From positions 1 through 51,589 of the IMG/VR virus record IMGVR_UViG_3300027743_000358: a DNA stretch of 51,589 nucleotides; one strand, 5' to 3'. The stretch's first letter is position 1; every line of letters begins with the position of its first letter. Under the pieces are notes generated by a model. The model was not told where the DNA came from. It ran no database searches and saw only the letters and a program-made list of their open reading frames with translations. A program made the position numbers and the translations under genes. Positions 1 to 51,589 of the stretch are shown in pieces. Origin of the DNA: a virus (Duplodnaviria; Caudoviricetes).

Positions 1-136
1 GCAACGACTCAAGCGAAATTAAATGATGTAATAAAGATTACGTCTATTTCGCTTTATACAGATGATAATAGAAGATTTAATTTACCAAGTTTAGGAAAGA
101 ATCCTAAGTTTAAGGTTTTTTGCGGTGCCGATCAAC
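1..136. repeat. Terminal overlap, copy 1 (circular assembly overlap)
   Basis: Matches 51453-51589 except CTCAAGCG here versus CTCAAAGCG at the far end. Confidence 0.95.
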
Positions 137-306
137 CCATCTCATATAATTTCTTTAGGAGTATTGGCGTAGATGTTATGGGTGGAGACGTCAGCCAACA
201 GGATATATTCTCTGTTATAGAGGCGACATATCCAGATGGCAAGAAACTTCAAATTTGGGTTTCAGAAGTTAACCCTTCTGTTTCTTGGAGCTTAATAATT
301 AATTAA
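1..306 (+). CDS. Hypothetical protein, 3' part of the junction-spanning ORF
   Basis: Open frame to TAA 304-306, five bases before the next ATG at 312. Confidence 0.75.
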   Translation, partial: ATTQAKLNDVIKITSISLYTDDNRRFNLPSLGKNPKFKVFCGADQPISYNFFRSIGVDVMGGDVSQQDIFSVIEATYPDGKKLQIWVSEVNPSVSWSLIIN

Positions 307-311
307 AATAT

Positions 312-1079
312 ATGGCAGATAATGTAGATATAACACCAGGTACTGGAGCAACTGTCGCAGCTGACGAGATCGATGGTGTGAAATATCAACGTGTTAAAAT
401 AGTAGTAGGAACTGAGGGGGCTAATGATGGAGATGCTTCATCTACCACTCCTCTTCCGATATCTGGTGCAGTGACCAATGCAGATATTACTTCATGTAAA
501 ACTGCACTAGAGATAATCGATGATTGGGACGATTCCAATTATTGTAATGTTAATCTTAATATAGCAGGTGCCGATGTCACAGCAGGAGCTGGCGCTGTGG
601 CAGCGACGACTCAACGCATAACATTAGCTAGTGATGATCCCGCGGTTGTATCTTTAGCAATTTTAGACGATTGGGATTCAGGAGATACTTGTAAGGTTAC
701 AGCACAAGCTGGAACAGCAGCGATAGGCAAACTCCTACCACCAGATGTAGATGTAACAACAAACTCTAATTATACAAAGAAATATTATACAAACGCAGGA
801 GCAGTTACTGATGGAATTATATGGAGTCCAGGAGCTGGAAAAAGATGGCATATACATACTATCTATATCAATGTTTCAGCTGCGGCGACGGTTACGTTGG
901 AAGATGATTTAGCTGGTGGAGATTCTGCGATATGGAAAGGAGAATTAGCAGCAAACTCTGGAGTAGTAATGACATTCCCTGAAAAATATCCTTGGGCATC
1001 TGGAGAAGATGCTGCAGATTTAATTGTAACCACTTCTGCTGGAAATGTTTACATAACAGTAACTGGTTACGAAATATAA
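312..1079 (+). CDS. Putative virion structural protein
   Basis: Gly/Ala/Thr/Asp-rich with an internal repeat (LEIIDDWD / LAILDDWD); lies in the structural operon. Confidence 0.6.
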   Translation: MADNVDITPGTGATVAADEIDGVKYQRVKIVVGTEGANDGDASSTTPLPISGAVTNADITSCKTALEIIDDWDDSNYCNVNLNIAGADVTAGAGAVAATTQRITLASDDPAVVSLAILDDWDSGDTCKVTAQAGTAAIGKLLPPDVDVTTNSNYTKKYYTNAGAVTDGIIWSPGAGKRWHIHTIYINVSAAATVTLEDDLAGGDSAIWKGELAANSGVVMTFPEKYPWASGEDAADLIVTTSAGNVYITVTGYEI

Positions 1080-1092
1080 TTAACATAATATA

Positions 1093-2103
1093 ATGTCTTG
1101 GTTAGCAGGTTGGTTATATAGAAAGGCAATAACAATAGCACACACTGATGACGGAGCTCAAACTAACTATCAGGTTAAACTTTTAGTTGGAGAGAGTTCT
1201 GGGGCAACGGGAGAACAGTTTGATTTGGCATCACATTGTGCTACTACATTTGATGATGTTAGATTTACTACTTCTGACGGAGAAACCCTTTGCGATTATT
1301 GGATAGAATCTATAACTGGAGCAACCCCGAATCAACTCGCAACGATATGGGTAGAAGTTCCGAGCGTTGCAGCACACCCTGACGATACTATTATCTATGT
1401 TTATTATGGAAATGCTGGTGCAGCAGCAGCAAGTAATGGGACTAACACATTTATAAAGTTTGATAATTTTGAGAGGGGAGCTAATGGTGATGCTGTTGGA
1501 GGAGATTGGACAGATGGAACTGGTCAATGTGACATCTCAACAGAACAGGACATAGGAGATGTTACGGGATTTACAGGAACTCGTTCGTGTAAACTTAATG
1601 GTCTATTGGGGACTGCCCCGTTAATGACTATTGTAAAAGCGTATGCTACTGGTTATGCTTATAGGTTTAGATTATATAAAGAGAATGCAGCTAGGTTTTT
1701 TACAACACACGGAAATGGAACGGAGAGGGTCTATATTAGGATTAACACCGATGAAAAGGTTCAGTATTACAATGGTGCGTATAACGATACTGGAACAAAC
1801 ATTACCCCAGATTCGTGGAGGTTGGTAGAGATTAACGATATAGATTTGTCTGTTCCAAAATACGATATATGGTTAGATGGTTCTAAAATTCAAGACAACG
1901 CTGACACTTATGCAAATGCAGCTGGCAATGGCACGATTAGCATATCTGGTTCTAACGTTGCTGATGGAGACGATGACTGGATAGATGATTTTATTGTAAG
2001 ACAATGGACAGCTACTGAACCAGCATATAGTTCTATAGCCGCAGAGGAAGTTCCCTTAATTAAAGATATAATAGGAGGAGGATTTATTCTCTTTCTGAGA
2101 TAA
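1093..2103 (+). CDS. DUF2341-domain virion protein with lectin-like C-terminal half
   Basis: W-x-Y-R-K-x-I-T-I...NYQV...DVRFT..DG.TL.DYWIE...IWVEVP...IYVYYGN...F..FDNFE...IDDFIVR pattern. Confidence 0.8.
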   Translation: MSWLAGWLYRKAITIAHTDDGAQTNYQVKLLVGESSGATGEQFDLASHCATTFDDVRFTTSDGETLCDYWIESITGATPNQLATIWVEVPSVAAHPDDTIIYVYYGNAGAAAASNGTNTFIKFDNFERGANGDAVGGDWTDGTGQCDISTEQDIGDVTGFTGTRSCKLNGLLGTAPLMTIVKAYATGYAYRFRLYKENAARFFTTHGNGTERVYIRINTDEKVQYYNGAYNDTGTNITPDSWRLVEINDIDLSVPKYDIWLDGSKIQDNADTYANAAGNGTISISGSNVADGDDDWIDDFIVRQWTATEPAYSSIAAEEVPLIKDIIGGGFILFLR

Positions 2104-2104
2104 T

Positions 2105-2317
2105 ATGATGGATAGAATACATATATTATATATAATATCAATAATTCTACTATTGCTGTTCTCGTGGACGTATTTTCATAACAGTTCCGTTGAATTGAAA
2201 TATCAATATAACAATGGATATATGGCCGGTAAGCTTTTCACAGACACAGAGCTAAAGAATTGTTATTCTATTATGGAATTGTTTGTTCCAGTAGATGATG
2301 GTTATAGTGTGATTTAG
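2105..2317 (+). CDS. Small membrane protein
   Basis: N-terminal hydrophobic helix ILYIISIILLLLFSW. Confidence 0.55.
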   Translation: MMDRIHILYIISIILLLLFSWTYFHNSSVELKYQYNNGYMAGKLFTDTELKNCYSIMELFVPVDDGYSVI

Positions 2318-2352
2318 TATGTTGTATTAATAATTAATATTGAGTAAATATA

Positions 2353-4881
2353 ATGGCTTGGTTAACGGGTTGGTCATACAGGAAGCCGATTACAATCACT
2401 GGTCAAGCTGGTGCAACCGCGAATTATCAGATCAAGCTGTTATTGGGTGAATCGTCTGGAGCAACCGGTGAGAACTTTGATGTAGGATCTAAGTCTAATG
2501 CTTTTCCGTCTGACCAGAATATTAGTGGAGATATAAGATTTACAGATAATGATGGAGAAACGTTATTAGATTTTTGGGTAGAAGACGTGTCTGGAGATAC
2601 GCCAAACAGGCTGGCGACTATTTGGGTCGAGGTTAAAGATGCACCGTCTTCAGACATAACGATATATTGCTATTACGGAGGGGACGACACCAATGTAAGT
2701 AGTGGAGAAGATACATTCATATTATTCGATGACTTCGAAAGGGGAGATGATGGAGATGCTATAGGTGGTATTTGGACAACAACGACAGGGTCGTCGATAG
2801 ATACTGCACAAGCGTATAGCGGTACTAGGTCTGCGTTATTGCCTAGGGAATCCGCAAATAGTTATTTGTACAAAACGTATAACGCTGCATCTAATGCATA
2901 TGCCATAAGATGTAGGATGATGGTTCAGCCCATATCTAGCAGTGTGATTAATGCACAAAAATATTTTATCAACCACGGAGACGGTGTCACCAGGACGATA
3001 CCATGCGTAGCTAATAGTGACGAGGGAATAAATTATTTTTCTGGAGGATGGCAAGATTCTGGTGCAGATTTAGGGGCTAATACCTGGGGATTAATTGAGG
3101 TAAACCATATTGATTTTGATACTAATAAATATGACATATGGCTTAATAATGTTAGGATAGTCAATGATATATCTCAACAGGTGGCAGCATGGTCAACTAA
3201 CTCTATAGAGTTTAGTAATCAAGCTGGTTCCGGAGACGTGAATTTCTGGATTGATGATTTTATAGTAAGGAATTGGAACACAACAGAACCATCATACGGT
3301 TCATCCGGATCGGAAGAAGAACCGTCTATGATAGGCAGACCAATAGGATTGCTTTTATCACTTACTATTTCATCAGTTTCTACAGATGACGATAGAGACA
3401 TAGGAATTGGATCATCTGATAATAGTCAGTCAGATAGATCAGTATCTACATACGGAGTAGACACCATATCTTCTGATATATCAATAGAACTTATTGGAAA
3501 GTCTGCATCGCTATCAGACGTTAACCTGGTATTATCCGGTTCAGATACATTGTCGTCAGATATAGATCTGTCGCTACATGGAAAATTAATATCATCGTCT
3601 GATGCCAATCTAGAGTTGGGATCGGTAGCCTCATTTACATCAGATATAGACATTATTCTTCATGGAGTCGATACCTCTGACAGTGAAAGGGCTATAGAGA
3701 TCGGATCCTGGATCACTGAATCAGATGACAGGGCAATACAGGTTTATGGAGTTGATTCCTCTGATTCGGATATATCATTGGCCATGCACGGAGAACAATC
3801 CGTCGACAGTGTCATCAACATAATCTCAGGAGGAAAGGATATCAAGTCAGCAGAAATATCTATTGTGTTATATGCGGAAGATTCTGGTTCTAGCGACGCG
3901 CTAGTCGAGATCAACTCAAAAGATACTGCTACTTCGGAAACAGACTTGGTACTGCATGGGAAGAATTCATGTAGCGGAACAATAAATTTAGAGTTGTCTG
4001 GCATATCATCGTATGACGACTATAGAGATATTGTAATATATAGTCAAGATACTTCATCATCGGATAGAACATTAGAGATTCTTCCAGAGGACGTCGGAAG
4101 CTCAGAGATATCTCTAGTAGTACACGGAGAATCAACTAGTTTATCGTATGCAGATATAATATTGCATGGTAAGGATGTAGCAGTAGGATATATAGATATA
4201 TCATTGCATGGAGTAGATACGGGGAATAGCGAAAGGGATATTGTGGTATACGGAGAGGAAATCGTATATTCAGATAGCAATGTTACATTGCACGGAAAGG
4301 ATACTGGTATTGAAGAGAGGGGAATAACCCTAGATTGCAGGCCGGTTATTAATCCGGACGATAGTGAGCGCAATATCACGTTGTATGGTTCAGCGACAGA
4401 GTCTACAGACAGGGAGATATCTATTCTTTCTAAAGATTCGTTTTACGGAGACGTATCGATAGTCTTATGCGGTAAGATAGACGTTACAGAAGATAGGACA
4501 ATCCTATTACATGGAGAGAATACCGATTCGTCTTACAGGACTATTAATATATATTCCGAGGATACATTAACCGGAGCGAGGACGCTGGATCTTCACGGTG
4601 TAGATACTTCCTATGATGAAATACAGACAGTATTACATGGCAAGTCTTTGCTCGACGGATCAATAGGGCTAGAATTATATGGTGTAGCCAAGACGTTATT
4701 AGATATTACAGTAGGGATATCAAGGATAGTACCGTCGTCTAATATAATGTCGTGTAAGCCAGAATCGGTTGATCTTACTGGCGTAAAACCAGTTTCTAAG
4801 TCCTTGACAAACAGTTCACTAATGCACTATAATATAAGTAGTACACATATGCCTAAAGAAAACAAACCAACAGCAAAATAA
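2353..4881 (+). CDS. DUF2341-domain protein with long ~14-aa beta-repeat stalk
   Basis: N-terminal ~320 aa paralogous to 1093-2103, followed by many repeats of the type LHGxDTxxSERxIx. Confidence 0.8.
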   Translation: MAWLTGWSYRKPITITGQAGATANYQIKLLLGESSGATGENFDVGSKSNAFPSDQNISGDIRFTDNDGETLLDFWVEDVSGDTPNRLATIWVEVKDAPSSDITIYCYYGGDDTNVSSGEDTFILFDDFERGDDGDAIGGIWTTTTGSSIDTAQAYSGTRSALLPRESANSYLYKTYNAASNAYAIRCRMMVQPISSSVINAQKYFINHGDGVTRTIPCVANSDEGINYFSGGWQDSGADLGANTWGLIEVNHIDFDTNKYDIWLNNVRIVNDISQQVAAWSTNSIEFSNQAGSGDVNFWIDDFIVRNWNTTEPSYGSSGSEEEPSMIGRPIGLLLSLTISSVSTDDDRDIGIGSSDNSQSDRSVSTYGVDTISSDISIELIGKSASLSDVNLVLSGSDTLSSDIDLSLHGKLISSSDANLELGSVASFTSDIDIILHGVDTSDSERAIEIGSWITESDDRAIQVYGVDSSDSDISLAMHGEQSVDSVINIISGGKDIKSAEISIVLYAEDSGSSDALVEINSKDTATSETDLVLHGKNSCSGTINLELSGISSYDDYRDIVIYSQDTSSSDRTLEILPEDVGSSEISLVVHGESTSLSYADIILHGKDVAVGYIDISLHGVDTGNSERDIVVYGEEIVYSDSNVTLHGKDTGIEERGITLDCRPVINPDDSERNITLYGSATESTDREISILSKDSFYGDVSIVLCGKIDVTEDRTILLHGENTDSSYRTINIYSEDTLTGARTLDLHGVDTSYDEIQTVLHGKSLLDGSIGLELYGVAKTLLDITVGISRIVPSSNIMSCKPESVDLTGVKPVSKSLTNSSLMHYNISSTHMPKENKPTAK

Positions 4882-4882
4882 T

Positions 4883-6247
4883 ATGAGAATTTTACCAATT
4901 TCTAATAAAATATTGACCCAGGATAGGAAGGGTTCACACTTAACTGCGGATGTCGCCGCCGGGTCATCGACCATAACAGTATCGAGCATACTGGGTTTTG
5001 CGATTAATCAAGTTATCCTTATAGGAGAATTTGGTAACGAGAAGAGCGAAATTATAAAGACACATACCTCTACCGCACCAACCGGATTTACGGTAACATT
5101 AAATTCTACATTGTCAACTGCTCACTCTGGCGGTACATATGTCACGATATTAGACTGGGATCAGGTTGAGATCTCTTGGTCAGCGACCACAACTGGCGCT
5201 AAAGCAATTTTAGATACCATTGCGCTGCAGGCAGATCAAAATGAAACACTATACACTGATACCGTGGAGAGCACTGGATATTATTTTGTTAGGTACAAAA
5301 ATTCATTTTCACCAGCGTCCTATTCTGAATATTCAGATCCGATACCATGGGGAGGATTTGGTACTAACACTGTAAATTATATAATTCAATATGCATTAGG
5401 ACATAACGGATTAGCCGACTTCGGAGATATAATCACTCATCAATTTTGTATAGACGAGATTAACGCTTGTCTACAATATATTAGAGGAAAGCTTAAGAAG
5501 TGGCATAGATTACAATCGTTTAATTATGACCTAGGAGATACCGCGAGAGGAGTATATTCATATGCTCTTCCAAGCGACATGTGGTCATATTCAAACAAAT
5601 GTATTTTAGACGTTAGAGTCGGAGATAATTCTGGGCTAACATATATAGATAAAAAAGAATTGGAGGATCAAATGGACGGAGTCAACCAGACAACTGTTAG
5701 TGTTCAAGCATCTGCTGGCTCTACTAGCGTATCACTGGTCAACACATATGACTTTGACGATAGCGGAACAGTGAATATCGGTGGTTCCGATATAACATAT
5801 ACTTCAAACACTAGATCAACCGGAGTTTTGTCTGGAATACCAGCTACCGGGACTGGTTCTATTGGATCTACAATTACGGTCGGGACAAATGTATGGCAAG
5901 GAGAAACAGAAGGAGAGGCAGAATATTATACTGTGTACGGAGGATCTTTATACATCTGGCCGTTACCAGGATCTAGCGACGACAACTTTAATATTTATTT
6001 AGATTATTGGAAGGAAGCCCCATCTATTGATAGTGACGCTGATACTATCGACATATCAAGATATGATATGGTAAAATATTGGTTGACATGGGCGATTAGA
6101 AGTCAATATAAAAATGGTGGACAGAAGAATTTAAACGATGGAGATTTCTTGTTGTTTCAAACAATGCTTAAGGACTCTATCAACACAGAACTAACTGGTC
6201 AAAAATATAAGTGGAAACCACGTATAAATCAAATATTATACAGATAA
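4883..6247 (+). CDS. Putative head-tail adaptor / tail tubular protein
   Basis: C-terminal half has adaptor-like motifs (YSYALPSD; YYTVYGGSLYIWPLP...IYLDYWK); lies upstream of the nozzle-like gene. Confidence 0.55.
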   Translation: MRILPISNKILTQDRKGSHLTADVAAGSSTITVSSILGFAINQVILIGEFGNEKSEIIKTHTSTAPTGFTVTLNSTLSTAHSGGTYVTILDWDQVEISWSATTTGAKAILDTIALQADQNETLYTDTVESTGYYFVRYKNSFSPASYSEYSDPIPWGGFGTNTVNYIIQYALGHNGLADFGDIITHQFCIDEINACLQYIRGKLKKWHRLQSFNYDLGDTARGVYSYALPSDMWSYSNKCILDVRVGDNSGLTYIDKKELEDQMDGVNQTTVSVQASAGSTSVSLVNTYDFDDSGTVNIGGSDITYTSNTRSTGVLSGIPATGTGSIGSTITVGTNVWQGETEGEAEYYTVYGGSLYIWPLPGSSDDNFNIYLDYWKEAPSIDSDADTIDISRYDMVKYWLTWAIRSQYKNGGQKNLNDGDFLLFQTMLKDSINTELTGQKYKWKPRINQILYR

Positions 6248-6248
6248 T

Positions 6249-6825
6249 ATGCCAAAAGGTATCAAGGGATTTCAAAAAGGGCACCAATCGTTTGTTACGG
6301 AAAATGGTTTAATAAAGATAGGTGAGCGCACAAAGGAGAGATGGATCGCTGGTAAAATGAATGGGTTTATTAAGGGGACTATACCGTGGAATAAGGGGAA
6401 AAATCTTTCCGAAGAACATAGAAAAAAAACTTAGTATCGCTAAGATAGGAAAACAAGGCAATAATAAAGGGAAACATTGGAAGGTAAATGATTCTTGCAG
6501 GGCTAGTTTTTGTAGATTTGGCGATAAGAATCCAGCATGGAGAGGCGGTGTCACAAAATTGCATGGGTATAAAAGTCATTGGAACGCGGAGTATAGGGCC
6601 AGGAAAAAAGGCGCAGAGGGATGTCACGAATTGGGAGAATGGGAAAACTTGAAAGCTCAATACAATTGGACCTGTCCATGTTGCGGGAAGAAAGAACCAG
6701 ATATCAAATTAACAGAAGATCATATAATTCCACTTATTAAGGGAGGATCAAACAATATAGAGAATATACAACCATTGTGTAGAAGTTGTAACTGTGAAAA
6801 ACACACAAAAATAATTAAGTATTAA
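6249..6825 (+). CDS. NUMOD3 + HNH homing endonuclease split by a +1 frameshift at A8 (6422-6429)
   Basis: ORF 6249-6434 ends PWNKGKNLSEEHRKK and the +1 frame continues KKLSIAKIG...CPCCG...DHIIPLIKGGSNNIENIQPLCRSCN; removing one A gives a ~191-aa protein. Confidence 0.85.
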
Positions 6826-6841
6826 TAATTAAAATAAGAAA

Positions 6842-8653
6842 ATGGCACAAATCGATTCTATTACAATAAGGGATTTAAGCGGAGGAATCGTGCAGAAGGT
6901 GAGCGACGAACTCGCCACGAAGGCATCTGTGAACTTTGCACAGAATCTTAGGTTCGACAAAGTCTTAGGAAGGGCGACATTAAGGGAAGGCACATCTCTT
7001 ATAGGAGCGCAAATGACTGATACGTATTCTATATTAGGATTACATCAGTTTAATCTGTCAACTGGAACAAGTTATTTTATAGCAGTATGTGATGCGTCAG
7101 ATCACGCACATCCATACTTGTTATCTACCGGAACATGGACAGCGAAGACGCCAGTCTTGACTAAATTACTTAAATGTAATATAACAACATTCTTAGATAC
7201 TGTTTTGATTTTAAACGGTACCGAGAAATTCGCTTCAGAAGACGGTTCTAGCTGGGTTAGTAACTCTACCGTTCCTACCGCATGTACGGCCGCAAATTCC
7301 GGGACTGCTGGGTTAGTAACTGCTGGTACACACTATTATAAGATATCATTTGTTACTGCGGCAGGAGAAACGTTAGCTGGAGCGGCATCGTCTGTTATCA
7401 CGGCAGATGGAACAAAGAAAGTAGATTTAACAAACATACCAACCGGCGTATCTGGTGAGTGTACTCAAAGAAAGATATATAGGACCAAAGCTAACACAGA
7501 GGTTACAAGCACATATTATTATGTAGACGTTATTAACGACAATACAACCGCCACGTATGCGGATAACGATACAGACGCAGAAATTACTGTTGCCAGTTTA
7601 ACAGTTGGAACTGCCGGTACGAACTTAAATGTGGGAGATATGCCGATAGGGAAGTATGCAGTAGAATGGCATGATAGATTATATGTCGCAGGGGTTACTG
7701 GGTACCTAAACAGGCTATATTATTCGTCCACACCAACCAACAACATAGTTCAATGGTCTGGAGCAGGATCTGGGTATATAGATATAGAAGCCTATGAGGG
7801 CAGTGGAGTTATAAACGCTATTGCCAAGGTCCCAGGATATCTATTAATATTTAAGGATAGGTCTTTAAACAGATGGAACGGTAGTTCTACTTTTCCAGAC
7901 GACCTATGTTCTATAGGCGCACCTAATCAAAGATGTGTAGTATTGGGGAGAAGAACAGTGTACTATTTTAGTTCTGGATTCAAGGAATCAATCGGGTTCT
8001 ATGAGACCAATGGGGAGACAACCAGAAAGATCTCTAGACCAATACAAGGGATAGTAGAAGCGATCTCTTCTGCTAACTATACGTCAGTTGCCGGATTCTC
8101 AGATGGAGAGATAGCGATGTGGTCCATTGGAGACATAACATGGCAAGGAAGTTCATATACTAACTGTGTTGTTTTATATCACATAGACACACAGACATGG
8201 ACATTGTTAACATTTCCAACCGAATTCAAAGTATTTTCTCCATATATTGACGGGACAACTTTAAAGATAGCCGGAGGAGATGACGATGGACAGGTTATAG
8301 AGATTTTCGATGGTGGATATGTAGACGACATAACTGGAAGCTTGAATCAAGCCATTACATACGCGTTACAATATCATCCAATAGACCTAGGAAGCAGATC
8401 ACTAATGAAAGAAATTGTTAGTGTGATACCACATATGGAAAATGTAGCCTCGTCAACCTTATCTTATAGGTTAGACAAGAAAGGTGGATTCACTTCTTAT
8501 GGAACAGTTACGAGCAATTATGATACAGAGTTGAATACAATTATTCACGGGCATGCATTCGAATTTAAATTCTCTGGAAGTCAAAGTTCTTCTTTAGAGA
8601 TTATAGGACTTGATCTTATCACACCAGAGGTCGCATTGTCAGTCAAGATATAA
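6842..8653 (+). CDS. Putative tail nozzle / tail tubular protein B-like, with inserted Ig-like domain
   Basis: Propeller-like motifs (WHDRLYVAG, NRLYYS, LLIFKDRS, SIGAPNQRCVV, RKISRPI); insert YYKISFV...GET...RKIYRT...YAD. Confidence 0.65.
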   Translation: MAQIDSITIRDLSGGIVQKVSDELATKASVNFAQNLRFDKVLGRATLREGTSLIGAQMTDTYSILGLHQFNLSTGTSYFIAVCDASDHAHPYLLSTGTWTAKTPVLTKLLKCNITTFLDTVLILNGTEKFASEDGSSWVSNSTVPTACTAANSGTAGLVTAGTHYYKISFVTAAGETLAGAASSVITADGTKKVDLTNIPTGVSGECTQRKIYRTKANTEVTSTYYYVDVINDNTTATYADNDTDAEITVASLTVGTAGTNLNVGDMPIGKYAVEWHDRLYVAGVTGYLNRLYYSSTPTNNIVQWSGAGSGYIDIEAYEGSGVINAIAKVPGYLLIFKDRSLNRWNGSSTFPDDLCSIGAPNQRCVVLGRRTVYYFSSGFKESIGFYETNGETTRKISRPIQGIVEAISSANYTSVAGFSDGEIAMWSIGDITWQGSSYTNCVVLYHIDTQTWTLLTFPTEFKVFSPYIDGTTLKIAGGDDDGQVIEIFDGGYVDDITGSLNQAITYALQYHPIDLGSRSLMKEIVSVIPHMENVASSTLSYRLDKKGGFTSYGTVTSNYDTELNTIIHGHAFEFKFSGSQSSSLEIIGLDLITPEVALSVKI

Positions 8654-8654
8654 T

Positions 8655-11600
8655 ATGGCTACTAGGAAGTATCGTAAGATAGATGCTTACCTCAATAAGG
8701 CAGAAAATAATCTATCTGAAACAATTAATAAGTTTGGAGAGAAGGTCGGTGCGATAACAATAGCGCCGTCCATGGCAGACATGCCAGTTCCTCAATCTTT
8801 AGCGAAGACTGAGGGAAACAACTCTTTAGACAAGGGGAAACTAATAGGAGAACAATTATCTCCTATTAGTGTTGCCCAGAACGATACTACTAGTGCGATA
8901 ACTCCTGCCTCCGATTCTCAGATGGAAAATGGCAGGATGATAGGAGACAAGTTGGATTCTATAAATCAGATTCCCAATGAATCTATCGGCTCTATCGGAA
9001 CGTCAGACGCTGCATTATTAGAGAGAAGTAGAGTTACGGGAGAACAGCTTCCTGCCATAAACGCTTCTTTGGAAATATCACAGTCTATGGATAGGATACC
9101 GAACAACGATAGTCCCATAGACGCTGGATTTGTAAAGGGGACTCCGATACCAGAATCACAAATAGTATCTGAGGAGCCGAGTATACCACTACCAGATTAC
9201 CATGCAAATCTTGTTGTCCCACAAGATGTTTTGACTATTTCCAATAATACAGAGATGCCGATAGCCGGCTCCATGGCTAGCGCCATATCAGAGGTTAACC
9301 CATCTACAATAGCATCTGGCGAACTAAATGGAAATACAATAATGAAGTCTGGATATCTTAGATCGTCTAATTATGTTGCAGGGGCAGACGGATGGGATAT
9401 AGAATTTGATGGTACGGCTCAGTTCAATAATATAACCCTTATAGGCGGATCATTAAGATATGGAAAGACGTCATTCGATGATTCTACAAACCCAGGATAT
9501 TATCTTGGATCAGAGGGAGTTTATATAGGCTCCGCATCTGACGCCACTAAACTTAAGTTTACTATAGCGGGCGGCGCATATGATTTTATAGGAACGGTGT
9601 CTAGTAGGTTAACGTCTACATTGGCATTGGCCATAGATGTAGACGGACACTTTGTAGACGATACTCTCAGTACTGCATCGAAAACTATATTGGACGAATT
9701 CACTTTCGGCGTATCAGGAGCTTTACAAATTGGTACATACTCTAATGGCGTTTCTGGTGACATTAGAATAAGTCCCAATGGTATATTGGGTAGGAATAGT
9801 GCAGGAGATACTACATTTTCTATAGACGGCACCACTGGTGATGCTACATTTGGAGGTACACTCGTAGCAGCGTCTGGTACTTTTGGCACAATAACGTCTG
9901 GTTCGTTAACTGGACTTACTATAACCGGAGGAACAATACAGACAGATACAAGCGGAAGGAGATTATACATGACATCGAGCGGGTTATACGGCAATGATTC
10001 AGACTCTCATGAAACCATGCTACTTACAGGAGACGGTAGACTGTTGATCCATAACTTCACTCAAGATATGGGGATATATGCGGTGAATGCGAAGATTAAC
10101 AGTAATATTACTTTTGACGGAGCGACACTACAAAATAGACCGTTGATTATAGACGGGGGAGACTACACCAACATATCGCATGTTTTGAGCTTAGAGCAGT
10201 GGGCCCCAAAGATGGGCGCTAACGCCACAAAGACTGGAACCGGTACAGTATCTCTAGTGAGAGAAATGGCGTCTGGTATTGGAGACGGCAATACTATGGA
10301 TGTTTTTGGTACCAATAAGGGTACAACTCATAAACACTACAAAGTTGAGATAGACGGAGTGGGTTCCCCTAATACATTTAAGTGGTCTGACGATGGGGGA
10401 TCGACATGGGACGCTACAACAGTAGCTATTACGGGATCATCACAGACGCTAACAAGTGCGGATGGTTCGACTGCTACGTTAAAATTTAGCGGTACTACTG
10501 GTGGTGTTTCTGGAGACTATTGGACATTTGTCCTTGGATCGTATACGGATTATGATGATACATTTAAGAGAATGGTATTCTTCGGGACTGGAGTAGGTTC
10601 TGGACCATCACTATGGTTGTCAGATGGAACTACTCCGAATGGTAACCTTACAGGAGATGCTGGAGACCTATGTATATACGGGGATAGTGGCAAAATGTAT
10701 ATATGTTCGGGTACAACAAACTGGAATACATGGAATAATAGTCCGTTTACGCATACATACACTGCTGGAGAGAACCTATCCGCGGACGAGGTAGTATGCC
10801 TAAAAAACACATATGCGGATATACAACCGTCAGACGATACAATGGATTATAGCGCATACGGTGATACCAACTATAATGATTTAGACGATATATTAATGAA
10901 GGCAAATTATGGGTCTGGACAGGAATTTGGATATATGAAATTTTCCATGGATAGCGTGCCAGCAGATATACAACTAGCAATATTAAGATTTTACCACAGA
11001 GGGTTCACCGGAAGCGGGCCAGTAACATTGACATTTTCTGTCGCAGATGCAGATTGGGACGAGGATACATTGACATGGAACAATCACCCGGATCCGTCTA
11101 CTGAATGGGGGTTGTACGAGGGAATTGGAGCGGGGACGATAGGGACATGGATAGAACTAGATATTACACACTTAGTAAGGGGATGGAAGGGTGGATTTTT
11201 GAATAATTATGGTATAGTCATATCTGTTTCCGGTAATTCCGGAGAAGTTAGAATAGATACCAAGGAAGAAGATGGATATGAACCGCATATAAGGGTTTGG
11301 GACAATACCACATGTGACGGAAAAGCGTATAAGGCCCAGGACGGTGAGTTCGACGATTTGAATAATAAAATGTATCCAACAGTTAGGAATGTTTTAGGAA
11401 TTGTAACTGTTGGAGGAAATGCTGAGGCGTCTATTACCGTACAAGATGTGAACGGATCTATAGTAGATGGAGTATCTGGCGTTACCGCCGGTAATATATA
11501 TAATGTCAGCTCTGCTGCGGGAGATTTAATTTCTACAGAGGGAGAGTTAAGGCACATCACACTGGTTGGGACTGGAGTAGGAAGTGAATCTATCAGGTTA

Positions 11601-11927
11601 GAGATACAGAAACCATATTTTGTCGAAAGATTCCCTATTAATAACGCTTCGTCTCCAGCGACCACTAAATATTCTTACATTGCAGAGATATATCCACCTA
11701 CAGATGCGAACAGATGTGAAATAATGGTATATGATTACTATTCAGCACCTAACACATATTATTCGGACTCATTGACAATTAATAGGACAGGTAGGATAAA
11801 AGACGAATATTGGCAATTTGGTGGAGCGGCTTCCCTAGCTACGGCTACGTGGGATGTTGCAAATAATAAGATAACATTAACGGGGTTCACGACAAATATA
11901 AGATACCAAGCAAACTTCTATAGATAA
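8655..11927 (+). CDS. Tail fibre / receptor-binding protein with DNRLRE (CBM96-like) domain
   Basis: Likely start ATG 8655 just after the upstream TAA; Gly/Thr-rich shaft; DTNY...YMKF...AILRFY...WDEDTLTWNN...LDITHLV.GW...NYGIVI motif. Confidence 0.7.
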   Translation: MATRKYRKIDAYLNKAENNLSETINKFGEKVGAITIAPSMADMPVPQSLAKTEGNNSLDKGKLIGEQLSPISVAQNDTTSAITPASDSQMENGRMIGDKLDSINQIPNESIGSIGTSDAALLERSRVTGEQLPAINASLEISQSMDRIPNNDSPIDAGFVKGTPIPESQIVSEEPSIPLPDYHANLVVPQDVLTISNNTEMPIAGSMASAISEVNPSTIASGELNGNTIMKSGYLRSSNYVAGADGWDIEFDGTAQFNNITLIGGSLRYGKTSFDDSTNPGYYLGSEGVYIGSASDATKLKFTIAGGAYDFIGTVSSRLTSTLALAIDVDGHFVDDTLSTASKTILDEFTFGVSGALQIGTYSNGVSGDIRISPNGILGRNSAGDTTFSIDGTTGDATFGGTLVAASGTFGTITSGSLTGLTITGGTIQTDTSGRRLYMTSSGLYGNDSDSHETMLLTGDGRLLIHNFTQDMGIYAVNAKINSNITFDGATLQNRPLIIDGGDYTNISHVLSLEQWAPKMGANATKTGTGTVSLVREMASGIGDGNTMDVFGTNKGTTHKHYKVEIDGVGSPNTFKWSDDGGSTWDATTVAITGSSQTLTSADGSTATLKFSGTTGGVSGDYWTFVLGSYTDYDDTFKRMVFFGTGVGSGPSLWLSDGTTPNGNLTGDAGDLCIYGDSGKMYICSGTTNWNTWNNSPFTHTYTAGENLSADEVVCLKNTYADIQPSDDTMDYSAYGDTNYNDLDDILMKANYGSGQEFGYMKFSMDSVPADIQLAILRFYHRGFTGSGPVTLTFSVADADWDEDTLTWNNHPDPSTEWGLYEGIGAGTIGTWIELDITHLVRGWKGGFLNNYGIVISVSGNSGEVRIDTKEEDGYEPHIRVWDNTTCDGKAYKAQDGEFDDLNNKMYPTVRNVLGIVTVGGNAEASITVQDVNGSIVDGVSGVTAGNIYNVSSAAGDLISTEGELRHITLVGTGVGSESIRLEIQKPYFVERFPINNASSPATTKYSYIAEIYPPTDANRCEIMVYDYYSAPNTYYSDSLTINRTGRIKDEYWQFGGAASLATATWDVANNKITLTGFTTNIRYQANFYR

Positions 11928-11948
11928 AATTTAAATAATTAAAATAAC

Positions 11949-12983
11949 ATGGCAACATATAGTAGAAAACAGGGAGATAACGGGATATACTATCTAGTAG
12001 ATCAATCAGGGAAGCCGATATCTGATTCCGCGTTGATAACAAATGCAATTAATCAGTATGGGGGTTGGGACAATATACCAGTATACCAAGCCGGTGGATC
12101 TAGCGGTGGATCTAGTAACTCCGATACCGGTTCGTTTAGACAAAGGAGAGACAACGAAACTCTACAGGATTATTTAGTTGCCAAATCTGCCTGGGAGTTA
12201 TCTAGCGGGTCAACCACCACAGTGACGTTTCCAAACAATAATGGTGACGGATCTGGTGGAGATGGAAACGATAATTCTAACGACACCCAGGATTTGATAG
12301 ATTACTTCGAAGGTATTTTGAGTGGTAACGACACCGAAAGAGCGACATTGTTTGCACAAGCGCTTATAGACGCTGAGGCCGAGGCCACTCCATATTGGAA
12401 GGAACAAATCGCTATAATAAGGGATGAACTCACTAGAACAATGGGTGATTTGTCTACTAATCTTGCCCTGCAAGAGACAGAATTTCAAAGACGTATTGAT
12501 AGGATAAATGAAGATTTAACATATGGTGCAGAACAGTTGACGATAGCAGAACAAGCAGAACTTACTAGACAGAAGTTGGCATACGAGAACGATATATTAG
12601 GAATTCGAGATCAAATGGCATCTAGGGGACTGACCGATTCATCAATCCGCAGCAGAACCGAAGAATTAGAGAATATATCTAATGAAGACATAGTAAAGAG
12701 CACAACGAGAAAATTCGCTGACAGCCAAAGGAATCTTAGAACAAGTGGACAGGACGATATAGCTGTTATAAATAACCAGGTTACTACCCTTAAGGCCAAG
12801 ACTGCGTCTGACCAACTATCTGCAGTCAGGAAAGTAGAGGGGATTCTAGGAAGCGCCAATATGACAGACTGGTCATCTATGTTACAGGGTGGGTTAACCG
12901 GGACGCTTGCTGACGAAAAGAGAAAAGACATTCTAGTGAGAGCGAACGATAGATTATTAATACCATCATTAAACACAAACTAA
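11949..12983 (+). CDS. Putative internal virion (ejection) protein
   Basis: Gly/Ser/Asn linker, coiled-coil and ASRGLTDSSIR motif; lies after the tail genes. Confidence 0.5.
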   Translation: MATYSRKQGDNGIYYLVDQSGKPISDSALITNAINQYGGWDNIPVYQAGGSSGGSSNSDTGSFRQRRDNETLQDYLVAKSAWELSSGSTTTVTFPNNNGDGSGGDGNDNSNDTQDLIDYFEGILSGNDTERATLFAQALIDAEAEATPYWKEQIAIIRDELTRTMGDLSTNLALQETEFQRRIDRINEDLTYGAEQLTIAEQAELTRQKLAYENDILGIRDQMASRGLTDSSIRSRTEELENISNEDIVKSTTRKFADSQRNLRTSGQDDIAVINNQVTTLKAKTASDQLSAVRKVEGILGSANMTDWSSMLQGGLTGTLADEKRKDILVRANDRLLIPSLNTN

Positions 12984-12987
12984 AACT

Positions 12988-13962
12988 ATGGCAAATATAA
13001 ATTTTTATGACAAGCAAGGGAAGGTGTACCCGTTTGAAGGCACGAAGGAACAGTTTGATAAATGGAATACGTTTGGGTTTACATTGGCCCCAGCGTCTAG
13101 CGGGACAACGGGGAGTGGTTCTAAGAATCCAATTGTAACTCCGAAAGGAGAAACTGGAGACAGTTCACTTATGGGAGGCCTGGGAGACGGACAAGTTGAT
13201 GGATTAACTAGGCTGAAAATATCCTTGAGAGACATGACCAATAAATACTATAAGAAGGGAGTTGTTGAAACATCTGGAAGCGCATTAAAGTTTTTTCAAG
13301 ACAAGGGATACGATTCCAGCAAATTGCCAGGTGGTTTTTCTGGGAAAATCATCGATATGGTAGAAAGACAAGTAAGCGCCAATCTACAACCCGCATGGGA
13401 CAATATGAAAGATATTTTAACTAGTATAGAAACTAATCAGACAAATGCTACGAAAACTGCGCAATCTACAATTAATATGCTTATGGATAATAAATCCTGG
13501 TCCGGGTTAACTACCGCGCAGAGAAGTAAATTATGGGAAACTGCAGGGTTTCCGGGAGATCCGATACTCCCGTCGTCCGTAGATGTCGATGGCATGAAGA
13601 AGGAAATATTGTCTAATATAGATAATTATTATACACAGTACGAGAATGCCAAAGATCCCAAGGCGTTTAAAGAAAACGTTGTCAAGGCGCTGACATCCAC
13701 TTATGGAAAGGATATGTCTGGATATATAGATCAAGTAGTAGGAGCATTGATGCCAGACATTATTTCTAAATCTACCAAGTTAGAAGATATGGATGTTGAT
13801 TCGCAACTTATTATAAGACAAATGAATTTTCAACTGAAGACACAGGGATTCGTAACGGATAATACTACTGGCGAAACTTATAAATACGACGAGATAATCA
13901 GGAAATATCCTCAATGGCAACAGTATTTCACGATGCCAGAAGAAACTGATATACCAACATAA
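12988..13962 (+). CDS. Putative internal virion (ejection) protein
   Basis: Helical composition; between two ejection-like genes. Confidence 0.45.
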   Translation: MANINFYDKQGKVYPFEGTKEQFDKWNTFGFTLAPASSGTTGSGSKNPIVTPKGETGDSSLMGGLGDGQVDGLTRLKISLRDMTNKYYKKGVVETSGSALKFFQDKGYDSSKLPGGFSGKIIDMVERQVSANLQPAWDNMKDILTSIETNQTNATKTAQSTINMLMDNKSWSGLTTAQRSKLWETAGFPGDPILPSSVDVDGMKKEILSNIDNYYTQYENAKDPKAFKENVVKALTSTYGKDMSGYIDQVVGALMPDIISKSTKLEDMDVDSQLIIRQMNFQLKTQGFVTDNTTGETYKYDEIIRKYPQWQQYFTMPEETDIPT

Positions 13963-13963
13963 T

Positions 13964-16900
13964 ATGGACAATAAACAGACATACAGTTTGTTGTCGGCTG
14001 CAGATGAGCAATATTTAAAGAGCACAGGTGTATCTGCAACACCGGCTAAGAATACAAGAAAGGAGGTAGTTCCCAAGAAAAAGATACTTGGAGTTTTTGG
14101 TTCTGATACAAAAACAGTAGAAGAACCGTCATACGGACTGATAGGTCAAGCCGATAAAGTATATCAGAATAAATTTAATAAGGTAGAACCCACATATGGG
14201 GAATATAAAACCGACCAAGGTTGGATTAGCGGTATTATGCCTGAAGAAGTTTCGAAGAAGGCCGAACCATTATCTAGTATATTCAGGAAAAAGGATATAG
14301 AGAAATTGGCAATAAAAGATAAAAATCGCATAGAGACCAGCGCATGGGAGCATGAATCGTCAGAACCGATGATAGTCCCCGATGGAAGCGGTGGGTTTAC
14401 TAAAATTGACAAAGATGAAAAGATATGGCCAGGAGGTACATTCCAGTCAGTTGAGAAGATTGATAAGCCATCGTTTTTTGAGAGACGTCACAATGAGGAG
14501 CTCGGTACAGATACTGTAGTAGGCATGATATTGGACATCGGAGAGCCAGATACCGAGGCAGAAAAGGCCAATAAAAGGTTATGGTTTAAACAACAAGAAC
14601 GTAAAGATAAGGAGAGGGTTATGTCTCTTCAATATAAGATACAGCAGCTAGACACGTCTTTACCAGCAGACTATAAAGAACCAACATCGCGATGGGGGCA
14701 ATTTAAGGAATCGTTTATCAATAATTATGAGGGATCAGTACAACCAGCTATTGGATATTTTGTAGAGGCGTTAGGTAGACAATTGGGTGTTGAATCAATG
14801 CAAGAATGGGGAGCTGACTTCGCAGATAGGCAGATATTAGATTATCTATCTAAGCCAGAGCTGCTATCCCCGGATAATATGGATTCAGGAGAATATATAG
14901 CTAGATCTGTCGGAGGATTACTTCCAGTTAGTTTGAGCATAATGGGTCCAGCGATAGTAGCTGGAATCGTTACCGGTGGTGCAGGCGCTCTAGTAGTTGG
15001 ACTTGGTGGATCATACGCGATAGAGCAAGGTAACGCATATGGATCTATGATCAGAGATGGAGTGGACCCTGGGGTTGCTGCCAAGGCTTCGTCTATATAT
15101 GGAGCGGCGGCATCAGTTATAGAAAACTCGTTCGGTATAAGTCCGGCTAAATTCGGCCTGAAAGCAGTTGAGGGGAAGTTTTTCGAAAAGGTTATCGCAA
15201 AGAATTTTAAATCATACATAATTAAAGAGCTTCCAAGGATGGTAGGGCTTGGATTCTTAGACTCCGCAGTAGAAGGAGGAGAGGAGGTGATACAAGACAT
15301 ATCTGAACGTTTAGTCAATAACTGGATAGGTAATAATAAAGAGTTATTCTCTGGTAATGCGTTAAAACAATATGCAGAAGAATTCTTGTCTGCAGGAGTC
15401 GGATCGATACCACTAGGAATGGTCGATACTATTAAATTACCGGCCATAGAATCTAAGCAAGGCTCGATGATATCAGAACCGTTATCTTCAGTGCTTGACG
15501 ATACGGATAGACGCGTAGCAGTATCATACGATCGACCAGCAGTAAGCGCTAAAGTCTTGAATGATGCGATACCAACTTATTCGTTGGGAGATTCAATATC
15601 GACGGTTGCAGAAGATACTAGCCTTATCTCATCGGCAGAGATAATAAGTGGAAAAGACGCAGCAAGGGATGTTATATCTATTGGTAGCGATCAAGGAGGA
15701 CTTAGTGATTGGACAGTAGATAAAATCAAGAAGGAAGATTACAAGCAGGAAATAATTAGCATCGAAGAACTTAGAAGACTAGACCTAGATCTTGACGAAT
15801 ATCTGAAATCTACGAAGGGGGAAGTAAGAGAATTTGATGGAGAACCATCGTTGATGGACCCGATAGTATCTTCTAGCGGAGAAGTTATAGATGGATATAA
15901 TAGGATTTCTCAGAAGATAGCAGATGGGGAAACTGAGATCTCTATATTGAGGGGAATCAAAACAGAGAAAGGGGTGTCAGCACCGAAAGAATTGCCAGAT
16001 ATCAATGTAAAACAACTTGACGATATTTCTAAGGAATTATTTATAAAGAGGAATGGACAGGAAGATTATGATGAAGGCGTAAAAGAGGGAGCGTTCGGAC
16101 TTGAGAAAATAGAACAGGTTGGCGAAGAATATGACGAAGAGTTTATAGAGAGACATCCCGAGTTAGCTGGAGAACAAATAATAGTATACCACGATGCGGT
16201 AATGGGAGAAGATCTAGCAGTTGTATCTGGCGGTAGGGTAATAGAGGTGTTTGATCCTGAGATTATCAGTATGTCTAAGAGATCCAATGTGGTGGCGAAA
16301 AACATTTCAGAAAAGGAATCAGTAAAACAATCCTTATCCCTGCAATCAGACACAATTAAGTCCATAGACAGTAAGATTAAATCGCTTAATAACGAGAGCA
16401 ATGGGCTTTCTTATTATATGAATGCAAGGCAGATGCAGGAGGCTCAGAGATTAGTTAATGAGATATTATCTAGGGAGCCTAATTTTAATATTGAAGAAGC
16501 CATAGACGAGGGTGCGTCTATGGAACAGTTTAAGGACTATTTTGAAGAAATAAAGAATAAACAAGTTATAAGCGGCAAGAAGTATAATCTGCCGTCGTAT
16601 ATGGATTTTACAGAAGAGATAAACGATCCCAAGAATCCGTTCACTGGATTGTCATACGAAGACGCTGAGTCTAAATATGAAGAACTGATCGGTGATATAG
16701 AAACAAGGGTTAGTTTATTATCAAAGAAGAAGTCTGAGATTAATGGCAACGTAACGAGGGATAAAGACAGAGATAGAAACCGTGAAATAATAGAACAGAA
16801 AAGGATTATAAAAGAAGCTAGGGCTGAGTCAAGGGATCCTATTGATCCATATCTTGATCCGCAAACGCCAAATACTAGTGGTGCTAAGCATGTGATGAAA

Positions 16901-19900
16901 CCATCTAAGGATTTGCAGGAGGAGTGGGGAAGCGCCCTCGGTCCATATTATAAGAATGTTTTTAATAAAGATGCCAAAATGAGCCCTAGCGGTCTGGCTA
17001 GCGAATTAGGCTACGAAGATGAGAAAGAACTCATGCAGGCCATGGAGGACAGGGTACGTCATAGGCAGACATTATATGAGAAAGAGCCAATCTACGATAT
17101 GTTCGGGAATAAGAGAAAGGCCAGAAATCAAGAGACTACTTTTAAAGAATACTTCCCAGAGATATATAGGGTGATGCAATCTGGTCTCAATGCCGGATGG
17201 GCGGACTTTACGTTGGAGGATAAAATAGCAACTAAGCTTTGGGTAAAACAGGGGCAAGAAGGACTTCCAGAACAGGTAGTTGAGAATTTGATTAAACGTG
17301 GTTTCAAAAATACTGGAAGAAATACAGTTAAATCTCCAATAAGTAAATACGATGACGTATGGTCAGGCAGGAGAGATTTCGAGAGCATATTAGCCTTGAA
17401 AATCGATAAGAAACATGCCATAGACGCGCTCTCTGAGATGGCTAGGGCTATGAACGCTAGGGTCTATATAGACAAGATGGGCAAAGAGAGAGGTAAGATT
17501 ACATTCGGTGGAAAGGAAATTTTAATATCAATTAAAGATATCAATGATTTTATAACACTAGGTACAGAGGTGGGGCACCTATTCGACAATATTATTTTAA
17601 AATCTAGTCCCAAAACAAGTTTAGCCGACAGGGTTGGATCATTAATATCATCAGAAGTTAATCTTGCTAGAGAGTTAAAAGAATTATCGAAATATATCGG
17701 ATCATATGCAGGGAAGACAGAAACTCAACCAGTCGAACTATTCGCAGATTGGTTTGTGGCGTATATAAACGAACCGCAGTGGGCGTACTCTATAGCTCCA
17801 GAGTTCACTGGATTAATGGAGAAGGCTTATCCGCAAGATCTTAAGAATATTTTAGATAAATATAGGATAGATCCCAACAAGTTAACTCCGAAGGAAATGC
17901 CGACCAAGGGTGTTATTAGGTGGTTCAATAAGTTTTTTGGGATAAACGAGAAAATATCTCTTCCAAGCAATGTAATTGTGAAACATAGAGAGAGTAGAAA
18001 TGTTTTGACGATTGCAGATAATAAGTTAGCTCAATGGATACAGCTTCCATATTGGATAGCCCAAAGAGATAAAAGATTTGCAGAAGTGTTCAGGCCTATA
18101 TATAGATTGGGCTATAACGCGCATTTCTCTGATCTAGCACACATAGCCAGAATTATGCATTTTGATGAGACAATAAGAAGACCTAAGGAAGAGTTAGAGA
18201 ATGAAAGAAACGTTGTGGCTAGAGCGTTATATGTTGGTAATGATGTAGGTAAGTATTGGGATAGAGAAACATTTATGACCAAGTTCGATGGGACCAAGGA
18301 GGATTGGATAGATTATAGCAATAAGGTGGTTGGAATAAAACTGGCCCTGAAAAGGGTGATAGATAGAAATATCGAAGATATTTGGGCGACTTCATCGATG
18401 ACTCCCGAAGAGAAGATGGCCGCTGAGGAACACGTAAGGAAGATGGAGAAGCAAATGGATGGGTATATACCTACTGTTAGAGAGGGGAATGTACACGTGA
18501 GCGTTGTAAGAAAAGACGAAAACGGTAATAGTACTGTGTTATTTACTCAATTCACCAAGACTATACACGAGGCAAAGGTACTAGCAAAGAGATTATCTGA
18601 TATGGGATACAGGGATAAAATTTATGTATATAAAATATTGCCGAAGAATCTATCATTTTTCAAACAGATTGCTGGGAGTCTTGACCTTTATTCTCTAGAC
18701 AGGATATTGGAGACTCTCGGTATTAACGAAAACGAGAATAAAGACGTTTTGGCCATCAGGGATTTTATCAAGAAAGCGAGAATGCAGGGTAGGCTAGTCC
18801 ATAGGAAGATGATTCCTGGATATGAAAGGAACCTAGGGTCTGCGACAAGAGCCATCGCTCATTTCGCCAACTATTCTTCTAGACATTATTGGAGATCTAA
18901 GGCTACCAGGTCTGCCAGAGAGGCATTGGTTAAGATAGATCCGCACAAAAATCCAGAGATATACGCTTTATCTAATAGCTTTATAGAAAACTGGTCGTGG
19001 TCAGACCAAGATCAATTTTTACAACTTAGAAAGGGTTTGTTCGTATTAAGGTTGGCTGGTAGGGCTAGTCAGGGAGCACAGAACTTGACACAACCGTATA
19101 TAACCACAATACCAGAGTTGGCTAATCACGTAGGGTTTGTCAAGGCTCCAGCGTACTATGCGTTGGGAATCAAAGACGCGACCAAATGGCTTAAGGGTTC
19201 TGTATTGAAGAAAAAGACTAGTACTAATCCGTTACATGCTAGATTAATTCAAAGGGCGGTGGACGAGAGAGTAATATCTGGAGTGTTAGCTCAACAATTA
19301 CTTAGCGATTCAAACTATAAAGTTGATGCTGTATTCCAGGCCCTATCTTTCATACAAAAGCAGACAGAATTATGGAACAGGTACACTACGGCTTTTGCAG
19401 CGTTAAGGGTGGCTACAGACGCACTTAAGATGACTGACGAAAATAAGATATATGTTTTTATGTCAGAGATGGTTAACAGAACACAGTACCCATATGGTAG
19501 TTATAACTTACCGAACATAATAGCGGGGGCCGGAAAAATGAAAGGGTTGGCGAAAACTATGTTAATGTTTAAGTCGTGGCCCATAAATTATATACACTTC
19601 ATCAGTCAGAGGGTTTTGCATGGAAATCTCGCAGCAAAAGCATGGTGGGGCATTATGAATATGATATTTGTGGGGGCGCTGGGATTCCCATTCATGAGCA
19701 TTATAAGATGGATGATTAGGAAGATAACCGGTAGGGATCCCGTCATAGTACTTAGGGGAGCTGTCGGGGAAGATAACCAATGGATGGCCGATGTTATGAT
19801 GAATGGGGCCTTTCCATTAGGAAATATAAATGTAACAAATTTAGTAGGAATGGGAGATATTATATCTCCATCGTATGACCCGATGGGACAGATATTCGGA

Positions 19901-20449
19901 CCTGGGTATTCATTAGGTGACGACATAATGCAAGCGTATAATTACATAAGTGATGGCGATTATGACAAGGCGTTAGAGTTGATTATGCCTTCATCATTGA
20001 ATAGTCTATTGGTCGGAGGTAGATGGCAAGAAGAGGGTGTCAAAATTGGTAATAAACAGATTGAACTAACCACTAGCGAAGTGGTACAGAAGATGCTAGG
20101 TTTCACTCCAAATAGGATATACAAAGAGTACGATTTCAAAAGTGTTGTTAATTCCTATAGTGGGCAAATGACTACCATTAAGAATAGAATCTCTAATGAT
20201 TCTAAAAGAGGGATGACCTATGCAGATATCAAGGATAAATATCTGGACGACGTTAAGGAATATAACAGAAAGGTATTAGATGAGTTGGCTGTTATGACTG
20301 CAGTTGGCGTACCGATAACACATAAGCAGAAAGATTCGCTTATAACACAGTATACTATTTCTGGAGATGAAATTAAGAATGCATATAACAAAGGTCATGA
20401 TGAATACAAAAGAATACAAAAATGGACAACGAAACGGAAAACCGAATAA
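13964..20449 (+). CDS. Large polyvalent / DNA ejection protein (2161 aa)
   Basis: Gly/Ala hydrophobic segments, EGGEE motif, ParB-like segment (PIV...VIDGYNR), degenerate zincin-like motif (TEVGH...ELFAD), C-terminal FKSWPINY/GALGFPF region. Confidence 0.7.
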   Translation: MDNKQTYSLLSAADEQYLKSTGVSATPAKNTRKEVVPKKKILGVFGSDTKTVEEPSYGLIGQADKVYQNKFNKVEPTYGEYKTDQGWISGIMPEEVSKKAEPLSSIFRKKDIEKLAIKDKNRIETSAWEHESSEPMIVPDGSGGFTKIDKDEKIWPGGTFQSVEKIDKPSFFERRHNEELGTDTVVGMILDIGEPDTEAEKANKRLWFKQQERKDKERVMSLQYKIQQLDTSLPADYKEPTSRWGQFKESFINNYEGSVQPAIGYFVEALGRQLGVESMQEWGADFADRQILDYLSKPELLSPDNMDSGEYIARSVGGLLPVSLSIMGPAIVAGIVTGGAGALVVGLGGSYAIEQGNAYGSMIRDGVDPGVAAKASSIYGAAASVIENSFGISPAKFGLKAVEGKFFEKVIAKNFKSYIIKELPRMVGLGFLDSAVEGGEEVIQDISERLVNNWIGNNKELFSGNALKQYAEEFLSAGVGSIPLGMVDTIKLPAIESKQGSMISEPLSSVLDDTDRRVAVSYDRPAVSAKVLNDAIPTYSLGDSISTVAEDTSLISSAEIISGKDAARDVISIGSDQGGLSDWTVDKIKKEDYKQEIISIEELRRLDLDLDEYLKSTKGEVREFDGEPSLMDPIVSSSGEVIDGYNRISQKIADGETEISILRGIKTEKGVSAPKELPDINVKQLDDISKELFIKRNGQEDYDEGVKEGAFGLEKIEQVGEEYDEEFIERHPELAGEQIIVYHDAVMGEDLAVVSGGRVIEVFDPEIISMSKRSNVVAKNISEKESVKQSLSLQSDTIKSIDSKIKSLNNESNGLSYYMNARQMQEAQRLVNEILSREPNFNIEEAIDEGASMEQFKDYFEEIKNKQVISGKKYNLPSYMDFTEEINDPKNPFTGLSYEDAESKYEELIGDIETRVSLLSKKKSEINGNVTRDKDRDRNREIIEQKRIIKEARAESRDPIDPYLDPQTPNTSGAKHVMKPSKDLQEEWGSALGPYYKNVFNKDAKMSPSGLASELGYEDEKELMQAMEDRVRHRQTLYEKEPIYDMFGNKRKARNQETTFKEYFPEIYRVMQSGLNAGWADFTLEDKIATKLWVKQGQEGLPEQVVENLIKRGFKNTGRNTVKSPISKYDDVWSGRRDFESILALKIDKKHAIDALSEMARAMNARVYIDKMGKERGKITFGGKEILISIKDINDFITLGTEVGHLFDNIILKSSPKTSLADRVGSLISSEVNLARELKELSKYIGSYAGKTETQPVELFADWFVAYINEPQWAYSIAPEFTGLMEKAYPQDLKNILDKYRIDPNKLTPKEMPTKGVIRWFNKFFGINEKISLPSNVIVKHRESRNVLTIADNKLAQWIQLPYWIAQRDKRFAEVFRPIYRLGYNAHFSDLAHIARIMHFDETIRRPKEELENERNVVARALYVGNDVGKYWDRETFMTKFDGTKEDWIDYSNKVVGIKLALKRVIDRNIEDIWATSSMTPEEKMAAEEHVRKMEKQMDGYIPTVREGNVHVSVVRKDENGNSTVLFTQFTKTIHEAKVLAKRLSDMGYRDKIYVYKILPKNLSFFKQIAGSLDLYSLDRILETLGINENENKDVLAIRDFIKKARMQGRLVHRKMIPGYERNLGSATRAIAHFANYSSRHYWRSKATRSAREALVKIDPHKNPEIYALSNSFIENWSWSDQDQFLQLRKGLFVLRLAGRASQGAQNLTQPYITTIPELANHVGFVKAPAYYALGIKDATKWLKGSVLKKKTSTNPLHARLIQRAVDERVISGVLAQQLLSDSNYKVDAVFQALSFIQKQTELWNRYTTAFAALRVATDALKMTDENKIYVFMSEMVNRTQYPYGSYNLPNIIAGAGKMKGLAKTMLMFKSWPINYIHFISQRVLHGNLAAKAWWGIMNMIFVGALGFPFMSIIRWMIRKITGRDPVIVLRGAVGEDNQWMADVMMNGAFPLGNINVTNLVGMGDIISPSYDPMGQIFGPGYSLGDDIMQAYNYISDGDYDKALELIMPSSLNSLLVGGRWQEEGVKIGNKQIELTTSEVVQKMLGFTPNRIYKEYDFKSVVNSYSGQMTTIKNRISNDSKRGMTYADIKDKYLDDVKEYNRKVLDELAVMTAVGVPITHKQKDSLITQYTISGDEIKNAYNKGHDEYKRIQKWTTKRKTE

Positions 20450-20667
20450 TTAGCTCCCTATCAAGTCAAGGGGCTGATATAGCCTGGATAAAGGCTGAAG
20501 TATCTGATATAAAAACTAACTGCTTAGCGACAATGAGGGGTGAGATAGGAGAACTCAAGGTATCCATGAACAAGAGACCTCAGGTTTGGACATCTGCACT
20601 AATCACCATATTATGTTCAACATTAGTAGGTTTAGTAGTTTATCTTCTGACACATATATCTGACTAG
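20422..20667 (+). CDS. Small coiled-coil + C-terminal TM protein
   Basis: IAWIKAEVSDIK coiled-coil followed by ALITILCSTLVGLVVYLL. Confidence 0.55.
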   Translation: MDNETENRIISSLSSQGADIAWIKAEVSDIKTNCLATMRGEIGELKVSMNKRPQVWTSALITILCSTLVGLVVYLLTHISD

Positions 20668-20684
20668 ATGCGCTAAACTAGACC

Positions 20685-20729
20685 TGTGGATAACTACCTA
20701 TTGACAAGAATAGATAAATTTGATACAAT
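20685..20729 (+). promoter_or_regulatory. sigma70 promoter with upstream DnaA box
   Basis: TGTGGATAA 20685-93; TTGACA 20701-06, 17 bp, TG-n-TACAAT 20724-29. Confidence 0.85.
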
Positions 20730-20774
20730 GGATTCAGAGGTGTAGTTTGAGGTTTATAATTAAAGGGTGGAAAT

Positions 20775-21881
20775 ATGAAAATACAACGCGTAGAGGGTTT
20801 TGTTCCAAAGAGTTCTTTTTCATCAGAGAAGACTAAGCGGGGCAAAAGGGAGGTGACAACCGTGCCCAAGTATCAGTGTACTAAGTGCGGTAAGGAATTC
20901 ACATCCGGGAGCGCTCTCAAGTATCACTTGGAGCATAACGTATGTGAAACGGTGAAGTCTGGACCGAAGGGGGTGGTGTTCAATGATGCTATCACTGACA
21001 TCATCTCCAAGATAGGCCAGGCTGGGATGGTCCCATTGAAGCCAATCAAGGCTCCGAAGATCTTGAAGGGAGGTGGAGACGAAGAGCAGATCGTGTTGAA
21101 GCTGTCGGACTGGCAGTTGGGGCACAAGACACGCTCTTTCAACATGGAGGTTGCGAGACAACGTGTCGAGAAGTGCATCAGTGCAGTCATCAAGATCGCC
21201 GAGAAACACAGGCAAGCGTATCCGATTAGGCGGATCAACGTCTTCCTGGAGGGAGACTTCATCCACAACGAGAAGGTTGGCCAGACGATTGACCTAGACG
21301 AGCTAGAGGCGACCCTAATGACTCAGGTCTATGGGGGAGCAGTTCCATTGCTCATCTGGGCTATCGGAGAGCTGGCCAGGTTCTTCGAGGAGGTCTACGT
21401 TTACCCTGTCCGTGGAAATCACGGTAAGGGAGAGAAGTGGAATTCGAACCAGGCGAACTGGGATGACGTCGTGTACCACACGCTCGCCATCAAGTTCTCG
21501 GAGAATCCGAGAGTGAAGATCCATCTGACAGACGAGTATTACCAGATGGTCAACATACTGGGGACGAAGTTCTTGATCGTCCATGGAGACCAAGTGCGTG
21601 GTGGCTCCTACGGGATTCCGCTATACGCACTTCTCACAAGGATGCTGAGATGGGGAACGTCGTTTGAAGAGAAGTGGGATGTTCTATCTGTCGCTCACTG
21701 GCATTGCTACTCGCATCTTGAGCAGAATGGTCAGGAGCTGATCGTAAACGGAACGCTTGTCAGCGATGACGAGTTCGTCCGCAGAACGTACGGGTGGAAC
21801 TCCAGTACGCTTCAAGTGATGTTCGGGGTACATCCTCGCCAGGGGATTACCTGGGAATACAGGATCAAGCTTGGGAAGTGA
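20775..21881 (+). CDS. Calcineurin-like metallophosphoesterase with N-terminal zinc finger
   Basis: SDWQLG, GDFIH, GNHG, HGD and AHWH motifs; CxxC-x12-HxxxxxC finger; alternative GTG start at 20862 behind GGAGGTGA. Confidence 0.8.
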   Translation: MKIQRVEGFVPKSSFSSEKTKRGKREVTTVPKYQCTKCGKEFTSGSALKYHLEHNVCETVKSGPKGVVFNDAITDIISKIGQAGMVPLKPIKAPKILKGGGDEEQIVLKLSDWQLGHKTRSFNMEVARQRVEKCISAVIKIAEKHRQAYPIRRINVFLEGDFIHNEKVGQTIDLDELEATLMTQVYGGAVPLLIWAIGELARFFEEVYVYPVRGNHGKGEKWNSNQANWDDVVYHTLAIKFSENPRVKIHLTDEYYQMVNILGTKFLIVHGDQVRGGSYGIPLYALLTRMLRWGTSFEEKWDVLSVAHWHCYSHLEQNGQELIVNGTLVSDDEFVRRTYGWNSSTLQVMFGVHPRQGITWEYRIKLGK

Positions 21882-22144
21882 TTCCTGTGTCTAGGAAAAG
21901 GAAAGAATACAACAGGAGACGGAAGTTCTGGGGAAGGAACAACCATCATCTGACCCCTCGGAGTCGGAGAGGTACATCGGACCCTAGTAACCTCTTGCTC
22001 CTAGACATTGAGAAGCACGAGGCATGGCACAAGCTGTTCGGAAACAGGACTCTGGACGAGGTCATCGATGAACTCCAAAGGGTACGGAGGAGGAAGAATG
22101 CCCAACGAGGAGGTGACAGTACAAGACGAGTTCGATGTGGATAG
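21878..22144 (+). CDS. Small HNH-like protein
   Basis: HHLTPRSRRG...NLLLL...HEAWHKLFG; GTG start overlaps the upstream TGA. Confidence 0.7.
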   Translation: MIPVSRKRKEYNRRRKFWGRNNHHLTPRSRRGTSDPSNLLLLDIEKHEAWHKLFGNRTLDEVIDELQRVRRRKNAQRGGDSTRRVRCG

Positions 22145-22196
22145 GTCAGCTTGGCTAGATGAAGACTCCTGGTGGTCGAGGAGAGACCATGTATGA
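22098..22196 (+). CDS. Possible 32-aa acidic peptide
   Basis: GGAGGAGG before ATG 22098; MPNEEVTVQDEFDVDRSAWLDEDSWWSRRDHV. Confidence 0.35.
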   Translation: MPNEEVTVQDEFDVDRSAWLDEDSWWSRRDHV

Positions 22197-22377
22197 ATGC
22201 AAACGCTGTAGGAGGAAGTTGGTGAAGATACGATACCGAGTACGGATCGGTATCTGGAACGGTAACGGACAGATTGACTGGGATCAGCTCGAGGGGTACT
22301 ATTGTCAAGACTGTGCCTTCGGACTGTCGACCGTCGGTCTGGAGAGAGATGTCGTCTCTGAGAAACAAGGTGAGTAG
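22189..22377 (+). CDS. Zinc-ribbon protein
   Basis: GAGGAG before ATG; CKRC...YCQDC. Confidence 0.6.
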   Translation: MYECKRCRRKLVKIRYRVRIGIWNGNGQIDWDQLEGYYCQDCAFGLSTVGLERDVVSEKQGE

Positions 22378-22397
22378 GAGGCTCACTATGAGATCAC

Positions 22398-22423
22398 GGG
22401 GGTGAGACCTGCGTCTTGCCCCC
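22398..22423 (+). terminator. GC-rich hairpin at the right edge of the GC-rich island
   Basis: GGGGGTGAGAC-CTGC-GTCTTGCCCCC; no clear U-tract on the + strand. Confidence 0.4.
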
Positions 22424-22447
22424 ACTGAATAAAATAAAACTATAAAT

Positions 22448-22774
22448 ATGCCTATTACTAAATTTAAAACAGGGGCCATAAGAGATACACAAGAGGGAAA
22501 GGTAGACTTTATAGAGACAATTAGTTGGACTGCCTTTCGAAGATATGGCGAGTACATGACAGATAAGAAAAAGAAGTATGGGGCTGGAAACTTCAAGAAA
22601 GGAATAACGATTGAATCATACGAAAAATCATTAGTTAGACACATACAAAAATATCTCGAGAACAAATATGAAGATGGTCAGCAGGAAGTTGACCAAGACC
22701 ATATTGCAGCTATAGTCTTCAATGCATTCGGGATAATGCACGAAGAAGAACGAATTAAAAAATCAAAGAAATAG
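22448..22774 (+). CDS. dATP/dGTP diphosphohydrolase-like protein (DUF5664 / dGTP_diPhyd_N family)
   Basis: F.TGAIRD...GK.DF...KKYGAGNFKKGI...SLVRH...DHIAAIVFN pattern. Confidence 0.75.
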   Translation: MPITKFKTGAIRDTQEGKVDFIETISWTAFRRYGEYMTDKKKKYGAGNFKKGITIESYEKSLVRHIQKYLENKYEDGQQEVDQDHIAAIVFNAFGIMHEEERIKKSKK

Positions 22775-22775
22775 T

Positions 22776-24782
22776 ATGTTCTTATTTCATAGAAAACAAC
22801 CGAAAACATTACCATTAGGACTATTAGGACCAGACCCGAAAGACCCTAGAGATTACAAAATAGGTGAGATGCAGTTTGGAGAGGTGGCATTGCCAGCCGA
22901 GTTCAATTTAAGAAGCCAGATGACTCCTGTTAAGAATCAGAACCCACACGGAATATGCTTTCGTGGAGATACTCCTGTTTTGATGGAGGATTTATCTTAT
23001 AAGCCGATAAGAGAAATCAATGTCGGGGAATATGTTTTTACGCATTTTGGAAACATAAAGAGAGTTTCTAACAAAATTATAAGGAAATGGCAGGGAACGA
23101 CTAAAATAATTAAATTATGGGGTGATTTTAGGGAGATAGAATCTACGTCAGAACATCCATTTTTAGCAATAAAACGTTCTCCGAAGAATCATATAAGGGG
23201 TTATAAAGAGATAGATGGACAGATAGACTTTTACGGAATAGACGAATTGAAACGTGGAGATTGGTTAGCATATCCTTTTAATAATATTGTATTAGATAAA
23301 ACAATCTATAGTCTTGAAAAAGACCCAGAATTTCTGTGGTTACTTGGGATATATTTAGCGGAGGGGTCAATGGATGGAAACGAAATAAATTTCTCATTGC
23401 ATCAAAAAGAAACCGATTACGCAGAAAAGATAATAAGTATTTTCAAAAAATATAACGAGACAGCGAACATCCAAATCCATAAAAAAACGCTTGGTATGGA
23501 CGTTAGGGTTAGTTCAAAAAGGTTTGCCAAGTTATTGAAAGAATTGGGAGGAGAGATGTGCGATAAAAAAAGATTAGATAACAGATTAATGTTTCTTGAG
23601 CCGTCCCTCCAGATGGAAATTGTAAGAGGGTTGTTTGATGGAGATGCTGCTAAAAAGAAAACAGGTGATATGCTGACAACAACATCTTTGGAGTTGATGA
23701 TACAGGTTAAAACCATCCTATTGCGGAATAAGATTATGTCTTGTCTCCAGGAAATGAAAAGCACCCCGATTAAGAATGGTCTTAAGAAACCAGCGTGGCA
23801 TTTAACCCCGTCTAATAATTACAAAATATCATTTATAAAAGATAACTGGTGTTTTGTCTTGATAAGAGATATAAAACATAATAAATCGTATAATGGAGGT
23901 AGCGTTTATAATTTGGAGGTGGAAGATGACAATTCTTACCAAGTGAACGGAGTAGCTGTTCACAATTGCTATCAGATGGCAGCGACAGGAGTTAAGGAAT
24001 TCTGGGATTCTAAGGAGTCAGGAGAAGAGATAGATTTATCAGAAAGGTTTGGAGTATATAACACTAAGCAACTTTCAAATATTTGGCACACACAGGGGGA
24101 CTATGCTCACTATGCACTTAAAGCGATATGTGATTTTGGGTTGTGTTTAGAAAAAGACTGGCCTACTGATACGTCAATCCCTTGGAATGAATTTGCCAAG
24201 ACCAGACCACCAGAGGAATTGTTTGTCAAGGCGAAAGAGTTTAAGGGGCTAACATATTGGAGAGTAGACCATGCGGTAGAATCATTTAAACAAACTATTT
24301 ATCAGCAAAAAGCCCCGATACTGGTAGGCATGAGTTGGGATAAGGCATATAATATACCTTATTTGGGAGGCAAGTTACCATTACCAAGCGGAGATAAGGT
24401 GGGTGGACATTTCGTTATTTGTACTGGTTGGGATTCAACTGGGTTATGGTTTAAAAATAGTTGGTGGCCAGTCTGGGGGGACTCTGGATATTTCTATATA
24501 CCAGAAAGTGAGTTTGATAAACACGATATTTGGGATGCGTATGTACTTCTTGATGCTCCCAAGAAAGAACCGCTAGAGGGCTGGGTGGCTATCAAATATT
24601 TAGACGGAGTCACTTATGGTAAGGGAAGTATTGTAAAAACGTTAAACAACTTGACTCTTAGGAAGGATCCTAGTATAATTGGAGATAAATTAGACACACT
24701 AAAGAGGGGCACAATGGTAGAAATTGTTGACAACGAAATAAGGTCGGCAGACGGATATATTTGGCAGAAGATAAAAACATAA
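22776..24782 (+). CDS. Papain-like (C1A) cysteine peptidase with C-terminal SH3b-like domain, interrupted by an intein
   Basis: LPAEFNLR...PVKNQ..HGI|C, LSERF, GGHFVICTGW, FKNSW..WGDSGYFYI; C-terminal LTLRKDPS...LKRGTMVEIV...ADGYIWQKI. Confidence 0.85.
   Translation: MFLFHRKQPKTLPLGLLGPDPKDPRDYKIGEMQFGEVALPAEFNLRSQMTPVKNQNPHGICFRGDTPVLMEDLSYKPIREINVGEYVFTHFGNIKRVSNKIIRKWQGTTKIIKLWGDFREIESTSEHPFLAIKRSPKNHIRGYKEIDGQIDFYGIDELKRGDWLAYPFNNIVLDKTIYSLEKDPEFLWLLGIYLAEGSMDGNEINFSLHQKETDYAEKIISIFKKYNETANIQIHKKTLGMDVRVSSKRFAKLLKELGGEMCDKKRLDNRLMFLEPSLQMEIVRGLFDGDAAKKKTGDMLTTTSLELMIQVKTILLRNKIMSCLQEMKSTPIKNGLKKPAWHLTPSNNYKISFIKDNWCFVLIRDIKHNKSYNGGSVYNLEVEDDNSYQVNGVAVHNCYQMAATGVKEFWDSKESGEEIDLSERFGVYNTKQLSNIWHTQGDYAHYALKAICDFGLCLEKDWPTDTSIPWNEFAKTRPPEELFVKAKEFKGLTYWRVDHAVESFKQTIYQQKAPILVGMSWDKAYNIPYLGGKLPLPSGDKVGGHFVICTGWDSTGLWFKNSWWPVWGDSGYFYIPESEFDKHDIWDAYVLLDAPKKEPLEGWVAIKYLDGVTYGKGSIVKTLNNLTLRKDPSIIGDKLDTLKRGTMVEIVDNEIRSADGYIWQKIKT
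22956..23966 (+). mobile_element. Intein (337 aa) with LAGLIDADG homing endonuclease
   Basis: Starts CFRGDTPVLM; block B TSEHPF; LLGIYLAEGS and IVRGLFDGDA; ends VYNLEVEDDNSYQVNGVAVHN followed by Cys. Confidence 0.95.
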
Positions 24783-24811
24783 AGGTCGTACTTTATAATT
24801 AATCATAATAT

Positions 24812-25260
24812 ATGATACCAAAAAAACCATTGGAGTCGTAATTACGGTCCTGCTGTTCTCCTTGTGTACAGTGGGAAGCAACCTAGTTGCGGAAGCTCCA
24901 TCGATAGATACGGAAGTGTTGGCGGTGAAAGTGAGTAAATACTCGCCAGACTATCCAGAGCTTATCGAGAATCTTAATTGTTGCGAGAATTATTGTAGGT
25001 GGGATCAGAAGAAGATCATAGATAGCAACAATAAGTATTCATACGGAGGGTTGATGTTTCAAATGACTACGTTTTTGCACTATGGACACGAAGGTGGCAT
25101 ATTGCCCGAATGGGTTGACGAAACAAACTTCGAGAATTATATCTACGATAAAGACCTCCAAACGTTGATAGCAGAGTACATGATAACGATTGGCGTTGCT
25201 AAAACAACGGTTGGGTGGTATAATTGTTGGAGATCTTACAACCTTTCGCAGTATCTATAA
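24812..25260 (+). CDS. Lysozyme-like / lytic transglycosylase with N-terminal signal or anchor; needs a -1 shift at A7 (24820-24826)
   Basis: CCEN...YGGLMFQMTTF...W..C resembles SLT/Rpf motifs; the hydrophobic leader KKTIGVVITVLLFSLC is in frame with 24862-25260 but the ATG at 24812 is one base off. Confidence 0.6.
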
Positions 25261-25288
25261 AAGGGTAGCATACAATTAAATAAAACAG

Positions 25289-25519
25289 ATGAGTATATTA
25301 CAAAAGTTCGTAGAGTTCGTAACTGCACCAGAAATATCAACATTGATGTTAACCGGGATTAGCGCGGTATTAGGCTTATTGGCAACGTTTTTCGCAGGAC
25401 TTAACGTCTGGTGGGCAGTATTGATAACTGGCGTTATAAGGTCATTGATGCAGGTAATCAACACCAAATACAATATAGGTGGTAGAATTTTAGGAGGGTT
25501 GGGTATGGCCAAAAAATAG
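25289..25519 (+). CDS. Putative holin
   Basis: 76 aa, two hydrophobic helices, basic C-terminus, follows two lytic-enzyme candidates. Confidence 0.6.
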   Translation: MSILQKFVEFVTAPEISTLMLTGISAVLGLLATFFAGLNVWWAVLITGVIRSLMQVINTKYNIGGRILGGLGMAKK

Positions 25520-25521
25520 GC

Positions 25522-25567
25522 TGTGCATAACTTGCCTATTGACAAGATTTAATCCATTTGCTATAAT
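25522..25567 (+). promoter_or_regulatory. sigma70 promoter with upstream DnaA-type box
   Basis: TGTGCATAA 25522-30; TTGACA 25539-44, 17 bp, TG-n-TATAAT 25562-67. Confidence 0.9.
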
Positions 25568-25573
25568 GGAGAA

Positions 25574-25643
25574 GGCTAGGATGCCGAAAGTAAGCGGTAG
25601 CTCGCAAAGCTACTTTACGTGGGTGCGATTCCCACCCTAGCCT
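25574..25643 (+). tRNA. tRNA-Cys(GCA)-like, atypical
   Basis: Acceptor GGCTAGG/CCTAGCC, discriminator U; anticodon arm GTAGC-TCGCAAA-GCTAC; T arm GTGGG-TGCGATT-CCCAC; C33 and irregular D arm. Confidence 0.7.
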
Positions 25644-25701
25644 CAATATTCTTTTATTACAAAAAGGTCGCGGAGAGTATAATTAACTTATACTAGATAC
25701 A

Positions 25702-26475
25702 ATGATAAATATTAAAGATCCCGGAGTTGCTTTTAGCGATAAGGGACACGTCTATACTACACCTTCTGGAGAAATGTATACCGGCGTCACTACGATACTA
25801 GGAGTTAGATCTAAAGACTTTTTGCTTTGGTGGTCAGTTAAAGAGATGTATACATATATGTCCAAGAATTGGGACATAAATAAACAGTATACAGAGAAAG
25901 AAAAAGATGATTTGTTATTACTTGGCAAGAAGGCCCACACGATGAAGTCCAAAGATGCTTTGAATACTGGTACTATAGTACACGATTGGATAGAAAAGCA
26001 CATTATAGACCCTACTCATCCGATGCCAGATGACCCAGTGATAAGGTCTATTGTAGAACCATTCGTAGCGTGGGAAGCATTATCTGGTGTTGGGTGGCTT
26101 AAGACAGAGCTAGTTGTAGCAAGCCATGCTCATCAGTTTGCCGGGACATTAGACGCCTTGGCGATAGTCGATAAAAAGCTTACGTTATTGGATTTTAAAA
26201 CCAGTTCTCAAATGTCTGAGGAATATTTCTTGCAGACAGCAGGTTACCAGATAGCCCTAGAAGAAATGGGTGTAGTGCCAGAACAAAGGATGATTATACG
26301 CATACCCAAGGATGTTAGCCCGATAGAGGCGATAGTAGTTCCTACTCCTTTACAGTTCGACAAGGAGACGTTTCTACATCTACGCGAAGTTCATAGATGG
26401 AATATAAATATAATTAATAACTTCAAAGACAAGGATGGTAAATTATTATGTTGTCAGAATCTAAAAAATTCCTAG
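25702..26475 (+). CDS. PD-(D/E)xK exonuclease-like protein
   Basis: H.Y...GVTTIL, GTIVHDWIE, E..V...FAGTLD...LLDFKTS...YFLQTAGY. Confidence 0.85.
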   Translation: MINIKDPGVAFSDKGHVYTTPSGEMYTGVTTILGVRSKDFLLWWSVKEMYTYMSKNWDINKQYTEKEKDDLLLLGKKAHTMKSKDALNTGTIVHDWIEKHIIDPTHPMPDDPVIRSIVEPFVAWEALSGVGWLKTELVVASHAHQFAGTLDALAIVDKKLTLLDFKTSSQMSEEYFLQTAGYQIALEEMGVVPEQRMIIRIPKDVSPIEAIVVPTPLQFDKETFLHLREVHRWNINIINNFKDKDGKLLCCQNLKNS

Positions 26476-26834
26476 AAGAGCACGATTATAAGCCTAGGAT
26501 ATCATTCAAAGACGGTTTAGCGCATACTGTCGTGGTAAAAAGCGAAGAATCCCTTACTATTAACACGGCAGATGGGGAAAAACAAGGAATTAAGTACACG
26601 GTTGAAGAAGATGGCGAGGAAAGAGAGTTCTTTACATCTGCCGTTTCCCTTATAGGTAGGTTAGCTCAAGTGAATAAGGGTGATAAAATTATAATACAGA
26701 TGTTGAAGACCAAGGAGGGTGCGGATTATAAAAGCACTTTCTCTGTTAAAAAGGTCAATGCAGGATCGGCCAAACAGCAGGACGGTGTGTTGAATGGAGA
26801 TGATTACGATAATATCCCCATTATAGAAGAATAA
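26448..26834 (+). CDS. Putative single-stranded DNA-binding protein
   Basis: Beta-rich OB-like body, acidic tail DDYDNIPIIEE, next to the exonuclease. Confidence 0.5.
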   Translation: MLSESKKFLEEHDYKPRISFKDGLAHTVVVKSEESLTINTADGEKQGIKYTVEEDGEEREFFTSAVSLIGRLAQVNKGDKIIIQMLKTKEGADYKSTFSVKKVNAGSAKQQDGVLNGDDYDNIPIIEE

Positions 26835-26837
26835 GAT

Positions 26838-26949
26838 AATGACGAGCCCGTTCGATAGTCGGGGCCAAATAGCCAAGTTCAATTCACTGCGATTAGCAGA
26901 TATACATTAGCTATTGTCGAGCAAAAATCTATACGGCGGGCTGGTCATT
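26838..26949 (+). ncRNA. Intergenic rod-like structured RNA A
   Basis: AATGAC-G-AGCCCGT pairs with GCGGGCT-G-GTCATT; inner ATAG/CTAT, AATAGC/GCTATT, CTGC/GCAG. Confidence 0.55.
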
Positions 26950-26959
26950 TTAAAAACAT

Positions 26960-27172
26960 ATGAAATCAACAAGAGACGCATTTTATAAAGAGAGAGTATT
27001 AATGCCAGGGCTATCTGACATAATGTGCTTGGCGGAAGCGGTTGTCGGGAAGAACCTTTCTCGAGGGTCAATAACCAGATCTTTGAGCGAATTGGTAGAT
27101 AAAAATGACTACGAGAGCAGAGACAAGTCAAAAATTATAACGAATTTGGTCGCCCTCTCAAAAAGGGCTTGA
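26960..27172 (+). CDS. Hypothetical protein
   Basis: ORF with AT-rich start context. Confidence 0.55.
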   Translation: MKSTRDAFYKERVLMPGLSDIMCLAEAVVGKNLSRGSITRSLSELVDKNDYESRDKSKIITNLVALSKRA

Positions 27173-27306
27173 GGAGCACCTTTTATGGCACTTTTATGCC
27201 CCTCCTAGGCGTTGTAGGGCTAAAAAGGTAATATTATACCTTTAAGGGCAAAATCACTGTGGCGTGTCAATTATGGGCTTTTTAAATCAGATAAAATAAG
27301 AAAAAT

Positions 27307-28038
27307 ATGCAAAACGAATTTAAACTAGAGGAGAACCTTATAATATTGTCTGCTCCCACAATACAGGCGATATTAAAGGAAAAAAATCCTGCCGACATAC
27401 TAGCGTTATATGCTTTTTACTATTATACCGCTAAGTGGCAGAAGACCAATCAAGCATACGCATCTATATCTTTTACAAAGAAAGCCCTTCATCTGGGAGA
27501 AGATAGGATAAGTAAGGCCACTAAGGCGTTAATAAGACTAAAACTCATAGAAAGGATAGAAGATAGGGATGAAAATGGCAGGATCGCTCGTTATTACATC
27601 AAAATAAATTACATATGGTGCAAGGACACTTTAGACCGCTACCCCCAAAAGCCGGTAGGGGAAGATATACCACTACCCGAAATTGACGGTACCGGCAACC
27701 AGGAAGGAAATGCTTTAAGTGTTAATAATATAATATATAGTAAAGTAAAAACTTTACCCTCTAAAGAGAAAGATACAATACATAAAGATATAGGAGAGTT
27801 GTTCTCTTATTATAAGAAGCAGTTCTTGGACAAAGTCAGCAATACACCACCAGTGTTTAATTGGGGTGCCTGCGAGAAACTAGCCAGGCCCTTGATGAAA
27901 GACCTTGGGCTAGAACACATGAAACATCTTGTAGACGTTTACATGCGTACAAGAGATCAGTTCTACGTGGATAATGCTTATTCTCTTAGTTGCTTTCTAT
28001 CTACTAAAATAATTCACAAATTGAATCAAAAGAAATGA
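27307..28038 (+). CDS. Putative replication initiator (winged-helix, lambda O-like organisation)
   Basis: N-terminal wHTH-like (KKALHLGEDRISKATKALIRLKLIERI), central linker, upstream of the helicase. Confidence 0.7.
   Translation: MQNEFKLEENLIILSAPTIQAILKEKNPADILALYAFYYYTAKWQKTNQAYASISFTKKALHLGEDRISKATKALIRLKLIERIEDRDENGRIARYYIKINYIWCKDTLDRYPQKPVGEDIPLPEIDGTGNQEGNALSVNNIIYSKVKTLPSKEKDTIHKDIGELFSYYKKQFLDKVSNTPPVFNWGACEKLARPLMKDLGLEHMKHLVDVYMRTRDQFYVDNAYSLSCFLSTKIIHKLNQKK
27639..27755. other. Candidate replication origin (two iteron-like repeats plus AT-rich tract)
   Basis: CTACCC-N8-CGGTA at 27639 and 27673, then an AT-rich run, inside the initiator gene. Confidence 0.45.
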
Positions 28039-28097
28039 AAACTATATATTGGATCATTATATGCGTTGTCTTCATAGTATTATTTATAATCAGCTAA
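28035..28097 (+). CDS. 20-aa hydrophobic micro-ORF
   Basis: MKTIYWIIICVVFIVLFIIS*; ATGA overlap with the initiator stop; ends 1 nt before the helicase ATG. Confidence 0.45.
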   Translation: MKTIYWIIICVVFIVLFIIS

Positions 28098-28098
28098 C

Positions 28099-28977
28099 AT
28101 GGATATAGGCAAAATACCAGACCTAGACGAGGTCTCAGAGAACATCAAACCTATATTCGAAATAGCTCAGAAGTTTAAGCCCAGTACGTTTGTTATCCCA
28201 TCGTCACTTGACTCATTCGATAAAGTCATGGACGGTGGCTTCAGGGGTGGGGAATTAGTCGTCATGTCTGGCCAAACAGGTCAGGGAAAAACCATGCTCG
28301 GGCAGATACTCACGGCTAACTTTGACAAAATCGGTATACCTAGTTTGTGGTTTTCTTATGAGTGTAATCCGTGGTATTTGAAAGAGAAATTCGAACAGAT
28401 GGGTTGCACTAAGGACTTATTGGCGTATAGTCCAGTGGAATTGGTCGCAAACACCTTGGAGTTTATAGATAATAGGATAGACGAGGCCATAAGGCATTAC
28501 GGTTGCAAGGTTGTATTTATAGATCACTTGCACTATTTAATCCCCCTAGACCAGTCTGTTAATTCGTCTCTATTGATAGGTGGGATTGTCAGGGAACTGA
28601 AGAAGATGGCGGTTAAAAAAGATATAACTATATTCTTGATAGCTCATACAAAAAAGATATATCAAGATGAAAGGCTGGATTTATCGAGTATCAGAGATTC
28701 ATCCCTCATTTCTCAGGAGGCAGATTATGTTTTTCTGATAGAGAGAATTAAGAAGAGCGATAAAATCATGGAGTCCTCGGGGTCAGAGTGGACCAATCAG
28801 ACCAAGGTAGCGATAGCCAAAAATCGTAGAACCGGGAAGTTGGTATACTATACGTTCGAGGTGGTAGATAATCAATTAAAATTATTAGAAGATGACATCC
28901 CTACAATTGGATCGGCTCATAGACAGCATGAACTCATCGGTGAGCGCTATGATCAGCCTTTCGAAGTCCCGGATTAG
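28099..28977 (+). CDS. DnaB-like (SF4) replicative helicase, C-terminal domain only
   Basis: GQTGQGKT, VVFIDHLH, FLIAH, SIRDSSLISQEADYV, IAKNRRTG. Confidence 0.9.
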   Translation: MDIGKIPDLDEVSENIKPIFEIAQKFKPSTFVIPSSLDSFDKVMDGGFRGGELVVMSGQTGQGKTMLGQILTANFDKIGIPSLWFSYECNPWYLKEKFEQMGCTKDLLAYSPVELVANTLEFIDNRIDEAIRHYGCKVVFIDHLHYLIPLDQSVNSSLLIGGIVRELKKMAVKKDITIFLIAHTKKIYQDERLDLSSIRDSSLISQEADYVFLIERIKKSDKIMESSGSEWTNQTKVAIAKNRRTGKLVYYTFEVVDNQLKLLEDDIPTIGSAHRQHELIGERYDQPFEVPD

Positions 28978-29140
28978 TACTGATAGAATATTATATTGTC
29001 AGCTAATGAAGTCTTGGATAGAGATTGGCGAGCACTTGTTTTCGTTGACATTCGATCCAGAGCTATACAATAACATACAGACGATGAAGAATACACTGAT
29101 AAATTATAGCTTGTATACATCTGTGGATAAGTCTGCTTGA
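28892..29140 (+). CDS. Hypothetical protein
   Basis: ORF overlapping the helicase 3' end and filling the gap to the next promoter. Confidence 0.4.
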   Translation: MTSLQLDRLIDSMNSSVSAMISLSKSRISTDRILYCQLMKSWIEIGEHLFSLTFDPELYNNIQTMKNTLINYSLYTSVDKSA

Positions 29141-29165
29141 CAAGATCATATTAATTTGCTATACT
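29122..29165 (+). promoter_or_regulatory. sigma70 promoter with upstream DnaA box
   Basis: TGTGGATAA 29122-30; TTGACA 29137-42, 17 bp, TG-n-TATACT 29160-65. Confidence 0.85.
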
Positions 29166-29299
29166 TAGATTAGGTAATATTGTTAAATGATGATTGTATA
29201 AATTCCGCATAAAAATCTGATGGAATAAGGGTCAATACTGCGGTGATGTTAAATGACTAAATTAATAAATGATAAATAATGGGCTAGTTCTTTTCTGAA

Positions 29300-29422
29300 C
29301 GGGAGGTAGTGTCATATAACACGCACACTCATAAAGGTTAATGACCTCTGCACATAGGAAGCGGAGTTGTGCAGGAAGGAGTCCGCCTTAAATTGTAAGT
29401 TCAAATCTTACCATCCCGACCA
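29300..29422 (+). ncRNA. tRNA(CAU)-like RNA with structured insert and encoded CCA
   Basis: CGGGAGG/CATCCCG-A-CCA; D arm GTGT/ACAC; GCACA-CT-CAT-AA; T arm GTAAG-TTCAAAT-CTTAC; extra hairpins in between. Confidence 0.7.
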
Positions 29423-29461
29423 AAAGAGAATTAGCTCTAATAAATAATTAAACATAAAAAG

Positions 29462-29614
29462 ATGACTAATGAAGAAGCGAGGAATAAGTTGAGAGTATTG
29501 GTAGCTGAATTAGAATCATTAGATGATAGTGAATTTAATGCCAAAAATAAGAGCAATATAACTAAAGCGGTGGATTTATTAAAAGATGTTTCTGTATGGA
29601 ATTTTGAAGATTAA
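29462..29614 (+). CDS. Hypothetical 50-aa protein
   Basis: Hand translation MTNEEARNKLRVLVAELESL...WNFED*. Confidence 0.55.
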   Translation: MTNEEARNKLRVLVAELESLDDSEFNAKNKSNITKAVDLLKDVSVWNFED

Positions 29615-29676
29615 TTAGCTTTAATAAATAAAAGATGTGCGGAAGATGTGCGGATAAATAATTAAACCCTAATAAT

Positions 29677-29871
29677 ATGAAAGAAGAAAAAATCGTGGCA
29701 GTATTAACAATTTATTCTGCTTCTACTATGTCGGCAAAAGGGAAGAGAGATATAGATAATTGGCTGAATGAACAAGGCAAAAGCTTAATGAAAGAAGGGA
29801 AGAACTATCCTCCCAGATTTAGGGCAAAATATCTTTATGTGCCGAATAAAGACGACCACAAATTAGTTTAA
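29677..29871 (+). CDS. Hypothetical protein
   Basis: ORF in the tightly packed early run. Confidence 0.6.
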   Translation: MKEEKIVAVLTIYSASTMSAKGKRDIDNWLNEQGKSLMKEGKNYPPRFRAKYLYVPNKDDHKLV

Positions 29872-29880
29872 TTAAAATCT

Positions 29881-30072
29881 ATGGAAGACGAATTATATGA
29901 GGAAGCAAAAAGAATAGTTATAGAGGAACAAAAAGTGTCGGCTTCATTCTTGCAACGTAAGTTGCACATCGGATATGCTCGGTCAGCTTTATTGCTAGAT
30001 TTATTAGAAAATGAAGGAGTAATTGGTAAATATAATGGCACGAAACCTAGAGAAATACTATTAACTAACTAA
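29881..30072 (+). CDS. Stand-alone FtsK gamma (winged-helix) domain protein
   Basis: DELYEEAKRIVIEEQKVSASFLQRKLHIGYARSALLLDLLENEGVIG..NGTKPREIL closely follows the FtsK-gamma consensus. Confidence 0.9.
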   Translation: MEDELYEEAKRIVIEEQKVSASFLQRKLHIGYARSALLLDLLENEGVIGKYNGTKPREILLTN

Positions 30073-30077
30073 AACTT

Positions 30078-30398
30078 ATGGATAAAACAGAGGAAAATTG
30101 GGAAGAAAAGGAATACAACACAGAAGAATGGTTGAAAGATATGATGTTTGTTGTCGGAAAATTATCAAGAGAGAATTGGGTAGCGTTATTAGTATTGATA
30201 GAAGGGAAAGTTAGATATGAAACTCGCTCTACAATATCAAAGGTATTAGAGGAGGTGCGAGAGGGGATGAATAGGGAAGTAGAAAAAGCAGGGAATATGG
30301 AGGGAGAATATCAGGACGCAGGGAGGGCTATGCTTGCTGTTGTTGATTTTGCCAAAGCAGATTCAATCCTAGACACTATAATTAAAAAATATAAATAA
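30078..30398 (+). CDS. Hypothetical protein
   Basis: ORF in tightly packed run. Confidence 0.6.
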   Translation: MDKTEENWEEKEYNTEEWLKDMMFVVGKLSRENWVALLVLIEGKVRYETRSTISKVLEEVREGMNREVEKAGNMEGEYQDAGRAMLAVVDFAKADSILDTIIKKYK

Positions 30399-30399
30399 T

Positions 30400-30717
30400 A
30401 TGTTAGAAGATGCAATAGCAAAAGAACTCATTAAAGTAATAACAGAACCACGCCCAGACCAATGGGGGAATATCCAACCAAGTATTGTTTCGGATGCGTT
30501 GGCAAAATACGTAGAAAATAACAAGGAGGTTCTCTTTGAAAAAATAGCGGAAACATTTGATAGCGATAAGATAGCGGAACTAATATCGGAAAAGCTAGAA
30601 GATGTTATCAAGGGGATTTATGGAAGCTCCTATGAGAGAGATTTAATTAAATCTGGGCTAAAAGATAAGATAGGAGAACATTTGGCTAAAAAGATTGCGA
30701 GTGATTTGAAACTTTAA
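30400..30717 (+). CDS. Hypothetical protein
   Basis: ORF in tightly packed run. Confidence 0.6.
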   Translation: MLEDAIAKELIKVITEPRPDQWGNIQPSIVSDALAKYVENNKEVLFEKIAETFDSDKIAELISEKLEDVIKGIYGSSYERDLIKSGLKDKIGEHLAKKIASDLKL

Positions 30718-30736
30718 CTAACATTAAATAAATAAT

Positions 30737-30946
30737 ATGGATAAAAAGTCGTCTAAAATAACTATACTAAAAGAGAAGATTTGCGGTTTGCGATACGGAC
30801 AACTGATATTGAATGCATCAGCTAAATACCACAATAAGTATCCACTAAAAGTAGCAAACACACTATTCCGAATCTCTAATTCAGACCTCCAAAAAGCTAT
30901 AAATGAGTTCTTAAAAGAATATGAAATTACTAAAAAGAAAAACTAA
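30737..30946 (+). CDS. Hypothetical protein
   Basis: LRYGQLILN...LFRISNSDL, a pattern typical of small phage proteins. Confidence 0.6.
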   Translation: MDKKSSKITILKEKICGLRYGQLILNASAKYHNKYPLKVANTLFRISNSDLQKAINEFLKEYEITKKKN

Positions 30947-31322
30947 AACTAGGTTTGCGATCAAAATACCTTATGGTCCACATGAGTGGAGATTTTCAAA
31001 GAATTACGAGTACAATTCTTTGGGTGAGGCCATAGAGGCGCTAGACTATTATAATCGTCAGGTCCCGCAGATAGTGGAGGTGGACAGAAAAACATGGTCG
31101 GACACAATGCGTTCACTATTAGGTATAACCAGCAATATGGATATGCAAGAGTCGGGTTCGTATACTGTATTGTTTTCAGACAAATATACAAATATATGTC
31201 CAAAGTGCGGTAAGATATGTTGTATGGAGTGTTATGGAGATCTCGAGGATACAATATACATCGCATCCTGTAAAAATTGTGACGTTTTATTCATAGACAA
31301 ATTTATTAATATTAGACAATAA
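30921..31322 (+). CDS. Zinc-ribbon-containing hypothetical protein
   Basis: CPKCG...CKNC. Confidence 0.6.
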   Translation: MKLLKRKTKTRFAIKIPYGPHEWRFSKNYEYNSLGEAIEALDYYNRQVPQIVEVDRKTWSDTMRSLLGITSNMDMQESGSYTVLFSDKYTNICPKCGKICCMECYGDLEDTIYIASCKNCDVLFIDKFINIRQ

Positions 31323-31323
31323 T

Positions 31324-31857
31324 ATGCACGTATTAGACGGAATATCTATATCGCATATTAAATCTATGGCATTAGAGTGTCTTAGTAAGTGCCAGACAAG
31401 CCAGGCGTTAAAGGATTTTTTTCGCACACATTATGACACGGATATTCTATTTTACAAAATAGTGGATAGATTCTGGTGGATTTTACTTAGGGTCAGGGGT
31501 AGAGAGGTATTAATGACATCGCCAGTATTTTACAGTGATATTCTTGATACGGTTATTATATCTAAGATAATATGTAATATTCTACACGAACAATCAGTTT
31601 CGGATCATCCATTCATGGGGGCCGGATTAGAAGATTTTTGTGATAGTGCAGTTGTAGACAGTGAGTTTGCAGACAGTGAGTTTCTCGGACAGGATTGTTC
31701 TGGGATTTCACAAATGCCGGAATATGACCGGTGGTCTGTCGACGGCGGAACGACAACGGGTAGCTATTTTACCGGTACTATATATAGTGGCCCTGATACT
31801 ATTAGCGGATATACTAATCCCATCATAATGCCGAACGGAGATTATACTATCATATGA
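31324..31857 (+). CDS. Hypothetical protein
   Basis: ORF coupled to both neighbours. Confidence 0.55.
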   Translation: MHVLDGISISHIKSMALECLSKCQTSQALKDFFRTHYDTDILFYKIVDRFWWILLRVRGREVLMTSPVFYSDILDTVIISKIICNILHEQSVSDHPFMGAGLEDFCDSAVVDSEFADSEFLGQDCSGISQMPEYDRWSVDGGTTTGSYFTGTIYSGPDTISGYTNPIIMPNGDYTII

Positions 31858-32270
31858 CAGCAATAAAACACAAAAAGACCATATCTACTACTAAGATGAG
31901 GGATAAGGTCTGGAAATTGGTTAGTAAATATATCAGGATGAAGGAAAGGGGTGTTTGCTTCACCTGCGGGAACAGGAGGCATTGGAAAGAGCAGAACTGT
32001 GGCCATTTTATACATCAGGCTAAAACGTCTAAATTGGCGTTTTGCGAGGATATATTACATTGTCAATGCGTTAAGTGCAACAAGTATATGTCTGGGAATT
32101 TACTAGAGTACACCACAAAGATGGTGAAAATTTACGGCCTACAACAGGTGGAAACTTGGAAACGAGAATCGAGTAAACCGTATAACTGGAAAGTATCAGA
32201 GCTGGAAACTCTGATAGAAAAATATAAAGAATTAAATAAGAAATTGTCGGAAAAATATGGCGATATATGA
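31854..32270 (+). CDS. ninG: NinG/Rap-like recombination nuclease
   Basis: SKYIR...CFTCG...CGHF...F.EDILHCQCVKCN.Y.SGNLLEY. Confidence 0.85.
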   Translation: MTAIKHKKTISTTKMRDKVWKLVSKYIRMKERGVCFTCGNRRHWKEQNCGHFIHQAKTSKLAFCEDILHCQCVKCNKYMSGNLLEYTTKMVKIYGLQQVETWKRESSKPYNWKVSELETLIEKYKELNKKLSEKYGDI

Positions 32271-32499
32271 GTGGAAAGTATTTAGAAATATAATAGTTAA
32301 GCACAAATTAAGTCTCGGTGAGTCCGTCTCTTCTGTAGCGAATTGTCTAGCTATAGATACAAGCTTAGTTTTCGCCATAAAGAACGGGCTATTCGACTCT
32401 CAGACGGGATCTTTATTGAGGTCCCTCACCCGACAACAACAACAATTTTATGCAAAACCAGAAAATCTGCTCAGTTTGCGGGAGAAGCTATCCCGATAA
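32257..32499 (+). CDS. Hypothetical protein, possible HTH
   Basis: GESVSSVANCLAIDTSLVFAIKNG resembles a helix-turn-helix. Confidence 0.45.
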   Translation: MAIYEWKVFRNIIVKHKLSLGESVSSVANCLAIDTSLVFAIKNGLFDSQTGSLLRSLTRQQQQFYAKPENLLSLREKLSR

Positions 32500-32779
32500 T
32501 ACAAAGGGCAATAACAAGAAATACTGCTGTCCGCGTTGTAGGTATAGAATGGGCAATTACAAGAAGCGCGAGAGATCCTTAGAAGATAGACAAAGGACAC
32601 CTCACTATATATGTCAGAACTGCGGATATTTTATGCACTTGAAAGTTAATCCCATATATGACTATGCGGGGTTCAAAAAAGCTAGATGTCCAAAATGCAA
32701 AAACTTTCTAGGGCATATTCCAGAAGCCGATCAGTTGCTTGTGAATTTTGCAGAAGATCTATACTTTTTTCAAAAATAA
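32450..32779 (+). CDS. Double zinc-finger protein
   Basis: CSVCG...KYCCPRC and CQNCG...CPKC. Confidence 0.65.
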   Translation: MQNQKICSVCGRSYPDNTKGNNKKYCCPRCRYRMGNYKKRERSLEDRQRTPHYICQNCGYFMHLKVNPIYDYAGFKKARCPKCKNFLGHIPEADQLLVNFAEDLYFFQK

Positions 32780-32780
32780 G

Positions 32781-32861
32781 TTATCCACAGGTTAGAGTTT
32801 AAGCTATATCCTGTCTATCTTACTGAGTATGCTTGACAGGATTTTTTATTTGGTGTATGAT
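32781..32861 (+). promoter_or_regulatory. sigma70 promoter with distal DnaA box
   Basis: TTATCCACA 32781-89; TTGACA 32833-38, 17 bp, TATGAT 32856-61. Confidence 0.8.
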
Positions 32862-32870
32862 GAGATTGTA

Positions 32871-32980
32871 GCGGGTGGATAACGAGCTGGTTCGCAGTTA
32901 TCTCAAAGCGCAGATTCAAAAAGCCAATACGCGAAATTATATCAGGGTACTCGCTGTCGGCTAGTTGGTTGTCCACTCGC
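32871..32980 (+). ncRNA. Leader rod-like structured RNA B
   Basis: GCGGGTGGATAAC-G-AGCTGGTT pairs with GGCTAGTT-G-GTTGTCCACTCGC using several G-U pairs; starts at the expected TSS. Confidence 0.6.
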
Positions 32981-33002
32981 AGGATATAATTAAAACAAAG
33001 TA

Positions 33003-33473
33003 ATGGAAAAGAAGAAAATACAGGTTGTAGATCTTTATATCAAGAAAGACGGAACAGATGTTTTTCTTGAGTTAAAGACAGACCCAGCGCTAGAGGACTT
33101 TTTCAAAGCTATGTCGGGAGAAAAGGTTAATCAATCGTCTCGCTGGTTTGACACAGATAATAAGGGGTTGATGTTTTATAGCAGGACAGACGCAGTTTTA
33201 AGATTCAGAGAAGAAATAACAAAGGCAGGTATCTTCTGTTTCGATGATTTCGGAGACGGATTGCTCAGAAATAGTACGAAAGATCCCAATATAGCGTTAT
33301 TGAGGATTGTGGGGGCTTCTGGCGGTGTTAAAATCAGATTAACGGATATTATCAGCATGGAAGATGCCCATACCTATACTAGGAGGTTATCAGACGTGAT
33401 TAAACAGATTTATCAGAAGTATATAACTAAATGTGAAGCGAAAGCGAGTATCACCATATCTTATGAAAATTAA
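33003..33473 (+). CDS. Hypothetical protein
   Basis: First gene of the amidoligase operon. Confidence 0.65.
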   Translation: MEKKKIQVVDLYIKKDGTDVFLELKTDPALEDFFKAMSGEKVNQSSRWFDTDNKGLMFYSRTDAVLRFREEITKAGIFCFDDFGDGLLRNSTKDPNIALLRIVGASGGVKIRLTDIISMEDAHTYTRRLSDVIKQIYQKYITKCEAKASITISYEN

Positions 33474-34206
33474 CTTTGATGATCTTACATTGGGGGTAGA
33501 ATTAGAGGGGGCTTTTAGTAGTGATTTGGTAAATTTAGTAGACGAAAGGGGTCTCGGGAGATTTAGGGGTGATGGATCCGTGGAGTTAGATCGTCTAGTT
33601 AGAAGAATGCATAAACCCTTTGCGTCTCATGCCGAGTTCAACACCCACGTAGTTAATTGGGAAATGCTACAACAGATTTTAGAGTTGTTTAAGGCGCCAG
33701 ATTATTACACAGATGAGAGTTGCGGGTTACATCTTCACGTTGGTTGCAAGAAATTGACGCCAGAGAAAATGAGTTTTTTGATAGCAGATTTGCATTTTCT
33801 CAAGGGGATCAAGACAATGGCGGTCAATAGGTTCGGGCAGGCACAGGTAGATAGGTTGAATAGAAAGCTTTCTGCGGATAGATATTATGGTGACTATAGA
33901 GACGTGGAAGATTTGGATTATGGTATAGAAACAGGGTCAAAATACCAATTTGTAAGATTTCACCCGAATTATCATACACTAGAGTTTAGATTTCTATATC
34001 CGTATTGCGATCTTCCAGCAAGGAATATAGATAATATAAAGCTTTTATTATCCGCTTTATGCGAAAGGTTGAATAGCAAGCAGGTCTGGGAGTACCCAGT
34101 AGAAATAGTACAAGAGATTAAAAGGGGCTATTGCAAAAAAATTAACATAGATGTACCTATCCTCAGAGTTGGAGATACTGAGCATGAGTTCAATCTAGTA
34201 ATATAA
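33463..34206 (+). CDS. Putative amidoligase (COOH-NH2 ligase, Amidoligase_2-like)
   Basis: TLGVELEG, DGSV, EFNT, ESCGLHLHVG, KY..V, TLEFR. Confidence 0.85.
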   Translation: MKINFDDLTLGVELEGAFSSDLVNLVDERGLGRFRGDGSVELDRLVRRMHKPFASHAEFNTHVVNWEMLQQILELFKAPDYYTDESCGLHLHVGCKKLTPEKMSFLIADLHFLKGIKTMAVNRFGQAQVDRLNRKLSADRYYGDYRDVEDLDYGIETGSKYQFVRFHPNYHTLEFRFLYPYCDLPARNIDNIKLLLSALCERLNSKQVWEYPVEIVQEIKRGYCKKINIDVPILRVGDTEHEFNLVI

Positions 34207-34207
34207 T

Positions 34208-35233
34208 ATGTGTTATGTAGCGATAATAGCTAAAGTAGCAGAAGTTGGCGATCCTTTAGTAGAGGGCGTTATTAAAGTCGCCCTACACGATAAAGCGGTG
34301 ACTAATGATGACGGCTTTGGATTTATCAAGCTTGTTGAAAATGATTTCAAGATTTGTAAAACTATGGAGATGTCTGAAGCTAATAAGCTCTTAGATGACG
34401 TAGTGATGAACGATTTCGCAGGGGTCCATTTTAGGATCGCTACTCATGGCGCCAAAAATATCGGTAATGTACATTGGTGGAGATCTGGGAAATGGGCGTT
34501 TGCACATAATGGAACGGTTTGGGGCGAGGGTAGAAAAAGCTATTTCGGGACTAGTTCGTTGCAAGCTGAGAAAGCGGATAGCTTAGAGTTTTTTGAGAAA
34601 TTGTTAGATTCGTTGAACCGCAATAAAAAAGATTTTCCAAAAAGGATTGCCCAGATATTAAGAGATAACGTAGATAGGCATGGATTATATGGTAGGGGAT
34701 TTTTAATAGATCTAGAGAAACAGCTTGTATATGGTTTCGGGGATTTACAGGCGTATTTACTGAATGGGTCTTATATGGTTATTTGTTCCGCAGATACGGA
34801 TTGGGATTGCATAGATTATACAACTTTTGGGGATCTATTTTTTCAAAAAGAACAGACAGGGGCGGTTGAGGTTTTACATTCTAAGATAGAGGGCGGGTGG
34901 GTTTGGAATATACGGACTAAGAAGATGAAAGTATTGGAGACCCACGAATGGGTGGATAAAACAGAGGAGAAAAAAGACGAGACAAAGGACAAGGAAGAAG
35001 AAAATAAGAAGTTGCCATTACCAGCAGATCATTTATTGTCGGACAAAGATGAAAACTGGAAGCGATATCAAGATGAACAAGAGGAGATTTTGGATAGCGA
35101 TTATGGCTCTAATACGAGGATTTGGGATTATGACGATCAAGAGTTATTTTCTACCGCCTATAAAGTAAATTCCTTTTTATCTCGCGGTTTTGAGAAGCGG
35201 GCTAATTATTACAAAGGGAAAATAAAACCATAA
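34208..35233 (+). CDS. Class II (Ntn) glutamine amidotransferase-like protein
   Basis: Cys2, NDDGFG, HFRIATHG, N.H, FAHNGT, DS motifs. Confidence 0.85.
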   Translation: MCYVAIIAKVAEVGDPLVEGVIKVALHDKAVTNDDGFGFIKLVENDFKICKTMEMSEANKLLDDVVMNDFAGVHFRIATHGAKNIGNVHWWRSGKWAFAHNGTVWGEGRKSYFGTSSLQAEKADSLEFFEKLLDSLNRNKKDFPKRIAQILRDNVDRHGLYGRGFLIDLEKQLVYGFGDLQAYLLNGSYMVICSADTDWDCIDYTTFGDLFFQKEQTGAVEVLHSKIEGGWVWNIRTKKMKVLETHEWVDKTEEKKDETKDKEEENKKLPLPADHLLSDKDENWKRYQDEQEEILDSDYGSNTRIWDYDDQELFSTAYKVNSFLSRGFEKRANYYKGKIKP

Positions 35234-35234
35234 C

Positions 35235-35423
35235 ATGGACATTAAATTATCAAATTCTGATATTGCGGAGTTGAAAGTGCTTATATATAGTTATCTGAAC
35301 AGATATACTAGCATTATTGAGGGGGTAGTGAAAGAGGAGATAGACGATACAATCCTGCGGTTGGTAGCTATTATAGAGGAGATTATTATAGATAGAGAAA
35401 TTAAAAAAAGAAATTTACAATGA
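35235..35423 (+). CDS. Hypothetical protein
   Basis: ORF coupled to neighbours. Confidence 0.55.
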   Translation: MDIKLSNSDIAELKVLIYSYLNRYTSIIEGVVKEEIDDTILRLVAIIEEIIIDREIKKRNLQ

Positions 35424-35620
35424 AAGAATATCTTGTAGCGTTATCCAAAGTCGCTTCTAACTGGGTCAGAGTAGAAGCTCATAGCGCCAAAGAAGCAGAA
35501 TTGGTGGCGCTAGAGAAAGCAGATTTTTTATTATGGAATGACGGAGATATAATAGTTGAGAGTACTAAGGAGATTAAAAATGAATCTAAACCCGCCTGCG
35601 AGAAAATCAAAGCCAGATGA
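35420..35620 (+). CDS. DpnD/PcfM-like small protein
   Basis: MKEYLV...VRVEAHSAKEAELVA. Confidence 0.55.
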   Translation: MKEYLVALSKVASNWVRVEAHSAKEAELVALEKADFLLWNDGDIIVESTKEIKNESKPACEKIKAR

Positions 35621-35855
35621 GGTATAAAAATTTTTCCGCAGTTATGCTCTTTCTACTATGCTGTTGCAGTTTCGCTAGAATATGGGAGGGCGGTCATGTC
35701 GGGGTTGCGCTTTGCACTCTCTCGGTATGTACGATATGGGTCATAGGAGGAGTAAGTTATATTATTAACCGCGCAGGTTGGGATTAGATACATACCTCGC
35801 TGGATAAGCGCGAGGGTAAAGGTCGGAGTGTATATATAATTAAAAACATAATATT

Positions 35856-36065
35856 ATGATTTTAAGAACATTATTGAGATCGTTGTTAGCGCCAGACACA
35901 CAGAAATTGATTAACGCTGGTTTCCTTTCAGAGGATTTACATTATACGAGTAGGGGCAGGGAGGTTTTAAGGGTAATTATCATGGACACCTACAAAGATA
36001 AATTCCTTGCGAAAGCAGATGAACAACTAGAGCTGGAAGCTAAAGAAAAGAATTGCAACAAGTAG
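35856..36065 (+). CDS. Hypothetical protein
   Basis: AAAGGTCG motif upstream, terminator downstream. Confidence 0.65.
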   Translation: MILRTLLRSLLAPDTQKLINAGFLSEDLHYTSRGREVLRVIIMDTYKDKFLAKADEQLELEAKEKNCNK

Positions 36066-36077
36066 AAAGGGGGATCG

Positions 36078-36110
36078 CTAAAGACCGCTATAAAAGCGGT
36101 TTTTAGTTTT
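36078..36110 (+). terminator. Intrinsic terminator
   Basis: CTAAAGACCGCT-ATAAA-AGCGGTTTTTAG-TTTT. Confidence 0.7.
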
Positions 36111-36186
36111 CCACAGGTGGCGGATTGAGCTAGTGTTCATGCGGGTTTGTTCGGGCCTTGACAGCAAAAACTATGGGGTGTATAGT
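36107..36186 (+). promoter_or_regulatory. sigma70 promoter with distal DnaA box
   Basis: TTTTCCACA 36107-15; TTGACA 36158-63, 17 bp, TATAGT 36181-86. Confidence 0.8.
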
Positions 36187-36206
36187 GAAGTTGTGATAAT
36201 AAATAT

Positions 36207-36665
36207 ATGAAAAAAGAAAGCGATCAAGAATTATTAAAAGTAGCGGTAGATTGGGTTAAGGAAGCCCAAAGATTATATGGTACAGATCTAGGTGGCAGGT
36301 ACACCCTATCTTCAAAGAATGACAAATATCAAGATAAGATTAGCGGGGCGTTGAATATCTTATGTACCCTCGGATCCGTAGGCGGTGATCCAGTTAGGGC
36401 GACTTGTATCCAATTAGAGCATATTCTTTGGAACTGGGTTTTCTCGGTTTGTAGAAATACAGATGAATTAGATAATCTAAGGCAAGCCATTCATGAAAAG
36501 GGGGTTGATGATTTTGATGATCCGAAATGGGAGATCATAGAGGAGATTTCGGACAATAAGTTTACCCTGTTCCCAGCAGAACAAGACGCTATGATCCGAG
36601 GATTCCTTTTTGATATAATCGGCTTTTACAAGATAATTAAGAGAGTAAAGGTCGGTGAAATATAA
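36207..36665 (+). CDS. Hypothetical protein
   Basis: First ORF after the promoter. Confidence 0.65.
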   Translation: MKKESDQELLKVAVDWVKEAQRLYGTDLGGRYTLSSKNDKYQDKISGALNILCTLGSVGGDPVRATCIQLEHILWNWVFSVCRNTDELDNLRQAIHEKGVDDFDDPKWEIIEEISDNKFTLFPAEQDAMIRGFLFDIIGFYKIIKRVKVGEI

Positions 36666-36674
36666 TTTAATCTT

Positions 36675-36854
36675 ATGAATAAATACTATTTGATAGTCAA
36701 TAATGTAGATTATACAGACAACGGAGGGAGGATTCAGAGTGTGAGCATGGAAGAATATGACACGCTAGAAGAAGCGCAAATAGACGTTCCTGTTGCTGAT
36801 AACTATATTATCCTAAAAGGTTGCGTTGTAGAGGGAGATATTAAGGATTTTTAG
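36675..36854 (+). CDS. Hypothetical 59-aa protein
   Basis: Hand translation MNKYYLIVNNVDY...EEYDTLEEAQ...KDF*; AAAGGTCG upstream. Confidence 0.6.
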   Translation: MNKYYLIVNNVDYTDNGGRIQSVSMEEYDTLEEAQIDVPVADNYIILKGCVVEGDIKDF

Positions 36855-36857
36855 AAC

Positions 36858-37241
36858 ATGAGAGTAATATATATAGTAATATCTAATGAAGCAGTAGTGT
36901 TCCCCAATGGTCCAGAGAGAAATCCCTTAACGCTTAAATGTGGGGGCAACGAGATCGCTTATTTTTTGAACAGAGAGCAAGCCGATAAAATGGCGGTTGA
37001 GCTTGACGGGAGGGTGATAGAAAGGACAATGAACGAATTGGATTACAGTCATTGGGAGAACTATCTAGCGTCTTTAGCTGAACCAGTTAAAGATTACAAG
37101 ATAAGGGTATCGTTTAGTTTGGACACGAAAGAAAGAAGCCCCCAGAAAGCTGAAAATAATTTTTGGTTAGAGGTTAGGGAGGATAGCGGGCTTTTACACA
37201 GATTAGTGAAAGATAATTTAGTTGTAGTAGAAAATAATTGA
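36858..37241 (+). CDS. Hypothetical protein
   Basis: ORF in tightly packed run. Confidence 0.6.
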   Translation: MRVIYIVISNEAVVFPNGPERNPLTLKCGGNEIAYFLNREQADKMAVELDGRVIERTMNELDYSHWENYLASLAEPVKDYKIRVSFSLDTKERSPQKAENNFWLEVREDSGLLHRLVKDNLVVVENN

Positions 37242-37242
37242 C

Positions 37243-37512
37243 ATGGACAAAAACGAATTGGTAATAATCTATACTGACGAAGCGATAACTGATCTAGATG
37301 TTGTTGAGAGAAACAATGCAGGAGAAATTGCTAAGATGTTTCATAAAGGTTGCCAAGCGTTGCGTTGTTGCGGGGTAGAGAGTAACAACGATCTTGTAGG
37401 CATGAGAGCAGGTTTGATGTTAGACATACTAAATCATTTGTTCATGGATCTTCCGAGAGGATTGGACTACAATGGTTATGACGAAGATATAGATTTAATT
37501 TCCTCTTTATAG
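37243..37512 (+). CDS. Hypothetical protein
   Basis: ORF in tightly packed run. Confidence 0.55.
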   Translation: MDKNELVIIYTDEAITDLDVVERNNAGEIAKMFHKGCQALRCCGVESNNDLVGMRAGLMLDILNHLFMDLPRGLDYNGYDEDIDLISSL

Positions 37513-37514
37513 GA

Positions 37515-37648
37515 TAATGGTTACGAGCTGGTTTCTCGTATTAAATCGCGTACCATGCCATGGGGGCTGAGTTGATCTCTCTGATCTTCTTCCTGCGTGG
37601 GGGCGGATAGGGATAAAACTTCAGACGATTGGTAAACGCGAGCCATTA
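37515..37648 (+). ncRNA. Intergenic structured RNA C
   Basis: TAATGGTT/AGCCATTA closing stem; shares ACGAGCTGGTT with element B; inner CCATGC/GCGTGG. Confidence 0.45.
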
Positions 37649-37662
37649 CTGAGTTTCAAAAT

Positions 37663-37863
37663 ATGCCAGAATATATAATTAGATCGTCTCAATCAATTTA
37701 TTACGAAGATACTATTGTCGCGGATAGCGAAGAACAAGCGCGGGAAATTTTTTGGGATCATGGCGCTGAGAGTGACGGAGATTATGGAGATTTAGATATA
37801 GACGAAATAATAGAATCAGACGAGGACACAGACGAGCCAGAAACAGATTATATAAGAAGATGA
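37663..37863 (+). CDS. Acidic DpnD/PcfM-like small protein
   Basis: MPEYII...TIVADSEEQAREIF; ends ETDYIRR. Confidence 0.65.
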   Translation: MPEYIIRSSQSIYYEDTIVADSEEQAREIFWDHGAESDGDYGDLDIDEIIESDEDTDEPETDYIRR

Positions 37864-38009
37864 CCAAGCAAGAATATGAGCTTATACAGGATCAATTACT
37901 ATATGATTACGAACATCAGTATATTTCTTATGGTGAATTGGCGAGGGGTTTAAGGGCGTTAGAAGCAGAAGCGTTTGGTAGTCCCGAAGATGATACTATT
38001 AGAAGATAA
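37860..38009 (+). CDS. Hypothetical 49-aa protein, paralog of 38184-38348
   Basis: MTKQEYELIQDQLLYDYEHQYISYGELARGLRALEAEAFGSPEDDTIRR*; ATGA overlap. Confidence 0.6.
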   Translation: MTKQEYELIQDQLLYDYEHQYISYGELARGLRALEAEAFGSPEDDTIRR

Positions 38010-38013
38010 TAAT

Positions 38014-38187
38014 ATGCCAGAATCAGACACAGACGATATAGATACTTTATGGGAGGATTTAAGTAGATCGTTGAGGGATCCAGTATTTACTCGTTGGATT
38101 TCCCGCGATCCAGTAGTCCGTAACGAGTTGTTTCAGATGTTAGATGATGAATCAAAAGATGATGAATCCGATTACATAAGGAAATGA
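38014..38187 (+). CDS. Hypothetical acidic protein
   Basis: MPESDTDD...DDESDYIRK*. Confidence 0.6.
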   Translation: MPESDTDDIDTLWEDLSRSLRDPVFTRWISRDPVVRNELFQMLDDESKDDESDYIRK

Positions 38188-38348
38188 TCAATAAAGAGTA
38201 TGACAAAAGGGTAGAAGAATTGGCGGTACAATTTAGGAATGGGGATATATCTTACACGGAGTTTTGGGACATGGTTAGGCGGTTGGAGTTGAAATTATTG
38301 TGTTCTTTGGGGCTTACCGATTATGAAGATGAGTATACAAGAAAATAA
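38184..38348 (+). CDS. Hypothetical 54-aa protein, paralog of 37860-38009
   Basis: MINKEYDKRVEELAVQFRNGDISYTEFWDMVRRLELK...YEDEYTRK*; ATGA overlap. Confidence 0.6.
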   Translation: MINKEYDKRVEELAVQFRNGDISYTEFWDMVRRLELKLLCSLGLTDYEDEYTRK

Positions 38349-38375
38349 AGGTCGCATTAAAATAATAACAAAAAC

Positions 38376-38492
38376 ATGGATATTACATCACAAGCAGAAA
38401 TCGGAGACGATTTAGAACTAGACGAAGAATCAGATGACGAGGTAGAAGAATCAGACGAGGACTCAGACGACGACTCAGATATTCCTTTTTAA
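38376..38492 (+). CDS. 38-aa hyperacidic peptide ending in SSB-tail-like DIPF
   Basis: MDITSQAEIGDDLELDEESDDEVEESDEDSDDDSDIPF*; AAAGGTCG upstream, terminator downstream. Confidence 0.7.
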   Translation: MDITSQAEIGDDLELDEESDDEVEESDEDSDDDSDIPF

Positions 38493-38522
38493 GCCTTGCT
38501 AGATTTGATTAGATCGACAATC

Positions 38523-38547
38523 AGCGCAGAAATGCGCTTTTTGTTTT
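38523..38547 (+). terminator. Intrinsic terminator
   Basis: AGCGCA-GAAA-TGCGCT-TTTTGTTTT. Confidence 0.8.
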
Positions 38548-38555
38548 ATTCACCA

Positions 38556-38585
38556 TTGACACGCTTGTTTGTTTTTTGATATAAT
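38556..38585 (+). promoter_or_regulatory. sigma70 promoter
   Basis: TTGACA, 18 bp, TG-n-TATAAT. Confidence 0.8.
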
Positions 38586-38655
38586 GAAGATAGACATAAC
38601 GGACAGCACATTAACAATTTAAGCAAAATTAAATATAAAAGATGATTATATAAAT

Positions 38656-38874
38656 ATGAAAAATTATAAATGTACATTCCAGTACAAGGGGGTTATCGGG
38701 AGGGATAGGGTGATTATCGCTGATATCGAAGCCAGAGACATTGATGAGATAACGCGGATTTTGATGTATATGTTATCGGGGGCTTTGATTTGTTGTAAGT
38801 TTGAGGACAAGGATAGTAACGAAATCGGATATGCCGAAAAAGATAAATTGGAATGTGCCAGTAAAATAGCATGA
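38656..38874 (+). CDS. Hypothetical protein
   Basis: MKNYKC...IADIEARDIDE, weakly DpnD/PcfM-like. Confidence 0.55.
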   Translation: MKNYKCTFQYKGVIGRDRVIIADIEARDIDEITRILMYMLSGALICCKFEDKDSNEIGYAEKDKLECASKIA

Positions 38875-38975
38875 TTAACGCTTAAACATGACCATATCAA
38901 ATGCGATTTTCTTTACTATAATATATGCGGGGATCGGTTATATATTATGGTTAATAATTAAAGAGTATAAACAAA

Positions 38976-39149
38976 ATGAAAAAATATGATGTAGTACTAT
39001 ATTTTACTTATGAGATAGAAGCACAAGACAAACAAGAAGCCGAGATATTAGCCCGAGATTTGTTTAATGGCGAGCTAGTATCTATTGACGAAATGGCTTG
39101 CTCGGTGGAAGAAATACCAGATGAAGAAGAAAACGAAGCGCTACAATGA
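38976..39149 (+). CDS. DpnD/PcfM-like 57-aa protein
   Basis: Hand translation MKKYDVVLYFTYEIEAQDKQEAEILARDLF...EALQ*. Confidence 0.6.
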   Translation: MKKYDVVLYFTYEIEAQDKQEAEILARDLFNGELVSIDEMACSVEEIPDEEENEALQ

Positions 39150-39318
39150 CCCTAGAGAAGAGATCAAAACAGAGTTGATATATTATACATTTAAATGGGT
39201 TTTAAATTAGGGCTTAAAATGGCGCGGGGTTGTAATTTGCGCGGTTAATGGTTAAAGAGTATAAACAGGAAGATAGTAAATAAATGTTAAGAAGATATAA
39301 TGGATTAAGGTAAAGGTA

Positions 39319-39347
39319 TTGACAGGGTTGTTTCTATGATATATACT
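39319..39347 (+). promoter_or_regulatory. sigma70 promoter
   Basis: TTGACA, 17 bp, TATACT. Confidence 0.8.
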
Positions 39348-39409
39348 TAAAGAGTAAGGAAATTAAAGGATTAAGCTATAACCTATAAGGGAAAAGCTGA
39401 TCCAAGGTT

Positions 39410-39613
39410 GTGAGTAAAAAGGATTATGTGAAGTTAGCGGAGATTATCAAAAGAGCTTATCAGTCAGAGACAGAGCTTCCAACTAGCGGGGATCTAGCTA
39501 TAAAGAGACTAGAGAATGACCTAACCTATATGCTCAAAGAAGATAATCAGATGTTCAATATAGACAAATGGAACGAGTATATAGGCAAAGACGCATTGAT
39601 CATGCACGGATAA
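39410..39613 (+). CDS. Hypothetical phage protein
   Basis: MSKKDYVKLAEII...L...L..DNQMFNIDKW pattern; monocistronic between promoter and terminator. Confidence 0.7.
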   Translation: MSKKDYVKLAEIIKRAYQSETELPTSGDLAIKRLENDLTYMLKEDNQMFNIDKWNEYIGKDALIMHG

Positions 39614-39625
39614 AGGCATACATAC

Positions 39626-39650
39626 AAGGCGGGCGAATAGCCCGCTTTTG
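39626..39650 (+). terminator. Intrinsic terminator
   Basis: AAGGCGGGC-GAATA-GCCCGCTTTTG. Confidence 0.8.
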
Positions 39651-39890
39651 TATTGGCTTAGCATACGCAGGGCATATGGCACGCATACTAGAACATATAT
39701 ATATCAATATGTACAGGTACATAGAGCATTATTAAATCCCTAAAAGGTACATAAGGGCATATTTGACAAGGCGTACAATTATTGTGAGATATATATAACA
39801 GACAGATGAGCATATAAGATAGGTGAGAAAATAAGGAGGGGGGAGGGGATAGGCGGGTTTTAAAAGAATGCTTAATATTAAGTAACTCAT

Positions 39891-39997
39891 ATAGAGTACC
39901 CTCACACAAATATATAAAAATTCAGAATGGAAAGACAAACAGAAGAAAATATGGTATAGTATGGGACCCAAATAGAGTACCCTCGTGTAAATATATA
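39891..39997. repeat. Pair of 26-bp direct repeats, 81 bp apart
   Basis: ATAGAGTACCCTC-ACAC-AAATATATA (39891) and ATAGAGTACCCTC-GTGT-AAATATATA (39972). Confidence 0.75.
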
Positions 39998-40016
39998 CAT
40001 AAAACCTACAGAATAC

Positions 40017-40046
40017 TTGACAAACCCATTACTAATGCATTATAAT
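40017..40046 (+). promoter_or_regulatory. sigma70 promoter of the packaging/structural operon
   Basis: TTGACA, 18 bp, TATAAT; ATG only 9 nt downstream. Confidence 0.8.
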
Positions 40047-40055
40047 TAAGGTAGA

Positions 40056-40451
40056 ATGAAACCACGAACAAAACGTATGTCTAAAGTGGGGACCAAGAAG
40101 GCCCCGAACACAATGGCTGATAAGGCCTTAAGTTTAATTTTAAAAGGATCTAAAATCGGACCTGCTATGCGCGCAGCAGGATATTCTGAAGCCTATGTTA
40201 AATCATGTACAGCCTGGGTTAACTCAGATTACGTACAAGAGGAACTAGGTCAGTTTTATAAGGACCTTGAAATTGAGAGAGGAAAGGCTCTTAGCGATAT
40301 GCCAGACAAGAGGAGTGAAGCTTCTTATGCAGAACTTATGACTGTTGTTGAAAAGTCTACTAGGATTTTACAATTATTAAAAGGTAAACCAACAGACATT
40401 AGCGCCATAGAGGATCTTTCTAATCAAATTAAAAATTTAGCTGAAAATTAA
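40056..40451 (+). CDS. terS: Terminase small subunit (putative)
   Basis: AMRAAGYSEAY HTH motif; lies upstream of TerL. Confidence 0.7.
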   Translation: MKPRTKRMSKVGTKKAPNTMADKALSLILKGSKIGPAMRAAGYSEAYVKSCTAWVNSDYVQEELGQFYKDLEIERGKALSDMPDKRSEASYAELMTVVEKSTRILQLLKGKPTDISAIEDLSNQIKNLAEN

Positions 40452-40455
40452 AAAT

Positions 40456-40635
40456 ATGAAAAAAGGAGCGGTTGGTAGTGTAAGTTTTTCAAATACTAGA
40501 GAAATCATAGAAGATAAAGAATTCTGTGTATGGATTTCATCTCACGAAGATGGAGACGTGGGGTATATATACATGGATATGAGTTATGAACCCATCAATA
40601 CAGAGGATACAGGACTTAGTAAAGTCGCTGTATAA
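40456..40635 (+). CDS. Hypothetical 59-aa protein
   Basis: Hand translation MKKGAVGSVSFSNTREIIEDKEFCVWISS...KVAV*; fills the TerS-TerL gap. Confidence 0.4.
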   Translation: MKKGAVGSVSFSNTREIIEDKEFCVWISSHEDGDVGYIYMDMSYEPINTEDTGLSKVAV

Positions 40636-42016
40636 AGACGGTTCTGGCGCCCCCTTGGTTTTAACTCCATCACAGTGTGAACTTTTCGAACTTATTTTCA
40701 AGAAGAAGTACCATCGTAATCATATTATGACTCATACTCAGTATGGGAAGTCATTGATTACTGCTTTAGCTGTTTTAACCCGAGTAAGTACATTCCCAGA
40801 GAAATGGTGTATAGTAGCACCTTCCGAGAAGAAAGCTAAGATCATAATGGGATACTTGATTGAGCACGTCTTTGATAACGAATATACTAAGAAAAAACTT
40901 GAGATTTCAAAAGAAAGTTCTCTAGATAGACTTAGGCGGGAAAGAAGTTCTTCCCGCCTGACATTCAAGGTTGGCGATGGTATAGGTGAAGTATCTATAC
41001 TTTCTGCCGAAGCCAGACGTACTGCAGACGTAGAGAATGCTTTAATGGGGTTTGGAAGTCCAAACCTTATAGAAGACGAATCGGCGCTTATCCCCGATGT
41101 TGTACACTCGACAGCAATGCGTATGTTGGGAGGTTATCACGATAATTATCTTTTTAAGATAGGAAATCCGTTTAGAAGAAATCATTTCCTTAGATCCTTT
41201 AACGATCCACTATACAATAAGTTTATAGTAGATTGGGAACGATCCGTAGGAGAGGGCAGATTGATGGCAGACTTTGTTGAGGAAATGAAAAAAGAAGCAT
41301 TCTTTGACATAATGTACGAATGTAAATTCCCAGATGAAGACATGATAGATGATCAAGGCTGGGTAGCCTTATTGAAGGAAGCCGAATTGGTAGCAGCCCT
41401 CGATGATGTACCTCATTTTGGAGAAGAACGCCTAGGAGTTGACCCGGCAGATTCTGGAGCTAATAGTTCTGTAATGGTTAAACGCTCAGATGGGTATGCC
41501 GAAATTCTTCTTAGGAGTGCATCCCTAGACCTTATGGGTCTTTGCGGGCAAGTTCATCAGATTGGTAAAAAAATTGACGCCAAGTATATTGATAAGGTGG
41601 GCGTAGGAGCAGGGGCGTATGGTAGGCTGAAGGAGCAGGGCGTACACATTTTCGGAGTAAACGCCGGAGAAAGAAGTTCAGATCATAGATATTATAACAA
41701 ACGCGCCGAGATGTTTTGGAGGCTCAGAGATTGGATCAAGGCCGGTGGTAGGCTTTCTAAAAAAGATGAAGTACACTGGAGAGAACTTCTAAATATTAAG
41801 TATAAGGTAGATTCTAGTGGAAAGATTAAGATTATCCCCAAGATAGAGTTGTTAAGACAAGGCATAGAAAGTCCAGACGTTGCAGACGCGTTGTCTCTTA
41901 CGTTCTACAATCCGATGAGGACTCAACTCATTTCGGAGGACGAAAAGAGATTCTATCTACATATGAAGAAAAAGGGTAAGCTAGTAAATAAAAACTTTAA
42001 ATTAAAAATGGCATGA
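40586..42016 (+). CDS. terL: Terminase large subunit
   Basis: Walker A TQYGKS, Walker B LIEDES, IGNP coupling motif, nuclease LGVDPA, YNKRAEM, SPDVADAL. Confidence 0.92.
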   Translation: MNPSIQRIQDLVKSLYKDGSGAPLVLTPSQCELFELIFKKKYHRNHIMTHTQYGKSLITALAVLTRVSTFPEKWCIVAPSEKKAKIIMGYLIEHVFDNEYTKKKLEISKESSLDRLRRERSSSRLTFKVGDGIGEVSILSAEARRTADVENALMGFGSPNLIEDESALIPDVVHSTAMRMLGGYHDNYLFKIGNPFRRNHFLRSFNDPLYNKFIVDWERSVGEGRLMADFVEEMKKEAFFDIMYECKFPDEDMIDDQGWVALLKEAELVAALDDVPHFGEERLGVDPADSGANSSVMVKRSDGYAEILLRSASLDLMGLCGQVHQIGKKIDAKYIDKVGVGAGAYGRLKEQGVHIFGVNAGERSSDHRYYNKRAEMFWRLRDWIKAGGRLSKKDEVHWRELLNIKYKVDSSGKIKIIPKIELLRQGIESPDVADALSLTFYNPMRTQLISEDEKRFYLHMKKKGKLVNKNFKLKMA

Positions 42017-42213
42017 TAAAAATTTTCTGCGACCGATGCGGAGTAGAACTGAATAGTGAGGATTCTCATACATTTGTTCTGAACGTAGCAAGAATTAAAG
42101 ATGTTATTGATTCTTCCGGAAGGCCAGATGTCTCCAGAGAAACAAAGACATTATGTTCTAAGTGTAGTGAATTAGTATGGCAAACAATAGATACAATCCC
42201 AGCGACAAAATAA
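42013..42213 (+). CDS. Small zinc-binding protein
   Basis: FCDRCG...LCSKC. Confidence 0.65.
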   Translation: MIKIFCDRCGVELNSEDSHTFVLNVARIKDVIDSSGRPDVSRETKTLCSKCSELVWQTIDTIPATK

Positions 42214-44114
42214 GACAAACTATTTCTGAGGCCTATTCGTATATCGATGATATGGTTGAGGCCAGAAATAAATCATATAGACAATTTAATGATCGTTCAT
42301 TAAAGGACTATATAGACGACTCAGAGAAGAGACTAAACTCTTACGTTCTTTCTAGGGAGGCTCAGGAGAAAGAGGACTGGCAAGCTAACATTGCGCTTCC
42401 TACTATAAGAGATAAACAAAAACGCATGATAGCTGGTTTTTCGTTACAAGTACCAGACATGATCACAAAGGCATATGGAGACAACAACATGCTAGATGTT
42501 GATCGAGCGTATGTTGCCAAGAATCTTATTCAGGGGTCTTATTTACAAGAAGAGAATCCTATAATAGAAAACTTCTGGGAGGCATGGGAGGCCAGTACCA
42601 AGGGAACCATTATCAAGTACGAAGGATATTTAAAAACCCGTTACAAACAAAAGTTTATTAAGTCTTATGATTTAATAACCGGAGAGGTTGAAGAAAGCGA
42701 AAAGGAGGTTGACGTAGACGATCAATGTATCTCTATGTTGGTTCCGTTAACTGAATTTTATATTTACAACTTCTTTGTGCATGACGTTCAAGAACAACCA
42801 AGGATAGCTTGGATTAGATATTACGACAGAGGCCAATTAGAACATGAATTTGGCCAATATCAGAATTTTAAGTATGCGCTTCCAAGGACAGAAATGAAGA
42901 GGGATACTAATAGTTCGTTCTTTTACGAATTGAGCTGGTCAAAAAGAACAGATGATAGTAATTACGAAGTAGTACGTTTATATGACAAGAGCAACGATTC
43001 ATACAAGATTCTAGTAAATGGTGTACTTCTCTTAGATGCTCCTATTCTTTGGAGAGTTAATGGCAAGAAAGTATACCCATTCGCCAAGAGTATTTGGGAA
43101 CCATTTGGAAGCAAGCATTTCTTCTATGGTAAATCATTCCCAGATGTTATGATGCCGTTATATGATATTCAGAACAATCTTTTCAATTCACTTCTAGATA
43201 AGGAATACAGGTCTATGGTAGCACCCATGTTAGTAGGTTCAGTAAACATGGATGCATTTGACCTAGAAGATGAAATAGTTACTGGTACCACTAGAATTAG
43301 AGTAGAAGACGTTAATCAGGTCAAGCCGATGCAGATTAAGGGGCTTGAGAATGCAGACGTTGCCATGATTGAATTGGTCGCAGAGGGTATAAACAATGCT
43401 GCGCCCGCTTTATCAGATATGGTTAGTGGAAAAGACCCAACAGCCAGAGAGGTTGTGTTGGCAGAGGAGAAGATGAAAGAACTCAAGACAATGCATCATG
43501 AATTCTTGATTGACTTATGGAGACAAAAGTACATGTTAAGGTTAGCCAACATTCAATTGAACTATCCTCAACCCAGGAAGATTGTAGATAACGATGGTAA
43601 GGTTAAGGTTATTAATAGGGTGTATATGATAGATAATGCTATATTAGATCCAGTAACCGGAGAGATGGGCGTACTAGCAATTCAATTCCAAAAGATATCC
43701 GATCCTAAGGAAAAACGGAACAAGGAGATGGACTTAGCTGCTGAAGAACAATTCTTTAAGTCTAAGGGCTTGAACTATAAGAAGATTCTTATTACGCCAA
43801 CCTATTTAGATAATTACAGATTCCAAATAGAAGTAATGCCAGAATCATTGTATAAGGCTTCGTTAGCCAAGATGCAGACATCTGCAGCCGAGAAGATACA
43901 ATTGATAGCAAACTACTTCCCAGAAATATTTATAGTTAATCAGGAAGAATACTTCAGACAACTATCCGAGTCGTATGATGACAAACCAGACAAGTACATA
44001 ACAGAATATTCTAAGTTTAAACAGGCGCAGAGCGAATCTGCACAGGGTGGTCAATTAACTCAAGGTGTACAAGAACAAATAGGGCAAGTAAAACCAATAC
44101 AAACAAATGCTTAA
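42177..44114 (+). CDS. Portal protein
   Basis: 645 aa after TerL; YPF...HFFYGKSF...Q..N...N...D and TAREV motifs of podovirus-type portals. Confidence 0.85.
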   Translation: MANNRYNPSDKIRQTISEAYSYIDDMVEARNKSYRQFNDRSLKDYIDDSEKRLNSYVLSREAQEKEDWQANIALPTIRDKQKRMIAGFSLQVPDMITKAYGDNNMLDVDRAYVAKNLIQGSYLQEENPIIENFWEAWEASTKGTIIKYEGYLKTRYKQKFIKSYDLITGEVEESEKEVDVDDQCISMLVPLTEFYIYNFFVHDVQEQPRIAWIRYYDRGQLEHEFGQYQNFKYALPRTEMKRDTNSSFFYELSWSKRTDDSNYEVVRLYDKSNDSYKILVNGVLLLDAPILWRVNGKKVYPFAKSIWEPFGSKHFFYGKSFPDVMMPLYDIQNNLFNSLLDKEYRSMVAPMLVGSVNMDAFDLEDEIVTGTTRIRVEDVNQVKPMQIKGLENADVAMIELVAEGINNAAPALSDMVSGKDPTAREVVLAEEKMKELKTMHHEFLIDLWRQKYMLRLANIQLNYPQPRKIVDNDGKVKVINRVYMIDNAILDPVTGEMGVLAIQFQKISDPKEKRNKEMDLAAEEQFFKSKGLNYKKILITPTYLDNYRFQIEVMPESLYKASLAKMQTSAAEKIQLIANYFPEIFIVNQEEYFRQLSESYDDKPDKYITEYSKFKQAQSESAQGGQLTQGVQEQIGQVKPIQTNA

Positions 44115-44382
44115 AAAATTAATTGTAAAATGGTTATTAAAAGCAATGGATCAAAAAGGGGACTATTTTGAGATAGACGAAGAGGCGATAGAGAAATGGT
44201 TAGCAACCAATTTCAAAAATCCCGGATTCAGAGAGTATGTCCGCAAAAGGGACTTAACATTGTTAAAGACAATTGGCGCAGGAGACTTTGATAGATTATT
44301 TCTTGGCCAAAGATTCGAAATTCTTAAGCTGACGCAGGAGGTCGATAGGGCTTATAGAAACTTAAGTAAAAAGGGTAAATAA
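44107..44382 (+). CDS. Hypothetical protein
   Basis: Small helical ORF overlapping the portal stop. Confidence 0.65.
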   Translation: MLKKLIVKWLLKAMDQKGDYFEIDEEAIEKWLATNFKNPGFREYVRKRDLTLLKTIGAGDFDRLFLGQRFEILKLTQEVDRAYRNLSKKGK

Positions 44383-44387
44383 AATAT

Positions 44388-44873
44388 ATGGATAAAAAAA
44401 TGAGACAACTTACACTAAAAAATTACTTTTTTGTCAGCGGGTTATATCAGGATACACTATCTTTAGCGGAGTGGTTAGTCAAGCAAATGTTGCACGGGAA
44501 AGAGTCCCGATGTAGAACAAGATTTATTAGGCTAACTAGCGATAAGATAAACGAAGTCCAGGATGAAAGATTAAAGTTGGTAGAAGCACATTCTAAGAGA
44601 GACGCAGATGGGAAACAATTGTTTAGAGATAAGGATGGTAATGAGATCGTGGACAAAGATAAGGCTACTAGTTTCGTTCTATCAGATGAAGACGCATTCA
44701 ATAAAGAATATGCGGATTATTTGAACGAAGATTATGTGATTGATATTCTTCCGGCCCAGTCAGAGATAATCAATGTAGTTAGGGATATATTATTGAACAC
44801 CCAAGAATCCTTTACGGGCAGACAAGCTACACTGTACGAGGAATGGTGTGAAAGTTTCGAAAAAATTAAATAG
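44388..44873 (+). CDS. Hypothetical protein
   Basis: ORF in the head module. Confidence 0.65.
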   Translation: MDKKMRQLTLKNYFFVSGLYQDTLSLAEWLVKQMLHGKESRCRTRFIRLTSDKINEVQDERLKLVEAHSKRDADGKQLFRDKDGNEIVDKDKATSFVLSDEDAFNKEYADYLNEDYVIDILPAQSEIINVVRDILLNTQESFTGRQATLYEEWCESFEKIK

Positions 44874-44885
44874 TTGACAATCTAT

Positions 44886-45010
44886 AAAAGGACGGAGCCC
44901 TTGCGAGGTTGTTTTCACTACCTAACTTTTCCGGCTCCGCCCTTTTGGTTAGGTGGTGAACAGAACCCCGTCAGGGGCAAAGGTCGCCAACTTGCATTGA
45001 ACGTGCAAGT
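44886..45010 (+). ncRNA. Pseudoknot / switch-like leader RNA before the scaffold gene
   Basis: 13-bp stem TTCACTACCTAAC/GTTAGGTGGTGAA whose loop GGCTCCGCCCTTTT is complementary (13/14) to upstream AAAAGGACGGAGCC. Confidence 0.6.
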
Positions 45011-45034
45011 CTAAATAATTAACGTTTTAAAACA

Positions 45035-45697
45035 ATGGCAGACGAAAACACAGACTTAAAAGACGGTGAAATGAAATCACTGGATGGTAGTGGTCAACCA
45101 GAAAAAAAAGCACCAGTAACATTAGATCCTCACGATCTTGATAACGATATTGACGGTTTGCTTGATAGCGACGACGATACCGAACTAGATTCATTTGATC
45201 AAGATGATACTGTAGCGGTTCCCAAGTCTAAGTGGTTGAAATTGCAGAGAGATAATACCAATTATAAGAAAGGCTTGAAGTCATTAAAGACGAAACTTAA
45301 GCCAGTTGTCTCGAAGCCGCAAGAAATTTCGACAGATAAGTTTATTACCAAGGACGAGTTTTTCAAGGGCATAGAAACGATGGCTATTGAAAAAGCCAAG
45401 TCCACTCCAGAAATAAAGGAACATTGGAATGATATTCTAAAGTACTATACTAACAGGAGAGGTAAAGACTCTGTTGATAAAATTTCAGCAGATATCAATG
45501 ATGCGTACTATTTATGGCAGAAGGATAATCCTTCTAAAGAAACTATGGATAATAAAGATGCGGCTGAATTAGCCGCGGATAAAGCAAAAACAGATACCGA
45601 CACTAAGGCGAATCAGGGGGAATCGAAAGAGAAAAAGCACATTCTTCAAAAGAGAGTGCCTGTTACCGAATGGTATAAAAAGCCAGAAGGTAAATAA
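45035..45697 (+). CDS. Capsid scaffolding protein (putative)
   Basis: Acidic N-terminus, charged coiled-coil, between portal and capsid. Confidence 0.7.
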   Translation: MADENTDLKDGEMKSLDGSGQPEKKAPVTLDPHDLDNDIDGLLDSDDDTELDSFDQDDTVAVPKSKWLKLQRDNTNYKKGLKSLKTKLKPVVSKPQEISTDKFITKDEFFKGIETMAIEKAKSTPEIKEHWNDILKYYTNRRGKDSVDKISADINDAYYLWQKDNPSKETMDNKDAAELAADKAKTDTDTKANQGESKEKKHILQKRVPVTEWYKKPEGK

Positions 45698-45727
45698 AGG
45701 TCGTAAGTAACGAAGAGTTTTGAAAGC

Positions 45728-46132
45728 ATGTTTAAACCAGTAAGATACGAACAAGGTAGTGTTGTAGAAATGCAAACAGGAACCTCTACCACCATCACCA
45801 AATATGATGCGTTGGTAGTATCTAGTGGTTATGTACAAAGAGCGGTTCATACTGATACAGAAATCAGATTTATCGCACTAGAAGACGTAACAACCGGAGG
45901 AACTGGAGCACACTCTGCAATATTATGCTTAAGAACAGACGGTATTCAATTTGAAGCTGACTGCACTCATGACTCTGCACAGTCCCAAGTCGGTACTAAA
46001 GTTGACTTAACTGACCACGACCACCTTGATAACGATAGTGCTAGCACAGATTACACCTTCTTAATTGAAGCGTTATCTGGAGCCACTACCAACAAGAAGG
46101 TTCTTGGAAGTTTTGTTATGAAGACCGCATAA
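45728..46132 (+). CDS. Capsid decoration / cement protein (putative)
   Basis: 134 aa, beta-rich, immediately before the MCP. Confidence 0.55.
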   Translation: MFKPVRYEQGSVVEMQTGTSTTITKYDALVVSSGYVQRAVHTDTEIRFIALEDVTTGGTGAHSAILCLRTDGIQFEADCTHDSAQSQVGTKVDLTDHDHLDNDSASTDYTFLIEALSGATTNKKVLGSFVMKTA

Positions 46133-46136
46133 ACAA

Positions 46137-47111
46137 ATGATTACGAAAAATGATTTTCCATCTTTGACTGACGACTTGCAAGAGATTTTCAATGATGTCG
46201 CCAGCAACAAAGTTTCCGCCAATATAGGTTTTAGTGTATTCAACGTATTCGATACAAATAGATTAACATACGATTACCAAATTTTACATGGTATTTCCGG
46301 TATTAAGAAAGTAGCAGAAGGTCAGGATCTTCCTGAAACAACTGGAGAAGATGGCGATTCCGCCACTTGGACACAGTCATACTACGGAGCTATTATCGCT
46401 ATTACTAAGAAAATGAGGAAATTTGATCTTTATGATCAAATCAATAGTATTGTTACATCTATTTCTGAAGATGCGTTTGACAAGGTAGATCAATCCTTAG
46501 CTGACGTTTTGTCACAGGGATGGTCAACCACATACACCGATGTCTATGGTGAAACAGTTTCCTCAGTTTGTCCAGACGGAGTGGCCCTATTCGGGACACA
46601 CTCAAACCCAGTATCTTCTACAACCTTCAGTAATATTATCACTGATGGCACAACCACAAACCCAACACTTTCTAGAGACGCATTAGTCTACATGAGAGCA
46701 CATGGCTTGAAGTTCAAAGATCCAAATGGAATAGTTAGACCTGTCAATTATGACACTTTGATTATTTCTCCAGATCTAGAGGACTTAGCCGAAAGAATTA
46801 TATATTCTTCCAGCATTCCAGGTTCCGCCAACAATGATATTAATCCATTGAAGGGGAAGATTACCAAGGTTATTGTTTGGCCAAGATTAGCTACAGCCGG
46901 AGATGGCACAAGTTTTGTCAATCAATGGTTCTTAGCAGAATCTAGCAAACTTGGTGAAACCTTAAAATGCTTATTCGCTGAAAGACCATCTTTAGATGCC
47001 CCAGAAGAAGTTTACGAAAACAAAAACTGGAAGTATTCTATCGATTTCTATTACACAATAGGAAGAGGTTATCCAGCTTATATAGCCGGTTCACAAGGAG
47101 ACAATACCTAG
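46137..47111 (+). CDS. Major capsid protein (HK97 fold, Mu gpT-like)
   Basis: KVAEGQDL, YGAIIAITKKM..FDLY, PDGVALF..H, LIISPDLE..AERI, ANNDINP, WFL. Confidence 0.85.
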   Translation: MITKNDFPSLTDDLQEIFNDVASNKVSANIGFSVFNVFDTNRLTYDYQILHGISGIKKVAEGQDLPETTGEDGDSATWTQSYYGAIIAITKKMRKFDLYDQINSIVTSISEDAFDKVDQSLADVLSQGWSTTYTDVYGETVSSVCPDGVALFGTHSNPVSSTTFSNIITDGTTTNPTLSRDALVYMRAHGLKFKDPNGIVRPVNYDTLIISPDLEDLAERIIYSSSIPGSANNDINPLKGKITKVIVWPRLATAGDGTSFVNQWFLAESSKLGETLKCLFAERPSLDAPEEVYENKNWKYSIDFYYTIGRGYPAYIAGSQGDNT

Positions 47112-47117
47112 TTCTAG

Positions 47118-47180
47118 GTAACTAATCCGCTTGAAGTTGTTTCTGTCCGAGACATTCAAGCGGGTAGGACAGATAGTTAC
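47118..47180 (+). ncRNA. Pseudoknot / switch-like RNA after the capsid gene
   Basis: GTAACTA/TAGTTAC, ATCCGCTTGAA/TTCAAGCGGGT, TGTTTC/GAGACA; apical TCTGTCC complementary to bulged GGACAGA. Confidence 0.6.
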
Positions 47181-47197
47181 AATTAATATATAAACAT

Positions 47198-47488
47198 ATG
47201 GAAGTTAGTTTAGACTGGGCAAAATTGCTCATGAAAGATAGAGTAAAGGCTATTGGTATTCCCTGGACAGCAGAGGAATTAAAGGCCTTGCAAAATGGAA
47301 TGACTCCGGAACAGGTTCGAGCCGGTATCTTGAAATCAGAAGATGAGGTAAAAATAGACGACGAACTATCAATGCTTACAAAGGGAGTTTTAGCAGATAG
47401 GGCCAGAGAACTTGGAATAGAGTTCTCAGAGAGAGAGGTTACTAGAGGAGACCTAATTCTAGAGATTAAAAAAGCGGAACTTAAATAA
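47198..47488 (+). CDS. Protein with C-terminal Rho-N/HeH-like domain
   Basis: LSMLTKGVLADRARELGIEF...TRGDLILEI. Confidence 0.6.
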   Translation: MEVSLDWAKLLMKDRVKAIGIPWTAEELKALQNGMTPEQVRAGILKSEDEVKIDDELSMLTKGVLADRARELGIEFSEREVTRGDLILEIKKAELK

Positions 47489-47580
47489 TTAACGACAAAA
47501 GGAGCGGTTGTCAAGTCGAAGGAGACAACCTTAAACCCAAAATCGCCCGTTCTTTCTTCGCCAAGTACGGGAATGCTGGA

Positions 47581-47883
47581 ATGCGAAGCGAGTTGTTACA
47601 TTTACAGAGGAATCATTCTACAAAATCTGAACGTAGGATATCCGAAATATTAAAGAAGAACCACATAAAGTTTTACGCAAAAAGACGTATAGGAAAATAT
47701 GAGGTGGACTTTTTAATAGGCAAGATGATATTGGAAGTTGACGGTGCTGTACATCGTGACCAGCCCATAGACCGAGACCAATATTTTCTTTCTAGTGGGT
47801 ATCTACCGGTTCATATCGATAATGGTCCCTATGATATACAATTCGAGCAAGACTTAATTCATTTTATCGAATTAAATGGATAA
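47581..47883 (+). CDS. DUF559 / Vsr-like endonuclease
   Basis: TKSERRI..IL...IGKYEVDFLI...ILEVDG..H....RDQYF..SGY. Confidence 0.8.
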   Translation: MRSELLHLQRNHSTKSERRISEILKKNHIKFYAKRRIGKYEVDFLIGKMILEVDGAVHRDQPIDRDQYFLSSGYLPVHIDNGPYDIQFEQDLIHFIELNG

Positions 47884-50035
47884 TACAAATTTCAACAAAA
47901 CTGGGTTTGGTTGGCTAGAGTTAAAAGACTATACATCCAATCCTACAGATACTAGCACAAAATATGCTGGAATCTGTTCAGTAAACGGAGCAGCGATGTT
48001 CTGGAATAAAAGTTCCTGGGCCGCGATTGCTTCTGGTGGATCGTCTCATGCGATGCTTTCTTCAACGCACACAGACTCTACCGCAGGAACATGCACAAGG
48101 GGAGATATTATAACTGCCCAGGGTGCAACTGCAAAATGGACCAGATTGGCCAAGGGAGATGCAAATAAGTTCCTTATTATGGGAGCCGCAGAACCCGGAT
48201 GGTCAACCTATACGTTAGCATTGACTGGTAATGTTACCACCGGTGGTGCCTTAACATTTAGTGGAGCATATGCTGCCACATTCACATTGACCAACACGAC
48301 ATCAGTTACCCTTCCAACTAGTGGAACATTAATGGCTAACCCGATGTCAACCGCAGGAGCCTTGATCTATGGAGGAGTGGCCGGTGCCGCAACCTCATTA
48401 GTAATTGGAGCTGCGAATACCGTCTTGAAGACAGACGGAACAAACCCATCATGGGGAGCATTAGTTAACGCAAATATTGACGCTGCTGCTGCAATAGCAT
48501 GGAGCAAGATGGCAGCGTTAGCCTCTGCACACATCTTAGTTGGAAGTGCCGGAAACGTTGCAACAGACGTAGCACTTACAGGAGATGTCGCTATAACAAA
48601 TGCAGGACTTTCTACAGTAACTGATCTTACAATAACATCAGAAGCTGCCGGAGATCTGTTATATTTTAATGGAGTTAACTGGGTTAGATTAGCGAAACCA
48701 GGATCAGCAGGATACTTCTTGGAGGGAGGCACAACTCCCGCATGGAGCTTGCCATCATTGGCATCAGCTAGTTCGATCCAAACTGGAGCAACATTATTGG
48801 ATGCAGGAGCTAACGATGCTACCATCACCTTTACTACACAAACTACTGGTGGTGCTAGCGTAGTTGTTCCAGACTTCAATGCCGCTACAGCTTATACGTT
48901 TGCGTTTAAGAACTTCGCCCAAACTTGGACTGCTAATCAGACAGTACAGTATGGCAAACTATATTTAGGAGATAGTGATAACGGTCAGACCCTACAGATT
49001 CTCGTTAATGAGAATATGACTGGCGATAAGACCATTACTATTCAACCTAATGATACCAACAGGACGATTCACTTACACGGAGACATTGATCTAGGTGGTA
49101 CATTAACCACACTAGGAGCGTGGACCCAAACAGGGGCCCATACCATTGGGATCACAACAACTAATAATACTACCCTAACGTTACCAGTAACTGGAACGTT
49201 GGCAACATTAGCTGGGGCAGAATCTTTATCTACAAAGACATTGACTGCGCCAAAGATTGTTACCACAGATGGTATTATGGATGCAGGAGGAGACGAATAT
49301 TTAATATTTGTTGAATCTGGCACGCCGGTAAACTTCTTGACAATAACATCTGCAGATACTGGAGTTGCTCCAATGCTTACAGCAAGCGGAAGTGATGACA
49401 ATGTAGACCTAATGTTACATGGAAAGGGGACCGGAAACGTAGTCTTCACAGATGGGGCAGATATAACAGCGAAGGTTGTTGTAGAGATTGATGGTGCCAC
49501 TACTGGAAAGACAATGACATTGACTTGTTCTCATACAGATAACAGGGCATTGACATTACCAGATGCTACAGACACATTAGTTGGAAAGGCTACAACCGAT
49601 ACTCTTACTAACAAAACAATTGATTGCGATGGAACTGGAAACGTTATTACTAACGTTAACCATACCGAGCTAGATCCAGTCGGAGATGCCGCATTTGGTA
49701 TCCCATTTGTAGTAAGCAAGACAGTTGCGAACTTAGCAGAAGCAGGGACCAACATCGTTACTACTAACAAGAAATTGAGAGTATTAGATGCTTGGTTTGT
49801 CGCTACAAGTGCAGATTCTGGAACAATAGCTGTTCATGCCGGACAGGTTGGATCAGTAGGAACTGCCATAGTAGACGCCATAACTGTTGCTGCCGCAGAC
49901 AAGGGAGTTTCAAGAGCTGCATCTATAAATGATGCTGCATGGGACTTATCCGAGGACGGCGGATTGGTAGCTGTCGGAGATGGCGGTGCCTCTATCGACG
50001 GAACCATATATGTGATGTGCATGAGAATTAACTAA
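47876..50035 (+). CDS. Fibre-like structural protein (head fibre / whisker)
   Basis: Ala/Gly/Thr-rich; repeats GDII/GALIY/GDLLY and TLPTSGTL/TLPVTGTL/TLPDATDTL. Confidence 0.7.
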   Translation: MDNTNFNKTGFGWLELKDYTSNPTDTSTKYAGICSVNGAAMFWNKSSWAAIASGGSSHAMLSSTHTDSTAGTCTRGDIITAQGATAKWTRLAKGDANKFLIMGAAEPGWSTYTLALTGNVTTGGALTFSGAYAATFTLTNTTSVTLPTSGTLMANPMSTAGALIYGGVAGAATSLVIGAANTVLKTDGTNPSWGALVNANIDAAAAIAWSKMAALASAHILVGSAGNVATDVALTGDVAITNAGLSTVTDLTITSEAAGDLLYFNGVNWVRLAKPGSAGYFLEGGTTPAWSLPSLASASSIQTGATLLDAGANDATITFTTQTTGGASVVVPDFNAATAYTFAFKNFAQTWTANQTVQYGKLYLGDSDNGQTLQILVNENMTGDKTITIQPNDTNRTIHLHGDIDLGGTLTTLGAWTQTGAHTIGITTTNNTTLTLPVTGTLATLAGAESLSTKTLTAPKIVTTDGIMDAGGDEYLIFVESGTPVNFLTITSADTGVAPMLTASGSDDNVDLMLHGKGTGNVVFTDGADITAKVVVEIDGATTGKTMTLTCSHTDNRALTLPDATDTLVGKATTDTLTNKTIDCDGTGNVITNVNHTELDPVGDAAFGIPFVVSKTVANLAEAGTNIVTTNKKLRVLDAWFVATSADSGTIAVHAGQVGSVGTAIVDAITVAAADKGVSRAASINDAAWDLSEDGGLVAVGDGGASIDGTIYVMCMRIN

Positions 50036-50043
50036 GATTGATA

Positions 50044-50084
50044 CTCTACGAGGGAGACCCTCGACCAGTCTCCCTCCGGTAGAG
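50044..50084 (+). other. Intergenic hairpin
   Basis: CTCTAC-GAGGGAGAC-loop-GTCTCCCTC-CG-GTAGAG, ending 7 nt before ATG 50092. Confidence 0.55.
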
Positions 50085-50091
50085 AAATATA

Positions 50092-50292
50092 ATGCCCGCG
50101 ACCTCGAAATCACAATTTAGACTTATGGCAGCGATATGCCAAGGAAGTTATCCAGACGGATATAGGGGAATCTCTAAAAAGGTTGCCTGTGAATTTGTCA
50201 AAGGACAACACCCAGACGGTCTGCCGCAGAAAAAGTCTAATAAAAATAATTATAATAAGAATACGCACTATAAAGTTCTTTATAAGGGCTGA
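50092..50292 (+). CDS. Small basic protein (MPAxSKxQxRLMAA type)
   Basis: MPATSKSQFRLMAA...GISKKVACEF. Confidence 0.65.
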   Translation: MPATSKSQFRLMAAICQGSYPDGYRGISKKVACEFVKGQHPDGLPQKKSNKNNYNKNTHYKVLYKG

Positions 50293-50306
50293 TAGTGTTA
50301 ATATAT

Positions 50307-50729
50307 ATGGACAGATCATACACGCCAGGAATGGTATATAATCCAACGTTATTATCAGCGGTTGGGGTTTCTACTTCTCCGTTGACAGTTACGTCAGCTA
50401 CTCAACCTGTAGCAGGTGCTAAGGGTGTTGGGTTTGAACTTACTGGGGCTAGTATCACTACCAGATCCGCAGTATTCACAGTGACTGCTTCAATGGATGG
50501 GGGGACAACATATAACGCATATTCTATGCTTATAAGTAACTTAGCCAATACCAACAGTCAAACTCTAACTAGGGTCGCATCTATTACAAGAGCAGCTACA
50601 GGAACCGATATGTGTTGGATGACGCCAGAGACATTATCTGGAATCACGCATATTAAAGCGACATTAGTAATAACCGATACTGGTACTCCGGCCGGGACGT
50701 TTACTGTCAAAGCCGTGGTAACCTATTAA
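50307..50729 (+). CDS. Putative virion structural protein
   Basis: Thr-rich beta-sandwich with ASMDGGTTY motif. Confidence 0.55.
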   Translation: MDRSYTPGMVYNPTLLSAVGVSTSPLTVTSATQPVAGAKGVGFELTGASITTRSAVFTVTASMDGGTTYNAYSMLISNLANTNSQTLTRVASITRAATGTDMCWMTPETLSGITHIKATLVITDTGTPAGTFTVKAVVTY

Positions 50730-50762
50730 AGGTCAATTGTAAACAATTAAATATAAAACAAA

Positions 50763-51326
50763 ATGGCAACATTTACATGGTATTTACAAGGGGCTACGCC
50801 AACAGAAATTGAGGCTACAGACAAACTTCAATTTGCTGCGGGTACATTCGATAGCAAAATTACCGTAGACGAATATAACGCGTCTACTCACGTTAAATCG
50901 GCAGGGGACGCAGATGATTCTGCAGCCAACACACCAGTTAACGTTAAATTTATATCACAAGCTGGAGGAGGAGGTGGAGCTTCGCAAGCAGACTGGGGAG
51001 ACGGTACAGAAGATTTAGATGCTATTACTGATGCAGAGTGTACACTGAAGATCAACTTCTCTGACGCGACATCAGTTATTACCGAAGACTGTGTCTTCTA
51101 TGCATATGATGGATCTACTCCAGCTACGGCTATGGTAGAGACAAATTTCGTAGCCGCAGAAAGTGGAGACGCTAACTGGACAGTGGCTAATGGAAGCGGC
51201 GCTGCATTGGAAATTGCAGACGATACGACAGGGACATCTCACGATTATTATATCGCATGTTCTGCTGGCCCAACAGCCGTCGGTGCTAAAACAGGTAAGG
51301 CTAGGATAGAACTTACGTACAGCTAA
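50763..51326 (+). CDS. Putative virion structural protein
   Basis: Acidic, Ala/Thr-rich, beta-rich; in the structural operon. Confidence 0.55.
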   Translation: MATFTWYLQGATPTEIEATDKLQFAAGTFDSKITVDEYNASTHVKSAGDADDSAANTPVNVKFISQAGGGGGASQADWGDGTEDLDAITDAECTLKINFSDATSVITEDCVFYAYDGSTPATAMVETNFVAAESGDANWTVANGSGAALEIADDTTGTSHDYYIACSAGPTAVGAKTGKARIELTYS

Positions 51327-51348
51327 TAATTAAATAACAACGAGGCTT

Positions 51349-51589
51349 ATGAAGACTCCAAATGTTAAATTCTCTGTGTCCTTATCTAATGGAGAAACCC
51401 TATATGAGGGCAAGGACGAACTAGCTATAATCGAAGGGGAGTTGTCACCATGGCAACGACTCAAAGCGAAATTAAATGATGTAATAAAGATTACGTCTAT
51501 TTCGCTTTATACAGATGATAATAGAAGATTTAATTTACCAAGTTTAGGAAAGAATCCTAAGTTTAAGGTTTTTTGCGGTGCCGATCAAC
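51349..51589 (+). CDS. Hypothetical protein, 5' part; continues across the circular join to TAA at 304-306 (~136 aa)
   Basis: Hand translation MKTPNVKFSVSLSNGETLYEG...PWQRLKAKLND...ADQ continues as PISYNFFRS...SWSLIIN*; absent from the ORF track. Confidence 0.8.
   Translation, partial: MKTPNVKFSVSLSNGETLYEGKDELAIIEGELSPWQRLKAKLNDVIKITSISLYTDDNRRFNLPSLGKNPKFKVFCGADQ
51453..51589. repeat. Terminal overlap, copy 2
   Basis: Repeat of 1-136 with one extra A; this copy keeps the junction-spanning ORF in frame. Confidence 0.95.

Follow-up and report, generated by a model that had tools for sequence, protein, structure and literature searches.

We found that the short sequence AAAGGUCG lies 20 to 50 bases before gene starts in a phage, in many of its relatives and in a few genes of small-genome bacteria without the usual ribosome docking site; therefore, it is probably a "start here" mark on mRNA, and the phage has probably borrowed it from its host. 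Our preferred reading, drawn from sequence comparison and given about an even chance of being right, is that AAAGGUCG is a host-derived signal in the RNA leader for translation start independent of Shine-Dalgarno (SD) sites, with helix 26 (h26) of 16S rRNA as its preferred pairing partner. A description of such a signal was not found in the literature searched. Throughout, the window is the whole stretch of phage DNA analysed (51,589 nt).

An exhaustive scan of both strands of the window returned seven exact copies of AAAGGTCG, all on the plus strand, which is the gene strand. Shuffled versions of the window held a mean of 1.08 copies, and seven were reached in 0 of 100 shuffles. The 6-mer AAGGTC alone was not enriched in the window (21 seen versus 20.85 expected). 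A sequence-only reading of this DNA had reported seven perfect copies, all in sense orientation and 20 to 48 nt before a start codon, together with one-mismatch copies at 8626, 20390 and 50728 and an off-pattern one-mismatch copy near 26750. The scan reproduced all of these positions and gaps. The copies, variants and neighboring elements are as follows:

8626 to 8633, plus strand: AGAGGTCG variant, 21 nt before ATG 8655.
20390 to 20397, plus strand: AAAGGTCA variant, 24 nt before ATG 20422 (81 aa).
24781 to 24788, plus strand: AAAGGTCG copy 1, over the TAA stop of a 668-aa gene and 23 nt before ATG 24812; the downstream start is ambiguous.
24795: ATAATTAA box, 6 nt past copy 1.
25539 to 25567, plus strand: sigma-70 promoter matching 12/12 consensus positions, upstream of tRNA-Cys and copy 2.
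25663 to 25670, plus strand: AAAGGTCG copy 2, 18 nt past tRNA-Cys and 31 nt before ATG 25702, the start of a 257-aa gene of the PD-(D/E)XK nuclease family.
25679 to 25686, plus strand: ATAATTAA box, 8 nt past copy 2.
35818 to 35825, plus strand: AAAGGTCG copy 3, with a hairpin just 5' of it, 30 nt before ATG 35856 (69 aa).
35836: sister ATAATTAA box after copy 3.
36647 to 36654, plus strand: AAAGGTCG copy 4, inside gene 36207-36665 near its 3' end, 20 nt before ATG 36675 (59 aa); a promoter-like 10/12 site ends 9 nt upstream.
36816 to 36823, plus strand: AAAGGTTG variant, 34 nt before ATG 36858; its C>T change keeps a G-U pair.
38347 to 38354, plus strand: AAAGGTCG copy 5, over the TAA stop of gene 38184-38348 and 21 nt before ATG 38376 (38 aa).
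44979 to 44986, plus strand: AAAGGTCG copy 6, in the structured leader of a 220-aa gene, 48 nt before ATG 45035.
44990 to 45010, plus strand: hairpin of 8 bp that separates copy 6 from its ATAATTAA box (predicted minimum-energy fold, window only).
45015: sister ATAATTAA box after copy 6.
45696 to 45703, plus strand: AAAGGTCG copy 7, over the TAA stop of gene 45035-45697 and 24 nt before ATG 45728 (134 aa).
50728 to 50735, plus strand: AAAGGTCA variant, 27 nt before ATG 50763 (187 aa).

The zone from 12 to 50 nt ahead of a called start covers only 5.5% of plus-strand positions, and the probability that at least six of the seven exact copies would fall within it is 1.9e-7. Thus, the count and the start enrichment that the sequence-only reading had proposed to measure both bore it out. 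An ATG does follow each of the seven copies, as it had claimed, but the ORF opened by ATG 24812 has only 9 codons; the later long ORF, in a different frame, has TTG 24862 as its earliest canonical start. Its list of variants missed the start-proximal AAAGGTTG at 36816. We regard this variant as only a possible member because its spacer is less A/T-rich, and AGAGGTCG at 8626 as a doubtful one because a position-2 A>G change was start-proximal elsewhere in 0 of 1 case. In motif-rich phages, 7 of 14 variants with G>A at position 8 were start-proximal. The only internal change tolerated was C>T at position 7 (7/26), which keeps a G-U pair.

The association with starts also held in related phages, where the sequence-only reading had suggested repeating the analysis: 92 of 120 non-redundant phage copies lay 15 to 40 nt before an ORF start, compared with 12.8% of random positions. 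Three to eight copies were present in 25 of the 117 viral contigs hit by the pattern, and within phage motif clusters the motif was carried by 94 of 283 genes, in the manner of a signal placed gene by gene. The distance to the start had a sharp lower bound at 14 to 17 nt and a broad upper tail. Half of the copies (59/118) were inside an upstream ORF or over its stop. Orthologous intergenic sites kept the motif despite diverging flanks. The motif was found at the site orthologous to copy 6 in L127 and L141, with an inverted repeat of other sequence in L127 at the place of the hairpin at 44990 to 45010, and the place orthologous to copy 7 keeps AAAGGTYN in L127, L126 and L143. The motif did not exceed, in unpairedness, what was seen when its flanks were shuffled (0.554 versus 0.525; p = 0.09), and the fold predicted for the scaffold leader of the window pairs part of it; both results count against the preferred reading.

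The spacers after the motif are A/T-rich, as had been claimed, but the claim overlooked a specific ATAATTAA box within them. This box is the most frequent 8-mer of the plus strand of the window (23 on the plus strand and 1 on the minus strand). Of the 120 phage copies of the motif, 34 have the box downstream, at a spacing of 5 to 6 nt in 19 of these. Such spacing would suit a DNA promoter element, either an upstream box that works with ATAATTAA as a -10-like box or a discriminator or start-site element, which would give each gene a short-leader transcript. In the early regions of phages, small genes often have a promoter each, as in T4; in G407 a motif cluster sits in a small-gene array adjoining divergent promoters, and positions 7 and 8 tolerate Y and R, like a -1/+1 start site. 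However, no ATAATTAA was present within 45 nt downstream in the other 86 of 120 copies, and at two orthologous sites a hairpin is inserted between the motif and the box. ATAATTAA boxes also lie within the predicted 5'UTRs of the canonical promoters at 20701, 29137 and 32833. A base-frequency profile aligned on the 120 phage copies had no conserved column outside the 8-9-mer and no TA...T peak at any offset from the motif, and neither the window nor the motif-rich phage records G405 to G408 yielded a sigma factor or an RNA polymerase. A core promoter box was rejected because a partner element at a fixed distance was absent, in agreement with the earlier claim that the motif is not tied to promoters, and we consider a promoter element of any of these kinds very unlikely.

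We observed that predicted canonical promoters instead lie upstream of the motif at variable distances. Taking as a promoter any sigma-70 match of at least 10/12 consensus positions that ended 0 to 45 nt upstream of the motif, we found one for 7 of 15 host copies and 13 of 119 phage copies, over a background of 0.02 per search window. The distance from predicted promoter to motif varied from 3 to 44 nt. Thus, the motif appears to lie within the transcribed leader. Similarly, the 12/12 promoter at 25539 to 25567 is upstream of copy 2, which is therefore inside a predicted transcript.

A motif in the transcript could also be a processing or stabilizing site, where cleavage by an endonuclease, or a protector bound close to the resulting 5' end, would leave stable monocistronic mRNAs with A-rich leaders. 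There is about one copy per gene within operons, often over the upstream stop; copy 2 comes after a tRNA and copies 3 and 6 after hairpins, and in first genes the motif is close to the predicted 5' end. However, it is the distance to the start codon that is constrained, while that to the promoter is variable, and no candidate nuclease was identified. We judge a processing site to be very improbable.

The sequence-only reading had also proposed a check of candidate host genomes, and this placed the motif in leaders of small-genome bacteria. In G199, G030, G165 and G105 a few genes have it in their leaders, and only ~3% of host genes carry it. A leader position was found for 14 of 15 copies in G199, ~9 of 17 listed in G030 and ~11 of 20 in G165. 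By Pfam, the motif genes of G199 encode ATP synthase c, type IV pilin, two KhpA paralogs, SOD, HU and others. The distance from motif to start in G199 was 35.4 +/- 5.3 nt (range, 30 to 46 nt), and that from the -10 box to the motif was 24.7 +/- 14.1 nt. G199 and the window also share a start context, with T at -1 and A-rich positions -2 to -6. We infer that the host of the phage belongs to the Patescibacteria, in a Parcubacteria-like lineage.

The motif resembles the SD/anti-SD system in being short, strand-specific, purine-rich and placed upstream of starts gene by gene; it also occurs inside operons and over upstream stops, and may be read by pairing to 16S rRNA. However, it is not an SD site. 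Neither GGAGG nor a 5-of-6 SD core was found at -20 to -4 in any of the 69 called genes of the window, as had been said of GGAGG, and a 4-mer SD core was found there in 3 of 69, compared with 19% of random windows. The earlier judgment that the motif is too distant was also right: it lies 14 to 48 nt from the start, versus 4 to 12 nt for SD sites, and has the wrong sequence. Most of the 120 phage copies fall at 14 to 40 nt. The absence of a GGAGG-type core and the long gaps together rule out this assignment. Unlike an SD site, the motif has no complementarity to the 16S 3' tail and marks few host genes. It is used in the candidate hosts G199, G030 and G165, whose 16S tails lack the anti-SD core CCUCC, and also in G040, which keeps a canonical anti-SD and yet has at least six leader-type copies. 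Thus, the signal is not simply a replacement for SD.

Exact AAAGGTCG was present in the khpA leader of nine genomes (G199, G165, G030, G105, G210, G025, G274, G367 and G073), though so few genes carry the motif at all, and in G199 it precedes both khpA paralogs, one of them with a tandem copy. This pattern is what would be expected of a KhpA/KhpB binding site, in which the motif would define a post-transcriptional regulon that includes khpA autoregulation, acts on translation or mRNA stability and has been tapped by the phage. The motif stands in the leader of the gene for the candidate binder and also in client mRNAs (the G199 genes above), tandem copies occur, and two KH/R3H contacts of 4 nt each match a linear site of 8 nt. 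This arrangement is also like that of CsrA GGA sites and autoregulatory leaders, which have a short single-stranded motif, tandem copies and a regulon that includes the binder's gene; it differs in that the 8-mer varies far less than CsrA-type sites do and keeps a constrained distance to the start codon, and the binder here is only a candidate. According to the accessible part of the report, KhpA/B pull-downs in Campylobacter jejuni were enriched for 5'UTRs (10.64898/2026.10.12.757534). However, the available portions of the Thermus and C. jejuni work define no RNA sequence motif for KhpA/KhpB, and those on Thermus describe KhpB binding with few contacts to RNA bases. A stability factor would need no tie to the start codon such as that in G199 (35.4 +/- 5.3 nt), and neither the window nor G405 to G408 encodes a KH protein. 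khpA itself belongs to a ribosome-related operon whose genes are well expressed and therefore may be simply another client. We consider this reading unlikely.

For the preferred reading, in which the motif acts on translation start, the candidate partner is the apical loop of 16S h26, 8 nt long by RNAfold, in which CGACC is complementary to the motif core GGUCG. The loop holds CGACC in 19 of the 30 genomes retrieved, plus G030, and motif users with this loop include G199, G040, G274, G367, G210, G025 and G073. CGACC loops were present in 13 of 15 high-count versus 3 of 11 zero-count genomes (p = 0.004, for genomes that are not phylogenetically independent), and a khpA leader with AGGTCG in 12 of 19 CGACC-loop genomes versus 0 of 11 others, a comparison without phylogenetic control. 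The nonusers G182, G001, G321, G090, G027 and G139 also have the CGACC loop; thus, the loop is not sufficient. The complementarity spans only 5 nt, and the base after the motif was not enriched for an extension of the pairing (G+A in 76 of 120 phage copies, about background). The best complement in the 16S rRNA of G199, of 7 bp, is not in h26 but at 1299 to 1305, in a paired helix, and was equaled by 3 of 60 shuffled motifs. The sequence-only guess of h26 passes one necessary check, complementarity to the loop, but no compensatory motif/loop variant pair was found among the genomes compared, and the invariant AAA of the motif falls opposite a C and h26 stem bases, so that loop pairing leaves it unexplained. 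Within the preferred reading, we tentatively favor the h26 loop as the partner, at rather less than an even chance overall.

We infer from these comparisons that the motif acts at the RNA level, on initiation and through h26. AAAGGUCG in the 5' leader would mark SD-less mRNAs for efficient translation start. The signal would belong to a lineage of very small-genome bacteria, some members of which lack an anti-SD, and the phage would have copied it and used it far more densely than the host does. The leader would dock on the 30S platform through pairing of GGUCG with the h26 loop, and an unstructured A-rich spacer of at least 14 to 17 nt would then reach the P site. According to the available text of a study of CPR ribosomes, an anti-SD was detected in only 48% of Parcubacteria, and Parcubacteria h26 is highly conserved, adjoins the SD helix and has a role given as "unknown" (PMC9297842). 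It is possible, though less likely than not, that Parcubacteria-like bacteria that lost the anti-SD moved docking to the phylum-conserved h26 loop, as a second, independently evolved SD-like system. Their phages may in turn have adopted and multiplied the h26-pairing signal to capture host ribosomes, a joint proposal that we put forward with similar caution.

There are precedents for parts of this scheme. In caliciviruses and influenza B virus, the accessible accounts of TURBS describe a viral mRNA motif before a start or restart codon, with proposed pairing to the apex of 18S helix 26. The putative partner here would be the same small-subunit helix, and 19 of 118 phage copies directly follow or overlap an upstream stop codon. 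TURBS differ, as those accounts have it, in being eukaryotic, termination-dependent and accompanied by extra structured motifs, whereas the motif described here is a host signal and also stands ahead of genes that come first in a transcript. In Bacteroidia, initiation is Kozak-like and SD-independent, with an anti-SD that is kept but sequestered, according to the part of the report available (PMC13000453). As described there, SD-blind ribosomes, A-rich unstructured leaders and start-adjacent bases are features that the present system resembles, here with T at -1 and A at -2 to -6; unlike Bacteroidia-type promoters, those here are canonical TTGACA/TATAAT. The promoters apart, we know of no discrete upstream 8-mer in Bacteroidia.

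These findings bear on start-site choice and expression levels in bacteria without an anti-SD. The invariant leader motif complementary to the h26 loop provides a testable hypothesis on the role of h26 in CPR bacteria, which the available text of the CPR study leaves without a function (PMC9297842). The motif is common to hosts and a broad set of their phages, and it could serve as a marker that links uncultured phages to this host lineage. Its use could also improve the calling of gene starts in such genomes and the prediction of strongly expressed genes.

The sequence-only reading had placed seven copies of an eight-base motif, AAAGGTCG, ahead of gene starts. We found exactly seven in the 51,589-bp window, all on the + strand, which is the gene strand for all genes of the viral record (91% complete). 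Shuffled sequences held 1.08 copies on average, and 0/100 shuffles reached seven.

Sequence features of the window, with coordinates and strand.
24781, 25663, 35818, 36647, 38347, 44979, 45696; + strand; copies 1 to 7 of AAAGGTCG
295, 1076, 2330, 6825, 11935, 20756, 29444, 32986, 40042, 45015; + strand; examples of the 23 sites of ATAATTAA, a second 8-mer
4804, 20701, 24651, 25539, 29137, 32833, 36158, 38556, 39319, 40017; gene strand; ten sigma-70 consensus promoters, matching 11-12/12 positions of TTGACA-16/18-TATAAT

The distances previously given from motif to ATG were correct (23, 31, 30, 20 and 21 nt for copies 1 to 5, 48 nt for copy 6, and 24 nt for copy 7). The ATG at 24812 is a weak start: it opens an ORF of only 9 codons, and the long ORF after it lies in a different frame, with its first canonical start at TTG 24862. 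Because only 5.5% of + strand positions fall 12-50 nt before a called start, the probability of finding at least 6 of 7 copies there is 1.9e-7. Three copies share bases with the TAA stop of the gene before them, and another is located inside the preceding gene. The reported absence of Shine-Dalgarno (SD) sites was borne out: GGAGG or a 5-of-6 core at -20 to -4 was present in 0/69 called genes, and a 4-mer SD core was present in 3/69, compared with 19% of random windows. Two observations concern individual leaders. Downstream of the lysin gene, at 24789-24870, an ORF whose product has a membrane segment at the N terminus and a region resembling lysozyme has no ATG, GTG, or TTG ahead of its hydrophobic segment, and in-frame ATC/ATA codons lie 13-21 nt past copy 1; this ORF could use a non-canonical start or a frameshift. 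A one-mismatch copy, AAAGGACG, at 44887-44894 shares the structured leader of copy 6 and precedes that copy by 92 nt; in the predicted fold of this leader, part of copy 6 is paired with bases upstream.

The spacer after the motif had been described as A/T-rich, which it is, but that description missed a specific box within it, ATAATTAA. This is the commonest 8-mer on the + strand of the window (23 copies, compared with 1 on the - strand), and it mostly ends 6-15 nt ahead of an ATG or other start codon, including in the structural gene block. At three sites AAAGGTCG is followed 6-10 nt later by ATAATTAA, and at two more by near-copies of the box; at 44979 the gap is 28 nt, with a hairpin between. 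The box recurs in other motif-rich viral contigs. It may be an RNA signal, a -10-like late promoter, or an effect of composition. It is not simply the -10 of the window's canonical promoters, since TAA follows the -10 box in only 1 of the 10 strong promoters, and it lies inside the predicted 5'UTRs of those at 20701, 29137, and 32833. Separately, the -10 box of the promoter at 40017 is followed just 9 nt later by ATG 40056, a spacing suggesting that the transcript is nearly leaderless.

Megablast of 23 kb of the window against named phages returned no match, and a search for RNA runs among the sequencing runs listed none; the two DNA runs were both from freshwater sediment. In terminase relatives, (A)AAGGTCG was present on the gene strand ahead of starts. 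We then scanned viral contigs with the composite pattern AAAGGTCG-N5-11-ATAATTAA and obtained 117 loci, mostly single matches at about chance level. The scan was useful only because 25 of these loci proved motif-rich, with 3-8 copies on one strand at about 1 per kb. From 25 sources we assembled 120 non-redundant copies. The enrichment before starts extended to these phages: an ATG-ORF of at least 30 aa begins 15-40 nt downstream of 92/120 copies, compared with 12.8% of random positions, and 15/120 copies have no such ORF starting within 80 nt. The motif-start distances are cut off sharply below 14-17 nt and spread broadly upward. Inside the phage motif clusters the motif is on 94/283 genes, and the genes downstream of it are small (median, 85 aa). 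Among 118 copies, 40 lie within the upstream ORF as called here, 19 over its stop, and 26 at 0-30 nt past the stop. In one phage record, G407 (36.5 kb, 89% complete), the cluster occupies a small-gene array beside divergent canonical promoters. The motif-rich contigs are related in part: one terminase family connects 11/27 and is the sole link, no small protein family being common to them. The contig L126, a close relative with 11 proteins in common with the window, lacks exact copies of AAAGGTCG over 15 kb but retains ATAATTAA boxes, and one of its orthologous sites has AAAGGTCA together with a hairpin; close phage relatives differ in their use of the motif. In the window and in the related contigs L127, L126, and L143, the leader downstream of the scaffold gene retains AAAGGTYN amid an otherwise diverged spacer. 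Scaffold-leader folds gave z-scores of -1.6 and -1.0, and the L127 hairpin was absent from the predicted minimum-energy fold of the L127 scaffold leader.

The sequence-only reading had described the motif as not tied to promoters, and alignment of the 120 copies on it supported this. No column outside (A/T)AAAGGTCG(G) was conserved, the sole downstream feature was G/C depletion, and there was no TA...T peak at any offset. ATAATTAA lies downstream in 34/120 copies, with a spacing of 5-6 nt in 19; by ascertainment, each pattern-scan locus contributes at least one such site. A promoter matching at least 10/12 consensus positions ends within 0-45 nt ahead of 13/119 phage copies and 7/15 host copies, against a background of 0.02 per window, and the promoter-motif distances range between 3 and 44 nt. 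At these copies the motif lies inside the predicted transcript. It is not a core promoter box. In the candidate host genome G199, the spacing from motif to start (35.4 +/- 5.3 nt) varies less than that from the -10 box to the motif (24.7 +/- 14.1 nt). One-mismatch variants in the motif-rich phages are start-proximal at position 8 (G>A, 7/14; G>T, 3/5) and position 7 (C>T, 7/26) and almost never at positions 1-6; a Y/R start site also fits the pattern at positions 7-8. A promoter element seems very unlikely, and so does a processing or stability site.

Terminase relatives were found in genome bins of 1.0-1.3 Mb. From small genomes and rRNA features we infer that the candidate hosts are Patescibacteria/Parcubacteria, and we sampled 401 genomes (0.4-2.1 Mb) from that phylum. 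Raw 8-mer counts in these genomes showed no mass use and had pointed to a phage-only motif, an interpretation that we dropped once sequence contexts were inspected. These counts include some AAAGGTCG copies at the variable-loop/T-stem junction of tRNA genes (G274:C4:29323, G182:C2:53241); the excess in G261 was due to coding-sequence composition, and copies in G376 and G168 appear coding. The leader position of the motif recurred in candidate hosts. In G199 (364 kb, GC 31%), 14/15 exact copies are in A/T-rich leaders and 1 is coding; 11 copies lie 30-87 nt ahead of 9 ORFs. By Pfam these encode ATP synthase c, a type IV pilin, a T4SS-pilin-like protein, two KhpA paralogs (one with a tandem motif), an MscS-like protein, Fe/Mn SOD, HU, and FMN reductase. 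Several of these products are typically abundant. Leader-type copies were also observed in G105 (pilin), G030 (about 9/17 listed copies), G165 (about 11/20, one pilin among them), and G040 (at least 6/32). The phage and the candidate host lineage have the same Kozak-like start context: in G199 and the window, T is at -1 in 73% and 58% of genes, -2 to -6 is A-rich, and AATTAA/ATTAAA is enriched at -22 to -3.

The leader of khpA, the gene for the KH-domain RNA-binding protein KhpA, carries the exact motif in G199 (two paralogs), G165, G030, G105, G210, G025, G274, G367, and G073, and AGGTCG alone in G137, G115, G271, G140, and G040. In several non-users (G046, G071, G321, G090, and G027), SD-type sequences lie ahead of khpA. 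The motif might thus be imagined as a KhpA/KhpB binding site, with AAAGGUCG RNA as a candidate target; we consider this rather unlikely. No KhpA-type KH domain matched in the window or four motif-rich records, nor did S21 or sigma-70 r2 or r4_2, and PHROGs, Pfam, and PDB sequence searches with large proteins from the window and G407 gave no RNA polymerase, although a divergent protein could escape any of these searches. A phage-encoded reader of these four kinds was therefore set aside.

We examined 16S 3' ends in 142 genomes. No CCTCC-like core was present in five (G199, G030, G165, G180, and G182), and the core was altered in eight (G274, G203, G151, G218, G035, G039, G188, and G111) by point changes giving, for example, CATCTCC, CACTTCC, ACCGCC, or CCACCCC. 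These tails form a series of graded anti-SD decay inside one phylum. For Parcubacteria, PMC9297842 reports detection of an anti-SD in only 48%. Core-less G199, G030, and G165 are motif users, core-less G182 is a non-user, and G040 is a user with a canonical tail; an association of anti-SD loss with motif counts was not borne out (4/29 against 0/17, p = 0.28). In G182 (L260-L278), the 16S tail is altered (GGATTAATTC...), the motif is unused in leaders, and TATAAT/TACAAT/TATACT is enriched at -22 to -3 of starts instead, which suggests widespread leaderless mRNAs as another answer to anti-SD loss. These hexamers also count against ATAATTAA as a rewired SD pairing with altered tails (G182, G165), an idea that was not supported: AATTAA is unenriched upstream of G182 starts, and the sequence complementary to the G199 tail is unenriched as well. 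The mature 16S 3' end of G199 (L235) is uncertain because the tail replacing its anti-SD and the following spacer form a perfect 11-bp inverted repeat. Pairing of the motif with the 16S 3' tail was rejected.

The sequence-only reading had proposed helix 26 (h26) of 16S rRNA as a partner. In PMC9297842, Parcubacteria h26 is described as highly conserved and adjoining the SD helix, with its role given as unknown. The predicted h26 apical loop of G199 is UGUCGACC, and that of G030 is identical. Using conserved anchors, we retrieved h26 from 30/80 genomes; the loop contains CGACC in 19/30, usually as UAUCGACC, including the users G199, G040, G274, G367, G210, G025, and G073. The proposal fits in that the motif core GGUCG is complementary to CGACC; no compensatory variant pair was found. 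CGACC loops were present in 13/15 genomes picked for high leader-context counts, compared with 3/11 picked for zero (Fisher p = 0.004). AGGTCG was in the khpA leader of 12/19 CGACC-loop genomes, compared with 0/11 others (hypergeometric, about 6e-4, by hand; the genomes are non-independent). The variant pattern fits pairing, because C>T at position 7 retains a G-U pair with a loop G. Several results count against h26. The pairing spans only 5 nt and leaves the invariant AAA unaccounted for, and the CGACC loop is also present in non-users. The full 8-nt complement of the motif is absent from G199 16S, and the best 7-bp complement there lies elsewhere, in a paired helix. Computed RNA accessibility of the motif was not significant. 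The h26 loop, pairing through CGACC with the core GGUCG, is our preferred partner only tentatively.

We found no description of the motif in the literature, including searches on Patescibacteria, SD, and phage and on non-canonical RBS and bacteriophage; searches with the sequence string returned primer matches only. Like the SD, the motif is an upstream mark per gene; unlike the SD, it lacks both defining features, complementarity to the 16S tail and spacing. It has a parallel in eukaryotic viral elements pairing with helix 26 of 18S rRNA. The chances seem to us about even that the motif is a leader signal of host origin, acting at the RNA level in SD-independent translation initiation and co-opted by the phage. 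The data show the anatomy of the motif, its use by hosts, where it sits with respect to predicted promoters and starts, and its match to the loop; an action on RNA, a role in initiation, and the identity of the partner are our inferences. A host leader signal taken over in this way would mark mRNAs that lack an SD for the start of translation.
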